Source: a virus (lineage: Duplodnaviria > Caudoviricetes). From it: a stretch of 46,345 nucleotides of DNA. Shown here one piece after another: positions 1 to 46,345 of the stretch; positions within the stretch are counted from its first letter, which is position 1, and every line of letters starts with the position of its first letter. The stretch is taken from IMG/VR virus record IMGVR_UViG_3300031519_000039, positions 1-46,345 of that record; one strand, 5' to 3'. A program made the translations under genes and the position numbers. Below the pieces are notes generated by a model that was not told the DNA's origin, did not search any database, and saw only the letters and a program-made list of their open reading frames with translations.

Positions 1-1749
1 GTTTCTGGCGGAGATGATAACGCTGCTATTAGCCAAGCACGTACTGCTTATCTTGCACAAGGTGTTTTAGAAACAGTTCAAGACACTGTAAGATCTACAC
101 GTATTATTAACCGCACAGTTTTTGTTAATCCACCTCCTCCGCCAGACTTTAGCGACACCGCGGGCGGCCCAGGTGATCCATTAGCACAATCATTCTTTGT
201 TAGTGCTATTGATAATCCAAATGGAATCTTTATTACTAAAGTAAGAATTTACTTTGAAACAAAAGATGCTACTGTTCCAGTACAAGTTCAAATTAGACCT
301 GTAGAAAATGGAATTCCAGTCACGTACCCAATCCCAAACGCAATTAAGTTTCTTCCTTCATCTAGCGTTAACATCCCGTCAGACTTGACTGATATTGATG
401 CTATTCGTTCTGGTGGTACTGACTTCGAGTTCGAAGAGCCTATCTACTTAACACCGGGTAGAGAGTTTGCAATTGTTATTTTAGCTGAAAGTGTTGATTA
501 CAAAGTCTATGTTGCTAAGACGTATGAATTTATATTAGGTTCAACAGAAGCACGTGTTTCCAAACAACCAACACTCGGTTCGTTGTTCATGTCACAAAAT
601 GGATTTACTTGGACACCAGATCAAGATAGAGATCTAATGTTCCAGTTATATCGTGCAGACTTTAGCACATCAGGCACAGCTAAGTTTAATAACGTTGACA
701 ATATTAGAGAAAAGCTACCATTTGCATCAATGCTCACTGACTCAGGCGGTACTGAAGTTCATGTGTTTATGGATGGACATGGATTTGCAAAGAACGATAA
801 AGTATTTGTTCAAGGTGTTGCGGATGCAGCAGTTGATGGCGCTTTTACTTTTGCTTCATCTATTCTTGGATCACGCACAATTACGAAAGTTGACCACACA
901 GGATTTACTTTTGCATCAGATTCAAATGCTCAAAGATCTTTGATCGTTGGTGGTAATGACACAGTTGTTACTCGTAATATGATGTATGATGAATTTACTC
1001 CGATTGTTCAAACGTTAATACCAAGTAATGCAACCACTATAGCAGCATCAGCTAAAAGAGTAAGTGGATCTTCATACGCTGGAAACAGAAACACTAGCCC
1101 AAGCTATGCAAAAGATGCAGCATTTGGCAATATATCATTAAGTGCAAGAAACACATTATCTTCACCGAGTGTTATTTTAAATGATTCAAATGAAGCTGTA
1201 CACAGTGTGTCAGGTTCATCATTTGAAATGCAACTTGCATTGGCCACAACCGATACTAAAGTTTCACCAGTTATTGACTTACAGCGCACTTCGCTCTTAT
1301 TAACTGAAAACATTATTGATAAACAAGATAACTCAGCTACAACTAACTTTAACGTTCCAATTGAGTTCATTGACGAAACAGATAGAACTCAAGGTACACA
1401 TGCTGCAAAGCATATTACGATTCCAGTAATACTTGAATCACCTGCGGTTGGTATTAAGATTTTGTTTGGAGCAAACCGCCCAGGCGCTGCTGGATTTAGA
1501 GTATTCTTTAAGACTGGCACAGCAGATGATAAATTAGATGATATTGCATACACAGAAATTGCAGAATCAACTAGCAACCCAGGCGATGAAAATCCTGCAG
1601 TATTCCGTCAATACGAGTATCTCCCAGGTGGACAGATTGGTAACTTAGACTCATTCACACAATATCAAGTGAAGATTGTTATGACTACCACTAACTCATC
1701 AAAGATTCCTGTTATTAAAGACTTACGTACGATAGCTTTGGTTTCTTAA
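1..1749 (+). CDS. Large virion structural/baseplate-type protein (VrlC/DUF4815-like), 5'-truncated by the window edge
   Basis: Frame 1 is open from base 1 and in frame with the 385 ORF. It contains DPLAQSFFV, QPTLGSLFMSQNGFTWTPDQDRDLMF, VSPVIDLQR and a C-terminal FTQYQVKIVM..P.IKDLR.IAL, all typical of this marine T4-like protein. Confidence 0.75.
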   Translation, partial: VSGGDDNAAISQARTAYLAQGVLETVQDTVRSTRIINRTVFVNPPPPPDFSDTAGGPGDPLAQSFFVSAIDNPNGIFITKVRIYFETKDATVPVQVQIRPVENGIPVTYPIPNAIKFLPSSSVNIPSDLTDIDAIRSGGTDFEFEEPIYLTPGREFAIVILAESVDYKVYVAKTYEFILGSTEARVSKQPTLGSLFMSQNGFTWTPDQDRDLMFQLYRADFSTSGTAKFNNVDNIREKLPFASMLTDSGGTEVHVFMDGHGFAKNDKVFVQGVADAAVDGAFTFASSILGSRTITKVDHTGFTFASDSNAQRSLIVGGNDTVVTRNMMYDEFTPIVQTLIPSNATTIAASAKRVSGSSYAGNRNTSPSYAKDAAFGNISLSARNTLSSPSVILNDSNEAVHSVSGSSFEMQLALATTDTKVSPVIDLQRTSLLLTENIIDKQDNSATTNFNVPIEFIDETDRTQGTHAAKHITIPVILESPAVGIKILFGANRPGAAGFRVFFKTGTADDKLDDIAYTEIAESTSNPGDENPAVFRQYEYLPGGQIGNLDSFTQYQVKIVMTTTNSSKIPVIKDLRTIALVS

Positions 1750-1970
1750 TGAATAAATACACTAAAGTTGATGGACATAACGGATTAGTAAGGTCACCTC
1801 AGGGTGCAATATTGAATGTAGATAAAAATGGCATTCTACTTGCTAAAGGTCGTAAGAAGGTTTGGAAAGAACAACAAGAAGAACTTGCACAACTTCGTGA
1901 TGATGTTGCTATAATGAAACAAATGATGCAACAATTATTAGAGGACAAAGATGGCACAAACGGTAATTAA
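1749..1970 (+). CDS. Small conserved T4-like phage protein with C-terminal coiled coil
   Basis: 73-aa ORF coupled to the upstream stop (TAATG). KVDGH.GLVR...GAILN followed by a heptad-like helix. Confidence 0.65.
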   Translation: MNKYTKVDGHNGLVRSPQGAILNVDKNGILLAKGRKKVWKEQQEELAQLRDDVAIMKQMMQQLLEDKDGTNGN

Positions 1971-2535
1971 TCTATCGGATCCTATCAACACTTGGGTAAC
2001 TAAGTCGAATGATATGGCAGCCGATATCGGAGATCTAGCTACGCTGAGTGATTCAGCAGCAACCCTAGTCCATGCCATCAACTCTATTGATTCGGATATT
2101 GGAGCTAGGACTTCGCTGACTACAAGCGTAAAAACTAGCCTTGTTGATGCGATCAATTCGATTGGCACAGACTTTCTTGAACAAACAGATTCAGCTTCAG
2201 TTAAAGCATTCTTTGCAAGTAGTACAACAATTAGTTTAGACAGTGGTACACCAGTTGGAGCACGTGCTCAGTTCTCATTAGTTGATTCCTCTGTAGTCGC
2301 AGGCAAATTAGCCAGTGGTATTATATCAACTGAGAAAATTGTAGATGATGCCATTACTTTAGCTAAAATGGCAAACAACTCAGTTAGTACTTCTGAGCTG
2401 GTTGATTCATCTATTACTCAAGCTAAGATTCAGATAAATACAATCACGTCTGCTAGCTTTAAAAGTGCTACATCTTTACTTATTAAAAATACAGCTGGTA
2501 CAACACTTAAAACAATGTTCGGGCCCGGAGAATAA
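1951..2535 (+). CDS. Short fibre-like virion protein, DS-rich
   Basis: 194 aa, S/T/A-rich with 6 DS. N-terminus (LSDPINTWVTKSN; LVHAINS/LVDAINS repeat) resembles fibre/fibritin N-termini. Shares the C-terminal LLIKNTAGTTLKT with 29376..30455. GAGG Shine-Dalgarno (SD) upstream. Confidence 0.6.
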   Translation: MAQTVINLSDPINTWVTKSNDMAADIGDLATLSDSAATLVHAINSIDSDIGARTSLTTSVKTSLVDAINSIGTDFLEQTDSASVKAFFASSTTISLDSGTPVGARAQFSLVDSSVVAGKLASGIISTEKIVDDAITLAKMANNSVSTSELVDSSITQAKIQINTITSASFKSATSLLIKNTAGTTLKTMFGPGE

Positions 2536-2538
2536 ATT

Positions 2539-3468
2539 ATGACAGTATTTCCACTTAAATACGATGGAACAAATACCATCCAAGATATGACAGCCTCTGA
2601 GCTAGATCGTCTTGCATATTATACACAAGTAGCGTATGCTGCAAACGCAAATGGTGGAGGTAATGGATACGTATTCGTTGGATCAGGCGCAACAACGATT
2701 GGTTCAGCTAGTGATACTTCAGCTACACAGCAAACTAATCAAACGCAAAGAATTATTAATAACGGTGTTATTGAAGGATATCCAGCTTATCCGGGAATTG
2801 GAACTGAAACTGATACAACTTATTCATACCAACAAGACAGATCGACACCTGGTCTAGTAAGTTCATCCACTTTTAATTCGCATGGTATGTTATTTTATGA
2901 TTCAGCCAATGACCATCTTGAGCCAATGGCAACAGAAGCGCAAGTGGCTGCTGTGATAACTAATCGCTGCATTACTGCAATGAGAACCGGAAATGAAGTT
3001 GGTTCTTATCGAGTTTCAGCATCTACACCAAGCAGCGGAGGAGCTGGAACTTGGGTTGACAAAGGTACGTTCTTCACAGATACACTTTATAGCGGCACCG
3101 CTGCTACATATAAGTTATGGCTGAAAACCGCACTAGATACAGTGCCAGGGTCAGACGTATTTCCTCTTGGTTTGGAAGATGATGGTGGCGGTACTCTTAC
3201 AACAAACATCCAACAGCGAGATATTACTAATACTGGAGGATTAGTGCAAAATGTTACTTTGCCAGCGCTTCTTCGTAAAATGCAAGCTGGATTATATTAC
3301 ACTGTAGCAACGTCGGTGTCCGGTGAAAACCGCGGAGCGTTTACAGATACTAAACTAAGTGGTACTACAAATTCTCAGGCATTTGAAGGTGGATTCTACA
3401 GAGCTATTAGTACACCATCTGGTAGTGCTAGCACAATAACAACATACTATCTTAATATGATTGCATAA
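2539..3468 (+). CDS. Putative virion structural protein
   Basis: 309 aa, G/T/S-rich with beta-strand-like composition, in the structural gene run. Internal repeat VFPLKYD / VFPLGLE. Confidence 0.55.
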   Translation: MTVFPLKYDGTNTIQDMTASELDRLAYYTQVAYAANANGGGNGYVFVGSGATTIGSASDTSATQQTNQTQRIINNGVIEGYPAYPGIGTETDTTYSYQQDRSTPGLVSSSTFNSHGMLFYDSANDHLEPMATEAQVAAVITNRCITAMRTGNEVGSYRVSASTPSSGGAGTWVDKGTFFTDTLYSGTAATYKLWLKTALDTVPGSDVFPLGLEDDGGGTLTTNIQQRDITNTGGLVQNVTLPALLRKMQAGLYYTVATSVSGENRGAFTDTKLSGTTNSQAFEGGFYRAISTPSGSASTITTYYLNMIA

Positions 3469-3482
3469 TAAAGGAACATGAA

Positions 3483-4016
3483 ATGAAAATCCGTGAAGGA
3501 AGACTTATTAACGCACGATTCACTGACCCAACTTGTACAATGATTCGATGCGAGTTTAAAGATTATGATCAGCCTGAAGGTACTAACATTAGTATTCAGA
3601 TGCATAGTTATAATCCTGAAAATAAATTTGTAAAACAAATCTTGGCAGAACATAATGAAGAAGACTTAGAAAGAAACTATGTCGAATTCAATAAGATGGA
3701 AAACCTTCGTCAGCAGATGTTCCAAAAGTTTGTTGAGCGGTTTGACGAGATTATTGATTATTTAGATAGTGGTGTTCCAGCACAGCAGGTGGTAGAAGCA
3801 CCTGTTACACTTTCTGCAATCAAAGATGTTGGTAATGTACCTGAAGACTTCTTTAAGTTAAAGCTTGAAATCTTTGAATTAGAAGAAGTAAAAAATTCAA
3901 AGAATCGCCAATGGAAAGCTGCTATGCGTAAAGCAACTACCAGCCTCGAGCTTCTCTCTTTGTTGAATGAAGTCTATTCAACCCTTGAAAATGAAGAAGG
4001 CGCACGTCAGGATTAA
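3483..4016 (+). CDS. Hypothetical protein (charged, helical)
   Basis: 177-aa ORF with AAGGA SD. Its 3' end overlaps the convergent ORF 3937..4602. Confidence 0.6.
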   Translation: MKIREGRLINARFTDPTCTMIRCEFKDYDQPEGTNISIQMHSYNPENKFVKQILAEHNEEDLERNYVEFNKMENLRQQMFQKFVERFDEIIDYLDSGVPAQQVVEAPVTLSAIKDVGNVPEDFFKLKLEIFELEEVKNSKNRQWKAAMRKATTSLELLSLLNEVYSTLENEEGARQD

Positions 4017-4602
4017 ACTCACCACCAAGATATAGCCAATCACCGGGATACTCAGTGTTAAATTTAACTAGCAACTCTGGGTTATATTCAAGCAAATCTT
4101 CCCAACGAGTTATCCACTCAGCTGGTAGAAATTTCAGATCTAGTTTTGCACGAACACAGTCTTCTACAAAGTATTGTTCACCATTAACGGGGCCCACAGT
4201 GGTCCCGTTTTTGATATAATATTCCATCCAATATTCTGGATCAGCTACAAACTTGTCGTATATGAATCGACAATCTTTTGGATAATACTTTTGAAATCCA
4301 CCTTGTAATTTATAGCCATCAACATCAGTATCTTTCCACCAAGACTGAGTAGCTACAAATTGTCCACGTTCGATTGGATAGTTAATAAGATCCATATAGT
4401 CATTGATAAAGCTTACGTCAATATCAATAACACACACTGGCTCATCGGTATCAAAAGACATTGGAAGTAGTTTATTCCATTGGTGTTTACCAATAGTCTC
4501 TTCACGTATCCAGTTTATGTTTGGTATTTTTGATTCAATGTAGTGTTCATATTCTGGTCCGTACTTATCTCCGGTCCGGACAGCGTATACTTGGATTCCC
4601 AT
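3937..4602 (-). CDS. GT-A fold glycosyltransferase-like protein
   Basis: N-terminal RTGDKYGPEY, DxD motif (IDIDV), GEQYFV and C-terminal LLHFQG. Paralogous to 6134..6832. Confidence 0.6.
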   Translation of the reverse strand: MGIQVYAVRTGDKYGPEYEHYIESKIPNINWIREETIGKHQWNKLLPMSFDTDEPVCVIDIDVSFINDYMDLINYPIERGQFVATQSWWKDTDVDGYKLQGGFQKYYPKDCRFIYDKFVADPEYWMEYYIKNGTTVGPVNGEQYFVEDCVRAKLDLKFLPAEWITRWEDLLEYNPELLVKFNTEYPGDWLYLGGEFNPDVRLLHFQGLNRLHSTKREARGW

Positions 4603-5108
4603 AATTTATCTTTCGCATGATTATATAAAGTGATTGGCATTTGACCGCCATCCCAAGCAAATGAGTCACAAACTTTATCATAGGTTTGATACTCTACTTC
4701 TTTGTAAAGATATTCATCTATGCCTTTGTTATATTTTACCATGTAATAGTCTGGATCTTCAGCAAACTTATCGTGAATATGCGAGTGATCTCCGCACCAA
4801 GACATAATTGAGCTATTCAATGGTGTATGCGCAGGTTCTCTCCACCATGCTTTTAATAGAGTAAACTTAGTAGTGTAAAGATTAATGATAGGCCCATTGA
4901 TAATAATATCGAGATCAAAATAGAGGTATTGTCCTTTCCGAAAAATATCAAACAAAGTGAGCTTATCGTAAACAGAGCCATATACAATATCGTTGACAAC
5001 ATGGATAGTATCGTACTCTCGGCCGCAATTGTCTAACATGTACCTGATATTGTCCACCCAGACTTGCTGACCATAAGCTGGTGGAGTATTCAATAAGACT
5101 ATTTCCAT
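4515..5108 (-). CDS. GT-A fold glycosyltransferase-like protein
   Basis: YDKL, DxD motif (YFDLDIII), LNSSIMSW and GIDEYL. Paralogous to 6134..6832. Confidence 0.6.
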   Translation of the reverse strand: MEIVLLNTPPAYGQQVWVDNIRYMLDNCGREYDTIHVVNDIVYGSVYDKLTLFDIFRKGQYLYFDLDIIINGPIINLYTTKFTLLKAWWREPAHTPLNSSIMSWCGDHSHIHDKFAEDPDYYMVKYNKGIDEYLYKEVEYQTYDKVCDSFAWDGGQMPITLYNHAKDKLWESKYTLSGPEISTDQNMNTTLNQKYQT

Positions 5109-5731
5109 TTACCCATAACCATATATCTAATGTATTTATCAGGAGTACCGTCATTCATGCGTTTCCAATCACCGAATACTTCTTTTAGTTCATTCTTTTC
5201 TATAAGCTCTTGGCAACTTGTTACACAATTGACATGATCAGGCTCGTTTGTTTTGTTGTTTGATTGTAAGACTAAAAGTGTACGCTCAGGACTTTCATAA
5301 CATTCTTTCATCATAGACATATCCCACATGTGTTCACAGCTGGTATTGATTACCATGTGAGTACGTCGTTTCTTTTGATACGTAAAATAGTCTTGGTTGA
5401 ATACTTTAATGTTATAATGTTCAAACGCGTGGCTATATCGACGAATTGCTTTACACGCGAATTCATCTATTTCAAATATATCTATTTCACGAATGTAAGA
5501 TCCAAAGCTTTGATACAGCAAATCAATAAGAGGATAACCAAACCATCCACCAATAATTTCTATGCGAAACTTATCATCAGCACCTTGAGGTATTTGTACT
5601 TTATGTAAGCTATCAATCAGCCATTGTTTACACAGTAGTTGGTTCGGTGATAGACTGTCAAGCAATCTTTCTAGCTTGTCAGGATGATTATACCGAAACC
5701 ACTTTATGATTTCAGCATATTCTATCTGCAT
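5099..5731 (-). CDS. Class I SAM-dependent methyltransferase-like protein
   Basis: Gly-rich motif I (IEIIGGWFG), acidic motif II (FEID), VINTSCEHM and LQSNN. Confidence 0.6.
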   Translation of the reverse strand: MQIEYAEIIKWFRYNHPDKLERLLDSLSPNQLLCKQWLIDSLHKVQIPQGADDKFRIEIIGGWFGYPLIDLLYQSFGSYIREIDIFEIDEFACKAIRRYSHAFEHYNIKVFNQDYFTYQKKRRTHMVINTSCEHMWDMSMMKECYESPERTLLVLQSNNKTNEPDHVNCVTSCQELIEKNELKEVFGDWKRMNDGTPDKYIRYMVMGKWK

Positions 5732-6141
5732 CTAATTTTACCATAAACATACCAGTGTGTTTCTTCTTCGTCACAGCCTTGATCGTATATTTCACCAACA
5801 TCGTATAGGCTAATAAGTTGCTCACACGACTTAATAGGAGTACAGTCACCGTTGTGTTGATCGTTATCACCTATAAGAATTACGTCAGTTCCTTCAGGTA
5901 ATTCAACTGGATATGTTTTCTCTACGTTTTTGTGTATAATCAAGTCAGCGGTTAAATCAACATCGTCAAAGACAAAGTCTTTGTTTACGTAGCTCATCGT
6001 ATTTTCAAACTTAGGATCGTAATCAATAGCTATTGCATCAATACCTATATTATTTAAAGTACGTAAAAATTCACGGACATCATTAGATGCTAATATAATT
6101 ATTCGATCATATTTCATACAAACTTGTTCTAAACTAATCAT
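5722..6141 (-). CDS. Short divergent paralog of the adjacent methyltransferase-like protein
   Basis: AIDYD, IIHKNVEK, IGDN..H..DC.PI.SCEQL and YVYGK align by eye with FEID, INTSCEH, QSNN...HVNC..SCQEL and YMVMGK of 5099..5731. Lacks a clear Gly-rich motif. Confidence 0.45.
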   Translation of the reverse strand: MISLEQVCMKYDRIIILASNDVREFLRTLNNIGIDAIAIDYDPKFENTMSYVNKDFVFDDVDLTADLIIHKNVEKTYPVELPEGTDVILIGDNDQHNGDCTPIKSCEQLISLYDVGEIYDQGCDEEETHWYVYGKIRCR

Positions 6142-6832
6142 ATGATTTCCACATCTTAATTACTCGACTATCAGCTTCGTGCAATTCATAAAGAACATCT
6201 TCAATACCTTTGTTATTGTATTTGTGCGAGGTATTGAATATTGTTACTTTCCCAGGTAGTGTTTTGCCTGATACGTTATAGTTTTCTATAAGACCTTCAT
6301 CCCAATATTGTAGTCTATCGTTCCTTGCATGTTGATAGAATAGATATTTGTCAAGAGACTTATAGGTCCATTCAATCTTTTCCCAATTGTCATTTGTGAA
6401 TTTAATTAGCCATTCAGGATTATCAAACTTTACGAATGAACTATTAACATGGCATGAAGCACCTTTACCAAACCAGCGCAATGATTTCATCCAATACGGA
6501 TTCCAATAATTCCATATCATTTTATAATCGGATGGATCATCAGCCATATTGGTAATGTCGTTATGAATAAGTATATCAAGGTCAAGCCAAACACCTGATT
6601 CGTGCTTTTCCATAAGGATAAGCTTTTCATACGTAAAAACACGATCAGTTGGACCAAACTTACGCAAATCTTTGATGTCTTTTACTTCTACTTCTTCACG
6701 CAAACCTTTATAATTATTAGTATAGCATGTAAGAGTAAATGGCTTATGGTAGTGTTTTTTAAGTCCGCCATATAGTCTATTGACATATTCAGGACCATAT
6801 TTGCTTCCCCATTTTAGTGTAAAGAAGTTCAT
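6134..6832 (-). CDS. GT-A fold glycosyltransferase-like protein
   Basis: LKWGSKYGPEYVNRL, CYT, DxD motif (WLDLDILI) and VNSSF. Confidence 0.65.
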   Translation of the reverse strand: MNFFTLKWGSKYGPEYVNRLYGGLKKHYHKPFTLTCYTNNYKGLREEVEVKDIKDLRKFGPTDRVFTYEKLILMEKHESGVWLDLDILIHNDITNMADDPSDYKMIWNYWNPYWMKSLRWFGKGASCHVNSSFVKFDNPEWLIKFTNDNWEKIEWTYKSLDKYLFYQHARNDRLQYWDEGLIENYNVSGKTLPGKVTIFNTSHKYNNKGIEDVLYELHEADSRVIKMWKSYD

Positions 6833-7480
6833 CTATACCTCATAATTAAAGTGTTGCATTATCTTTACAAATTCTTTTGTATGGCATTTTGTTTTATCAA
6901 TTGTGTGCTTTGGTCTATATATGGGTTTCTTTATTTGTTCAAAACGCATAAGAGCATTTGGATCGTCAACAACATCAGACCATTGCGGTAAATTCATTTC
7001 ATGATAATTGAGCATCTGTTTTTCGTATGGTAATTCAATATGTTTACAAATCTTTTTTAGTTCTGCACCTGGGTTATCTAAGATGTCTTCGTATTTAACA
7101 ACGAGGCCTTTGCCATCATGCTTTATTACTTCGTTGTGGTCTTGAATATATCTATCTAATGCTTTATTAAAGTCATTGTATCGTTTATCTAAACTAGCAA
7201 CAACGTCATATCCGCTGCGAACACAGAAGATAAACTTCGGATCATAGTCTTCTATGATTTTATCTACGTGATATATATGTTTAGGAGTCTTTTCGAGGAA
7301 GACACTTTCTTTTCGTCTAGTAGCTTCTTTGTATAAAGTAGGAAGTATCCATTTGTGTTCATCCCAAACATATGACCAAGTTTCAACATATGGCGTATAA
7401 ATCTCGCTATGAACCGATAACATAGTTGTAAGGATAGTGGTGCCGGTATGACCACACCCGCAGATGAATACTAATCGCAT
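6833..7480 (-). CDS. Sulfotransferase (Sulfotransfer_3-like, PAPS-dependent)
   Basis: 5'-PSB loop FICGCGHTGTT, EKTP, 3'-PB motif VRSGYDVVAS, VKYEDI. Confidence 0.8.
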   Translation of the reverse strand: MRLVFICGCGHTGTTILTTMLSVHSEIYTPYVETWSYVWDEHKWILPTLYKEATRRKESVFLEKTPKHIYHVDKIIEDYDPKFIFCVRSGYDVVASLDKRYNDFNKALDRYIQDHNEVIKHDGKGLVVKYEDILDNPGAELKKICKHIELPYEKQMLNYHEMNLPQWSDVVDDPNALMRFEQIKKPIYRPKHTIDKTKCHTKEFVKIMQHFNYEV

Positions 7481-7491
7481 AATAAATACCT

Positions 7492-7510
7492 TTATTATTA
7501 TTATTATTAT
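7492..7510. repeat. (TTA)6 trinucleotide microsatellite in the divergent intergenic region
   Basis: ttattattattattattat at 7492-7510. Confidence 0.85.
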
Positions 7511-7512
7511 AT

Positions 7513-7541
7513 ATTATAACACTTTCTATGAAGAAAGTAAA
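7513..7541 (-). promoter_or_regulatory. Sigma70-type promoter for the leftward transferase operon
   Basis: Minus strand reads TTTACT-17 nt-TATAAT with an extended -10 TGn. It lies upstream of the AAGGT SD and ATG at 7480. Confidence 0.55.
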
Positions 7542-8997
7542 GGCAAAAATGAAAAAGACAAATAAAGAAATAGATGATATGTTTCCAACTGACACGTTTT
7601 GTGCCTTACCTTGGATGCATTTATCCACTCGACCAGATGGAAGTATGCGTGTATGCTGTACAGCCAATGCGTCTGGTGTAGCTGTTAACGCTAAATCCAC
7701 AGATAAACCGGTATCAAAATCAGGTATTGTTCGTAATGATGATGGCCAACCAGCTAATCTCAATAATACGAGCCTCATGTCTGCTTGGAATAACGAATAT
7801 ATGCGTGGCGTAAGAAAGGCAATGCTCGATGGAAAGAAACCTTCAAGTTGTACGAAATGCTATAAAGAAGAAGATGCTGGCCATAGATCTAAAAGGATAT
7901 GGGAAACTCGTAAATGGATTAAAGATCTTGGTGGTGTTGACCAGATTATCGAAGATACACAAGCGGATGGATCAGTTCCTGCAAGGATACGCTACATCGA
8001 CTTACGCCTTGGTAGTAAGTGTCAGCTTGCATGTGTTATGTGCAGCCCTGATGATTCCAGTAATTGGATAAAAGACCATAAGAAGATATTTCCAACTCTT
8101 CAAAATAAAGAGCTAAGGAAGTCTATGTCATGGACAAAAGAAACTGGTGAGCAGGCTGCTTTAGGTACATCATACAATTGGCATAAAAATAATCCAGACT
8201 TTTGGGATGAACTATATGATACACTGCCAAACCTTAGACAGTTATATTTTGCTGGTGGTGAACCACTTATTATCGATGAACATTACACATTACTTGAGAA
8301 ATGTATTGATGAAGGACTAGCAGGCGATATTGAACTACGATACAATTCAAATGGCATTGAATGGCGTGAAGATCTATTTGATTTATGGAAACAATTCCGC
8401 AATGTAATCTTCCACTTCAGCGTTGATGATATTGATATACGAAATCATTTCATTCGTTATCCTTCAAACTGGGAAGTGATACAAGGATCAATGCATAAGA
8501 TGGATGCGTATCCTCATGGTAATCTAACACTCACAACTGCTTGGACGTGTACACTACTCAACATCTATTATCTACCTGAGTTTATCAAATGGAAGATTGG
8601 ACAAAACTTTAAGAATATGAATAAGTGGCCACATGGTGCTGGATTGTTTTCTTGTCATATAGCTTATTGGCCACCGCAACTTAACGTAAAAGCTTTGCCT
8701 GATTGGTTTAAGGCAGAAGTAAGACAAAAATTTGAAGAAGAACTATATCCTTGGCTAGAAGAAAACTGGCAAAGTTGTACTGGTGTTAAAGAAGCTGGTA
8801 TTACGTATGAAGAGTTTATAGCTTCTGAATACGGAATTAAACGAATGGAAGGGCTGCTCTCGTTTATGGAGGCTGATGATTGGAGTGAACGTTTGCCTGA
8901 AACAGCTGAGTGGTGTTACACCGTAGCAAAGACACGTTTTCTTAATTTTGATGAAGTATTTCCAGATCTTGAATGGCTAAAGTGGTATAATAAATGA
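7528..8997 (+). CDS. Radical SAM protein with N-terminal twitch-like Fe-S domain (rSAM-1)
   Basis: N-terminal FCALPW..VCC..CTKC, CQLACVMC and GGEP. The true start may be ATG 7549, which has an AAGG SD. Confidence 0.85.
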   Translation: MKKVKAKMKKTNKEIDDMFPTDTFCALPWMHLSTRPDGSMRVCCTANASGVAVNAKSTDKPVSKSGIVRNDDGQPANLNNTSLMSAWNNEYMRGVRKAMLDGKKPSSCTKCYKEEDAGHRSKRIWETRKWIKDLGGVDQIIEDTQADGSVPARIRYIDLRLGSKCQLACVMCSPDDSSNWIKDHKKIFPTLQNKELRKSMSWTKETGEQAALGTSYNWHKNNPDFWDELYDTLPNLRQLYFAGGEPLIIDEHYTLLEKCIDEGLAGDIELRYNSNGIEWREDLFDLWKQFRNVIFHFSVDDIDIRNHFIRYPSNWEVIQGSMHKMDAYPHGNLTLTTAWTCTLLNIYYLPEFIKWKIGQNFKNMNKWPHGAGLFSCHIAYWPPQLNVKALPDWFKAEVRQKFEEELYPWLEENWQSCTGVKEAGITYEEFIASEYGIKRMEGLLSFMEADDWSERLPETAEWCYTVAKTRFLNFDEVFPDLEWLKWYNK

Positions 8998-10127
8998 CAA
9001 AAACATTATGTTCAGCACCGTTCTTCCATCAGGTAGTTCATAGCACCGGTCAGTATAATTTGTGTTGTAGCGCTAGAACTACGACAGGCAAAGATTACAG
9101 TGATTGGAATGGTGCAGACTACCAAGCAATTAGAAAGCATATGTTAGAAGAAGATGAGCTTCCGGCTGAGTGTTTGCTATGCACAGAGCAAGAAGAAAGT
9201 GGAGCAGGTTCGCAACGTGAGCAATTGTTTCGTCTATACAATAGTCTTGATAGACCAGCACTTGACACAGTAACTGGAACATCTATGGATGCTCCTATAT
9301 CTTTAGATTTGCGAATGAATAATCTTTGTAATCTTTCATGCAGAATGTGCGGACCTGAAGCAAGTACTATGATATTGAAAGAAGCAAAAAAGAATCCGGA
9401 TTTACCGCTATGGGATGATCACGATGTTAAGTTAGCAGAAAAGGTTCATCCATTTGACATTGAAACACTTATCAAAAATGCTGGTTCTATTTTTGATTTA
9501 AGTTTACTTGGCGGTGAACCATCTGTGCAACCAGAATCAATTGCGTTGTTAGAAGAACTAGTAAGATTAAAGAAAACAAATATTCGTCTGTTTATTACTA
9601 CAAATGGAACAAATCATAATCCTAAGTTTTTTAATTTAATCCAGCAATTTAAACGACTTTGCGTAACAGTTTCTATTGATGGTTGGGGTAAACAACATGA
9701 GTATATTCGTGGGCCCGGGGCTAATTGGGATACAATATGGAAGAACGTCAAAAAGATTCAAGGCATGGCCAACAACCCTAAAATGATGTTACAACAAACT
9801 GTAACTACTTTAAACATCTTTGATTTTTGGAAACTAAATAAATTTAATGACACCGGTATAGAAATTATGACGTTCCACACATATGGTCCTCCTAAATATT
9901 CTCCAATGAATATACCAGATAAATGGAAAAAAATAGCAATATCCATTGCTAAAGAAAATAGTCAATACGAAGAAAATAGTAATATATGGCATCAAATGAA
10001 TAAACCCGGAGATATAAAGTTCGTAAAAGGTATGAAAGATTATACAGCAATGTTAGATAGTGTAAGAAACCAGTATCTTATTGACAACTTTCCTATAGCA
10101 TATGAAATGTTTGAGGATATTGGTTAA
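8994..10127 (+). CDS. Radical SAM protein with N-terminal twitch-like domain (rSAM-2)
   Basis: LCSAPF..LCC..CLLC, CNLSCRMC, GGEP, TTNGT and SIDG. ATGA overlap with the upstream gene. Confidence 0.85.
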   Translation: MTKTLCSAPFFHQVVHSTGQYNLCCSARTTTGKDYSDWNGADYQAIRKHMLEEDELPAECLLCTEQEESGAGSQREQLFRLYNSLDRPALDTVTGTSMDAPISLDLRMNNLCNLSCRMCGPEASTMILKEAKKNPDLPLWDDHDVKLAEKVHPFDIETLIKNAGSIFDLSLLGGEPSVQPESIALLEELVRLKKTNIRLFITTNGTNHNPKFFNLIQQFKRLCVTVSIDGWGKQHEYIRGPGANWDTIWKNVKKIQGMANNPKMMLQQTVTTLNIFDFWKLNKFNDTGIEIMTFHTYGPPKYSPMNIPDKWKKIAISIAKENSQYEENSNIWHQMNKPGDIKFVKGMKDYTAMLDSVRNQYLIDNFPIAYEMFEDIG

Positions 10128-11269
10128 TGTTTTGCTTTGTTCCTTTTATGCATTCACATGTTGACACTACAGCCACAAATAGAGTTTGCTGTGCTGGCCA
10201 ATGGTATAAGAAATACGATCTACAAGAGTGGGATAGTAAAGACTATCAAGATATTAGAACATCGTTAATGAGTGACGACACTGAATGGCGCCGCGAATGT
10301 ATTGAATGTAAGAATAAAGAAGAATCGGGAGCACAGTCTTTAAGACAACACTATAATGATGTGTATGATCAATTTGACAAACCTGAATTGAATATTGTTA
10401 CTGGTACAAACTTTGATGCTCCAATCTCTTATGATTTAAGTATGACTAACTTATGTAACTTATCATGTAGAATGTGCGGTCCACATAGCAGTTCTCAACT
10501 TCAAAAAGAATCAATTAAACATCCGGAGCTATGGCCTGAATACGCTGATGATTTACACAAAGACTACAATAAAAGATATGACTTAGATAAGATGCTTGAT
10601 AACGCTGAGTCTTTATTCGAAGTAAAATTTAGAGGTGGTGAACCTACGTTACAACCAGAAACTCGAGCCATTCTAGAAAGATTAATTGAAGTTGGTAATA
10701 TAAATCTCAATATTCTATTAACTACTAATGGAACAAATGCTAATAACACGTTTTTCAAACTACTTACACAATTTAAGAATGTTCATATTCAATTTTCAAT
10801 CGATGCTTATGGTAAAGGCCATGACTATATACGTGGACCAGCAAGTGATTTTAAAACAATCTGGTCAAATGTAAAAAAGATACGTGAACTCAATTGGGCT
10901 GGTAATGTTGATTTTGAAATCAATCAAACAGTTCAAACACTAAATATCTTTGACTTTTGGCGGTTACGTCAAGAGGTAAGCCTTCAATATGATTGGTGTA
11001 GATTTCGTAATTTTATTGTGTATGATCCGCATATTCATAGTCCTCGGTTTATGCCAGATCAATGGAAAGATATTGCAGTAGCAAAAGCAAAAGAAGCTGG
11101 AGCATATGAAGATGAAAAACACATCTTTAATATGCTGAATAAATATAATCATAATAACGATGTTATGCAAGCATTGCGTGGTAATATTGAACTCATGGAT
11201 GTGTCACGTAAGCAACATCTAAAAGATTATTATCCACTTGTTAATGATTTATTTGAGGCACATGAATGA
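10127..11269 (+). CDS. Radical SAM protein with N-terminal twitch-like domain (rSAM-3)
   Basis: FCFVPF..VCC..CIEC, CNLSCRMC and GGEP. Close paralog of rSAM-2. Confidence 0.85.
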   Translation: MFCFVPFMHSHVDTTATNRVCCAGQWYKKYDLQEWDSKDYQDIRTSLMSDDTEWRRECIECKNKEESGAQSLRQHYNDVYDQFDKPELNIVTGTNFDAPISYDLSMTNLCNLSCRMCGPHSSSQLQKESIKHPELWPEYADDLHKDYNKRYDLDKMLDNAESLFEVKFRGGEPTLQPETRAILERLIEVGNINLNILLTTNGTNANNTFFKLLTQFKNVHIQFSIDAYGKGHDYIRGPASDFKTIWSNVKKIRELNWAGNVDFEINQTVQTLNIFDFWRLRQEVSLQYDWCRFRNFIVYDPHIHSPRFMPDQWKDIAVAKAKEAGAYEDEKHIFNMLNKYNHNNDVMQALRGNIELMDVSRKQHLKDYYPLVNDLFEAHE

Positions 11270-12597
11270 GTACTTTTTGTCCACTAGCTTGGAACTCCAT
11301 CAACTTACGAAACAACGGTGACCTTCGGATTTGTTGTAACACTAATAGTTACAGTCCAAAGAAAGGTATCCTGCGTAAAGAAGATGGCACAACATATAAT
11401 GCTGGCCGTGATGATCTTAACGATGCTCGTAACGCAGACATTCTAAAAGAAGTACGTGTTTCAATGATGAAAGGCGAATGGAATCCTGAGTGTGAACGTT
11501 GCCGGCAAGAAGAAGTCAATGGCATTAGATCAAGGAGAGAATATGAATCAGAAGATTGGGATATTACTCTGGAAGAAGCAAAGGCAAAAACTGCAGATGA
11601 TGGCACTATATCTACAGCCGATTTTGATATTGAATTTTTTGACATTCGTTACGGCAATTTTTGTAACTTAAAATGTCGGATGTGTGGTCCTACTGATAGT
11701 CATTCTTGGTATGAGGACCACGTCAACTTATATAATAAGACTTCGTATAAAGATACTCATGATCTTATTCAACTGACAAAGAATGATAAAGGTCGATACG
11801 TTACAGATCAATATGATTGGTTTAAGAACTCAAACTTCTATTGGAATAACTTTGAAAAGCATACAACTAAAGCAAAGAAACTTTACATTGTAGGTGGTGA
11901 GCCACTGATTATTGACGAGCACTTTCAATCTCTTGAAAGGTTAGTTGCAACTGGTAGAGCTAAAGATATTGAGATTGAATACAACAGTAACTTGACTAAT
12001 GTTACTCCACGTATGCTTAAGATTTGGGAAAACTTTAAACAAATTCGGATTGGTGTTTCAATTGATGGATATGGCGATGTCTTTGAATATCAAAGGACAC
12101 CTGCTAAATGGAAGTCCGTTTATAAGAACATGCAAAAGTTGAATGATAATCCAAACATTAATCTAAAAGGTTGGTTTGCTTTTACTGTTACACCATTCAA
12201 TGTTTTTCATCTACCTGAGTTTATGAAGTGGAAGCTAAATGAATCTGGTTTGACTCGTTATAATCCTGTCACTGGACCAAGGCCAATCATTACTCAGCAC
12301 ATGTGTCATGCTCCAAAGTATTACAATATCAAAGTACTACCGCAAATGTTAAAAGACGAAGTATGTGATCACTACCAAGATTATATTGATTGGGTTTATA
12401 AATCACATCATTCAGATCATGTAAAAGTTAAGTTTGCAGAATTGCTTGATGGTGTAATGGATTTCATGAACTCAGAAAGCTACACTGAAGAATACTTAGA
12501 TAAGTTTGTAGACCATACACGAAAGCTTGATCTTTTCCGTAACCAAAATATTCTTGATGTTGTACCACAATATGAAGGTTTATTTGGTGGAAGATAA
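11266..12597 (+). CDS. Radical SAM protein with N-terminal twitch-like domain (rSAM-4)
   Basis: FCPLAW..ICC..CERC, CNLKCRMC and GGEPLIIDEH. Paralog of rSAM-1. Confidence 0.85.
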   Translation: MSTFCPLAWNSINLRNNGDLRICCNTNSYSPKKGILRKEDGTTYNAGRDDLNDARNADILKEVRVSMMKGEWNPECERCRQEEVNGIRSRREYESEDWDITLEEAKAKTADDGTISTADFDIEFFDIRYGNFCNLKCRMCGPTDSHSWYEDHVNLYNKTSYKDTHDLIQLTKNDKGRYVTDQYDWFKNSNFYWNNFEKHTTKAKKLYIVGGEPLIIDEHFQSLERLVATGRAKDIEIEYNSNLTNVTPRMLKIWENFKQIRIGVSIDGYGDVFEYQRTPAKWKSVYKNMQKLNDNPNINLKGWFAFTVTPFNVFHLPEFMKWKLNESGLTRYNPVTGPRPIITQHMCHAPKYYNIKVLPQMLKDEVCDHYQDYIDWVYKSHHSDHVKVKFAELLDGVMDFMNSESYTEEYLDKFVDHTRKLDLFRNQNILDVVPQYEGLFGGR

Positions 12598-13822
12598 AGT
12601 ACTCGACTTCTCATCTACATTTTGTTCTTTACCATTTAACCACGCTTTTGTCGGACCGGGTGGAGAGCAAAAGCCATGTTCACGTTTCTTACGTCCACTC
12701 ATTAACTATGACGACTATGAAGGAACTATGAATGAGCTGCGTCATTATAAGATGACTGGCCAAAGACATCCCGGTTGTCGTAAATGTTATGAAGAAGAAG
12801 ATGCTGGACGTACACGCTCACTAAGACAAATCTACAACAATGTAAGTGGATTCAACTACGATATTGTACACGATGTAGATCCAAACAATCCAAAAGTTAC
12901 ATGGCTCGAGCTTTCATTCTCTAATAGGTGTAACCTTAAATGTAGAATGTGTGGTCCATTCTATTCAACAACTTGGTTTGAAGATTGGGCAGAAGTACCT
13001 GAGTATGCATTTGGCGTTGCAGGTGTAGGTAATACAAGAGAAGCAGTAAATAAATTCTTAGCAGTTAACAAAAAGAAACCTATTACGTTTGATGTTACCA
13101 CTTTAGACAAATACATTCCAGATTTACGAATGGTAAAGTTAACTGGTGGTGAACCATTTCTTATTCCTGAGTATGATTACATTTTAGAAAAGGTACATGA
13201 GATTGGTCATGCCGAAAACATGTGGCTTGACTATAGTACTAACCTGACTGTCCGGCCGAAGAAAAGATTATTAGAACTCTGGAGTAAGTATAAGCAAATC
13301 AAGTTTGCAACATCGCTTGATGGAATTGGTAAGGTAATTGAATATCAACGGAATCCTACAAAATGGGAAACAGTTGATACAGTAATGAATGATCTTATGC
13401 AGATTCCAAATGCGTGGGTTGGTGTACGTACAACTCAAACTATTTACAATATACTAGATATGCCAAACATAGCAATGTACTTTGCAGAGCTTGAAGATAA
13501 ATATCATAAGACACATAGCCATGTCAACGCTTTTGGCGAAGATAGTTGGTTGAATTTTGTTTGTGCATCTACACCTGAGTTTGTTTCAATTACTGTTCTT
13601 CCTAAATGGGCAAAAGACATAGTAGCTGAAAGGTTAGCTTGGTCAGCACCTACACAAAAGATTCAAGATAACTTTGATCACATAGTCAATTATATGTACA
13701 ATGAAGATAACTCGCATAGACTTCCACAGTTTGTTGATTACACTAAAAAGCTTGATAAGCTAAGAGGCGAAAGCTTTGCAGAAGTTGTACCTGAATTTGC
13801 AGGATTGTTAAATGAAGTATGA
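12587..13822 (+). CDS. Radical SAM protein with N-terminal twitch-like domain (rSAM-5)
   Basis: FCSLPF..PCS..CRKC, CNLKCRMC and GGEPF. Start taken as GTG 12587 behind GAAGGT; ATG 12572 is an alternative. Confidence 0.8.
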   Translation: MEDKVLDFSSTFCSLPFNHAFVGPGGEQKPCSRFLRPLINYDDYEGTMNELRHYKMTGQRHPGCRKCYEEEDAGRTRSLRQIYNNVSGFNYDIVHDVDPNNPKVTWLELSFSNRCNLKCRMCGPFYSTTWFEDWAEVPEYAFGVAGVGNTREAVNKFLAVNKKKPITFDVTTLDKYIPDLRMVKLTGGEPFLIPEYDYILEKVHEIGHAENMWLDYSTNLTVRPKKRLLELWSKYKQIKFATSLDGIGKVIEYQRNPTKWETVDTVMNDLMQIPNAWVGVRTTQTIYNILDMPNIAMYFAELEDKYHKTHSHVNAFGEDSWLNFVCASTPEFVSITVLPKWAKDIVAERLAWSAPTQKIQDNFDHIVNYMYNEDNSHRLPQFVDYTKKLDKLRGESFAEVVPEFAGLLNEV

Positions 13823-14720
13823 AGACCTTACACAAGAACATCTAGGAACTAAACGGCAAAGGCCAATGTTCCTTAGCGAATTTACTAAGTTTAGAGCTCA
13901 ATTGGATATGAGCACATATCCGCATGATCCAGCAGAATATTGTAACTATACGTTTTTACCAACAATAGATGAATGGATTAACGATCATCAACGAGCTTGG
14001 TATCTTGGACTTGATAACTTTCATATTAGACATACCATTTTAGGTGTAACTCAGCAACTTGATGAATTACACCAGCTCCATACTAATAACATAGCTGTAT
14101 TCAGAGGTGAATACAAATACCATAAAAGACTACCGTCATTTGTAAGAGAAATCGATAGTAAGCTTGATATAATGCCGGGTGAATGCGTTATTATATCAGC
14201 GCCATCAACTATTACTACTAACTTATTACCAAACATGACAGAAATTTTAGATTATTGTCATGCAATAGAAGCACAAGTACATATTGACGGTGCATGGTTT
14301 CCGCAATGCCGCGACTTTGAATTAGATGTTTCGCATCCAGCAATTAAGTCTGTATCAGTATCTTTATCAAAAGCCTTTGGTATGGGATCACAACGTATTG
14401 GTATTCGTTATATGAGAGAACCAATTGTTGGACCTATATCAATTATGAATGATTATGGCTATCAAAATGTTTCAGATGCTTGGATTGGCGTAGAAGCCAT
14501 AAAACATTTTGGTCCTGACTATTGGTGGAGAAATTACGAGGATAAATATGAACAGGTGTGTAGAGACTTTAAGTTAGACCCATCAGACTCAATCCATGTC
14601 GGTTGGCGTAAAATGGAATATGTCGGTATTCGTACACCACTTCGAATGCTAATAGAAAATAAATATGACGAACGTGGCACTGATAAAGGATTAAACGATG
14701 TCGAGCGGAACGAGGAATAG
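13812..14720 (+). CDS. PLP-dependent fold-type I (aminotransferase class I/II-like) enzyme
   Basis: HIDGAW (PLP-binding Asp) and SLSKAFGMGSQRIG (Schiff-base Lys motif resembling HisC-type SKAFGLAGLRIG). Confidence 0.7.
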   Translation: MKYEDLTQEHLGTKRQRPMFLSEFTKFRAQLDMSTYPHDPAEYCNYTFLPTIDEWINDHQRAWYLGLDNFHIRHTILGVTQQLDELHQLHTNNIAVFRGEYKYHKRLPSFVREIDSKLDIMPGECVIISAPSTITTNLLPNMTEILDYCHAIEAQVHIDGAWFPQCRDFELDVSHPAIKSVSVSLSKAFGMGSQRIGIRYMREPIVGPISIMNDYGYQNVSDAWIGVEAIKHFGPDYWWRNYEDKYEQVCRDFKLDPSDSIHVGWRKMEYVGIRTPLRMLIENKYDERGTDKGLNDVERNEE

Positions 14721-15258
14721 ATATTCAGGCAAAAACCGGATAATTGATAATCCGTTTGATATGGATGTGCTTGATTTAATTATGGAAAATAGCACTGAAC
14801 CAGCTCGCTTACTCGGTAAAGAGAAAAAGAATTGGGTAAAACGTTTACCACCTTTTGGACAACAATATCTTAATAAGCATATAGACTGTTTCAAAGGGAG
14901 ATGGGAGTTTGAGCTTTTTCATTCGGAAGTCAACGTTCTTTATCATACTGATACTATACTTGGTAATGATGGGGATCTTGGTATTATCATACCATTGGAC
15001 TGGAAACCATTTCATGAAGTACCAGCAACTATTATGTACAAATGGTGGTCTGACCGAAGAGTCATGTACGCCGGTAACGGTGAAATCAAATATCAAGATA
15101 CAAATGAAATAGCTTTACTTGAAAAAGAAGTACCAGAAATAGATCTCATATTTGGTTGGTCATTAGATAAAGCTCTTATTTTTGATTGTAAACAACTACA
15201 TTCAGCTAAGAAATTTACAGAAGGCTGGAAGGAATTTATCATTGGCTTCGTCGTATAA
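14698..15258 (+). CDS. 2OG-Fe(II) dioxygenase-like (DSBH fold) protein
   Basis: HxD (YHTD), GIIIPL and a distal His in ALIFDCKQLHSA. Confidence 0.55.
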   Translation: MSSGTRNRYSGKNRIIDNPFDMDVLDLIMENSTEPARLLGKEKKNWVKRLPPFGQQYLNKHIDCFKGRWEFELFHSEVNVLYHTDTILGNDGDLGIIIPLDWKPFHEVPATIMYKWWSDRRVMYAGNGEIKYQDTNEIALLEKEVPEIDLIFGWSLDKALIFDCKQLHSAKKFTEGWKEFIIGFVV

Positions 15259-16474
15259 AGATGTAGAAAATTTAAAGAAAGCTGCACTTGATAAAGATTC
15301 TTGTGGTACAGTCTGTATGATACCATGGGAAGGCATGGCTGTGACAATGCGAAATGAAATTCGTCCTTGTTGTCGGTTTCCCGGAAAAGCTGCAGTAGCT
15401 CCAGAGCTTTATGAAGAAGCCTTTAAGGGTTTACGCCAAAACATGTTAGCCGGTGTAAGAGATGAACGATGTAGGAAGTGTTGGGAAGAAGAAGATGCAG
15501 GCATTCCGAGTATGCGTACGCGCGCTAATATCTTTCACGGATATGAATTCAAAAAAGATATACTTACAGAAAAACCACGTAAGTTAACTCATATCGAATT
15601 AAGTCTTGATAATATTTGTAACTTTCAATGCCGAATGTGCGGTAGCCAGTTTTCTTCAAAGGCATTGAAACGCGATGTGTGGTTACAGGACAATCATCCT
15701 GATGTTCATATTGAACCAGCTAAAGTTCAAAAGTCAAGATACGAAACTTTGAAAGATATGAATATTGATTGGTCTGAACTGCGTAGCGTTAAGTTACTTG
15801 GTGGTGAACCATTCATGTCTCCAAACTTTATGGACTTTCTTTATTTCCTTGATATGCGCGCTGACGTATCAAAAGTAGATTTAGAAATTGTAACGAATTG
15901 CTCTTATAAGATGCCTGAAGAAATGGCTGAAATGATTAATGAGTTTAAGTTTCTCAGACTATCAGGCAGCTTTGACGGAACTAAAAAAATTAATGAATAT
16001 CAAAGAGTTGGATCTAATTGGGAAGAAGGCTTAAGTAATTGGCTTGAGTACCGTGATCTATTAACAAAGAAGCGTATGGTTATACATCAAACATTTAGTG
16101 TATTAAATGTAAATACAATAGATGAATCACTTGCGCTATACGAGCCGCATTGCGATTCTCAATCTTGGTCGTATGATGAATATCAATTATCATTTCTTTG
16201 TGCCCCTGATTGGTTTGAAGAATGGGTACTTAGTACAAATAAGAATGAAAAGCTAAGAAACATATTTAAGAAAAGAGTGCATGATGACGAAAAGTGGAAG
16301 AGAGTTATGCGTACTATTTACGCTCTTGACGAATTTCATGAAACAAATATAGAAGAAGCAAATCCAGAATTAGCTCGTCTTTTAAGGATAAATAACAAAC
16401 GAAGAATATATAATCATAAATGTAATGGTGACCCAGATTGTTTTTATTGTAATATGTACCAAGAAGTGATATGA
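15242..16474 (+). CDS. Radical SAM protein with N-terminal twitch-like domain (rSAM-6)
   Basis: VCMIPW..PCC..CRKC, CNFQCRMC and GGEPF, plus an extra C-terminal C-x4-C-x2-C. Start taken as TTG 15242 behind AAGGA. Confidence 0.8.
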   Translation: MASSYKDVENLKKAALDKDSCGTVCMIPWEGMAVTMRNEIRPCCRFPGKAAVAPELYEEAFKGLRQNMLAGVRDERCRKCWEEEDAGIPSMRTRANIFHGYEFKKDILTEKPRKLTHIELSLDNICNFQCRMCGSQFSSKALKRDVWLQDNHPDVHIEPAKVQKSRYETLKDMNIDWSELRSVKLLGGEPFMSPNFMDFLYFLDMRADVSKVDLEIVTNCSYKMPEEMAEMINEFKFLRLSGSFDGTKKINEYQRVGSNWEEGLSNWLEYRDLLTKKRMVIHQTFSVLNVNTIDESLALYEPHCDSQSWSYDEYQLSFLCAPDWFEEWVLSTNKNEKLRNIFKKRVHDDEKWKRVMRTIYALDEFHETNIEEANPELARLLRINNKRRIYNHKCNGDPDCFYCNMYQEVI

Positions 16475-17652
16475 AGTGTAAATTAGCGTGGACGCACTTA
16501 GACTTTAAACCCGGTGGATACGCACCGTGTTATAGATTTAAGTTATATGATGGACACCAGTTTGGCAATGTTCCGGATATGCCGGATGTTAATTCGCCAG
16601 AATGGATACGTGTACGTGAACAGCTAAGTAATGATGAATGGCCTGATGAATGCGTAGATTGTAAAATCCAAGAAGAAAGTGGAATACAATCTTATCGGCA
16701 AAGATCGGAGAATTTACTTGTTACTGAACCGGATTATACGAAAAATCATGTGCAGGTCAAAGACCTCCAGCTCAAACTCAACCGCGCCTGTAACTTACAA
16801 TGCAGGCACTGTACGGTTGCTTCTAATTCTAACTTCATTAAGGTCGGGAAAGAAAACCCGCAAATAGCAAAGAAGCTATGGGAAGACCATCATTTCGATC
16901 ATATTGTCGAAAGGCATGAGCATCGAATTGATATTCCAACTCCTGAAGTAATAGATCATTTGTTTGAAAACGTGTTACCAACAGTAGAACGTATTGAGTT
17001 TTCTGGTGGTGAGCCATTCTTTCATGTAGAAATGTACAGGTTTCTTCAACGTATGATTGATGATCCTAACATTGATACGTCTCAAATCACACTTATCTAC
17101 AATACTAATATGACATTGACTCGGTTTAAGAAGTATGATATTGTAGAGTTTTGGAAACATTTCAAACGTGCTGATATTACAATCAGTATGGATGGAACTA
17201 CTGACGTGTTTAATTACTTTAGACAAGGTGGTGACTATAACACTGTAATAGATAATATTCACGATATGTTATCACGTACAGATAAAATAGAAAAGCTATT
17301 GCTCGTATGTACTACAACAGCTTATCATGCTTTCTATATGGATAAAATTGATTATGAGCTAGGACTTTTGAAAAGAGTACTAGAATTTAAATACAAAATT
17401 GAAGTAAAGTATCGGCCAACATTTGTGCACTGGCCCGAAGGATTAGACGTAGTCAATCTTGCTGAGTCAACTAAAAAGAATATGTTAAAAACAACGCGTG
17501 ATACCGAGTTTACTAAAGAGTTTAAGTTGAGGCTCCAAGGTAAGCGCACAATACCAAATGAAACATTCAAAGATATAGTAATGCTTCAAGACGAACTTTA
17601 TAACAGAGATGCAAGTGTCTTAGCGCCTAAGATATTTGACTATGTGTACTAA
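16471..17652 (+). CDS. Radical SAM protein with N-terminal twitch-like domain (rSAM-7)
   Basis: KCKLAW..PCY..CVDC, CNLQCRHC, GGEPF and SMDG. Confidence 0.85.
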   Translation: MKCKLAWTHLDFKPGGYAPCYRFKLYDGHQFGNVPDMPDVNSPEWIRVREQLSNDEWPDECVDCKIQEESGIQSYRQRSENLLVTEPDYTKNHVQVKDLQLKLNRACNLQCRHCTVASNSNFIKVGKENPQIAKKLWEDHHFDHIVERHEHRIDIPTPEVIDHLFENVLPTVERIEFSGGEPFFHVEMYRFLQRMIDDPNIDTSQITLIYNTNMTLTRFKKYDIVEFWKHFKRADITISMDGTTDVFNYFRQGGDYNTVIDNIHDMLSRTDKIEKLLLVCTTTAYHAFYMDKIDYELGLLKRVLEFKYKIEVKYRPTFVHWPEGLDVVNLAESTKKNMLKTTRDTEFTKEFKLRLQGKRTIPNETFKDIVMLQDELYNRDASVLAPKIFDYVY

Positions 17653-18179
17653 TGGGAGTGGTTCTAGATAAAAAAGAAATCATTTATTTACGACCGTTTA
17701 AGACTGCAAATACTACTATCAGTAACGCATTAATTCAAGGTCCGGACAAAGGTATTTCATTAACACCGATTGGTGGTATGGGAAATCAAACTTGGAAAGA
17801 AGTCAAAGACAAAGTAAGTTTACACCAATGGCACAACTATACAATTGTTGCAACTATAAGAAACCCATGGGATCAAATGTATGATGTGTGGTCATTTGGA
17901 CAAAGTAATTTATCTTTCTATGATTGGCTAATGACTGAGGAAGCAAAGAAAAAAACACAAAGTTATTTTTTGTTTGATAAACATAAATGTCAGGCTGATA
18001 AAGTTATTCGGTTTGAAAATTTGTATGAAGATGCTAAAAACGTTTTAGGTATCACTATTACCGAACATTTAAACCCATCTCCAAAAGTTGATTATCGTGA
18101 TTATTATAATAGATCTACTCGAGAATATGTAGAGTGGTTATGCAATAAAGAAATTAAGGAATTTGGTTATGAATATTGA
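17652..18179 (+). CDS. Sulfotransferase family 2-like protein
   Basis: RPFKTANTT (PSB-like), IRNPWD, IRFENL and C-terminal FGY. Confidence 0.7.
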   Translation: MGVVLDKKEIIYLRPFKTANTTISNALIQGPDKGISLTPIGGMGNQTWKEVKDKVSLHQWHNYTIVATIRNPWDQMYDVWSFGQSNLSFYDWLMTEEAKKKTQSYFLFDKHKCQADKVIRFENLYEDAKNVLGITITEHLNPSPKVDYRDYYNRSTREYVEWLCNKEIKEFGYEY

Positions 18180-18900
18180 GATACCAGTTTTAACTGAAAA
18201 CGTTATCATTCGTCTATCAGGTGGAGCAGATAGTGCTTTACTTCTTTATATGATATGTGATGAATACGAAAAAGCCGAAAAGCCATTAAACATCTGGCCA
18301 ATAACTGTGCTTCACGGTGTTCGTAATTGGCAAAGTTATCATGCTCAACAAGTAATTGATTGGATGACTGATAAGTTTCCGAATGTTAATTTTATGGAAC
18401 ATGAAGTCTGGCGGTGTGATGACCCAGGTGGCAAACCAGATAGTAAGAACGCAAACAATTATGTTGACTATCAAGAAAAACTTATTGATGGTGTAGTTAG
18501 TGTTGTTAAAGAAACGTGTGCGGTATTTAACGGGGTGACTGCAAATCCGCCAGAAGACATTGGCCAAAAGCATTGGGGAAGCTCAAAAGTATTTGGCGAA
18601 AAGGTTTGGGACGTACGAGAAAAGCATCGAGATTGGCATTTGATTGCTGATAGAAAACCAGTTCAAGACGATGTAGCACGTAAACTAATTCATGTCAATC
18701 CTTTTATTCAACACCACAAAGGTCATGTTGCAGAGCTTTATTATAACTATGAATTAGTTGATACGTTGTTACCTATTACTCGATCGTGTGAAGGCTGGGA
18801 TTATATGACAGAAGGATTTAGTAAAGAATGCGGAGAGTGCTGGTGGTGTATGGAACGGGATTGGGCTTTTAATGTACACAATAAAGAAAGTACATCTTGA
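18169..18900 (+). CDS. QueC-like (7-cyano-7-deazaguanine synthase-like) PP-loop ATPase
   Basis: LSGGADS PP-loop and C-terminal TRSC..CGECWWC..R zinc motif. AAGGA SD before ATG 18169. Confidence 0.7.
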   Translation: MNIEIPVLTENVIIRLSGGADSALLLYMICDEYEKAEKPLNIWPITVLHGVRNWQSYHAQQVIDWMTDKFPNVNFMEHEVWRCDDPGGKPDSKNANNYVDYQEKLIDGVVSVVKETCAVFNGVTANPPEDIGQKHWGSSKVFGEKVWDVREKHRDWHLIADRKPVQDDVARKLIHVNPFIQHHKGHVAELYYNYELVDTLLPITRSCEGWDYMTEGFSKECGECWWCMERDWAFNVHNKESTS

Positions 18901-19858
18901 ATCTACACAGCTTTGTCAGGCCATGTGCCCGATGTGCGATCGAGTTACGCTTGATGGTAAGCTCAATCCGCATTTAAGTAGCGCATCATTATCTATTGAC
19001 GATATTCAAAATATGTTCAGTCCAGACTTCATAGCAAATCTTGATGAAATGTATATGTGTGGCAACCTTGGTGATCCAATGTTAGCACCTGATTGTGTTA
19101 AGATCTTTGAATATTTTCGTACACATAATCCAAAAATATACTTATCAATGAATACAAATGGTGGAGCGCGCAAACCTGAATGGTGGGCTCAACTAGCTAA
19201 AGTAGTAAACCATGTCACGTTTTCAATTGACGGCCTTGAAGATACTAATTCTGTTTACAGAAAAGGCGTAGTGTGGTACAATGTAATAAACAACGTAAAG
19301 GAGTTCATTTATGCTGGTGGAAAAGCAAAATGGGATTATCTGGTCTTTGAGCACAACGAACATCAAATCGAATTGGCACGACAACTATCAGAAGAACTTG
19401 GCTTTGTGGACTTTAGACCAAAAGCAACAAGTCGTTACGATAAAGAAAGGCCAGCGTGGCAATCTTATTGGAGAGGCAGAGCGGCCGAAGTTATCAGACC
19501 TCCAAGTCAATTACAATATCAAAGTGATGTAGTCAATAATCCATTAGAAGATAGACATAAGTTTGACATAAATCCAAAGTGCGTTAAAAATAAAGAAATA
19601 TATGTTTCGGCTACAGGGCACGTGTTCCCTTGTTGTTGGGCACACACATCACTGGCTAGTTCTCAAAATGTTTCAATGGAAGAAAAGCTTGATATTACTT
19701 CAATGGTTGCAGAAAACAATGCAAAAGAAGTAGGAATAAATAAGGCTATAGAATGGTTTGATAATATGTTTGAACGGTGGGACACTGATGATAAGCCATT
19801 TATATGTTCTGCCAAATGTAATGCGAAACAAGACACGGTGAAGTTACAGTATGTATGA
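18872..19858 (+). CDS. Radical SAM protein with C-terminal twitch/SPASM domain (rSAM-8)
   Basis: CQAMCPMC, GNLGDP, NTNGG, SIDG and C-terminal C..IYVSATGHVFPCC..CSAKC. Confidence 0.85.
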   Translation: MYTIKKVHLESTQLCQAMCPMCDRVTLDGKLNPHLSSASLSIDDIQNMFSPDFIANLDEMYMCGNLGDPMLAPDCVKIFEYFRTHNPKIYLSMNTNGGARKPEWWAQLAKVVNHVTFSIDGLEDTNSVYRKGVVWYNVINNVKEFIYAGGKAKWDYLVFEHNEHQIELARQLSEELGFVDFRPKATSRYDKERPAWQSYWRGRAAEVIRPPSQLQYQSDVVNNPLEDRHKFDINPKCVKNKEIYVSATGHVFPCCWAHTSLASSQNVSMEEKLDITSMVAENNAKEVGINKAIEWFDNMFERWDTDDKPFICSAKCNAKQDTVKLQYV

Positions 19859-20915
19859 TGTTAAGATGGTCCACTTTGAGCCTACACAAATGTGTCAGGC
19901 TTCTTGTCCTATGTGTGATAGGAATAAGAATGGTGGAGAAGTAAATCAATATCTTAAAGATGAGTCAATGACTCTTGAAGGTTTCAAAGCTGCGTTTTCA
20001 CGCGAGTTTATTGCCAACCTTGATACATTCTTTTTCTGTGGTAATCACGGCGATCCTATCTTTGCGCCTGACATGTTAGAACAAGCAAAGTTCGTACGTG
20101 AATGTAATCCTACAATCAATATGTTTGTCACTACCAATGGTGGAGCACGAAAGCCTGAGTGGTGGGAAGAACTAGCTCAAGTCGTATCGTTTGTAAATTT
20201 CTCGGTTGATGGATTACAAGACACTAATCATTTCTACAGACAGGGTGTCAAGTGGTCTAATGTTGAAGATAACATGGCTGCCTTCTGCGATGCTGGTGGA
20301 CACGCTAAATGGACATTTCTTGTATTCAATTACAACGAACATCAAATAGAACAAGCTAGAATGTTTTCAAAGATTTTAGGAGTCAAAGACTTTATTGTAA
20401 AGAAGTCAGGACGGTATATCAACACTGCTAATTTACAAAAGAAAGACGATCATCAAGCAGTCTTTCGAAAGAAAGATTCAACACGCTTATCACCACCTAA
20501 GAATCCAAAGTATCGCAATAAAGCAATTGATGAAGACTATGAATCAATTGTCAAAGCTTATGGTTCTATGGACAAGTTTATTGATGTGGCTGAGATTAAA
20601 CCGAAATGTATGCAAAAGAAAGAAATCTATGTATCTGCCGAAGGACTTGTCTTTCCATGTTGTTGGTTAGCTGGTCAAGTATATAAATGGTGGAGACCTA
20701 TAGAAGATTCTCAAGAATATAAAGTCATTCAAAAGACTGGTGGCTTTGAGAAGATTAATGTACACTATACACCTCTTGAAGAGATTATGGAAGGTGATTT
20801 CTTTTCATCAGTAAAAGATAGCTGGGACATTCATGGGGTTGGCCAAGGTAGAATGAAAACGTGTGGATTAAAATGTAATGTAGGTTTTGATCCGTTTGAG
20901 GCGCAATGGAAATGA
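19851..20915 (+). CDS. Radical SAM protein with C-terminal twitch/SPASM domain (rSAM-9)
   Basis: CQASCPMC, GNHGDP and C..IYVSAEGLVFPCC..CGLKC. Close paralog of rSAM-8. Confidence 0.85.
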   Translation: MYDVKMVHFEPTQMCQASCPMCDRNKNGGEVNQYLKDESMTLEGFKAAFSREFIANLDTFFFCGNHGDPIFAPDMLEQAKFVRECNPTINMFVTTNGGARKPEWWEELAQVVSFVNFSVDGLQDTNHFYRQGVKWSNVEDNMAAFCDAGGHAKWTFLVFNYNEHQIEQARMFSKILGVKDFIVKKSGRYINTANLQKKDDHQAVFRKKDSTRLSPPKNPKYRNKAIDEDYESIVKAYGSMDKFIDVAEIKPKCMQKKEIYVSAEGLVFPCCWLAGQVYKWWRPIEDSQEYKVIQKTGGFEKINVHYTPLEEIMEGDFFSSVKDSWDIHGVGQGRMKTCGLKCNVGFDPFEAQWK

Positions 20916-22273
20916 GAATATTAGGTGTGTCCGAAGGAAGCCACGACGCAGCATGGGCAGTCGTAGAAGATGGTGTTATATTAGAAGCACACCATGTTGA
21001 ACGGCATACTCGTGAAAAGAACGATAAGTGGATTCCCGGTAAGCTGTTACCGGGTTATGACTTAATAATTGGTCATGAAAACAAAGATAGAGTTAACGAT
21101 AGACGCGCAGCTGCTGGCCAAAGGTATTACTCACCAAACATTATAACTAATTTTGAATATAATCATTATGAAACGCATGCATGGGCTGGATGGGCAACAG
21201 CGCCTTTCAAAGATTGTGATATTCTTTGTATTGATGCTATTGGTGAAAACGAAACAGCTGCAGTATTTGAAGTAAGGAATGGAATATTCACTAAGACTTG
21301 GGATATGAAATATCCTCAAAGCATTGGTCTTATCTATTCAGCCGTGACACATGCTCTTGGTTATAAGCCTATGGAAGAAGAATATATTGTAATGGGCCTT
21401 GCTGCTTATGGCGAACCAGTATATAATTTAGATCATTTACTGAGTTTGAATTGTCATAAAGGATTAAGCATAGGCGCTATTACAACCGATACATCGTTAT
21501 TAGGCGGAGGAACACATACAAAGAAACCTGAAGATATTGCAGCCTCGGTACAACTATTATATGAAAACGAATTACTTAAACTAATTAATAAATACTGTAA
21601 ACATCCTAATCTTATCTTAATGGGTGGATGCGCTCTTAATTGTGTAGCTAATTCAAAAATTAAAAGAAAGAATATTTGGATTATGCCTAACCCTGGCGAT
21701 GCTGGTTCTTCGTTAGGAGCCGCGGCTAGACATTTTGGTCATCAGCTTATTTGGAAAGGACCGTACCTTGGCACTAATATCGAAAATGAAATCAATCCTC
21801 GTGACGTGGCTCGATATCTTTTTGAGCATAGTGTGTGTGGTGTGGCTAATGGCCGTGCTGAGTTTGGCCCTCGCGCCCTTGGTAATCGTAGTCTTATTGC
21901 TGACCCCCGTTGCGATGTTAAAGATACGGTTAACGAAATCAAACGAAGACAAAAGTTCAGACCATTTGCACCGGCAATCTTAGAAGAATATCAGTATGAA
22001 TATTTTGAAGGTCCAATGAATGAGTATATGCAGTTTACAGCAAAAGCAAAACACGATTATAAATCAGTTACGCACATAGATGGTACTGCTCGAGTGCAAG
22101 TAGTTCATCGTAATTGTAAATCTGTTATTAGACCAATACTTGAAGAATGGTATGAATTAACTGGTTGTCCAATGTTATTGAATACGAGTTTAAATATTAA
22201 AGGACAACCAATGGTAGATACTTGGGAACATGCTCAAGAATTTGAAAGAAAATATAATGTCAAAGTTTTCTAA
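20912..22273 (+). CDS. O-carbamoyltransferase (NodU/CmcH/TobZ family)
   Basis: ILG...HD, HYETHA, GGCALN, GDAG, EFGPRALGNRS, RPFAP, HIDGTARVQ and LLNTSLN. Confidence 0.9.
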   Translation: MRILGVSEGSHDAAWAVVEDGVILEAHHVERHTREKNDKWIPGKLLPGYDLIIGHENKDRVNDRRAAAGQRYYSPNIITNFEYNHYETHAWAGWATAPFKDCDILCIDAIGENETAAVFEVRNGIFTKTWDMKYPQSIGLIYSAVTHALGYKPMEEEYIVMGLAAYGEPVYNLDHLLSLNCHKGLSIGAITTDTSLLGGGTHTKKPEDIAASVQLLYENELLKLINKYCKHPNLILMGGCALNCVANSKIKRKNIWIMPNPGDAGSSLGAAARHFGHQLIWKGPYLGTNIENEINPRDVARYLFEHSVCGVANGRAEFGPRALGNRSLIADPRCDVKDTVNEIKRRQKFRPFAPAILEEYQYEYFEGPMNEYMQFTAKAKHDYKSVTHIDGTARVQVVHRNCKSVIRPILEEWYELTGCPMLLNTSLNIKGQPMVDTWEHAQEFERKYNVKVF

Positions 22274-23141
22274 AAAATTATTAATTGCAGGCGGCTGTAG
22301 CTGGACATCTCCATGGGAACCGTATTATAAAGAAGCTGGCATGAAAGCTGTTTGGCCGAATCACGTAGCTGACTGGTTTGAATGGGATCTATTAAATGTT
22401 GGTCATGGTGGTGCATCTAATGATATGATTCATAATAGAGTGATTGACGCTATTACAGAAAACGAAGATAGAGATATTGTTGTAATGGTTGCATGGTCTC
22501 AAGCTATGAGATTGGCTATTTTTGATATGCCAATAGCACAAATGACTTTTAATGTATTCATGCCAGATTTATCGCCACCATTTGGTAAAGGAAAAACAGA
22601 TTGTCAGCAAGCGCTAAGAACGTTATTGCAACATCATGTTCATGAGTTTGGCGGAGATCTTATTGGTCCAGACAGTATAGACGGAACTACAGGTGTCCCA
22701 GTTGGAGTATCTCGATCTGATCACTACCGCATGATTGCTCGGTGGTCAATACGGCACATCTATATGCTAAATGAATACTGTATATCTAAAGGCATTCCAA
22801 TTATTCATCACAGAGCACTCAATATACTAAATGGCATTGAATGGGTAATGGATCCTGAAGTCAATATGAAAAACAGAAATAAAGTTTATGAAGCTGTTAA
22901 CGATGACAGCCGAATCAATATCATCTATAACAAAATAAAAACATGGGATAACGTAGTCGGCCCACATTTATTTGAGCCTGAAAGCTCATGCTATGAATTA
23001 TATCCACAATACTTTCTTAGTAGACAAGAACAACACCCAAATGCTAGAGGAATGCAATTGATTGCTCATAGTTTTGTAAATAAGTTCATTGAACGATATG
23101 AAGAAAAAGCAAAGACCGAAGCGGATTATGTCTATGACTAG
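22257..23141 (+). CDS. SGNH/GDSL-like hydrolase or acyltransferase-like protein (paralog 1)
   Basis: Block I-like GGCSWT, block II-like GGASN and block V-like HPN. Start taken at ATG 22257. Confidence 0.55.
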   Translation: MSKFSKKLLIAGGCSWTSPWEPYYKEAGMKAVWPNHVADWFEWDLLNVGHGGASNDMIHNRVIDAITENEDRDIVVMVAWSQAMRLAIFDMPIAQMTFNVFMPDLSPPFGKGKTDCQQALRTLLQHHVHEFGGDLIGPDSIDGTTGVPVGVSRSDHYRMIARWSIRHIYMLNEYCISKGIPIIHHRALNILNGIEWVMDPEVNMKNRNKVYEAVNDDSRINIIYNKIKTWDNVVGPHLFEPESSCYELYPQYFLSRQEQHPNARGMQLIAHSFVNKFIERYEEKAKTEADYVYD

Positions 23142-23835
23142 ACTACTTATAACTGGCGGTTGCAGCATCACTGATCAAAAAACAAACGATTATTTGTATG
23201 AAGGCGGAGTGTTTACTTGGCCAACAGCAGTAGCTGATTATATGGAATCTAAATTACTCAATGTAGCAAAGCGTGGTAGAGGCAATGACTACATAGAAAA
23301 TATGATATTTGACGCAATATTAGAAAATCATGATAAGTATGATTGCACTGTAATGGTGTATTGGACCGAAGCATATAGAGTAAATCTTTTCGATACTGAT
23401 ACACTTTGGGATTATAGCCGTGGAAATCAAAACGAATTAATGTATCAAGGTATTTGTCAAAAAGATGCTATTAATATGTCTTTTCGTAATATGAGAAGAT
23501 TAAAGTTAGTATGTGATAGCTTCAATATTCCATGTTATTACCGATTAAATCAAGGGTTTCATGCTAAAGTAAAAGGTCAAGAAGATGTGTATGATTGGCT
23601 AGCTGATCACCCTGCTATAACTGAATTTAATTTATCTTACGCTGAAGTTTTATCTGGTAGATTATCTAATCATAATGATAAAAATAAACATCAATGGCAA
23701 ACTTTACCAGATGCGCATCCTAATCAAAAAGGTCAAGATGAAATAGCAAAAATGTTTATAGATACGATGAATGGCACAATTTTAGACGATATTGAGCCAA
23801 CACCGTTATTAATTGATAGGTTTGTTTATGACTAA
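23134..23835 (+). CDS. SGNH/GDSL-like protein (paralog 2)
   Basis: GGCSIT, GRGN and DAHPN. Start overlaps the upstream stop. Confidence 0.55.
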   Translation: MTRLLITGGCSITDQKTNDYLYEGGVFTWPTAVADYMESKLLNVAKRGRGNDYIENMIFDAILENHDKYDCTVMVYWTEAYRVNLFDTDTLWDYSRGNQNELMYQGICQKDAINMSFRNMRRLKLVCDSFNIPCYYRLNQGFHAKVKGQEDVYDWLADHPAITEFNLSYAEVLSGRLSNHNDKNKHQWQTLPDAHPNQKGQDEIAKMFIDTMNGTILDDIEPTPLLIDRFVYD

Positions 23836-24535
23836 GCTTATTATAACTGGTGGTTGCAGTGTTGGAGATCAGGAATGTAAAGATTATAAAACTGAAGGTG
23901 GTGTGACTGTATGGCCAACATTATTATCTGAGTTAACAAATACTAAAGTTCTAAATGTTAGTAAACAAGGTATGGGTAATGATTACATTGAAAACACCGT
24001 GTTTGATGCTATACTTAAAAACAAAGATAAGTATGATTGTACAGTTTTAGTATATTGGACAGAATCATTACGCATAAACTTATTTGATACACACACTAAC
24101 ATGGAAATCAAAAAAATAATATGTGATTCAGAAACAGATATATGTGTGTCGTCTTTAGGATATGATCCTTATACAGTTATTAATAAAAACTTTCGTAATA
24201 TGAAAAGAATACAATTAATTTGCAATAAATTTAACATCAAATGCTATCACCGATTAGTTTATGGTTTTTCACACGGTTCTGCAGTTTTAAAAAAGTGGCT
24301 TGGTAATCATCCTGCTATTGAAGAATTTAACTTATCATATTTTGAATTGATCGGTGGCAGATGGTCGAATCGCAATAATCATATGATGGAAAACAATCAA
24401 TTGCATGGTGGTCATCCAAATCAAAAGATGCAATATGAAATTGCTAATATGTTTATAGATACAATGAATGATGTTAATATGGAAAGATTAGAAAAGCCAG
24501 CTGAAATGTCTGGACGAGATTTTGTTTATGACTGA
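23828..24535 (+). CDS. SGNH/GDSL-like protein (paralog 3)
   Basis: GGCSVG, GMGN and GGHPN. Clearly similar to paralog 2 (NDYIEN..FDAIL, DKYDCTV.VYWTE). Confidence 0.55.
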   Translation: MTKLIITGGCSVGDQECKDYKTEGGVTVWPTLLSELTNTKVLNVSKQGMGNDYIENTVFDAILKNKDKYDCTVLVYWTESLRINLFDTHTNMEIKKIICDSETDICVSSLGYDPYTVINKNFRNMKRIQLICNKFNIKCYHRLVYGFSHGSAVLKKWLGNHPAIEEFNLSYFELIGGRWSNRNNHMMENNQLHGGHPNQKMQYEIANMFIDTMNDVNMERLEKPAEMSGRDFVYD

Positions 24536-25628
24536 TTTGAAATGGAGTCAATACGACTTCACAAAAATACCACTTGATAAAATTGTAAAAGTCGGTCAAA
24601 GGACTATGCTGCATCGTGACTTGTTCACTGTGAGCTGGTTGCTTGGTCGTTTTTGTAATTACTCATGTTCTTATTGTTGGCCATACGCATCAAGCCGTAC
24701 AAAAGACCATAGACCAATTGATTTGATTCTTATGACAATTGACGAAATTAAACGTCAGTCACGTGGTAATGGCTATAATTCTTTTCATTTTAGTTTTAGC
24801 GGTGGTGAACCTACATTCCATCCACAGTATTTAGAAATTATGCAATATCTTGCTGATGACGTGCCTGAGTGTAATTATCATTCAGTTCATATGACATCTA
24901 ACATTTCACGTAAAATGAAATGGTTTGAAGAATACGCTGCAATTTGCAGTAAGTTTCACAGGTCAAGTATCACAGCCTCGTGTCATAGAGAACATGTAGA
25001 TACACAAGCCAAAGTTGCGGAGTTTGCCGACAAGTTAGAATATTGCCAAAGCCAAGACATTCAAGTAACAATCAATCAAGTGATGCTGCCGGATCTATTT
25101 GAGCAATGTTGGGAAGACGCGTTATACTTCCATGAAAGAGGAATCAATGTCACTCTTAAACCTCAGTCTGATCCTACTGCTAGTTTTATCGTCGATGGTT
25201 ATACTGACAATATGCTTGAACGCTTACGCAACGGCATGCCTCAACGAGGATATACCGATCAGAAAAAAGAAATCATTAGACCTAAACCAAAAGAACAATT
25301 AGATCTACGGTACGAAACTACTGGTGTTCCACAACATATGCAAGTAGAATTAGAAGATGATGAAGGAAAAAAGTGGTATATGGATCAAGCTGAGCGATTC
25401 AACACTTTTGAATTCAATAAGTTTAAAGGATGGAGCTGCGAGTCTGGCTATCGTAGTATTATTATCCGAGAACCTGATGGTTCTATTAAACGTAGCTATT
25501 CCTGTGATGATGAACCATTAGGTAATATTGCCACTGGATTCAAATTATTTGATAAACCAATGCCATGTATCACAAATAGTTGTGTTTCTTCTGCTGATTC
25601 TAAGATCCCTAAAACCAAAATTGTATAA
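24528..25628 (+). CDS. Radical SAM protein with C-terminal Cys cluster (rSAM-10)
   Basis: CNYSCSYC, GGEPT, MTSN and C-terminal CESG..SC..CITNSC. Confidence 0.85.
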   Translation: MTDLKWSQYDFTKIPLDKIVKVGQRTMLHRDLFTVSWLLGRFCNYSCSYCWPYASSRTKDHRPIDLILMTIDEIKRQSRGNGYNSFHFSFSGGEPTFHPQYLEIMQYLADDVPECNYHSVHMTSNISRKMKWFEEYAAICSKFHRSSITASCHREHVDTQAKVAEFADKLEYCQSQDIQVTINQVMLPDLFEQCWEDALYFHERGINVTLKPQSDPTASFIVDGYTDNMLERLRNGMPQRGYTDQKKEIIRPKPKEQLDLRYETTGVPQHMQVELEDDEGKKWYMDQAERFNTFEFNKFKGWSCESGYRSIIIREPDGSIKRSYSCDDEPLGNIATGFKLFDKPMPCITNSCVSSADSKIPKTKIV

Positions 25629-25631
25629 ATA
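25624..25631 (+). promoter_or_regulatory. T4-type late promoter
   Basis: TATAAATA upstream of the 25686 structural gene. Confidence 0.75.
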
Positions 25632-25685
25632 ATGGCTATAGGCAGGGTGGTATAACCACCGACAAAGAACTCATCGGAGTAGTTC

Positions 25686-26042
25686 ATGGCTCAGTACGAA
25701 GAAATTACTATAGATCAAGGTAGCGACGTGGCTATTCAACTAGAGTTGATAGATCACACAGGCGCGGCCAAGTCTTTGATTAATCATTCAATTGCAGCAA
25801 AGATGAAAAAGAATTATAATTCTGTAGACTCAGCTGATATTCAGAACTTCTCCACAATTGTCGCGACACCGTCCACTGCTGGTATTTGCACGCTTTCTTT
25901 AACTAATTCTCAAACCGATGCGCTAAAAGCTGGACGGTACGTATATGATGTAGAAATTTCTTTTATCGATAGTGATAGTCAAACTATTGTTGAAAGAATC
26001 CTTGAAGGCCGGATCCAAGTTACGCCATCAGTCACTAAATAG
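25686..26042 (+). CDS. Small virion structural protein (BppU-like / fibre-attachment domain)
   Basis: TIDQG..., SLTNSQT..L.AGRYVYDVEI..RILEG, a pattern common in marine T4-like phages. Follows a late promoter and contains 3 DS. Confidence 0.65.
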   Translation: MAQYEEITIDQGSDVAIQLELIDHTGAAKSLINHSIAAKMKKNYNSVDSADIQNFSTIVATPSTAGICTLSLTNSQTDALKAGRYVYDVEISFIDSDSQTIVERILEGRIQVTPSVTK

Positions 26043-26050
26043 GAACTGAT

Positions 26051-29000
26051 ATGGCCGAAAAAAGGACTTACGTTAAAAGAATTACAGTTGGCCGACCGGT
26101 CAAAAGTATTAACGAAGCTGCGTCTGGTGTTGTTATCGGCTCCGGCCGGATAGCCGGCGATATTCTTGTTAACAAATCATCTACCAATTTATTTGAGCCA
26201 GGGTCGTTAGTTGCAGGCCACGGCCTTGATAAATCGTATGGTGATAGTAACTCAAACAATATTGTAATGTCTATTGACTCATCTGAGTTAAAAGAGATTA
26301 TCGATTCTGATTATATTAAATTTATGACAGGGCAGGCTACTACTCGGAACTTTGTAGATTCCGCGTATGTTGAAGCTAACTCTCTTGATTCTGAAAGAGG
26401 CTTAAATTTATTCCGCAACGATTTAGCTGCACTTACCACTTCTATTGTTCCAGACGTTGATAGCGCGATTGATCTTGGTTCTCAAACTAAGAAGTTCCGT
26501 AAATTATTCTTATCAGGAAATACTATCAAACTTGGCACACTGAATATAAGTGATTCTGGTGGAATCTTTGTAGTACGCGATTCAGATAATAACAACACAA
26601 AACTTGATCTTTCTGCTAACTCAACAAATGATTTATTAGAAAGTGATAACTTATACTATACAAGAGCTCGGTTTGATTCAGCTTTAGGTGATACTACATC
26701 TAAAGGAACAATTCGTGGATATATCAATTTAGCTGGTGCACCAGCTGGCGACGGATCACTAACATACGATTCGGGCTCTGGCCAGTTAACATACACTGGA
26801 CCAAGCCCTGCTGAAGTAAGAGCTCATTTCTTGGCAGTTGATTCCGGTGGAGATGGAGCTTTTTCTTACGAACAAGCAACTGGTAAATTCATATATCGTG
26901 GACCAAGCGCTACCGAAGTAAGGAAACATCTTAACATTGTCGATGCTGGCGGTGATGGATCGTTGGCATATGACTCAGCTCTAGGAAAGTTAACGTACAC
27001 TGGACCGTCTGCTACTGAAGTTAGAAGACATTTTAATACTGCAATTGCAAGTGGTGATGGCTTCCTTGCTTATGATTCGGCATTAGGTAAGTTTACATAT
27101 ACTGGACCATCGGCAGATTCTATTAGATCGCACTTCTCGGCAGCTGGTGATTTAACATATAACTCTGGTACTGGTGAATTTAGCTTTAACGTTGAAACAG
27201 TATACACACAGGCTAATTTCGAATCAGATCTAAGCTTATCATTGAATGCTACAAATGGTATTGCATACGATTCAGCTAAACACAAACTATCGCTAATAAA
27301 CACTGGTGTTGATTCAGCAATTTATGGCTCATCAACTCGAGTGCCGATTCTTACAGTTAACGCACAAGGTAGAATTGATTCTGCTGGTTCTGTATTAGTA
27401 GCTGGTGTAACTGGTGTAACATTTGATTCTGCTACTGAAAAACTTACAATTAGCACTGCAGATGGTGGTTCATTCTCTACAGCAATAGGTGGATATGATA
27501 ATCTTCAGGCTACTACATTTACAGGCACAAATGCTGCAATTGATTCTGCGGTAATATCGTTTATCTCAGGCGGTCATGCTAATTACGATTCAGCTCATAT
27601 CAGTCAATTACTAGTTGATTCTGGTCGGTTTACAGTACTTACATCGCCTAATATAACTGCAGATTCAGCAATTGCCAATAACATATCAGGTAATAATTTA
27701 AATTATGGTATCGGCCGAATTGGTCAGTTCAACGCAGATTCTGCTGAAACTGTTAATCTAAGAGTATCAGGCAGTCTTATAGTTGCCGGTTCGCAATCAA
27801 TTATTAATACCGAAGTATTTAAAGTCACAGATCCGCTTATTCACTTAGCTGATAGTAATGTAATAAGTGATATTATCGATATTGGATTTATTGGTAAGTA
27901 TTATGCTGATGCACAGCAAAGACACACTGGTTTAGTCAGAGATGCTAGCGCTGGCCAGTATTATCTATTTGATAATAGCATAGATTCTGCTTCTGATTCA
28001 GTTAATACTATTAATCTTGGCGCAACTGGTTTTAGAAAAGCATGGCTTAACGTTGGTAATATTATAGCTGATTCGGCTACTATGACTAACCTAACAGTTA
28101 CTGGTTTAGCATCAACAACTCTTGCAAGAACAGCAACAGTTGATTCTGGTACGTACGGTTCTGCAACGAGAGTTCCAATTCTAACAGTTAATACTTCTGG
28201 ATTCATTGATAGTATTGGTGAAGTATTAGTTGCAGGAGTTACAGGATTAACTTACGATTCGAATACTGAAAGTATCACGATATCGACTGCTGATGGTGGT
28301 TCATTCGCAACACATATTGGTGGATTCAAAAATATAGATGTAGATTCTGCTAATATATTCAATATAGCTGGTAGTAATATTCACTATGACTCAGGTTTTA
28401 TTGGTCAATTTAGTACTGATTCTGCGCATATATCGCAACTCAATACTACGGTTGTAAGAGCAGGTGGAATTCTTGCAGACTCTGGTGATTACACAGTACT
28501 TAAAATTGGTGGTGCTCATGTCAACACCGAGATGTTTACTGATTCGGCCTTTGTTTTAGCACGAATCGAAGCGTTATCGCTTGACTCTGAAAGAACAATT
28601 AATCTTATTAGAAATGATAATCTGTTTGTTGATTCAGCTTATATCGAGCAAGTTTCACTTGACTCTGAAAGAGCAGTCAATTTAATTGATTCAAATTATA
28701 TCAATGAACGTTCACATCAACTTACTCGTGATGAATTTTCATTTACACTGACAAATGCTGGATCAGCCGCTGGTCCAAGAATCGTACTTGATAGAAACAG
28801 CTCAAGCGCAGCAGATTCTGATGCTCTAGCAATGATTGAATTCCGTGGTAGAAACGATGCGGATTCTAATATAACATATGCTAAGATCGAAAACTTTATT
28901 AACGATGCATCAGCTGATAGCGAAGATGGTGAGTTACACTTTACTATAAAACAATCTGGTATACTTAGAACAAAGATGAAAATGACTCCAACCGGTATTG

Positions 29001-29338
29001 TACTGGCTGGAAACGAAAGAATAATGTTTAGCGATGATTCATTCCAACAAGCGCTTATCCCTGGTGACTATACATCCAACCACGGGCTTACACTACCAGA
29101 CTCAACCGGTACGCTTTTAACACGTGAATTCGTATCAAATATTATCGATTCAGATTATATTGGTCTAAGAGCATCATCAACTGGATTTACTCTAGACTTT
29201 GCCGATAGCGCCGGAGCTACAAAAGTAAGTCTTGTAATTCTTCAAGCTGCAACAATCGCAACCGGAGCCGTTATTGGCTTTGGTAACACCGTAACATTAT
29301 TAGACACAGACAGCGCGGCAGTAACTATCTCGCTTTAA
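26051..29338 (+). CDS. Long tail fibre / fibre-like virion protein, extremely Asp-Ser rich
   Basis: 1095 aa, G/S/T/A-rich with internal repeats, NLYYTRARFD and about 47 DS dipeptides (manual count). Late transcription unit. Confidence 0.75.
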   Translation: MAEKRTYVKRITVGRPVKSINEAASGVVIGSGRIAGDILVNKSSTNLFEPGSLVAGHGLDKSYGDSNSNNIVMSIDSSELKEIIDSDYIKFMTGQATTRNFVDSAYVEANSLDSERGLNLFRNDLAALTTSIVPDVDSAIDLGSQTKKFRKLFLSGNTIKLGTLNISDSGGIFVVRDSDNNNTKLDLSANSTNDLLESDNLYYTRARFDSALGDTTSKGTIRGYINLAGAPAGDGSLTYDSGSGQLTYTGPSPAEVRAHFLAVDSGGDGAFSYEQATGKFIYRGPSATEVRKHLNIVDAGGDGSLAYDSALGKLTYTGPSATEVRRHFNTAIASGDGFLAYDSALGKFTYTGPSADSIRSHFSAAGDLTYNSGTGEFSFNVETVYTQANFESDLSLSLNATNGIAYDSAKHKLSLINTGVDSAIYGSSTRVPILTVNAQGRIDSAGSVLVAGVTGVTFDSATEKLTISTADGGSFSTAIGGYDNLQATTFTGTNAAIDSAVISFISGGHANYDSAHISQLLVDSGRFTVLTSPNITADSAIANNISGNNLNYGIGRIGQFNADSAETVNLRVSGSLIVAGSQSIINTEVFKVTDPLIHLADSNVISDIIDIGFIGKYYADAQQRHTGLVRDASAGQYYLFDNSIDSASDSVNTINLGATGFRKAWLNVGNIIADSATMTNLTVTGLASTTLARTATVDSGTYGSATRVPILTVNTSGFIDSIGEVLVAGVTGLTYDSNTESITISTADGGSFATHIGGFKNIDVDSANIFNIAGSNIHYDSGFIGQFSTDSAHISQLNTTVVRAGGILADSGDYTVLKIGGAHVNTEMFTDSAFVLARIEALSLDSERTINLIRNDNLFVDSAYIEQVSLDSERAVNLIDSNYINERSHQLTRDEFSFTLTNAGSAAGPRIVLDRNSSSAADSDALAMIEFRGRNDADSNITYAKIENFINDASADSEDGELHFTIKQSGILRTKMKMTPTGIVLAGNERIMFSDDSFQQALIPGDYTSNHGLTLPDSTGTLLTREFVSNIIDSDYIGLRASSTGFTLDFADSAGATKVSLVILQAATIATGAVIGFGNTVTLLDTDSAAVTISL
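26747..27140 (+). repeat. Four tandem ~32-aa repeats in the fibre (GDG.L.YDS..GK.TY.GPS..EVR.HF)
   Basis: Visible in the translation, followed by a partial fifth unit. Confidence 0.8.
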
Positions 29339-29340
29339 TG

Positions 29341-29348
29341 TATAAATA
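29341..29348 (+). promoter_or_regulatory. T4-type late promoter
   Basis: TATAAATA in the intergenic region before 29376. Confidence 0.8.
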
Positions 29349-29375
29349 GACAAAGGAAACTAAAGGAATCAAAAA

Positions 29376-30455
29376 ATGGCAGATCGTATTCCACTAATCA
29401 TTGAAGGATCGAGTATTCGAGAGCTCCCGTCGGATGACAGGCTTGATGTTCGAGGAGCGTTAGAAGTCAATGGGCATATAACACCGGGTGCAGACTCGGC
29501 ATATGACATTGGTACTTCAGCGCTAAAATTCAGAGATATATTCTTATCAGCTGGTACAATACACCTTGGTGGCGTTAAGCTACGAGCGGATGGTAATAAA
29601 CTATCGATTCAAGATAGCGCAGGAGTTACTTCAAGTTTAGCTGCAACTTCACAGTTTGTAAGCGGAGATTCGGGATCAAGTCAATTCCGTTTGGCAGTAT
29701 CTGATGCAATATCAGTTGGCACTGGTACTGGATTAGGAAGTTTAGCTTACGATTCGGCTCGAGGTCAATTTACATTGACTGGAGTAACACAAGCTAATGT
29801 TATGTCAACTATGCAAGCAGGCACTGGAGTGGGTATCGATTCTGCCAGCGGTACACTTTCTATCGGTCAAGCTGTAGCAACAACTGACTCAGTAACATTT
29901 GCTGGTTTATATTCTTCAGGTAACGTAATTCTTGGTGGTAACCTCACAGTTAACGGAACAACTACAACAGTCAATTCAACAAATAGTTTAGTTGCTGATC
30001 CTTTAATTGAATTAAATACAGGTGCAACTTCGAACGCTAACGATCTCGGATTTGTATTTGAACGTGGTTCAACTGGTAACAATGCTGCAATTATCTGGGA
30101 CGAGTCTGAAGACAAGTTCAAGATGGGTACAACAACAGCAACAGGTGCTTCAACTGGTGATATGACAGTTGCAACAGGAACTTTGATTGCTAATGTTGAA
30201 GGTAACGTAACTGGTTCATCAGGATCTAGTACTGGTAACGCCGCAACAGCAACTGCATTAGCAACAGCTCGAGCAATCGCTGTTGCTGGAGATGTAACTG
30301 GTACAGCTAACTTTGATGGAACGGCTGGAATTAGTATTACAACCGCTCTTGCTGCTAACACAGTTTCTTCAACAGAATTAGTAAGTGCAAGCACACTACT
30401 CATTAAGAACACAGCTGGTACAACGCTGAAAACAGTAATTGGAGCCGGTAGCTAA
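29376..30455 (+). CDS. Fibre-like virion protein
   Basis: 359 aa with GNLTVNGTTTTVNS, ADPLIEL and GNAATATAL..AR.I fibre motifs. Shares segments with 26051..29338 and 1951..2535. Confidence 0.7.
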   Translation: MADRIPLIIEGSSIRELPSDDRLDVRGALEVNGHITPGADSAYDIGTSALKFRDIFLSAGTIHLGGVKLRADGNKLSIQDSAGVTSSLAATSQFVSGDSGSSQFRLAVSDAISVGTGTGLGSLAYDSARGQFTLTGVTQANVMSTMQAGTGVGIDSASGTLSIGQAVATTDSVTFAGLYSSGNVILGGNLTVNGTTTTVNSTNSLVADPLIELNTGATSNANDLGFVFERGSTGNNAAIIWDESEDKFKMGTTTATGASTGDMTVATGTLIANVEGNVTGSSGSSTGNAATATALATARAIAVAGDVTGTANFDGTAGISITTALAANTVSSTELVSASTLLIKNTAGTTLKTVIGAGS

Positions 30456-31210
30456 TGGCATCACCTAACTCGAGAGATACACTCATTGACTGGTGCAAGC
30501 GAAGGCTTGGTGAGCCGGTCATTGAGGTTAATGTAGACGAGGATCAGCTCGAAGACCGAGTTGACGAAGCAATTCAGTATTATCAGGAATTTCATTCTGA
30601 TGCTACTTTTCGTGCATATGTTTCTCATGAGTTAACTGCATCAGACATTACTAACAAGTATATTACAACATCATCTGATGTTCATACTGTAACTAGAGTA
30701 TTTCCTCTTATATCGAGTTCATCTTCTTCGGGGCAGTTATTTAATCTTCGATACCAGATGCATATGTCAGAACTAACTGATATGGCTCAATTTGCTGGTG
30801 ATATTGCTTATTACGAACAAATTCAGCAATATTTGTCTTTACTTGATATGACACTCAACGGTCATACAATGGTAGACTTTGCTCGTAGGCAAAACAGAAT
30901 TTACTTACATGGTCATATCGAAGATTTAGATATTACTGCAGGTGATTATGTTGTCTATGAAGTTTATAATACAATTAATCCAGATTCACACACATCAATA
31001 TACAACGATATGTGGCTAAAAGAATATACCGGTGCTCTCATTAAAGAGCAGTGGGGCATGAATCTTATGAAATTCGAAGGTATGCAGTTACCCGGCGGCG
31101 TGATATTAAATGGTAGACAGCTTTTTGATGATGCACAAGGTGAGATTCAGGACCTCAAAGAAAGGATAAGACTCGAACATGAAATGCCCGCAGATTTCTT
31201 TGTAGGGTGA
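30455..31210 (+). CDS. gp13: Neck protein gp13
   Basis: RRLGEPVIEVNVDEDQ, WLKEY..ALIK.QWG.NL.KF.G.QLPGG. T4 synteny. Confidence 0.9.
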   Translation: MASPNSRDTLIDWCKRRLGEPVIEVNVDEDQLEDRVDEAIQYYQEFHSDATFRAYVSHELTASDITNKYITTSSDVHTVTRVFPLISSSSSSGQLFNLRYQMHMSELTDMAQFAGDIAYYEQIQQYLSLLDMTLNGHTMVDFARRQNRIYLHGHIEDLDITAGDYVVYEVYNTINPDSHTSIYNDMWLKEYTGALIKEQWGMNLMKFEGMQLPGGVILNGRQLFDDAQGEIQDLKERIRLEHEMPADFFVG

Positions 31211-31214
31211 TGGC

Positions 31215-32105
31215 ATGCGCAATTATTACATAAGAGATAACGTAAGGTCAGAACAAAATCTCTACGAAGATATTGTAATCGAGTCTCTTAAGATTTACGG
31301 TCAAGATGTTTATTATTTACCTCGTGAAACAGTTTACGAGGATAGAGTCTTTGGTGATGAAGTTCCAGCAAAATACAATAACTCATATAAGATAGAAATG
31401 TATATTGACAACACCGAAGGTTTCGACGGTGAAGGAGATCTGTTTACTCGGTTTGGTGTTGAAATACGCGATGAAGCTACATTCGTAGTTTCAAGACGTA
31501 GGTGGGCTCAAACTATTGGTGGAGATAATAACATCAATAGCGAAAGACCACGTGAAGGCGACTTAATCTTTTTACCACTATCTAATTCTATGTTCCAGAT
31601 TACGCACGTAGAACATGAAATGCCTTTTTATCAATTAGCAAATTTGCCAACTTATAAGTGTCGTGCACAATTGTTTGATTATAACAGCGAAGACTTCGAT
31701 ACTGGTATTGAAGAAATTCAAGATATTGAACAAGATCATGCTTACACTTACTTGTTGAAGATACTAGGTGCAAACATAAACAACACGAAACCAATCTTTA
31801 CAGATACTATTATTACACAAAATCAAAGTGGTGTATTGGTTACTGCAGAAGTTGCTAAATATTCAGATTCGGATGGAACAATCCATGCCGTTAACTTCTC
31901 ATCTGCTGATGGTACATTCCGCTTATTCCATGCAGATAGCACAGTTACTGTTGATTCAGCATCGAACATACACACTTTACAGACAGTAAGTGAATTGAAT
32001 AAACTGTCAGAAAACGAACAAAATACAGACTTTGGATCATTTGGTGATGACTTCCTTGATTTTAGTGAAGGCAACCCGTTTGGTGATCCATCAGGGAATG
32101 ATTAA
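31215..32105 (+). CDS. gp14: Neck protein gp14
   Basis: ESLKIYGQDVYYLPR, FG.EIRD, RPREGDLI and C-terminal DFSEGNPFG. Confidence 0.9.
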   Translation: MRNYYIRDNVRSEQNLYEDIVIESLKIYGQDVYYLPRETVYEDRVFGDEVPAKYNNSYKIEMYIDNTEGFDGEGDLFTRFGVEIRDEATFVVSRRRWAQTIGGDNNINSERPREGDLIFLPLSNSMFQITHVEHEMPFYQLANLPTYKCRAQLFDYNSEDFDTGIEEIQDIEQDHAYTYLLKILGANINNTKPIFTDTIITQNQSGVLVTAEVAKYSDSDGTIHAVNFSSADGTFRLFHADSTVTVDSASNIHTLQTVSELNKLSENEQNTDFGSFGDDFLDFSEGNPFGDPSGND

Positions 32106-32107
32106 TT

Positions 32108-32512
32108 ATGGCCACAAAATTAAACGAAGGAACCGAGGTAGCTTTACCACTTAGAAATATTGTAAGCATGCTTGCTTTTACAGCATTAGCTACTTGGGCA
32201 TATTTTGGAGTTGTTGAAAGATTAAACCAGATTGAAACAAGTCAGACTATGATGAAGACTGATTTGGAACAAAACACTGAGTTTAGAATTAAATGGCCAC
32301 GTGGCGAAATGGGAAGTTTACCAGCAGACAACGAACAGTTTTTAATGATTGAGCATATAGCAAGTGAACTTGAAAAATTAACAGATGAGATAGAAGAAGG
32401 CAGAGCGCCTTATGATCAACAACAAAAATTAACATTAGAATTTTATGAAAAACGAATTAATAATCTTGAAGATAAAATAGAAAAGATGAGGGTCAACGGA
32501 TACAACAAATGA
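32108..32512 (+). CDS. Hypothetical protein with N-terminal transmembrane helix and coiled coil
   Basis: Hydrophobic IVSMLAFTALATWAYFGVV followed by heptad-rich helices. Confidence 0.6.
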   Translation: MATKLNEGTEVALPLRNIVSMLAFTALATWAYFGVVERLNQIETSQTMMKTDLEQNTEFRIKWPRGEMGSLPADNEQFLMIEHIASELEKLTDEIEEGRAPYDQQQKLTLEFYEKRINNLEDKIEKMRVNGYNK

Positions 32513-32724
32513 TGGTAGTAGAATTTGTATTATTGTTATTCATGAATGGATCTGAGCTAAAAGAATATACAGCTCGAGATAGTATGTCTGCGTGTCTAAA
32601 AGCTAAACGTATGGCTTCTCGCCAACTTATGCCTCATATAAGTCAAACACGATACGAATGTAAAAAGCTTAAAATTTTAATAGATGATACTGGTAAAATA
32701 ACGGAGATTCTTGGTGATGGATGA
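32509..32724 (+). CDS. Small hypothetical protein
   Basis: 71 aa, ATGA-coupled, hydrophobic N-terminus and two Cys. Confidence 0.5.
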   Translation: MMVVEFVLLLFMNGSELKEYTARDSMSACLKAKRMASRQLMPHISQTRYECKKLKILIDDTGKITEILGDG

Positions 32725-32977
32725 TATGTTTGACTTTGGTTTTACCGCAGTTGATGAAAACGAATTAGAAGCTGTACAAAAAGTTGCAGCAAAAGCTGAA
32801 TCACTTGGTGCAGAAAAACTTAACACTCAAGATAAGATAGATAGACTATATAACGCAATGATTCCATTGTTGAATAATTTGAAGAAAAACCCAGAAAAGG
32901 AGTATATCCTCTGGCCAGATAGATTAACAAAGGTTGAAGCCTTTGAAGATCACTTGACAAAGATATATAAAAGCTAA
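32717..32977 (+). CDS. Conserved hypothetical phage protein
   Basis: FDFGFTAVDE..PLL.NL..NPEK.YI.WP.R. Coupled to gp15 by TAATG. Confidence 0.6.
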   Translation: MDDMFDFGFTAVDENELEAVQKVAAKAESLGAEKLNTQDKIDRLYNAMIPLLNNLKKNPEKEYILWPDRLTKVEAFEDHLTKIYKS

Positions 32978-33771
32978 TGTTTGGTGGACACTTTTATCAC
33001 GAAAAGACAAGGCGAGCAGTTGCTGTATTTGGCAAACTATTTAACAACTTGTATGTTATCCGTAAAAACGGAGATACTGGTGCATCTATTTCTCAAGTTA
33101 AAGTACCATTAGCATATGCTCCTAAAAACAAATATTTAGACCGAATTCGCGAAAACGCAAATTTAGATACAAACACAAAGGTAGCTATTAAGTTACCTCG
33201 CATGTCGTTTGAGATTACGTCATTAGCGTATGACAACTCACGGCAAGTGTCAAAGGTAAACAATTTCACAAGAGTTGGAACGACTGCAGATAATAGAAAT
33301 AAATTCTTTACTGGTGTTCCATATGTTATTTCTTTTCAATTGAATATTTACACAAAAACGCAAGATGACGCTTTACAACTTGTTGAGCAAATTTTACCTA
33401 CGTTTAATCCACAATATTCAATAACCCTTAAACCTTTTACGGATTATCCTGATATTTTAGAGGATGTTCCAATTGCAATAAATAGTGTTAGTTTCCAAGA
33501 CGATTTTGAAGGAGACTTAGGCGCGCGCAGAACTATCATTTATACTCTCGACTTTGAGATGAAAATACGGTTCTATGGTGCAGTTAACACTGGTGAGGTT
33601 GTACGTGATGTAAGAGCTAAGATCTTCGATATTGGATCTGGCCTTAATGATTCAGACTTAAGACTGAAAACTATTCAATTACAACCTAATCCATCAACAT
33701 TAAACATCGTTGCGGATTCAGACTTTGGATTCACACGAACAGATTATAGTGCGGATAGCGATGCTACATGA
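32977..33771 (+). CDS. gp15: Tail sheath stabiliser/terminator gp15
   Basis: HFYH..RR....FG.LFN, VPLAYAPK, LPRMSFE, QLVEQILP.F.P and RRTIIYTL.F. Confidence 0.9.
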   Translation: MFGGHFYHEKTRRAVAVFGKLFNNLYVIRKNGDTGASISQVKVPLAYAPKNKYLDRIRENANLDTNTKVAIKLPRMSFEITSLAYDNSRQVSKVNNFTRVGTTADNRNKFFTGVPYVISFQLNIYTKTQDDALQLVEQILPTFNPQYSITLKPFTDYPDILEDVPIAINSVSFQDDFEGDLGARRTIIYTLDFEMKIRFYGAVNTGEVVRDVRAKIFDIGSGLNDSDLRLKTIQLQPNPSTLNIVADSDFGFTRTDYSADSDAT

Positions 33772-34135
33772 CAGTGATAAAGCGGCGAATGATTACAATT
33801 ATTCACGTGAAACATATTATGATTTAATAGAAAAAGGTAAAAGTGCTCTCGACGACATGATAGAAGTCGCAAGAGAATCAGAGCACCCAAGAGCCTTTGA
33901 AGTTTTATCAGGTATGATTAAGAATATTTCAGATGTGAATGATCGTTTAATGATATTGAATAAAGGTAAAAAAGATCTTGAAAGAAATAATGAAACAACC
34001 GAAGTAAATAATACACAGAATAATTTTTACTTAGGTTCGACTGCAGACGTTCAGCGTTTGCTCAAAGGCGATTTAATTGATGTCACGGATGCCGACCCAA
34101 AATCCATCGAGGGAGACGTATCTCGGAAATCCTAA
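33761..34135 (+). CDS. gp16: Terminase small subunit gp16
   Basis: DYNYSR, A.ESEHPRAFEV and NNFYLGSTADVQR. Synteny. Confidence 0.85.
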   Translation: MLHDSDKAANDYNYSRETYYDLIEKGKSALDDMIEVARESEHPRAFEVLSGMIKNISDVNDRLMILNKGKKDLERNNETTEVNNTQNNFYLGSTADVQRLLKGDLIDVTDADPKSIEGDVSRKS

Positions 34136-35714
34136 CGTTAAGCGCGATGGCGTTAACGAACAATGGACTGCCGAATCGATCCTCGAATATAAGAAATGCA
34201 TGGATAATCCTGTGTATTTTTCTGAATATTATGTGAAAGTGATTTCTCTAGACGAAGGGCTTGTTCCGTTTAAGCTGTACCCGTATCAGCAAGAAATGTT
34301 CAAGAAGTTTAATGAGCATCGGTTTAATATTATCTTGGCTTGCAGACAATCCGGCAAATCGATATCGGTATGCGCCTACCTGCTCTGGTACGCGCTGTTT
34401 CATCCGGAAAAGACTGTGGCCATCCTCGCTAATAAAGCTTCCACCGCACGGGAGATGCTCTCCCGGATCACGCTTATGCTTGAGAACCTACCGTTCTTTT
34501 TACAAGCAGGAACTAAAGCTCTTAACAAAGGTTCACTTGAGTTTGGTAATAACTCTCGAATTATTACTGCGGCAACCACTGGTTGCTCTATTCGTGGTCT
34601 TAGTATCAATTTGCTTTATCTCGACGAATTTGCCTTTGTAGAAAAAGCAGCAGAGTTTTACACCTCTACATATCCTGTTGTATCTTCTGGTAAAGATACC
34701 AAAGTCATTGTCACGTCTACGGCAAATGGTATTGGTAACATGTTCTATAAGATATGGGAAGGCGCAATTCAAGAAGTTAACGAGTTTACACCGTTTCGAG
34801 TTGATTGGTGGGATGTCCCAGGTCGTGATGAGGTTTGGAAAACTCAAACAATTAACAACACATCAAAGCTTCAGTTTGACCAAGAGTTTGGTAATACATT
34901 CTTTGGAACTGGCGATACTTTAATCAACGCAGAAACTCTTATGGAATTACGAGCTTCGCAGTCGTTAAAATATATTGAGCAAGGCGATGGTCTAATATAT
35001 AAAGAACCTGAAAAAGGTCACGAATATATTATGTGTGTAGATGTTGGAAAGGGAAGAGGACAGGATTATTCTACTTTTACTATAATCGATATTGGCGTAA
35101 AACCATTTGAACAGGTGGCCGTGTATCGGAACAACGCTATCTCTCCCTTACTCTTCCCTAGTATTATATATAAGTATGCAACTTCTTACAACCAAGCGTA
35201 TGTAGTTGTTGAGTCAAACGACCAAGGTTCAATGGTAGCAAATGGTTTGTATCACGAATTAGAATATGACAACGTGCATGCCGAGTCAGCTGTTAAAGCT
35301 AATGCTATTGGTCAAGCTATGACACGTAAAGTAAAACGATTAGGTTGTTCAGGCCTGAAAGACTTACTTGAAAACAAAAAGATTCAAATTGTTGATGAAC
35401 AAACTATTTTAGAAATTTCTACATTTGTTGGTAGAGGAAGCTCTTATGAAGCTTCTGAAGGAAACCATGATGATCTAGTAATGAACTTAGTAATGTTTGG
35501 TTTCTTTGCTCAAACACAATTTTTTAATGATATGACTGATATTAATCTAAAAGAAATGTTGTTTAAACAAAGAATGGATGAGATTGAAGCAGATATTGTA
35601 CCATTCGGTTGGGTAGATGATGGATCAGAATATAGTAAACAACTAACAGATGAAGAAAATACAAAACCAGATTGGTTTGTTGACTTTGATCGCGATGATA
35701 TGAACTGGGGCTAA
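34080..35714 (+). CDS. gp17: Terminase large subunit gp17
   Basis: YLGNPNVK, Walker A (RQSGKS), Walker B (YLDEFAF), STANG, nuclease DVGKG and HDDLVM. Exact start uncertain (34077, 34080 or 34089). Confidence 0.95.
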   Translation: MSRMPTQNPSRETYLGNPNVKRDGVNEQWTAESILEYKKCMDNPVYFSEYYVKVISLDEGLVPFKLYPYQQEMFKKFNEHRFNIILACRQSGKSISVCAYLLWYALFHPEKTVAILANKASTAREMLSRITLMLENLPFFLQAGTKALNKGSLEFGNNSRIITAATTGCSIRGLSINLLYLDEFAFVEKAAEFYTSTYPVVSSGKDTKVIVTSTANGIGNMFYKIWEGAIQEVNEFTPFRVDWWDVPGRDEVWKTQTINNTSKLQFDQEFGNTFFGTGDTLINAETLMELRASQSLKYIEQGDGLIYKEPEKGHEYIMCVDVGKGRGQDYSTFTIIDIGVKPFEQVAVYRNNAISPLLFPSIIYKYATSYNQAYVVVESNDQGSMVANGLYHELEYDNVHAESAVKANAIGQAMTRKVKRLGCSGLKDLLENKKIQIVDEQTILEISTFVGRGSSYEASEGNHDDLVMNLVMFGFFAQTQFFNDMTDINLKEMLFKQRMDEIEADIVPFGWVDDGSEYSKQLTDEENTKPDWFVDFDRDDMNWG

Positions 35715-35726
35715 AATTCAAATTGT

Positions 35727-35780
35727 TATAAATATAGTTGAAATTGAAATATCATAACCGTATCATGCACCATATAAATA
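35727..35780 (+). promoter_or_regulatory. Two tandem T4-type late promoters
   Basis: TATAAATA at 35727-35734 and 35773-35780, upstream of gp18. Confidence 0.8.
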
Positions 35781-35801
35781 AGAACCCAACGAGGTAAACT
35801 A

Positions 35802-37580
35802 ATGGCACTTTTTGCACCATCTCAAAGTCCTGCAGTAATAGTCAAGGAAGTAGATCTGACTGGCGGAGTGCCAAATGTTCAGACTTCAACCGGAGCTTAT
35901 GTAGGCAAGTTTATGTGGGGTCCAGTCGAGCAGGTAACACTAATTGGTAACGAAGAAGAACTAGCTTCAACTTTCGGTACTCCTAATAGCGCCCATTCGA
36001 TTCCCTACCATGACGCAGCGTATTTCCTACGCTATTCAAACGCTTTACAATTAACTCGCATTATAGACTCAAGCGGTATTAACGCGGTTTCAACTACAGG
36101 CCAAACAGCCGCATATGCAGTTGGAACATATTCATCGCCAGTAATTAAAAACCCGACGGCCTTTGACCAACTTACAGCTAACTTGGACTCTGATGGACAT
36201 ACGTTCATCGGTCGTTTCCCAGGTTCACTAGGTAATTCTTTGCGAGTATCTATTTGCCCACCATCAGTAAGTGATTCTGGCTTCGATGCTTGGACCTACA
36301 AAGGTTCATTCGACGCAGCTCCAGGAACATCAGCCTATGCTGCAGCTAATGACGCTACAAATGATGAAGTCCACGTAGCGATTGTTGATATTAACGGCGA
36401 ATTTTCAGGAGCTAAAGGTACAGTCCTTGAAACATACCCTTTCATGTCTGTTGCTAGCAATGCTATCAATGCAGACGACGGTGGAAACATCTATGTTAAA
36501 GACGTAATCAACCAGAACTCTGCATATGTTCACTTTGTTGACTTCGACTCTAACTTCCGCGTATCTGGTAATGCTGGCACAGCAATTACACCGGGAGTAA
36601 CCAAAGCATTCCTTGGTACTGATGCTGGTGAAGCCGCTGTTAACTTTGCTTTTGATTCAGGTGGAAACGCTGATGACCTTAATCTTGGAGATTATCTAAC
36701 AGGATTTGATCTTTACGAAGATAAAGACATAATCGAAGTTGATTTCTTGATTGCACCAGGGTTACAAGCACGTGCAGACCAAACTACAGTTGTTAACGAT
36801 TTGATTGCAATTGCATCTGATCGTAAAGATTGTGTGGTTGTATCTGGTCCGGCTCGGTCAGATATTATTCTTCGCTCTAGCGATGCGGTAATCACACCAG
36901 AAATCGTAGCTACTGCAGCTACATTTACTCGTTCAAGCTACAACATCGTAGCTGGTAACTACTTAAAAGTTTACGATAAGCACAATGATAAGTACATTGA
37001 GATTCCAGCAAGTTCTTCAATTGCAGGTCTTATGGCCGAAACAGATCGTGTTGCAGCTCCTTGGTTCTCACCAGCGGGTACACGTCGTGGACAACTACTT
37101 GGCGTAACATCCGTCAATTACAACCCAAATAAAACCCGTAGAGATACACTTTACAAAGCAGGCATTAACCCAATCGTTAATATGCCGGGTCAAGGTATTA
37201 TCTTATTCGGTGATAAAACTGGTCTAGCAAGACCTTCCGCGTTCGACCGTATTAACGTACGTCGTTTGTTCCTAACTCTTGAGCGTGCCATTGAGCGTGC
37301 GGCCAAGAACGTACTCTTTGAATTCAACGATGAATTTACAAGAGCTGAGTTCGTGAATATCATCGAGCCAGTACTACGTGATGTTAAGGGACGGCGCGGT
37401 ATTACAGACTTCCGTATTATTGCTGATGAAACAGTCAATACTCCGGCAGTTGTAGATCGCAATGAGTTTATTGCTAATATTCTTATTAAGCCAGCTCGCT
37501 CGATTAACTTTATCACTCTCAACTTTGTAGCTGTCCGGACTGGTGTTTCTTTCGAAGAAATCGCTGGTCAGGCATTTTAA
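35802..37580 (+). CDS. gp18: Tail sheath protein gp18
   Basis: SPAV.VKEVDLT, PWFSPAG..RG, FGDKT, SAFDRINVRRLF, FEFNDEFTR and IKPARSINFI.LNFVA. Confidence 0.95.
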   Translation: MALFAPSQSPAVIVKEVDLTGGVPNVQTSTGAYVGKFMWGPVEQVTLIGNEEELASTFGTPNSAHSIPYHDAAYFLRYSNALQLTRIIDSSGINAVSTTGQTAAYAVGTYSSPVIKNPTAFDQLTANLDSDGHTFIGRFPGSLGNSLRVSICPPSVSDSGFDAWTYKGSFDAAPGTSAYAAANDATNDEVHVAIVDINGEFSGAKGTVLETYPFMSVASNAINADDGGNIYVKDVINQNSAYVHFVDFDSNFRVSGNAGTAITPGVTKAFLGTDAGEAAVNFAFDSGGNADDLNLGDYLTGFDLYEDKDIIEVDFLIAPGLQARADQTTVVNDLIAIASDRKDCVVVSGPARSDIILRSSDAVITPEIVATAATFTRSSYNIVAGNYLKVYDKHNDKYIEIPASSSIAGLMAETDRVAAPWFSPAGTRRGQLLGVTSVNYNPNKTRRDTLYKAGINPIVNMPGQGIILFGDKTGLARPSAFDRINVRRLFLTLERAIERAAKNVLFEFNDEFTRAEFVNIIEPVLRDVKGRRGITDFRIIADETVNTPAVVDRNEFIANILIKPARSINFITLNFVAVRTGVSFEEIAGQAF

Positions 37581-37598
37581 TCTAGGAGGATTTAACTT

Positions 37599-38135
37599 AT
37601 GGCACTTGGTAGTGTAGACGAATTTAAGTCACGGCTAACCGGCGGTGGTGCTCGCGGTAATCTCTTTCAGATTACGCTTGCCAATCCTCGGGGTGGTCTA
37701 GGTGTAGAACTTGACGTTGACTTCGCATCTTTTATGTGTGAAGGCGGTCAGCTTCCAGCTTCAACTGTAGGAACGATTGAAATACCGTTCCGCGGTCGTA
37801 GACTGAAAGTGGCTGGAGACAGAACGTTCGATCCTTGGTCAATTACAGTGATTAACGATACAGAGTTCAAAGTACGAGATCAAATGGAAGTTTGGATGAA
37901 TGCAATTGCTAACCATGCTGATGCTGGTGGCACGCAGAATCCAGAACTTTATTTTGCTGATCTGAAAGTTGACCAATTTGACCGTGATGAAAGAGTCATT
38001 AAGACTTACACGTTCAAAGATGCTTGGCCTTCATCAGTATCTGCTATTGAACTGAGTTATGCTGACGATCAAATCGAAAGATTCCAGATCGAATGGCAGT
38101 ATCAGTACTGGACCAGTAACACCACTGATCAGTAA
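37599..38135 (+). CDS. gp19: Tail tube protein gp19
   Basis: GGARGNLF, FRGR.LKVAGDRTF.PW.ITVIND and AWP. GGAGG SD. Confidence 0.95.
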   Translation: MALGSVDEFKSRLTGGGARGNLFQITLANPRGGLGVELDVDFASFMCEGGQLPASTVGTIEIPFRGRRLKVAGDRTFDPWSITVINDTEFKVRDQMEVWMNAIANHADAGGTQNPELYFADLKVDQFDRDERVIKTYTFKDAWPSSVSAIELSYADDQIERFQIEWQYQYWTSNTTDQ

Positions 38136-38146
38136 TAATATATAGA

Positions 38147-38176
38147 TGGAGAGCGGGGTAATCCGCTCTCCACTTT
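38147..38176 (+). terminator. Stem-loop after gp19 (probable weak terminator or RNA stability element)
   Basis: TGGAGAGCGG-G-GTAA-T-CCGCTCTCCA followed by CTTT. Confidence 0.6.
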
Positions 38177-38192
38177 ATAATAAGGAATTCAC

Positions 38193-39689
38193 ATGGCAGA
38201 TGACGCTTTTAAGCTATTTGGCTTTGAAATAAAAAGAGCAAGTAACGAAGATCCTAAGAAGATTCCTTCGATTGTTCCTGCTCGAGATGAAGATGGTGCT
38301 GGATATGTAACGGCATCTGGTTCTCATTATGGACAATATATTAATCAAGACGGTACAGACGCAAAAGATAATCATGCATTGATTATGAAGTACCGCGGCG
38401 TAGCTATGCACCCAGAAGTTGACATGGCAATTGAAGATATTGTAAATGAATCGATTGTCGGCGGTGAAGAGCCAGTATCGATTAAAATGGATAATTTAAA
38501 CGTTTCTAATTCTATTAAAAAACAAATTAGAGAAGAGTTCGATAACGTCAACGGGATGTTAAACTTTACCGAGCTTGGCCACGACATGTTTAGACGATGG
38601 TACGTTGATGGCAGGATTTACCACCACATCGTAGTTGATGAAAAGAATCTTAAAGCAGGTATTCAGGACATTCGTCCAATTGATGCTGCTCGTATTCGTA
38701 AAGTAAAAGAAGTAAAGAAAAAGAAAGATCCAAAAACTGGAGCTAATCTTATTGAAAGAGTTGATGAGTATTTCATCTACCAAGAAAAGCCAGGGTCTCA
38801 AAGTAGTGGTGTTAAACTAAGTCTTGATTCTGTTTCATATATTACTTCTGGATTGCTTGACGAAAAAAGACAAAAAGTATTATCGTACTTACATAAAGCA
38901 TTAAAGCCAATCAATCAGTTAAGAATGATGGAAGACTCTTTGGTCATCTATCGTTTGGCTCGTGCTCCAGAACGTCGTATCTTCTATATTGATGTTGGTA
39001 ACTTACCACGTGGTAAAGCCGAACAATATATGAAAGATATTATGACTCGGTACCGTAATAAGCTCGTTTACGATGCTAGCACCGGAGAAATCAAGGATGA
39101 TAGAAAACACCAATCATTACTTGAAGATTTCTGGTTGCCAAGACGTGAAGGCGGTAAAGGTACAGAAATTTCGACTCTCCCTGGTGGTGATAACCTAGGA
39201 CAAATCGAAGACATACTTTATTTTCAAAAGAAACTTTATCGTTCACTTAATGTTCCAATGAATCGTTTAGAACAAGAACAGCAGTTCTCTCTTGGCCGAG
39301 CCACAGAGATTAGCCGGGACGAACTTAAGTTTCAAAAGTACATAGATAGATTACGCACACGTTTTGGTTACATATTCCTCGGCATGCTTAAAGTACAGCT
39401 ATTGCTCAAAGGTATTATTACTGAAGACGATTGGCAAGGAATGCGAAATCACATTATTGTTGATTTTGCACGTGATAATCACTTCACTGAATTAAAAGAT
39501 TCAGAATTACTAAGAGAAAGAATCCAAACACTTGACGCTATGCGTGACTATATTGGTGAATACTTCTCTAAAGAGTGGGTACAAAAGAATGTGCTACACT
39601 TTACTGATGATGATATTGACAACATGAAGTTGGGGGATAGCTCAGAAGCACCACCACAAGATCAAGATGGAGATGAAGACAATGAGTGA
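38193..39689 (+). CDS. gp20: Portal vertex protein gp20
   Basis: FRRWYVDGRI, NQLRMMEDSLVIYR.ARAPERRIFYIDVGN and EDFWLPRREGGKGTEISTLPGG. Confidence 0.97.
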   Translation: MADDAFKLFGFEIKRASNEDPKKIPSIVPARDEDGAGYVTASGSHYGQYINQDGTDAKDNHALIMKYRGVAMHPEVDMAIEDIVNESIVGGEEPVSIKMDNLNVSNSIKKQIREEFDNVNGMLNFTELGHDMFRRWYVDGRIYHHIVVDEKNLKAGIQDIRPIDAARIRKVKEVKKKKDPKTGANLIERVDEYFIYQEKPGSQSSGVKLSLDSVSYITSGLLDEKRQKVLSYLHKALKPINQLRMMEDSLVIYRLARAPERRIFYIDVGNLPRGKAEQYMKDIMTRYRNKLVYDASTGEIKDDRKHQSLLEDFWLPRREGGKGTEISTLPGGDNLGQIEDILYFQKKLYRSLNVPMNRLEQEQQFSLGRATEISRDELKFQKYIDRLRTRFGYIFLGMLKVQLLLKGIITEDDWQGMRNHIIVDFARDNHFTELKDSELLRERIQTLDAMRDYIGEYFSKEWVQKNVLHFTDDDIDNMKLGDSSEAPPQDQDGDEDNE

Positions 39690-40005
39690 ATTAGAAACCG
39701 CAGTACAAGAGCCAGAAGTAGAAGCTAACCCTTTGGCTGATCTTGTTGATGCTGCACTTGCTAAAGATTATAATAAAGCAAATGAAATCTTTGGCCAAGC
39801 AGTAACGGTAAAATTGAGCGATGTTATGGATCAAGAGCGAATTAAAATCGCTGGACAAATCTTTAATGGAGATGCCGATGAAGACGAAGACGTTGATGAC
39901 GAAGAAGATCTTCAAGCGGGCGGAACTGACGATGAAGCAGAAGGCGAGTCTGGATCGGAAGAAGAGACAGGATCGGAAGAATCTGATGAATCGGCCGAAG
40001 TTTAA
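39682..40005 (+). CDS. Acidic prohead core protein (gp67-like position)
   Basis: Very acidic small protein between gp20 and gp21. Confidence 0.6.
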   Translation: MSELETAVQEPEVEANPLADLVDAALAKDYNKANEIFGQAVTVKLSDVMDQERIKIAGQIFNGDADEDEDVDDEEDLQAGGTDDEAEGESGSEEETGSEESDESAEV

Positions 40006-40022
40006 GTAAAGAATTGAATTCA

Positions 40023-40030
40023 TATAAATA
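40023..40030 (+). promoter_or_regulatory. T4-type late promoter
   Basis: TATAAATA upstream of gp21. Confidence 0.8.
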
Positions 40031-40059
40031 ATACTAATGTTACAAAAAGGTTTGTGTAG

Positions 40060-40716
40060 ATGAAATTAATTTCAGAATTTGTTGACCAAAACATTGGCTG
40101 CAGAATTATTACCGAAGAGAAATCCGGTAAGAAAAAGTATGTCATTGAAGGTGTATTTGCACAAGCAGACATGAAGAATCGTAACGGTAGAATATATCCA
40201 AAAGGCATTATGGAAGCAGCAGTCAATAAATATAACGATGTGCAAGTTTCTAAAGGTCGTGCGGTTGGTGAGTTAAACCACCCTGAAGGTCCTACCGTTA
40301 ATCTAGATAAAGTTTCTCATAAGATCGATGAACTCAAGTTTGAAGGCAACGATGTTATGGGCAAAGCCACAGTATTGGATACTCCAATGGGAATGATCGT
40401 ACAAGGTCTGCTCGATGGTGGTGTGCAACTGGGGGTTTCGACTCGTGGTATGGGAAGTTTGATGCAACAAAATAACGCAATGGTCGTCAAAGACGATTTT
40501 ATGCTTAATGCTATTGATATAGTACAAGATCCATCTGCACCGTCTGCATTTGTTAATGGAGTAATGGAAGGTGTTGACTGGGTATGGCATAACGGTATTT
40601 TAGAGCCACAAGCTATTGAAAAAATGGAGACTGAAATAAAACAGGCTTCACGTGCTGATCTCTATGAGGTACAAGTTCGTGAGTTCAAGAATTTCCTCTC
40701 GTTACTCAAAAGTTAG
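40060..40716 (+). CDS. gp21: Prohead protease gp21
   Basis: KNRNGRIYP, GELNHP, GVSTRGMGS and DIVQDPSAP.AFV.G. Confidence 0.95.
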   Translation: MKLISEFVDQNIGCRIITEEKSGKKKYVIEGVFAQADMKNRNGRIYPKGIMEAAVNKYNDVQVSKGRAVGELNHPEGPTVNLDKVSHKIDELKFEGNDVMGKATVLDTPMGMIVQGLLDGGVQLGVSTRGMGSLMQQNNAMVVKDDFMLNAIDIVQDPSAPSAFVNGVMEGVDWVWHNGILEPQAIEKMETEIKQASRADLYEVQVREFKNFLSLLKS

Positions 40717-40736
40717 ATAAAATAGGAGTCAATCTA

Positions 40737-41795
40737 ATGACTGATCAAATCAAAGATGATCAAGATGTTGAACTCCATGATGACGAGAATGTCATGGAAA
40801 TGTCTGATCACGAAGCTGATTCAGCAAAATCTGTAGACGCGGCCGGCGATGCAACGGGCTCAGCCCCTAAGCGCTCAAGCGATGCAACAACTCAAGATCC
40901 AATGCCTAAAACAAAAGCTGCTCTGATGGCTGCAATGATGCAAAACATGGGGAAGATGGATAAGAAATCTCTCCAAGCTATGTATTCTAAGCAATCAGAA
41001 ATGTATCACAAAGAAGATACCGACGTAGATGGCGAAACTGTTACAGAAGCTCCAAAGGCTCAAGTACAGTACGAAGCTAACTTCGAAGAAGATCTTAACG
41101 CATTGGTTAACGAAGAGGCTACTCTTTCCGACGAATTCAAGGGCAAAGCTGCTACAATTTTTGAAGCTGCTATTAAGTCAAAGCTCTCTAATGAAATTGA
41201 TCGTTTGGAAGAAAAGTACAACGAAGAGTTGGCTGAAGAAGTATCAACAACAAAAGCTGATCTTGTAGAAAAGGTAGATTCATACCTTAACTACGTTGTA
41301 GAACAGTGGATGGAAGACAACAAGGTATCAGTTCAAGCTGGCCTTCGCACTGAGATCGCAGAGAAGTTTATGGGCAGTCTGAAAGACTTGTTCGTAGAAT
41401 CCTACATCGACGTACCAGAGTCTAAAGTAGACCTAGTTGACGAACTTGCAGGTGAAGTTGCAGAACTCGAAGAGAATCTGAACAGCTCAACAGGCAAGAT
41501 CATCGAAATGACCGAAGAATTAGAAAGCTTTAAGCGTGACGCGGTTATCCGTGAAGCGACAAAAGACCTTGCTGAAACTCAGGTCGAGAAGTTAAAATCT
41601 CTTGTAGCTGATATCGACTTTAGCGAAAGTTTCGCTGAAAAGGTAGCAACTGTAAAAGAATCTTACTTCAACAACAAAGCGGCAGGATCCGAGGTTGATG
41701 CTGATCAGATTGATGAATCTTTCGATACGGAAGTAGAAACATCTGACATCATGGGCCAATATCTGAGTGCCATTAAAAGACAAACGAAATCCTAA
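40737..41795 (+). CDS. gp22: Prohead scaffold (core) protein gp22
   Basis: Acidic coiled coil with LSDEFK.KAATIFEAA and VDSYLNYVVEQW. Confidence 0.9.
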   Translation: MTDQIKDDQDVELHDDENVMEMSDHEADSAKSVDAAGDATGSAPKRSSDATTQDPMPKTKAALMAAMMQNMGKMDKKSLQAMYSKQSEMYHKEDTDVDGETVTEAPKAQVQYEANFEEDLNALVNEEATLSDEFKGKAATIFEAAIKSKLSNEIDRLEEKYNEELAEEVSTTKADLVEKVDSYLNYVVEQWMEDNKVSVQAGLRTEIAEKFMGSLKDLFVESYIDVPESKVDLVDELAGEVAELEENLNSSTGKIIEMTEELESFKRDAVIREATKDLAETQVEKLKSLVADIDFSESFAEKVATVKESYFNNKAAGSEVDADQIDESFDTEVETSDIMGQYLSAIKRQTKS

Positions 41796-41809
41796 GGGAG
41801 CAATAAGAA

Positions 41810-43141
41810 ATGCATAACGTAATTTCATACGATAAGCTGATCGAAAAGTGGGCACCAGTACTCGAGTCTGAGTCATGTGGTTCAATTCAAGACAGCCACC
41901 GGAAAGCAGTAACAGCTGCTGTTCTGGAAAACCAAGAGCACGCACTTAAAGAAGAAGGCATGCTTTCCGAAACAACTAACGTAGCATCTGCTGCAAACTG
42001 GAATCCAGTTCTGATTGCACTAGTACGTCGCGCAATGCCTAACCTCGTTGCTTATGACATCTGTGGTGTTCAGCCTATGACTGGTCCAACAGGTCTGATC
42101 TTCGCAATGAAGTCAACCTTCCAGAAGACAAAAGCTGGCGTAGCAAGTGGCGACGAAGCTCTCTTCAACGAAGCTCCAGTCGGTTACTCAGGTGACTCAG
42201 CAACAACTGCAAACGGCGCAGCAGGCCCATCTGGCTTGACTGGCGTATCCGATACTGATGGCGATTCTTCAATCGTTGATTCAGGCGGTTCATACGTACC
42301 TTATGCAGGCGATGCTTACACAACTGCAGAAGCTGAACTATTAGGCGTAGGTTCTAACGAAACTATTGCTCCAATGGGCTTCACAATCGAAAAAGCTACA
42401 GTAACAGCTAAGTCACGTGCACTACGTGCTAACTACACACTTGAGCTTGCACAAGACCTTAAAGCAATCCACGGATTGGACGCAGAGACAGAATTGGCAA
42501 ACATCTTGTCAACTGAAATCTTGGCTGAAATCAACCGTGAGGTTGTTCGTACAGTTAACCGTCAAGCTAAGATCGGTTCACGCCAAACATCTAACCAGAC
42601 ACTTGGTATCTTTGACTTGTCAACAGATGCAGACGGTCGCTGGTCAGTTGAGAAGTACAAAGGCTTGATCATGCAGATCGAGCGCGAAGCAAATGCAATT
42701 GCCAAAGACACACGTCGCGGTAAAGGTAACTTCGTAATGTGTTCATCTGATGTAGCTGCTGCTCTTAACGCTGCAGGCATGTTAGATTACACACCAGCTC
42801 TTGCTGCTAACCTGAACGTAGACGATACTGGCAACACATTCGCTGGTACTCTAAACGGTCGCATGAAAGTCTACATCGATCCATACTCAACTCGTGATTA
42901 TATCACTGTTGGCTATAAGGGTTCAAACCCATACGATGCAGGTCTCTTCTATTGCCCATACGTACCACTAACTATGGTCAAGGCAGTTGGCGAAGAAGAC
43001 TTCCAGCCACGGATCGGCTTCAAGACTCGTTACGGTATGGTATCAAATCCATTCGTATCAGCCACACCAGACAACGGTCTTGCTACTGATCGTACAAATG
43101 GTTACTACCGGATCTCAGCGATTAATAACCTACTTACATAG
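41810..43141 (+). CDS. gp23: Major capsid protein gp23
   Basis: LVRRAMP.L.AYDICGVQPMTGPTGLIFAM, ELAQDLKAIHGLDAE.ELANILS.EILAEINREV and FQPRIGFKTRYG. Confidence 0.98.
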   Translation: MHNVISYDKLIEKWAPVLESESCGSIQDSHRKAVTAAVLENQEHALKEEGMLSETTNVASAANWNPVLIALVRRAMPNLVAYDICGVQPMTGPTGLIFAMKSTFQKTKAGVASGDEALFNEAPVGYSGDSATTANGAAGPSGLTGVSDTDGDSSIVDSGGSYVPYAGDAYTTAEAELLGVGSNETIAPMGFTIEKATVTAKSRALRANYTLELAQDLKAIHGLDAETELANILSTEILAEINREVVRTVNRQAKIGSRQTSNQTLGIFDLSTDADGRWSVEKYKGLIMQIEREANAIAKDTRRGKGNFVMCSSDVAAALNAAGMLDYTPALAANLNVDDTGNTFAGTLNGRMKVYIDPYSTRDYITVGYKGSNPYDAGLFYCPYVPLTMVKAVGEEDFQPRIGFKTRYGMVSNPFVSATPDNGLATDRTNGYYRISAINNLLT

Positions 43142-43185
43142 TAGACATAATCAAAAACGATCGCTAGGTAGAAATCTAGTAACTG

Positions 43186-43221
43186 GAAACCCCGCTTCGG
43201 CGGGGTTTCTTATTATCTTTT
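43186..43221 (+). terminator. Rho-independent terminator after gp23
   Basis: GAAACCCCGC-TTCG-GCGGGGTTTC (10-bp stem, cUUCGg loop) followed by a T-rich tract. Confidence 0.9.
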
Positions 43222-43225
43222 GTTG

Positions 43226-43233
43226 TATAAATA
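43226..43233 (+). promoter_or_regulatory. T4-type late promoter
   Basis: TATAAATA directly after the terminator, upstream of gp3. Confidence 0.8.
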
Positions 43234-43254
43234 GACTTATATAGGAGTAAGATT

Positions 43255-43755
43255 GTGGCTACACTAACAAACAATATGAACTACTTAATGCCAACAGGCT
43301 TTAAGATAGTTATAGATCGAGAAAATTATCCAAACATTGAATACTTTTGTCAATCAGTTTCACACCCGTCTTTAAGTCTAGCACCTAGTGAATTACCATA
43401 TCGCAAAGTGCGCAATATTCCATTACCCGGTGGTACTATTGATTATGGCAATTTAGACATTTCAATCATTTTAGATGAAGATCTGCATGGATATACTGAA
43501 ATGCATGATTGGATGATTCGTATTACAGATGAAAAGCTACAGGGTCCATTAGATCGAGTAACTGGCGGTGTTCCATCATCTGCAGACATTACACTTACAG
43601 TATTGAATAGCCAAAACAATAAAGTAAAATCAATACGATATAACCAGTGTTCGCCAACTGAGTTGGGCGCTATTTCGTTCGACACAACTGGTGGTGGCAC
43701 AGACTACTTGACATGCACTATGAGCTTTAGATTCCTTAACTTCGAGCTCATATAG
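43255..43755 (+). CDS. gp3: Tail completion / tube terminator gp3-like protein
   Basis: NYL.PTGFK, YFCQSV..P, LDEDL..Y.E.HDW and SADITL.VL.S. GTG start with AGGAG SD. Synteny gp23-gp3-uvsY-uvsW. Confidence 0.8.
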   Translation: MATLTNNMNYLMPTGFKIVIDRENYPNIEYFCQSVSHPSLSLAPSELPYRKVRNIPLPGGTIDYGNLDISIILDEDLHGYTEMHDWMIRITDEKLQGPLDRVTGGVPSSADITLTVLNSQNNKVKSIRYNQCSPTELGAISFDTTGGGTDYLTCTMSFRFLNFELI

Positions 43756-43781
43756 ATAATTCTATATGACGGAGATACATA

Positions 43782-44225
43782 ATGATTGATTTGAAAGATG
43801 TTCTGGCCGATTGGTCAGAAGATAGTAAACTTACTATGCAACTTGACGAAGATTCACGTAAAACTCCACTACTTCATGCTAAATATCTTGAAAAGCTTGC
43901 TAATTGCAAACTTCTGCTTAAACGTGCAGAGTTTTCTCAAAAGACATTGCTGAAACAAAAGTGGGAATGGTACAATGGCAAAATGGATATGGACACGGTA
44001 AAAGAACTCGGTTGGGATCCTGATCCATTCAATGGCTTAAAAGTAATGAAAGGTGATATGGATTACTATTACGATTCAGATCCTGAAATTCAAAAGTCAG
44101 AAGAAAAAATACAATATTACAAAACATTAGTTGAAACTCTTAATGAAATTGTCTCTAACTTAAATTGGAGACATCAAACAATAGGAAATATCATTAAATG
44201 GAAGCAATTCGAATCCGGCGCTTAA
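43782..44225 (+). CDS. uvsY: Recombination mediator UvsY
   Basis: PLLHAKYL, WEWYNGK, I.NIIKW..F.SG. Synteny. Confidence 0.85.
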   Translation: MIDLKDVLADWSEDSKLTMQLDEDSRKTPLLHAKYLEKLANCKLLLKRAEFSQKTLLKQKWEWYNGKMDMDTVKELGWDPDPFNGLKVMKGDMDYYYDSDPEIQKSEEKIQYYKTLVETLNEIVSNLNWRHQTIGNIIKWKQFESGA

Positions 44226-45685
44226 CTCATGCGATGCTCCACGTGGAATGCGATTTTGGTCAAGCTGCTGAGATAAAAGAATTCTTTTCGTTTTTTGTTC
44301 CGGGTTACCAGTGGATGCCTGCGTTTAAGCGCAGAATTTGGGATGGTAAAATACGTTTGTTTGATACAAACACCGGAGAACTACCTGCTGGACTTATCCA
44401 TCATCTTGTACAATATATTGAAAGCCGTGGATACAACTATGAGCTAGTCAAAACAAAGTATGGTACACCTTTAGAAGATGAAAGGCCAGATCCAAAAGAA
44501 GTAGTTCAATTCATTAAGACATTAAATCTTCCTTTTGATCCACGTGATTACCAGTTTATTGCAATCATGGAAGCATTGCACAGAACTCGTGGTATTTTGT
44601 TATCTCCAACCGGTAGTGGTAAGTCTCTTATCATTTACGTATTAGCAAAGTATTGGTTAAGCTTAGTTGAAGGCGCATTGTACGGAGCAGACAAGGTACT
44701 TGTGATTGTCCCTACTACTGGTCTAGTAGAACAAATGCACGGAGATTTTATTCAGTATGGCTGTAATCCAGATGATTTGCATAGAATCTATTCAGGTAAA
44801 GATAAACAATTCAAACAAAATATCTGTATTAGTACATGGCAATCAATCTATAAGCTGCCGAAAGACTGGTATCAACAATTTGGCATGGTAGTTGGAGATG
44901 AGTGTCACGGCTTTAAGTCTAAGTCACTCATGAATATCATGAATAAAGCTACGGAGGCAAAGTATCGATATGGCACGACTGGGACTTTGGATGGAACTCA
45001 AACTCATGAGCTGGTGCTTCAGGGACTTTTTGGAAAGACGTTTAAGGTTACTACTACCAAAAAGCTTCAGGACTCAGGAACTCTCGCTGAACTTAATATC
45101 AAACGACTCGTTCTTGATTATTCGGCAGATGCAAGACGGGACTGTGAGCAAAAAAGTTATCAAGATGAAATCGAGTTTATCGTCACCAACGAAAAAAGAA
45201 ACAGGCTAATACGCAATCTTGCGCTTGACCAAAATGGTAACACTTTAGTATTATTCAATTTTGTGGAAAAACATGGAAAACCTTTATTCGATTTGATTCA
45301 GGATAAGGCTGATGAAAAACGGAAAGTATTTTTCGTATCAGGTAGTGTTGCCACATCAGACCGCGAAGCAATTCGTGGAATAGTGGAGAAACAGAAAAAT
45401 GCTATCATTGTTGCATCCTTGGGTACCTTTAGCACTGGGATTAATATCCGTAATCTTCATAATATTGTCTTTGCGTCGCCATCTAAATCTCAAATTCGAG
45501 TTCTTCAATCGATCGGACGAGGATTAAGAAAATCAGATAACGAAGTAGCTACCACACTTTACGACGTTATAGATAATATTAGTACCGATAATCGAAAGAA
45601 CTTTGCTTGGTTACATGGCGAAGAAAGACTTAAAATATATCATCGTGAACGTTTTAATCATAAAACTTATAAGGTAGAACTATGA
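44198..45685 (+). CDS. uvsW: SF2 DNA helicase UvsW
   Basis: WDGKIRLF, PRDYQ, SPTGSGKS, DECH, TGT, FSTGINI and QSIGRGLR. Confidence 0.95.
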   Translation: MEAIRIRRLTHAMLHVECDFGQAAEIKEFFSFFVPGYQWMPAFKRRIWDGKIRLFDTNTGELPAGLIHHLVQYIESRGYNYELVKTKYGTPLEDERPDPKEVVQFIKTLNLPFDPRDYQFIAIMEALHRTRGILLSPTGSGKSLIIYVLAKYWLSLVEGALYGADKVLVIVPTTGLVEQMHGDFIQYGCNPDDLHRIYSGKDKQFKQNICISTWQSIYKLPKDWYQQFGMVVGDECHGFKSKSLMNIMNKATEAKYRYGTTGTLDGTQTHELVLQGLFGKTFKVTTTKKLQDSGTLAELNIKRLVLDYSADARRDCEQKSYQDEIEFIVTNEKRNRLIRNLALDQNGNTLVLFNFVEKHGKPLFDLIQDKADEKRKVFFVSGSVATSDREAIRGIVEKQKNAIIVASLGTFSTGINIRNLHNIVFASPSKSQIRVLQSIGRGLRKSDNEVATTLYDVIDNISTDNRKNFAWLHGEERLKIYHRERFNHKTYKVEL

Positions 45686-46170
45686 GCAACTTAAACTTTA
45701 AGCAATTTAAGCTATCAAATGGCGAAGAAGTGATTGCTGATGTTGTTGAAGCAGAAGAAGAAATACTTATTGTACGCGCTGCTATGAAGATTATAGAAAT
45801 TGAACACCTCGAAGAAGGCTATAGTTATTTTGCGTTCAGGCCGTTTGTATCTTTTCAAGATAGTGTCGACACGTTACAAATACTTAGTACTCAACATATT
45901 ATTACTGAAACTACACCATCACATAACTTGCTTAAACATTATGCATCAGCGATTGGTAAGTTAGCTAAGTTTCTTAGAGGTGGCAAAACTTTAGAAGAAT
46001 TCGAAGTTATGTCAGATGATGAAGTTGAATCTTATATTGCAGACCTTTTAGAACGTGAATTAGCAGCAGGTGGTGAAGAATACGAGATAGACATTGATTT
46101 CGATGACATTGAAGAAGAAGACTTAGGAGAAAACGTTGTACGGTTTAATCCAAAAGACACGGTACACTGA
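45682..46170 (+). CDS. Conserved T4-like hypothetical protein downstream of uvsW (Sm-like N-terminus)
   Basis: FKLSNGEEVIA..., acidic tail and NVVRF..TVH ending. Confidence 0.65.
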   Translation: MSNLNFKQFKLSNGEEVIADVVEAEEEILIVRAAMKIIEIEHLEEGYSYFAFRPFVSFQDSVDTLQILSTQHIITETTPSHNLLKHYASAIGKLAKFLRGGKTLEEFEVMSDDEVESYIADLLERELAAGGEEYEIDIDFDDIEEEDLGENVVRFNPKDTVH

Positions 46171-46200
46171 TAGTATTCCTTCCCTCCCCGGTTATACTTT

Positions 46201-46229
46201 ATTATACCATGAAAACACCATCTTGTACA
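46201..46229 (-). promoter_or_regulatory. Sigma70-type promoter pointing leftward (antisense to the upstream genes)
   Basis: Minus strand reads TGTACA-17 nt-TATAAT with an extended -10 TGn. Confidence 0.55.
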
Positions 46230-46285
46230 CTAAATAGTGAGCAAAAGAAACAATTATAATTACGTGTGATGAGAATAATAAAGTA

Positions 46286-46314
46286 TGTACAAACTCCTTA
46301 AGACGTGATATAAT
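46286..46314 (+). promoter_or_regulatory. Sigma70-type (early/middle) promoter for the next gene
   Basis: TGTACA-17 nt-TATAAT with TGn, followed by AAGGAG and an ATG at 46342. The gene runs out of the window; by synteny it may be gp55. Confidence 0.65.
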
Positions 46315-46345
46315 ATACTTAATGATGAAGGAGACACTTAAATGC

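Follow-up and report, generated by a model that had tools for sequence, protein, structure and literature searches.

Asp-Ser tags on outer virion proteins and an exchanged radical SAM island in T4-like phages: a possible two-part virion glycosylation

We describe a clade of T4-like phages in which the dipeptide Asp-Ser (DS) is enriched in outer virion proteins and depleted in inner ones, and in which an island of radical SAM (rSAM) and other enzyme genes lies among fiber genes. Judging from sequence, the best explanation is a two-part virion glycosylation, in which a clade-wide DS tag would be primed by a core enzyme encoded outside the window (the whole stretch of 46,345 nucleotides analyzed) and an exchanged island would tailor the product; we put this reading somewhat short of even chances. 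Sugars are likely attached at the DS tags, and the likely part of the island is to lengthen and edit the sugar, not to read the tag. The locus type (the host recognition cluster, as presented in PMC7029224) and phage virion glycosylation were already known from published accounts. No cultured close relatives were found, and no record in the phage collection exceeds 45% identity to the sheath of the window; a host assignment search gave no result, the sole genome-collection match being a phage contig that had been placed in a MAG by binning.

Asp-Ser tags on virion proteins

Counts are given as observed/expected. The 15 virion proteins of the window hold 87 DS versus 35.5 expected, a number reached by 0/2000 shuffles, and the island (23/25.9) and remaining genes (11/12.0) show no such excess. 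A single 1,095-aa fiber (26051..29338, + strand) accounts for 47 of the 87, and the set without it stands at 40/25.2 (4/2000 shuffles). In this fiber Ser follows 47 of 88 Asp residues, in 45 different 7-mers at a median spacing of 19.5. An artifact at the DNA level was rejected, as all six Ser codons are used for DS and the fiber gene has no DNA tandem repeat. DT is not enriched in these virion proteins.

The excess had been claimed for both sides of the island; it stands overall, and on the left only a 194-aa fiber-like protein is rich (1951..2535, +; tail fiber PHROGs, E 4e-7; DS 6/2.3). The C-terminal part of a VrlC-like baseplate protein (1..1749, +; phrog_358, E 2.6e-84), named from its position in HTVC008M and Syn19 and anchoring the host recognition cluster on its left side, has 4/3.8. 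Next come p309 and p177 (2539..4016, +), recognized from gene maps, with no library or PDB match; p309 is virion-like and not DS-rich (1/1.4), and p177 is likely an assembly chaperone. To the right lie a 118-aa fiber adaptor/assembly protein (25686..26042, +; phrog_1084, phrog_3304; DS 3/1.0), the 1,095-aa fiber, a 359-aa fiber (29376..30455, +; DS 6/2.5), and the neck proteins gp13, which is DS-poor, and gp14 and gp15, which both bear DS (30455..33771, +). All five DS of the tail sheath gp18 (35802..37580, +) fall within residues 85-290, and its conserved C-terminal 302 residues have none; the major capsid protein gp23 (41810..43141, +) carries three in a 73-residue variable insertion and one in its N-terminal part, with none in the last 261 residues.

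On a gp6 tree the DS phages form one clade. Across it, the outer protein families hold DS[AD] at 444/67.5, the inner families at 5/24.7, and nonstructural ORFs at 152/132.9, counts that take in homologous sequences and are not independent; six control phages stay near expectation (17/20.3, 7/7.9). DS itself is frequent in gp7-like proteins (130/57), gp8 (158/69), and gp15 (56/24) and scarce in terminase (7/36.5), gp25 (2/14.2), and gp6 (28/79.7), terminase and the inner baseplate proteins together showing avoidance (0.35 vs 0.79 in controls). The same division runs within proteins, with 236/112 in the outer part and 8/72 in the C-terminal part of 59 sheaths, and, in 28 capsid proteins, 67/22 in the insertion, at shifting positions, and 8/24 in the C-terminal part. 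This exposure pattern, recurring in many unrelated sequence contexts, bears out the proposal in that DS behaves like a surface modification tag, the modification itself being predicted. A search of the published literature did not find the motif, and PMC13326640 and PMC12014285 had no bearing on it. Outer proteins also show a mild excess of SD (1.34).

In G002, G022, Cr30, DLP_6, and phiM12 these outer families carry a parallel tag, [AS]NT (96/17.1, DLP_6 and phiM12 having been selected by their Cr30-type glycosyltransferase [GT] before counting), which DLP_6 and phiM12 have in the capsid insertion as well. In AG-345-L05, which encodes a protein homologous to the Cr30 GT at 24% identity, [AS]NT is not in excess (19/19.7). 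Cr30, DLP_6, and phiM12 are kin among these NT phages. Besides a GT, Cr30 has genes for a heptose pathway, which invites comparison with the BAHT heptosyltransferases, whose acceptor motif is NSGG; this comparison concerns the NT phages and not the window. The BAHT enzymes Aah and TibC are described as glycosylating the beta-helical adhesins AIDA-I and TibA at multiple sites in the cytoplasm (PMC4358343).

The earlier note had likened DS to the O-glycosylation sequon of Bacteroidota, D-(S/T)-(A/L/V/I/M/T), reported for noncytoplasmic proteins (PMC12871550). Both place Asp directly before the hydroxyl residue, and DSA fits, but the identification fails on DT and on the +2 residue: DT[ALVIMT] (9/13.9) and DS[LVIMT] (8/11.1) are not enriched, whereas DS[DGNS] is (38/10.9). 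Virions, moreover, assemble in the cytoplasm, unlike the targets of that system. Mycobacteriophage GTs are reported to modify the phages' own capsid and tail proteins (Freeman et al. 2023, via PMC12363180 and PMC12582341). The present case, known from sequence, differs in that its motif is short and scattered over many outer proteins, that the phage is a myovirus, and that the tailoring island is large.

The enzyme island

The earlier note's enzyme block of about 21.7 kb within the tail/baseplate module was confirmed as an island of 21,692 bp and 24 ORFs at 3937-25628, with a GC content of 0.362 versus 0.388 and 0.398 in the flanks, between VrlC-like/fiber genes and the adaptor-fiber-gp13 genes of a T4-like phage. 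The window thus has what PMC7029224 describes for the host recognition cluster in pelagimyophages and cyanomyophages, a hypervariable island from VrlC to the neck genes and fibers with GTs and rSAM cassettes; the passages there on this locus name no virion motif and read the GTs as modifiers of host O-chains. No exact TATAAATA late promoter lies inside the island, and TATAAATA occurs at 25624, ahead of the adaptor gene. Position is all that ties the island to the virion.

The enzyme set claimed earlier held for ten rSAM enzymes, a carbamoyltransferase, one sulfotransferase, the QueC-like gene, the GT-A fold of one GT, and the SAM-binding fold of MT1; elsewhere the matches were weak, confined to motifs, or absent. 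On the minus strand, GTa (3937..4602) is DxD glycosyltransferase-like (Atlas 0.98, clusters named nucleotide-diphospho-sugar transferase; DxD kept in 36/36 aligned homologues) and GTb (4515..5108) is glycosyltransferase-like (phrog_1962, E 2.3e-4); these PHROG and Atlas assignments make both candidate GTs on weaker evidence than GTc (6134..6832). By its model (pLDDT 92.3) and Foldseek matches, led by LgtC (E 3.5e-8, TM 0.62) and including LARGE1, UGGT, and glycogenin, GTc is a true GT-A enzyme with DxD, GT8/GT24-like, and its resemblance to sugar-extending GT-A enzymes predicts a chain-extending GT. A PDB sequence search with GTc gave nothing at a useful E-value, and among 50,697 phage records it had no match at E 1e-5, Che8 gp110 and Corndog gp38 included. 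MT1 (5099..5731) has a class I SAM-binding fold (Atlas methyltransferase clusters, 0.98) and its profile matches spermidine synthases (E 0.004); a role as PIMT was rejected, its Atlas lead to PCMT (0.87) being below threshold. MT2 (5722..6141) is a short protein conserved in cassettes, called methyltransferase-like in the earlier note, with no match in the profile libraries searched. Also on this strand is a sulfotransferase (6833..7480; PF13469, E 2.6e-15) that, like the carbamoyltransferase, clears its Pfam cut-off.

The plus strand holds the rSAM genes, all ten matching Pfam Radical_SAM (E 4.9e-12 to 6.4e-6; 8/10 above the gathering score). Five in tandem (7528..13822; 245-390 bits, cut-off 170) and two further ones (15182..17652; 206 and 218 bits) fall within NF033640 N_Twi_rSAM, with twitch cysteines preceding CxxxCxxC and 20-41% identity among themselves. 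This is a computational family for which we found no assigned reaction, and a scan of genome contigs with one protein as query gave no bacterial context for N-twitch rSAMs. In BtrN, offered earlier as an example, the radical SAM domain comes first and the twitch domain is C-terminal; by cysteine motifs, that order is compatible with three of the ten, namely two enzymes with C-terminal auxiliary-cluster cysteines (18872..20915) and the last island gene, also with C-terminal cysteines (24522..25628; PF04055, E 4.9e-12), and the seven N-twitch enzymes depart from it.

Interspersed on the plus strand is a PLP enzyme, fold-type I and class I/II-like (13812..14720; NCBIfam, E 2.1e-4 and 0.006; SxSK..G..R.G in 9/9), with no PDB sequence match at a useful E-value. 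The earlier comparison with PLP enzymes that aminate keto sugars did not hold: the weak matches are to class I/II aminotransferases, and no Pfam match to the DegT/DnrJ type appeared at E 0.01. A possible 2OG-Fe(II) oxygenase (14698..15258; HxD motif) and a possible second sulfotransferase (17652..18179; RNP[WYF] in 4/4) have no library match. A QueC-like PP-loop ATPase (18163..18900; PF06508, E 2.4e-5, 24.4 bits vs cut-off 22) was rejected as a 7-cyano-7-deazaguanine synthase (20.4 bits vs the TIGR00364 cut-off of 150.3), and neither QueD nor FolE is among the 24 genes. The carbamoyltransferase (20906..22273; PF16861, E 7e-47; PF02543, E 5e-37) belongs to the NodU/TobZ/CmcH family, at 135 bits versus a NodU cut-off of 1000. 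Three SGNH-like proteins (22230..24535; DUF6071, E 4e-4 for one) keep the G.S motif in 20/23 homologues and the HP motif in 19/23.

Tag and island across relatives

The expectation that DS would rise with island size was not borne out (DS[A/D], rho -0.60, n=21). Within the DS clade the island spans 0 to 12 rSAM genes, and relatives with 0-1 have DS[A/D] as strong or stronger. In G016, with no enzyme gene recognized between VrlC and gp13, DS[A/D] is 27/3.4; a need for the island in cis is thus unsupported, as is the idea that the island reads DS, and the outcome is in part the one that the earlier note had named as refuting. Conversely, island-bearing G002, G022, G003, G023, and G028 have DS at 0.98-1.14 of expectation, and G003, G023, and G028 have no strong substitute motif; HTVC008M likewise lacks a DS excess (70/66). 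The phages with the closest island cassettes are without DS, and two of them carry [A/S]NT. Comparison of the MT1 and gp6 trees shows that one cassette has been exchanged between DS and NT phages, a finding new in this analysis. An island-family GT follows VrlC in 14 of 18 DS-clade contigs, which were found without using the island. The p309-p177 pair stands ahead of the cassette in most relatives, non-DS phages included.

Long DS-clade contigs conserve, outside the window, a second GT cluster with a 233-aa protein, X233, modeled at pLDDT 91.3, which its motifs make a candidate Maf/sialyltransferase-like (Maf/GT29/GT42) initiating enzyme. A PDB sequence search with it gave nothing at a useful E-value, and its sole match among 50,697 phage records is C48C1, in which the tag is nonetheless weak (DS[AD] at 39/21 overall and at 0/3.0 for the baseplate proteins). 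Since DS phages form one clade, the link between DS and X233 amounts to a single event. The window has no Maf-type flagellin glycosyltransferase gene, the likeness of X233 being one of motif. A 373-aa gene before gp32 was rejected as a hidden GT; Cr30 has it too, and nothing in it points to a GT.

Weighing the explanations

Under two-part glycosylation, X233 or another gene of the second GT cluster would prime DS serines in the cytoplasm, the island GT-A enzymes would add further sugars, and the rSAM, PLP, carbamoyl-, sulfo-, methyl-, and acyl-handling enzymes would edit them, giving a variable coat that may alter adsorption or recognition of the particle. The exchange of cassettes between DS and non-DS phages, and the failure of DS to track island size, would suit a tag served wholly by core genes, with the island acting on host surface glycan (serotype conversion) or on a p309-type fiber tip only. 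That arrangement, which we think rather unlikely, also draws on the travel of the cassette with p309-p177, which G003, G021, and G028 show even beyond the VrlC-gp13 interval, on the lack of an exact late promoter inside the island, on LgtC, an LOS enzyme, as best fold match of GTc, and on the preference of PMC7029224, in its treatment of such loci, for O-chain modification. Against host glycan as target, library searches recognized no transporter or membrane enzyme among the 24 genes, the cassette lies beside fiber genes in every gene map inspected, and a 22-kb host-coat pathway would presumably bring a lytic phage little gain.

DS could instead be structural and unmodified (helix N-cap, Asx turn, or Ca2+ loop), beside an unrelated auxiliary cluster. 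Hydrophobic-D-S-A-Y-V contexts resemble helix caps, Y-D-S-x-x-G contexts resemble hairpin turns, and the capsid insertion has a DxDxDS run, but [DN]x[DN]xDS holds just 41/2376 DS, on which count a Ca loop was rejected as general cause; control phages show no excess in the orthologous outer proteins, NT phages use a different dipeptide, and a fold requirement would leave unexplained why terminase and the inner baseplate proteins avoid DS, all of which makes this account unlikely. Nonsugar modification of DS, whether phosphorylation, a phospho-linked adduct, or Asp methylation by MT1 to aspartimide/isoaspartate, would gain from the PCMT lead, the class I/II-like PLP enzyme, and the succinimide-prone nature of Asx-Ser/Thr. 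It appears improbable: that lead lies below the Atlas bar of 0.9, the PDB profile prefers spermidine synthases, and MT1 is missing from DS-rich G016, G017, and G037 yet present in non-DS phages. QueC-like, carbamoyltransferase, 2OG-like, and GT genes serve DNA hypermodification elsewhere; phage DNA is a less likely target because relatives carry a distinct module by the DNA polymerase (C5 methyltransferase, TET-associated GT in G004, thymidylate synthase homologue, epimerase), and with the island lying among fiber genes and varying widely in size, we regard this role as very improbable.

Returning to two-part glycosylation, we tentatively extend it, on balance with doubt, to a modular virion glycocalyx in T4-like phages, each lineage having its own Asx-hydroxyl sequon (D-S-A/D here; A/S-N-T in Cr30, phiM12, DLP_6, and some marine phages) and core primer, and exchanged islands of up to about 20 rSAM enzymes diversifying the sugar, by analogy with O-antigen loci of bacteria. 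If this is true, abundant uncultured T4-like phages would wear a variable, phage-made sugar coat attached through a readable sequence tag, and the GT and rSAM genes of marine host recognition clusters would gain a target other than host LPS. The uncharacterized N_Twi_rSAM family would gain a substrate class, and the cultured phages Cr30, phiM12, and DLP_6 would be predicted, from their [A/S]NT tag and glycosyltransferase, to have modified threonines.

Asp-Ser excess in the virion proteins

The window spans its entire record, a piece of T4-like phage DNA 46,345 bases long, with a VrlC-like gene at its left end and gp13 to gp23, uvsY, and uvsW at its right (PHROG matches). No close annotated phage was found among 50,697 phage records, to none of which the window's sheath is more than 45% identical. 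Asp-Ser (DS) is the top dipeptide in the 15 virion proteins, with 87 occurrences against 35.5 expected, a count reached by 0 of 2,000 shuffles; the excess reported in the earlier note is thus borne out. DS is flat elsewhere in the window (23 against 25.9 expected in the enzyme island, 11 against 12.0 in 12 other genes). A single fibre, beneath which no tandem repeat was found at the DNA level, carries 47 of the 87, and the remaining proteins hold 40 against 25.2 expected (reached in 4 of 2,000 shuffles). The residue following DS is A 31 times, G 13, D 11, and N 8; all kinds of Ser codons are used, and the window's virion proteins have no DT enrichment. Judged from sequence, DS is a real and well-structured candidate virion tag. 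It departs from the Bacteroidota O-glycosylation motif, as described in PMC12871550, in three respects: the use of DT, the residue at +2, and the compartment.

We used tiles of 28 virus records (from a set of 38), one genome contig, and 8 added records; a search of 20 records had given 10 with a VrlC match, and the 8 come from these. The resulting DS clade has 31 members, including the window, and was grouped by similarity to the window together with motif counts, hence not blind. Pooled over its homologues, which are not independent, so that the ratios describe a pattern and carry no probabilities, DS[AD] occurred 444 times against 67.5 expected in the outer families (gp7-like, gp8, gp9/10-like, VrlC, gp14, and gp15), 5 against 24.7 in gp6, gp13, gp17, gp19, gp21, and gp22, and 152 against 132.9 in nonstructural ORFs. 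Six controls (HTVC008M, Melnitz, Syn19, ACG-2014f, AG-345-L05, and T4) were flat. Likewise pooled, 59 sheaths >50% identical to the window's hold 236 DS against 112 expected at residues 85 to 290 and 8 against 72 in the conserved C-terminal part, and 28 capsid proteins hold 67 against 22 in a variable insertion and 8 against 24 after it. Sheath residues 85 to 290 and the capsid insertion presumably face outward, given T4 structure topology mapped by alignment. Overall, DS is a trait of the clade and follows a surface pattern.

Distal fibres often lack the tag. In tiles L001 and L002, the nearest relatives by gp13 (92 to 93%), the last fibre has no DS (0 against 2.1 and 1.3 expected) and gp14 and gp15 keep theirs. 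In tiles L012, L014, L016, L017, and L055, gp14 has DS-rich extensions (17 to 18 against 6), and gp15 is followed by DS-rich genes (18 to 19 against 3 to 4). A DxDxDS run in the capsid insertion, at residues 148 to 159 of the protein encoded by window 41810-43141, is a possible Ca2+ site and is conserved in many relatives.

Enzyme genes inside and outside the island

The enzyme island proposed in the earlier note is a real biosynthetic island of 21,692 bp (3937-25628), with 6 of its 24 ORFs on the minus strand, 18 on the plus strand, and a divergence point at 7480-7528. Ten ORFs match Radical_SAM. Seven of these rSAM proteins pass the N_Twi_rSAM cutoff and have 4 to 6 cysteines N-terminal of CxxxCxxC; the other three have 7 to 9 C-terminal of it. 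Because the seven are just 20 to 41% identical pairwise, they are old paralogues. Among the 50,697 phage records, one island rSAM has matches of only 22 to 34%, and the glycosyltransferase GTc has none. The GTc model has a confident GT-A fold, nearest to LgtC, LARGE1, UGGT, and glycogenin, most of which attach sugar onto sugar.

The carbamoyltransferase and one sulfotransferase are firm family assignments. GTa, GTb, and the methyltransferase-like MT1 are assigned on weaker evidence than GTc, the QueC-like gene is a marginal family match, and the second sulfotransferase and the 2OG-like, SGNH-like, and PLP genes are assigned from motifs or weak matches. A Pfam search excluded the PLP enzyme as a DegT-type sugar aminotransferase.

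The T4 late consensus, TATAAATA, occurs six times in the window, a number not above chance, always on the plus strand and just upstream of virion genes. Within the 24 island ORFs there is none except a copy at the last codons, which precedes the adaptor gene; lacking an internal copy, the island is not visibly under late control. The AT-rich 47-base divergent intergenic gap at 7481-7527 carries a late-promoter-like AATAAATA (one mismatch) and TATAAT on the minus strand.

Candidate genes for priming lie outside the island. Long DS-clade contigs carry a second cluster before gp32, which we scanned, together with a DNA-modification module, in 123 ORFs of records G001 and G004. It lies at L230:17113-L231:4687 in G001 and within tile L245 in G004, and includes two GT25 genes, GT8-like paralogues, UDP-galactopyranose mutase, pyruvyl transferase, and an epimerase. 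One of its genes (G001:23989-24687; L231:3989-4687) encodes X233, a conserved 233-residue protein and candidate initiating glycosyltransferase, with 1119 homologues versus 247 for GTc. Of 27 virus fragments, 14 have X233, with 8 selected through it; of 9 named records, one has it, C48C1. This phage is also the sole X233 match among the 50,697 phage records, but has just a weak DS tag. Its structure model is confident, and its conserved pattern, IGNG...NCGH...YGFD, is to our eye reminiscent of Maf and sialyltransferase folds. Genes for TctA/TctB/TctC and for a pair of DctP solute-binding proteins are also present on the G004 phage contig (L247:1691-10629).

Distribution of tag and island among relatives

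The earlier note asked whether DS enrichment correlates with the presence and size of the island. Over 21 contigs with baseplate genes, the correlation between the number of radical-SAM genes and the DS[AD] ratio of the baseplate is negative (rho -0.60). The set omits contigs that lack such genes as well as G012, MAG450, and the window, includes some end-cut islands, and consists of nonindependent kin. Record G016 covers the whole interval from VrlC to gp13, where no enzyme gene was recognised, and has 27 DS[AD] against 3.4 expected. The island-bearing G002, G022, G003, G023, and G028 have DS ratios of 0.98 to 1.14. In G037 the cassette is absent and two other glycosyltransferases occupy its place; G017 and MAG450 have a DxD-bearing ORF without library match. 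Tag and island are coupled more loosely than first proposed.

At least one island-family glycosyltransferase follows VrlC in 14 of 18 DS-clade contigs found independently of the island, usually with MT1 and one to four rSAMs, so a small cassette is common and the form with 10 to 12 rSAMs is an expansion. G002 has 13 rSAMs, three glycosyltransferases, MT1, MT2, PLP, QueC-like, and carbamoyltransferase genes. G020, a phage fragment of 30% GC, has 21 CxxxCxxC ORFs and 18 NF033640 matches over ~45 kb (L267-L269). With midpoint rooting, the MT1 tree puts the cassette of the window together with the cassettes of G002, G022, G003, G020, G021, and G028; in the gp6 tree the DS phages, including C48C1, form one group with G002, G022, G003, and G028 outside it. 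From this discordance the cassette has probably moved between phages bearing different tags.

Possible roles of the tag and a second motif

We tentatively favor, at a little under an even chance, a reading in which a core enzyme would prime DS serines in the cytoplasm, island glycosyltransferases would lengthen the glycan, the remaining island enzymes would edit it, and the resulting coat would change how the particle is recognised. Its observed basis is the motif pattern, gene content, GT-A fold, and discordant distribution, from which we infer the rest. Rather unlikely, yet the strongest of the alternatives, is that tag and island are unrelated and the island targets a host glycan or a fibre of the type of p309, the virion-like protein before the island; glycosyltransferase and radical-SAM cassettes at the same position, the host recognition cluster, are interpreted as host O-chain modifiers in PMC7029224.

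A structural role for DS we consider unlikely. Modification by something other than sugar seems improbable, and DNA as the target more improbable still: long DS-clade contigs have, close to the polymerase, a DNA-modification module of its own kind (L235:14661-19999 in G001; L248:3775-7572 in G004), with a C5 methyltransferase, a TET-associated glycosyltransferase (G004), a thymidylate synthase homologue, dCMP deaminase, an epimerase, and UDP-glucose dehydrogenase.

ANT is in excess in six proteins each of G002 (25 against 5.7 expected) and G022 (24 against 5.2), and [AS]NT in Caulobacter phage Cr30 (51 against 11.0); G003 (13 against 7.6) and G028 (8 against 4.9) have a weak excess at most, and G023 none. 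Cr30 also encodes phosphoheptose isomerase, heptose kinase, a glycosyltransferase, an epimerase, and an RfaE-like gene. Its glycosyltransferase, common to DLP_6 and phiM12, matched in 15 records, of which three besides Cr30 were counted for [AS]NT: DLP_6 (42 against 11.0), phiM12 (27 against 11.4), and AG-345-L05 (19 against 19.7). In the outer families used for DS[AD], the five NT phages hold 96 [AS]NT against 17.1 expected, versus 64 against 75 for the DS clade; the cultured ones (Cr30, DLP_6, and phiM12) are kin. Enrichment in virion-like proteins is 2.4 to 4.6 times in Cr30 (L332), DLP_6 (L339), phiM12 (L340-L341), G002, and G022. A full-text literature search, with most subscription papers outside its reach, found no publication describing either tag, DS or NT, in virion proteins of phages. 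As a parallel tag, [A/S]-N-T can be tested in phages that are in culture.

Follow-up and report, generated by a model that had tools for sequence, protein, structure and literature searches.

Arrays of radical SAM genes have previously been described in phages. The Campylobacter phages CP220 and CPt10 contain 11–12 radical SAM genes per genome, including, according to the available text, a five-enzyme module that can be swapped and comes with an amidinotransferase (Timms, 2010; PMC2853527), and the T4-like marine genome TARA_ERS488813_N000010 harbors 12 radical SAM genes and an Fe-S A-type carrier (Nishimura, 2017; PMC5332604). The latter set was read as Fe-S-related auxiliary metabolism, and the available text of that study holds no subfamily, operon, or substrate analysis. 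For the host recognition cluster of pelagimyophages and cyanomyophages, glycosyltransferases were assigned to a change of the host O-chain, and the available text gives no function to the radical SAM cassettes (Zaragoza-Solas, 2020; PMC7029224). The presence of a dozen oxygen-sensitive radical SAM genes in some phages has been noted as a puzzle since 2010, and a literature search returned neither an answer to it nor a paper measuring the chemistry of such phage enzymes.

The window analyzed here is a whole fragment contig of 46,345 nt from a Caudoviricetes virus (IMGVR_UViG_3300031519_000039), an uncultured marine T4-like phage. It contained an 18-gene block with ten radical SAM genes, a density that the initial annotation regarded as exceptional. 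Among phages it is not new, because arrays of 11–12 such genes were published in 2010 and 2017; one jumbo phage even contained 16 members above the cut-off of the family NF033640 (N_Twi_rSAM). As the arrangement itself is common, the value of the locus lies in its predicted chemistry rather than in one genome. A tblastn search of three window enzymes against CP220 and CPt10 returned no match and thus gave no sign of homology between the Campylobacter phage enzymes and the window family.

Organization of the variable tail island

The 18-gene block was located between tail genes, in an island whose flanks matched tail fiber and head-tail adaptor families. Like the pelagimyophage/cyanomyophage host recognition cluster, as described in the available text of PMC7029224, the island is variable, is flanked by VrlC-type tail genes on one side and neck genes on the other, and carries glycosyltransferases and radical SAM cassettes. 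In 49 related loci anchored on a structural gene, the content of this slot differed, with variable enzyme cassettes that included GT8, methyltransferase, DegT aminotransferase, and HAD-nucleotidyltransferase genes; the islands of relatives added amidinotransferase-like, DegT, HAD, and B12-radical SAM genes. The island of the window exceeds the 18 genes, as a divergent six-gene glycosyltransferase/methyltransferase/sulfotransferase operon (3937–7480) also belongs to it (Table 1).

As initially annotated, the 18 plus-strand ORFs (7528–25628) were tiled without gaps. All 17 junctions overlapped, each with a plausible in-frame start that overlapped the preceding stop by 1–29 nt; these included three ATGA/-4 junctions between radical SAM genes, two TAATG/-1 junctions, and one further -4 junction. 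The overlaps suggest that the genes may form one translationally coupled unit. Starts given by the ORF finder were too early for several genes, and 12572 or 12587, 15242, 18169, 20912, 22257, 23134, 23828, and 24528 are likely instead. A single contig from an independent assembly spanned 8959–26000 with 92 substitutions and 0 gaps, and no indels were seen in 4/4 DNA runs compared.

No hydrophobic segment above 1.54 was found in the 24 island proteins, indicating that they have no membrane segments, and a tRNA/tmRNA scan of the window was negative. PHROGs provided only generic labels for the radical SAM genes, and the GT, SGNH, PLP, and 2OG genes matched none of its families. The initial annotation pointed to a heavy demand on host Fe-S, SAM, and reductant supply. 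Its observation that Fe-S assembly and flavodoxin genes are lacking was confirmed for the listed ORFs of the 46-kb window, which is explained by the window being a genome fragment; sole reliance on the host for Fe-S supply was not supported, as an A-type Fe-S carrier was encoded in 4/4 cluster-rich relatives.

The T4-type late-promoter-like motif ATAAATA occurred in seven of ten spacers examined, all of them preceding structural genes or the 18-gene block. It preceded 4/5 of the closest orthologues but only 7/15 orthologues overall, and its overall count (19 vs. 20.5 expected) showed no enrichment. The seven ATAAATA copies inside the operon fell within the range of same-letter permutations (1–8), and internal promoters are therefore not proposed. 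Contigs from RNA-labelled runs covered 18–27 of 30 bins (four runs, three studies), although such contigs cannot show transcription or timing.

Table 1. Features of the island and of the adjoining fiber gene, with positions in the window
Feature	Positions	Strand	Evidence
GT-A (GT8-like) glycosyltransferase candidate	3937..4602	-	invariant DxD; family profile matches GT8 chains only, weakly
GT-A (GT8-like) glycosyltransferase candidate	4515..5108	-	same family alignment (DxD) and weak GT8-only profile matches
Class I SAM-binding Rossmann protein, methyltransferase-like	5099..5731	-	best PDB match spermidine synthase, E 7e-6
139-aa protein	5722..6141	-	conserved in close relatives; no credible Pfam match
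GT-A fold glycosyltransferase	6134..6832	-	model matches UGGT, WbbM, LARGE1, LgtC, glycogenin, Z 15.5–17.1
Sulfotransferase	6833..7480	-	PF13469, E 3e-15
ATAAATA, late-promoter-like motif	7482..7488	+	40 nt ahead of first block gene
N-terminal-twitch radical SAM	7528..8997	+	NF033640, 390 bits; core member common with Bdellovibrionota (46–52%)
N-terminal-twitch radical SAM	8994..10127	+	NF033640, 250 bits; groups with 10127 as its sister (41%) and lacks a close orthologue
N-terminal-twitch radical SAM	10127..11269	+	NF033640, 245 bits
N-terminal-twitch radical SAM	11266..12597	+	NF033640, 365 bits; modelled radical SAM fold
N-terminal-twitch radical SAM	12572..13822	+	NF033640, 295 bits; ORF open from 12527
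PLP fold-type-I aminotransferase-like protein	13812..14720	+	D159, SLSK187 invariant
2OG-Fe(II) oxygenase-like protein	14698..15258	+	invariant H83-x-D85...H168, K178; no Pfam match
N-terminal-twitch radical SAM	15242..16474	+	NF033640, 206 bits; ORF open from 15182
N-terminal-twitch radical SAM	16471..17652	+	NF033640, 218 bits
Sulfotransferase-like	17652..18179	+	matches PF03567 clusters, score 0.96–0.97; not conserved in relatives
PP-loop (QueC-like) ATP pyrophosphatase	18163..18900	+	C-x13-CxxCxxC
Radical SAM, C-terminal CC...CxxxC cluster	18872..19858	+	PF04055 match, Cys pattern
Radical SAM, C-terminal Cys cluster	19851..20915	+	core member common with Bdellovibrionota (38–42%)
NodU/NolO-type carbamoyltransferase	20906..22273	+	PF02543 + PF16861
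SGNH/GDSL-like protein	22230..23141	+	G-x-S block, HP near C-terminus; relative matches PF13472, E 4e-5
SGNH/GDSL-like protein	23089..23835	+	SGNH/GDSL-like by sequence
SGNH/GDSL-like protein	23813..24535	+	SGNH/GDSL-like by sequence
Radical SAM, C-terminal Cys cluster	24522..25628	+	core member common with Bdellovibrionota (50–65%)
Asp-Ser-rich fiber-like protein, candidate substrate only	26051..29338	+	47 DS vs. 10.3 expected

Radical SAM enzymes and their partners

CxxxCxxC was present in 10 of the 18 block proteins (0.08 expected from shuffling those 18) and in none of the other listed window genes. In all ten it was followed by a GGE-like SAM-binding or GD motif, and the auxiliary cysteines noted initially were found in each as four further Cys, N-terminal in seven (C-x16/17-C...CxxC) and C-terminal in three. 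Placement with Pfam PF04055, which the initial annotation had suggested, gave ten matches, with eight above the cut-off and 7528 and 15182 just below it. Seven enzymes belonged to NF033640, scoring 206–390 bits (cut-off, 170 bits) near full model length, with the twitch Cys cluster located N-terminal to the radical SAM core, and represented six old lineages; 18872, 19851, and 24522 have other architectures, with a C-terminal Cys cluster and scores of 41–48 bits. NF033640 is a catalogue entry, and a literature search, which mostly did not extend to subscription journals, found no paper naming it or an 'N-terminal twitch'.

The initial annotation would have been contradicted if most copies were dead or fell within well-characterized housekeeping families, and neither reading was supported. 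The best scores against housekeeping equivalogs (MoaA, QueE, viperin, anSME, and PFL activase) were <50 bits, compared with NCBIfam cut-offs of 130–650. Purifying selection was detected in 9/10 genes (dN/dS 0.03–0.20), similar to capsid and terminase genes. These results support distinct and maintained enzymes. That most copies are dead or only iron sinks is very improbable given this selection and the ten intact sets of motifs.

The model of 11266 (the single one of the ten that was folded; pLDDT 92.5) showed a radical SAM fold of the partial TIM-barrel type, with a best match among radical SAM chains at Z 12.4 (rmsd 4.2, 227 aligned). Because anSME, BlsE, CteB, viperin, and SkfB were tied (Z 11.5–12.4), sugar and peptide enzymes are not separable by fold. 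The model of 6134 combined a DxD motif with a GT-A/GT8-like fold (best match Z 17.1, rmsd 3.3, 218 aligned); D84 and D86 were invariant across 32 sequences of its family, which had no Pfam match. The H-x-D...H, K motif of 14698 is presumably a 2OG-Fe(II) oxygenase signature, and the SGNH profile found no match in the PDB.

Related loci and the Asp-Ser-rich fiber

Three core enzymes (7528, 19851, and 24522) recurred together in Bdellovibrionota genomes at 38–65% identity, often beside glycosyltransferases. In the bacterial collection, 45/56 loci were titled Bdellovibrionota. Among the 39 loci examined, 23 contained all three core enzymes, 22 a methyltransferase/GT-like family, and 14 a GT2 gene. 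Wider Bdellovibrionota regions harbored GT2, GT1, DegT, CapD, sugar transferase, and AT3-SGNH genes, and many copies sat among housekeeping genes. Bdellovibrionota have no virions, so in these bacteria the core must act on a different acceptor. T4-like capsid genes were found in 5/5 bins tested of the non-Bdellovibrionota bacterial matches, which were therefore treated as phage contigs (four others were outside this test). In K566, a cultured Vibrio phage, the genes for four N-twitch enzymes alternated with two GT8 genes and one GT4-like gene; searches of cultured phages with 24522 and 6134 returned no match.

The fiber-like protein downstream of the block is a candidate acceptor, as 47 of its 88 Asp residues precede Ser. 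The excess was confined to one frame (41/5/2) and used both Ser codon sets, which ruled out a by-product of the GANTC DNA motif. Asp in DS was kept at 74–89%, compared with 44–75% for other Asp. Twelve islands that carry GT8-like genes had a higher DS excess than three that lack them, a comparison that is uncorrected for kinship and includes two GT-negative lineages only, with a weak GT2-like gene in 2/3 GT-negative islands. Three further phages with such a cluster showed no DS excess (ratios 0.78–1.05; two 26–35% complete, one covered to 76%). In other cluster phages, N-x-S/T as an alternative tag was weak or absent (0.95–1.41). Many of the DS sites fall in YDS/ADS repeat turns, where their role could be a structural one.

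Proposed function and comparison with known systems

The island probably functions as a late, cytoplasmic sugar-tailoring line. That this line acts on virion fibers is the reading that we prefer overall, with a probability of about 0.45. Its observed basis comprises the gene content, the intact motifs for cluster binding, signs of purifying selection, the tail-gene position, and the absence of membrane segments. To these are added the GT-A fold of a protein in the divergent operon and the core common to glycosyltransferase-rich Bdellovibrionota loci. The block would be the tailoring half of the island, building an unusual, heavily edited sugar chain in the host cytoplasm late in infection, which would likely be attached to the outer tail proteins of the phage itself. 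Transcription would start late from the ATAAATA at 7482, and virion proteins would receive their sugars from the GT8-like enzymes, for which Asp-Ser may mark the acceptor in this clade. Each radical SAM enzyme would abstract hydrogen from a single C-H bond of a sugar and, by means of an auxiliary cluster ligated entirely by Cys, as in BtrN, would oxidize, epimerize, or dehydrate that carbon. Ketones formed in this way would serve the PLP enzyme as substrates for amination, while capping of the product would fall to the carbamoyl-, sulfo-, methyl-, SGNH, PP-loop, and 2OG enzymes. Cluster loading may be assisted by an A-type carrier that the phage would encode in another part of its genome. Exchange of genes in the island would alter the coat and thereby host binding or shielding.

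The edited nucleotide-sugar or glycan could instead end on the host surface, as a change of LPS/O-chain or glycoprotein, for example against superinfection. The available text of PMC7029224 argues for this in the case of the pelagimyophage island GT8 genes; the bacterial homologues lie in surface-glycan loci, and a host pathway could draw on the products of cytoplasmic enzymes. However, the island lacks a membrane, flippase, or ligase-like protein, and its late-type promoter and tail-gene position would be too late for exclusion, which leaves this destination unlikely but still worthy of consideration. A free small molecule, such as an inhibitor resembling an aminocyclitol or nucleoside, or a compound similar to a cofactor, is rather unlikely: the genes added in relatives are typical of aminoglycoside-type clusters, the closest relatives of solved structure include BtrN and BlsE, and a similar trio is interpreted as antibiotic synthesis in the available text of PMC12801897, but no exporter or resistance gene was seen, the placement among tail genes is constant, and the content changes piecemeal around a glycosyltransferase core.

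Direct action of the radical SAM enzymes on virion residues or a peptide (Ser oxidation as by anSME, epimerization, or crosslinks) is improbable, despite anSME and RiPP maturases being tied as top structural matches and a DS-rich fiber adjoining the block. No RiPP precursor gene was found near the block: its gaps contained no small ORF, and a screen of 70 loci gave no conserved candidate. The DS excess showed no correlation with the number of radical SAM genes (rho 0.20, p 0.53), and no NCBIfam maturase cut-off was approached. The several distinct radical steps proposed initially stand in part, since oxidation, epimerization, and deoxygenation fit the neighboring genes better than peptide crosslinking does. 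Carbamoyltransferases, PLP enzymes, QueC-like proteins, and radical SAM enzymes also have precedents in base modification, and all four types are present in the operon. Hypermodification of phage DNA is nevertheless at least as improbable, given the late/tail context and the partial, often multi-copy QueC match; in the closest long relative, moreover, a separate block of thymidylate-synthase-like, epimerase, UDP-glucose dehydrogenase, and DNA methyltransferase genes lies beside the replication genes.

The fiber-directed sugar-tailoring reading can be extended, tentatively and with more doubt than confidence, to a self-contained virion-glycosylation line in jumbo phages and marine T4-like phages. 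In such a line, as many as ten non-redundant radical SAM enzymes from a domain-permuted family would shape a sugar coat on tail-fiber Asp-Ser sites by a core pathway common with predatory Bdellovibrionota. The locus narrows the puzzle of phage radical SAM arrays to six or more old, selected paralogue lineages with a three-enzyme core common with Bdellovibrionota glycan loci, next to which lie a partner operon with a GT8 fold and a motif that may serve as the acceptor. If the sugar-coat reading is true, these phages hold a large and so far untapped collection of enzymes for radical sugar editing, and host recognition by abundant ocean phages gains a chemical layer; if the virion and Bdellovibrionota readings both hold, two unrelated bacterial predators would use the same radical glyco-chemistry on their surfaces.

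Among known enzymes, the twitch radical SAM dehydrogenase BtrN (PMC9012708, available text) resembles the window enzymes in its four-Cys auxiliary cluster motif. The N-terminal Cys region aligned weakly to BtrN 187–257 (whole-sequence E 8e-5), a twitch-only profile had no match in the PDB, and BlsE was the best match for the profile of the C-twitch pair. Both differ from the seven window enzymes with an N-terminal twitch, and identity was <20%. Bacteroidota O-glycosylate the motif D-(S/T)-(A/L/V/I/M/T) in non-cytoplasmic proteins, using both Ser and Thr, according to the available text of PMC12871550. The Asp-Ser excess of the window fiber is similar, whereas the fiber is made in the cytoplasm, no transfer machinery was seen, Asp-Thr is depleted (2 vs. 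8.2 expected), and the +2 residue fits at 25/47 sites, so that the full motif is not followed. Mycobacteriophage virions are glycosylated by phage-encoded glycosyltransferases located near structural genes (Freeman, 2023, as cited in the available text of PMC12619734). Both accounts, as far as their available text extends, describe glycosylation without radical SAM tailoring, and it is this proposed tailoring that would distinguish the window island from them.

Layout of the block and its enzymes

The window, a whole virus contig of 46,345 bases, carried T4-like tail, neck, terminase, sheath, portal, and capsid genes alongside the block of 18 plus-strand ORFs. A plausible start overlapped the preceding stop at 17/17 block junctions, in agreement with the gap-free 18-gene run of the initial annotation. 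Half or more of the sampled words of the window were found in 15 runs, and one independent contig spanned 8959-26000 without gaps; the sequence is real and widespread. The sequence ATAAATA, which we take to be the T4-type late motif, occurred 40 nt upstream of gene 7528 (genes are named by start coordinate), in seven of the ten spacers examined, and upstream of 4/5 closest orthologues and 7/15 orthologues overall, and was not enriched across the window as a whole. The block also encoded a carbamoyltransferase, a PLP aminotransferase-like protein, a 2OG-oxygenase-like protein (by motif), a sulfotransferase-like protein, a PP-loop/QueC-like protein, and three SGNH-like proteins. Head-to-head with it lay a six-gene operon that included a sulfotransferase, a SAM-binding Rossmann protein, and three DxD proteins; the predicted model of one DxD protein had a GT8/GT24-like GT-A fold (Z 17.1). 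No membrane-like segment was found in any of the 24 proteins of this island (block and operon).

Coordinates of the features discussed
Feature	Location	Source
Block of 18 ORFs (+)	7528-25628	window
Six-gene operon (-)	3937-7480	window
(TTA)n/AT-rich run filling the 47-nt spacer between the divergent operons	7484-7521	window
Span of the independent contig	8959-26000	window
Fibre-like protein	26051-29338	window
Further fibre-like proteins with strong Asp-Ser excess	1951-2535; 29376-30455	window
Radical SAM/GT-like fusion	L195:3208-5373	Bdellovibrionota bin
Nucleosidase-like (PF01048) and nitroreductase-family genes	L087:6505-7059; L090:11307-11981; L153:9275-9910	related islands
Gene for a 233-aa product starting with VIGNGDS	L102:3989-4690	G001

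CxxxCxxC was present in ten block proteins (0.08 expected after shuffling), all of which matched PF04055, confirming the ten radical SAM genes first annotated. Their auxiliary Cys cluster was likewise recovered: seven enzymes exceeded the NF033640 cut-off, with four Cys N-terminal of the radical SAM core (N-twitch), and in 18872, 19851, and 24522 the extra cluster was C-terminal. The copies shared 20-43% pairwise identity in global alignments. A quick tree built from 73 proteins placed the seven N-twitch enzymes in six lineages, all of which also contained orthologues from other phages; 8994 and 10127 were the only sister pair. Against their best orthologues (63-90% identical), nine of the ten enzymes had dN/dS values of 0.03-0.20, which are rough because synonymous sites are near saturation, similar to the 0.06-0.14 of the tail tube, capsid, and terminase genes; no orthologue of 8994 above 50% identity was found. 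Judged from sequence, these values and the six lineages argue against the catalytically dead copies that the initial annotation had considered, and none of the ten approached an NCBIfam housekeeping or RiPP-maturase equivalog cut-off, which speaks against membership in housekeeping families. The predicted model of 11266 was confident (pLDDT 92.5) and had a radical SAM fold; because its best structural matches were tied (anSME, BlsE, CteB, viperin, and SkfB; Z 11.5-12.4), the fold does not indicate its substrate. The N-terminal Cys region of the N-twitch enzymes weakly aligned with the twitch of BtrN, and a twitch-only profile gave no match. BtrN, which oxidises a cyclitol, has four Cys ligands on its auxiliary cluster (PMC9012708).

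Related loci in Bdellovibrionota and phages

Bdellovibrionota titles were carried by 45 of the 56 loci from the species-genome collection, and all five non-Bdellovibrionota bins tested contained T4-like capsid genes. NF033640 occurred in 33/151 genomes when the phylum of a Bacteriovoracaceae centre was surveyed; for the phylum of a Gammaproteobacteria centre the count was 3/251, one of the three being the phage-bearing centre itself. Among the 39 Bdellovibrionota loci examined (six paralogue hits were excluded), orthologues of 7528, 24522, and 19851 were present in 38, 34, and 25 loci, respectively, and all three of these core enzymes in 23; a methyltransferase/GT-like family was found in 22 and GT2 in 14. 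Eleven bacterial proteins fell within the 7528 clade of the quick tree (SH-aLRT 100), and several Bdellovibrionota copies sat in megabase contigs amid housekeeping genes. Selected neighbours (30 proteins picked from many) included GT2, GT1, DegT, CapD, a sugar transferase, an epimerase, and an AT3-SGNH acyltransferase; a glycan neighbour was absent beside other Bdellovibrionota copies. In one bin, a 7528-type radical SAM enzyme was fused C-terminal to the GT-like domain found ahead of the core in jumbo phages. GT2 proteins in other bins (L198, L217, L221, and L235) bore CxxxCxxC and were not called radical SAM by Pfam. Five Bdellovibrionota genomes (G011-G015) had 3-19 NF033640 matches apiece, and no paper on NF033640 expansion in Bdellovibrionota or predatory bacteria was found in the open-access literature.

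All 20 viral loci found with 11266 encoded a relative, and 19 contained at least three motif-bearing ORFs in partly the same order, several loci being near-duplicates. The five records searched had 6-21 NF033640 matches each, and five contigs chosen by neck gene had 0-2. Across 49 loci gathered by anchoring on the structural gene 25686, the content of the same slot ranged from no enzymes, via a GT/methyltransferase core, up to the full array; this variable slot is the host recognition cluster described in PMC7029224. An Fe-S A-type carrier was present in 4/4 cluster-rich records, compared with 1/6 other relatives (most are fragments, and five of the six have 0-2 radical SAM matches). A complete 519-kb jumbo phage (G002) had 16 NF033640 genes over the cut-off, distributed among four separate clusters; it also encoded two A-type carriers and, in place of Asp-Ser-rich fibre-like proteins, large ones with TG/GP/PT repeats. 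In four jumbo-phage loci (L088, L091, L092, and L099), the 18872-type enzyme, sited after the QueC-like gene, was split between core and twitch domain into two adjoining ORFs (about 237 and 106 aa). The nucleosidase-like and nitroreductase-family genes added to related islands could provide 5'-deoxyadenosine removal and electron supply.

Probable function and candidate acceptor

Sugar tailoring is the most likely function class (probability about 0.75): it is where the set of enzymes, the loci in bacteria, and the cultured phage all point, and no precursor peptide is present in the block. Only four cultured-phage records matched 11266; in Vibrio phage K566, four N-twitch genes were interleaved with genes of GT8 and GT4-like type, and one N-twitch gene accompanied SGNH-like and carbamoyltransferase genes in RsoM2USA. 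Every chemical step in this reading is putative. The target, less certain than sugar tailoring itself, may be virion proteins, at slightly below even odds; the late motif, the tail position, and the lack of membrane proteins favour them over the host surface, which is an unlikely target, and over a free metabolite, which is a still more doubtful product. DNA modification also ranks as less likely, given that a distinct candidate block for it lies next to the replication genes in the closest long relative.

The fibre-like protein encoded just downstream is a candidate acceptor. It contained 47 Asp-Ser (DS) pairs, accounting for 47 of its 88 Asp, compared with 10.3 expected and a maximum of 26 in 10,000 shuffles, and Asp-Thr was depleted. 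This excess was at the protein level, with DS kept better than other Asp, and was greatest in the subclade carrying the largest islands. Fibre sequence was sufficient at 34 of the 49 anchored loci, 20 were complete, and 15 represented distinct, fully seen islands; DS ratios were 1.47-2.57 in the 12 with GT8-like genes and 1.09-1.41 in the three without (p 0.002, kinship uncorrected, two lineages). DS excess did not correlate with radical SAM number and was absent from the available genome parts of three other cluster-bearing phages. The motif is like the Bacteroidota sequon (PMC12871550), but only 25 of the 47 fibre sites fitted it. The DS excess therefore offers a lead on this clade's glycosyltransferases but is no evidence about the substrates of the radical SAM enzymes. 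The VIGNGDS product, whose motif resembles sialyltransferase-like proteins, had no Pfam hit; its gene belongs to a second glycosyltransferase cluster, which is not part of the island.

Comparison with known radical SAM arrays

No paper on NF033640 function was found in the open-access literature. The density of radical SAM genes, initially regarded as exceptional, has precedents: arrays of 11-12 such genes have been described in Campylobacter phages (PMC2853527), and one marine T4-like genome has 12 plus an A-type carrier (PMC5332604). The block is a real, well-kept example of a so far unexplained kind that is already known.

Follow-up and report, generated by a model that had tools for sequence, protein, structure and literature searches.

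Phage virion proteins assemble in the cytoplasm, and those of mycobacteriophages are reportedly glycosylated by phage-encoded glycosyltransferases. The glycosylated positions described for these particles are the C-termini of the capsid and tail tube proteins (Freeman et al. 2023, as cited in PMC12619734 and PMC12582341). In Bacteroidota, general protein O-glycosylation follows the motif D-(S/T)-(A/L/V/I/M/T), in which D, N and E account for less than 1% at the +2 position, and, according to the same source, no other sequence rule is known for O-glycosylation in bacteria (PMC12871550). The staphylococcal enzymes SdgB and SdgA glycosylate SD repeats, and a minimal DSD peptide is described as being modified on Ser (PMC8561734). 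Furthermore, the GT25 domain of the collagen galactosyltransferase GLT25D1 directly glycosylates a short protein motif, with hydroxylysine as the acceptor (PMC12987934). In marine myophages, genes for glycosyltransferases and radical SAM enzymes are now read as modifiers of the host surface or of DNA (PMC7029224, PMC12801897), and modification of the host O-chain has been proposed for the pelagimyophage host recognition cluster (PMC7029224). A literature search, which covered main texts and few subscription journals, brought up no work describing Asp-Ser as a motif of phage virions.

This paper describes an Asp-Ser (DS) motif in the virion proteins of a clade of marine T4-like phages. The DNA analysed (the window, 46,345 nucleotides) is a 46-kb part of the genome of an uncultured marine T4-like phage, in which an enzyme island lies 5' of a fibre-like gene, and genes for neck, terminase, sheath, tube, portal and capsid proteins lie 3' of it. 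Among named phages, its capsid protein is closest to that of Phage C48C1 (64%), on which the literature search found no publication, followed by HTVC008M (59%). Bacteroidota seldom use Shine-Dalgarno words, and a Bacteroidota host is therefore weakly disfavoured by the Shine-Dalgarno-like word present at 12 of the 16 window genes. The following features of the window are relevant here.

1951..2535, + strand: short fibre-like protein, 194 aa; 6 DS, 6/6 DS-small (1.1 expected)
3937..25628: enzyme island, candidate for glycan tailoring
25686..26042, + strand: 118-aa protein 5' of the fibre gene; PHROG match to a fibre assembly protein
26051..29338, + strand: fibre-like virion protein, 1095 aa, 47 DS; DS-[A/S/G/D/E/N] 42 versus 5.0 expected, a family-wide pattern in 43 full-length homologues
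29376..30455, + strand: fibre/structural protein, 359 aa; 6 DS, 5 DS-small versus 1.3 expected
31215..32105, + strand: gp14 neck protein; 3 DS, of which 2 DS-small
32977..33771, + strand: gp15 tail terminator; 3 DS-small close to the C-terminus
35802..37580, + strand: gp18 sheath; 5 DS-small, 5/5 at residues 88-290
41810..43141, + strand: gp23 major capsid protein; 3 DS-small, residues ~128-158

The phage motif resembles that of the Bacteroidota in that Asp directly precedes Ser, Glu is not tolerated before Ser and Ala is common at +2, but it differs in its avoidance of Thr (DT at 0.25x expectation in 43 homologues, where Bacteroidota accept Ser and Thr) and in its +2 rule, with L and M absent, I and V depleted, and D, G, N and E allowed (compared with the motif sections of PMC12871550). 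Moreover, the Bacteroidota pathway is described there as periplasmic and dependent on a lipid carrier, whereas the phage targets are assembled in the cytoplasm and the candidate enzymes are soluble products of phage genes. As in the mycobacteriophage case, sugar on a tailed-phage particle is proposed, here from genes and a motif alone; unlike in the reports on that case, dozens of internal motif sites occur on fibres, baseplate, sheath and capsid, and the tube is spared. In contrast to the tandem SD repeats described for the GT-B enzymes SdgB and SdgA, the phage motifs are dispersed, with DSA dominant and SD at 0.83x. Finally, the pelagimyophage cluster likewise has its glycosyltransferase and radical SAM genes in a variable island that is flanked by VrlC and the neck genes, but the passages describing that cluster make no mention of a virion motif (PMC7029224).

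Asp-Ser excess in the fibre-like protein

The 1095-aa protein had no match in Pfam, PHROG, NCBIfam or PDB sequences, and its designation as a fibre is based on where it lies, on what it is composed of and on a single weak match, to the tail fibre of a Roseobacter phage (E 5e-7). The sequence-only reading had estimated about 47 DS dipeptides, roughly one per 23 residues, and the exact count in the ORF is indeed 47, or 1 per 23 aa, compared with a mean of 10.3 (sd 2.9, maximum 26) in 20,000 shuffled sequences. Ser is the next residue after 47 of the 88 Asp residues (53%), while the reverse dipeptide SD occurs at chance level (10 times) and DT twice, in line with the earlier statement that about half of the Asp residues precede Ser and that SD is far rarer. 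The +2 residues (A21 G7 N5 D4 E4 I2 S1 V1 F1 T1) bear out DSA as the commonest context, and the motif is preceded mostly by A10 I8 V8 Y7 L3 T3, plus others. The varied codon usage noted before was likewise recovered, with two codons for Asp (GAT 39, GAC 8) and six for Ser (TCT 18, TCA 15, TCG 5, AGC 4, AGT 3, TCC 2). The gene contains no DNA tandem array; protein-level repeats at about 229-360 and at 418-480, the latter recurring at 695-757, hold approximately 11 of the 47 sites (as read from the translation), and the motif thus occurs both inside and outside the repeats, as had been claimed.

Homologues were collected via shared words, a procedure that favours DS-rich matches and makes the set (the best 43 of 120 listed, 626 found) uninformative on the absence of DS. 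In the pooled 43 homologues DS occurs 1917 times versus 522 expected, with related dipeptides at 0.77x (NS), 0.60x (ES), 0.75x (DP) and 1.0x (NT), and with SD, DD, DN, DE and DT all at or below chance. At +2, A is enriched 4.8x and E, S, G, D and N are also common, I and V are reduced to 0.3x and 0.2x, and K, R, L, M, W and C were not encountered among the ~1,900 homologue DS sites. An alignment of 40 rows (39 homologues) revealed conservation of D in 86.7% and of S in 85.0% at DS sites, versus 50-59% for the flanks, and 75% and 77% for Gly and Tyr, respectively. Replacement of S by T was seen in 3.8% at DS sites versus 15.0% at other Ser residues, and of D by N in 1.8% versus 7.7%. The motif is therefore strict, requiring D and not N or E, S and not T, and a small or acidic +2 residue. 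Across the 39 homologues, 12 of the 47 sites never vary and have the appearance of caps or turns, and the remaining sites turn over. The AlphaFold monomer has a mean pLDDT of 43, which makes it useless for scoring Ser exposure; many DS sites lie at predicted helix starts or hairpins, a placement that would fit a cap and an exposed acceptor alike.

Distribution of the motif over the virion

Unbiased relatives were gathered through core genes and complemented with eight named isolates, and records are grouped here by the presence of GT25a, a glycosyltransferase gene described in the next section. The residue set DS-[ASGDEN] and the lists of outer and inner proteins were fixed after inspection of records G000 and G001, and the non-fibre outer set consisted of gp7, gp8, VrlC, gp14, gp15, gp18 and gp23, where present per record. 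In G001, a 123-kb relative with a capsid protein 83% identical to that of the window, DS-[ASGDEN] was found at 86/20.7 (observed/expected) in 13 outer virion proteins and at 53/15.6 when the long fibre was left out, compared with 1/7.8 in 13 inner proteins, 6/12.5 in the island and 24/29.8 elsewhere. The non-fibre outer ratio was 1.67-3.64x in 16 clade records (including two near-duplicates), 0.79 in G006, 0.52 in C48C1 and 0.42-1.70x in 9 outgroups, with Melnitz reaching 1.70x on its outer proteins without GT25a. Inner tail proteins were depleted (24/83.5, 0.29x) in 15 GT25a-positive records, compared with 20/32.6 in 8 GT25a-negative records and 41/55.8 in 9 outgroups, and other DS in inner proteins stood at ~0.8 in every group. 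Exceptions to this inner depletion pattern are C48C1, which lacks GT25a (1/7.4), the outgroup S-SKS1 (2/7.4) and the GT25a-positive G026 (6/7.8).

Within the core proteins the sites are found in variable regions. The DS-small sites of gp18 lie between segments aligning to T4-type gp18 2-89 and 346-655, a region that we take to correspond to the outward domains in T4, and those of gp23 align to T4 gp23 about 152-218, presumably within the outward insertion domain or adjoining it. DS occupies 27 sheath columns over 11 sequences, most of them private, although misalignment in loops inflates such column counts; flank conservation was 0.18 versus 0.50 in the sheath, 0.31 versus 0.62 in the capsid and 0.23 versus 0.49 in gp15. 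Positions orthologous to DS sites of gp7, VrlC, gp15 and gp23 lack DS in the GT25a-negative subclade and the outgroups, and the first DS-small site of gp15 is among those missing there. DS recurs in unrelated folds, and variable loops of the sheath, capsid, neck and baseplate proteins have gained it repeatedly. It is a selected protein motif of outward-facing virion proteins in one marine T4-like clade. The sequence-only reading had named two findings that would speak against it, a count within shuffled expectation and buried turn or metal-binding residues conserved in all homologous fibres; these do not apply in full, the count being far over chance and the orthologous core proteins of relatives being without the motif.

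Separate counts for DSA and DSD, obtained after collapsing repeated 9-mers and dropping records of fewer than 2,500 residues (8 positive, 1 negative), revealed different distributions. DSA amounted to 2.8-11.9x in 18 GT25a-positive records (with two near-duplicate pairs), 0.3-2.3x in 8 GT25a-negative records and 0.3-1.3x in 9 outgroups, compared with 1.8-8.9x, 1.6-6.8x and 0.3-1.1x, respectively, for DSD. Among the GT25a-negative records, the three that keep GT25b had DSD at 5.6-6.8x and the five without it at 1.6-4.0x; the window phage has DSA at 27/2.2 and DSD at 8/1.6. In these counts DTA stood at 0.50x. Shared modules display the switch directly (IIDSAY versus IIDSDF). As a correlation, DSA and the DS of capsid, sheath and baseplate are missing in the lone subclade that lacks GT25a, and DSD stays on its fibres.

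Several further proteins were observed in the relatives. A 1568-aa repeat protein of C48C1 (126305-131011, L391) passes from DS units to DG, DA and DT units towards its C-terminus, and a similar gradient was seen in G046. Two proteins of G004 (44285-45466, 393 aa, and 43648-44259, 203 aa; L347) contain 29 and 16 DS, 1 per 13 residues, the larger one without evident repeats, and a 2855-aa fibre of G027 (36129-44696 of the fetched stretch, L615-L616) has 103 DS-small versus 15.5 expected. A Cys-rich 296-aa protein of G013 (6069-6959, L397) carries five DS grouped in two short segments. Six successive DS-poor ORFs of 326-352 aa 5' of gp13 (L022) are possibly a paralogue array, and the sheath gene of G044 (52655-53901) appears to be split, with stops within the match that may reflect a frameshift, an assembly error or an intron.

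Genes associated with the motif

Extension of lipo-oligosaccharide is the activity of most GT25 enzymes. Phage-encoded glycan genes are present as GT-A-like genes in the window and as GT25, GT8, galactopyranose mutase (Glf) and epimerase genes in G001. A second glycan cluster of G001, at a position outside the window and ~20 kb 5' of the baseplate wedge genes, comprises two GT25 genes, GT8-like genes, Glf and a small gene designated GNGxS, and includes the two candidates below.

G001 22029-22724: GT25a; Pfam GT25 PF01755, 58 bits (cut-off 24), E 1.4e-15
G001 23989-24690: GNGxS gene; Maf/MptE-like lead

The capsid similarity to G001 suggests that the window phage also carries GT25a. Among PDB entries, GT25a is matched best by a stand-alone GT25 (E 3e-5). 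The motifs EHD, WPND and a terminal S-x-T of GT25a are kept in 5/5 sequences. By analogy, EHD and WPND may represent the metal-binding acidic motif and the catalytic Asp, and EHD, PND and S-x-T resemble the EDD, Asp base and STDE lid described for GLT25D1, to which they are putatively equivalent (PMC12987934). The match to the collagen enzyme is weak in sequence (COLGALT1, E 0.06-0.09), and the acceptor in DS would be Ser, not hydroxylysine.

When gene families were screened for presence, the GT25 cluster turned up in the largest number of DS-positive long contigs (7/12), the other five being fragments that seemingly do not reach the GT25 region. The cluster occurred in none of the 10 DS-negative records and was missing in C48C1 as well. 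A search seeded with GT25a retrieved 16 contigs, and all 12 with a structural gene were DS-enriched (1.73-6.10x). Seeding with GNGxS retrieved 20 contigs, of which 14 were measurable; the seven with full-length GT25a had ratios of 1.58-3.58x, and the seven without it 0.37-1.15x. GT25a was found in 0/8 fragments matched by the window baseplate gene, a result that is uninformative since these fragments are 18-32% complete. Those DS-negative records for which baseplate genes were available group in a single subclade (support 1.00) that is nested within the positives; two trees concur on this nesting and differ on the sister of the subclade. The match of GT25a and DS therefore corresponds to one gain and one loss. 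For the same reason of non-independent genomes, the p value of 0.0002 overstates the case for the gene and the motif.

GT8-like, GT266-, GT289- and GT224-type genes were rejected as the writer, being either in GT25a-negative records or missing from positive ones. The GNGxS protein had no Pfam and no PDB match; an Atlas neighbour (score 0.92) has PF01973 in 13% of its members, and this link serves as a lead only. The gene is clade-wide and, by tblastn among 50,697 phage records, was found only in C48C1, apart from a weak match in Mosig, and the G009 fragment has GT25a and no GNGxS match. GNGxS was rejected as the sole writer, as it is found in every record of the subclade from which outer-core DS has disappeared, and for that reason it can account for DSD only.

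The island of the window includes three small GT-A-like genes (two matching PHROG 1962), methyltransferase-like, sulfotransferase, QueC-like and carbamoyltransferase genes, and three SGNH-like genes (by motif). Ten radical SAM genes at 7528-25628, seven of them over the NF033640 twitch cut-off, are interspersed with PLP-enzyme-like, QueC-like, carbamoyltransferase and SGNH-like genes, and similar arrays were seen in G001, G015, G016 and G022. An inverted six-gene block (3937-7480, minus strand) combines the sulfotransferase with the three GT-A-like genes, one methyltransferase-like gene and one gene encoding 139 aa; five of its genes are conserved in G001, and Mosig matches three. The tie between the motif and the adjoining island that the sequence-only reading implied was not supported, and the island was rejected as the writer of DS: the DS-negative Mosig has 5 of the 7 families tested, and the DS-positive G026, G027, G029 and G048 hold none in the fetched baseplate-to-neck stretch.

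Proposed mechanism and alternative explanations

The reading of DS as a sequon for phage-encoded Ser O-glycosylation, perhaps with two sequons and two enzymes, is preferred here with a probability of roughly 0.6. A cytoplasmic glycosyltransferase of the phage would O-glycosylate DS serines before or during assembly, GT25a being the candidate starting transferase for D-S-A(/S/G/N) and either GNGxS or GT25b the possible reader of D-S-D. The variable island adjoining the fibre gene may tailor the glycan, and the resulting coat could shield the particle or alter adsorption; many DS sites probably also cap helices or form turns, positions at which a serine would be exposed. The array of modification sequons suggested earlier is thus the best-supported reading, through the outer/inner distribution and the correlation of DSA with GT25a, and the modification itself stays a prediction from sequence. 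The 12 invariant sites and the DSD ratios of 1.6-4.0x in records without either GT25 are counted against glycosylation. A more far-reaching picture is offered tentatively, with the odds against it: a widespread marine T4-like clade with its own two-address (D-S-A and D-S-D), two-enzyme O-glycosylation by GT25 and a Maf-like enzyme or second GT25, in which hundreds of tailored glycans would cover fibres, baseplate, sheath and capsid, assembly interfaces would be spared, and radical-SAM islands would diversify the glycan. If true, a soluble, motif-reading phage O-glycosyltransferase would represent a second kind of bacterial O-glycosylation rule and a portable tool by which three added residues bring a glycan, many marine myophage glycosyltransferase and radical SAM genes would have a substrate, and abundant marine virions would be sugar-coated. 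The named enzyme and motif allow testing at the peptide level, without phage culture.

Among the alternatives, it is unlikely that DS is a capping or turn motif (Asp N-cap, hairpin turn) with nothing attached, in fibre modules that duplication and shuffling have propagated in a single lineage. The invariant sites, the helix starts and hairpins of the low-confidence model and the fact that DS travels as part of shared modules, IDSAY and YDSxxG among them, agree with this explanation. Asx/ST turns normally accept N, T and P, but NS, DT, DP and NT are not enriched; DS units are replaced by DG, DA and DT further along the C48C1 repeat protein; and the orthologous gp7, VrlC, gp15 and gp23 positions do without DS in the subclade and the outgroups. 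Moreover, a structural motif predicts neither the depletion in inner proteins nor the lineage-wide shift from DSA to DSD.

Still less probable is a modification address with a non-sugar adduct (phosphate, phosphoester, acyl, carbamoyl or sulfate) or with a host enzyme as the writer. The motif statistics are compatible with any Ser modification, and the island does contain sulfotransferase, carbamoyltransferase, SGNH-like and radical SAM genes, but these island families do not track DS and GT25a does. A host writer is weakly opposed by the 12/16 genes with a Shine-Dalgarno-like word, which speak against a Bacteroidota host, and the Bacteroidota system, in the account available, targets non-cytoplasmic proteins and disfavours D, N and E at +2 (PMC12871550).

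DS positions are acidic and outward-facing, as would be expected if the pairs bound Ca or Mg or tuned surface charge and hydration in seawater; this is very improbable given that SD, DD, DN, DE and DT do not exceed chance, that marine outgroups lack the signal and that the strict +2 rule is left unexplained.

Finally, a DNA motif or repeat expansion is refuted as the origin of the excess: GAY-TCN spells GANTC, of which the fibre gene has 48 sites (14.6 per kb versus 2.5 in the island), but these fall into codon phases of 41, 5 and 2, ES likewise spells GANTC and yet shows no enrichment, the TCN share is similar at DS and other Ser (40/47 versus 60/81, p 0.19), and the excess survives the collapse of repeated 9-mers in a gene without a tandem array. 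The phase bias, the lack of ES enrichment and the similar Ser codon choice indicate selection on the protein, and together with the shuffles and the conservation among homologues they uphold the earlier claim of protein-level selection as opposed to DNA repeat expansion.
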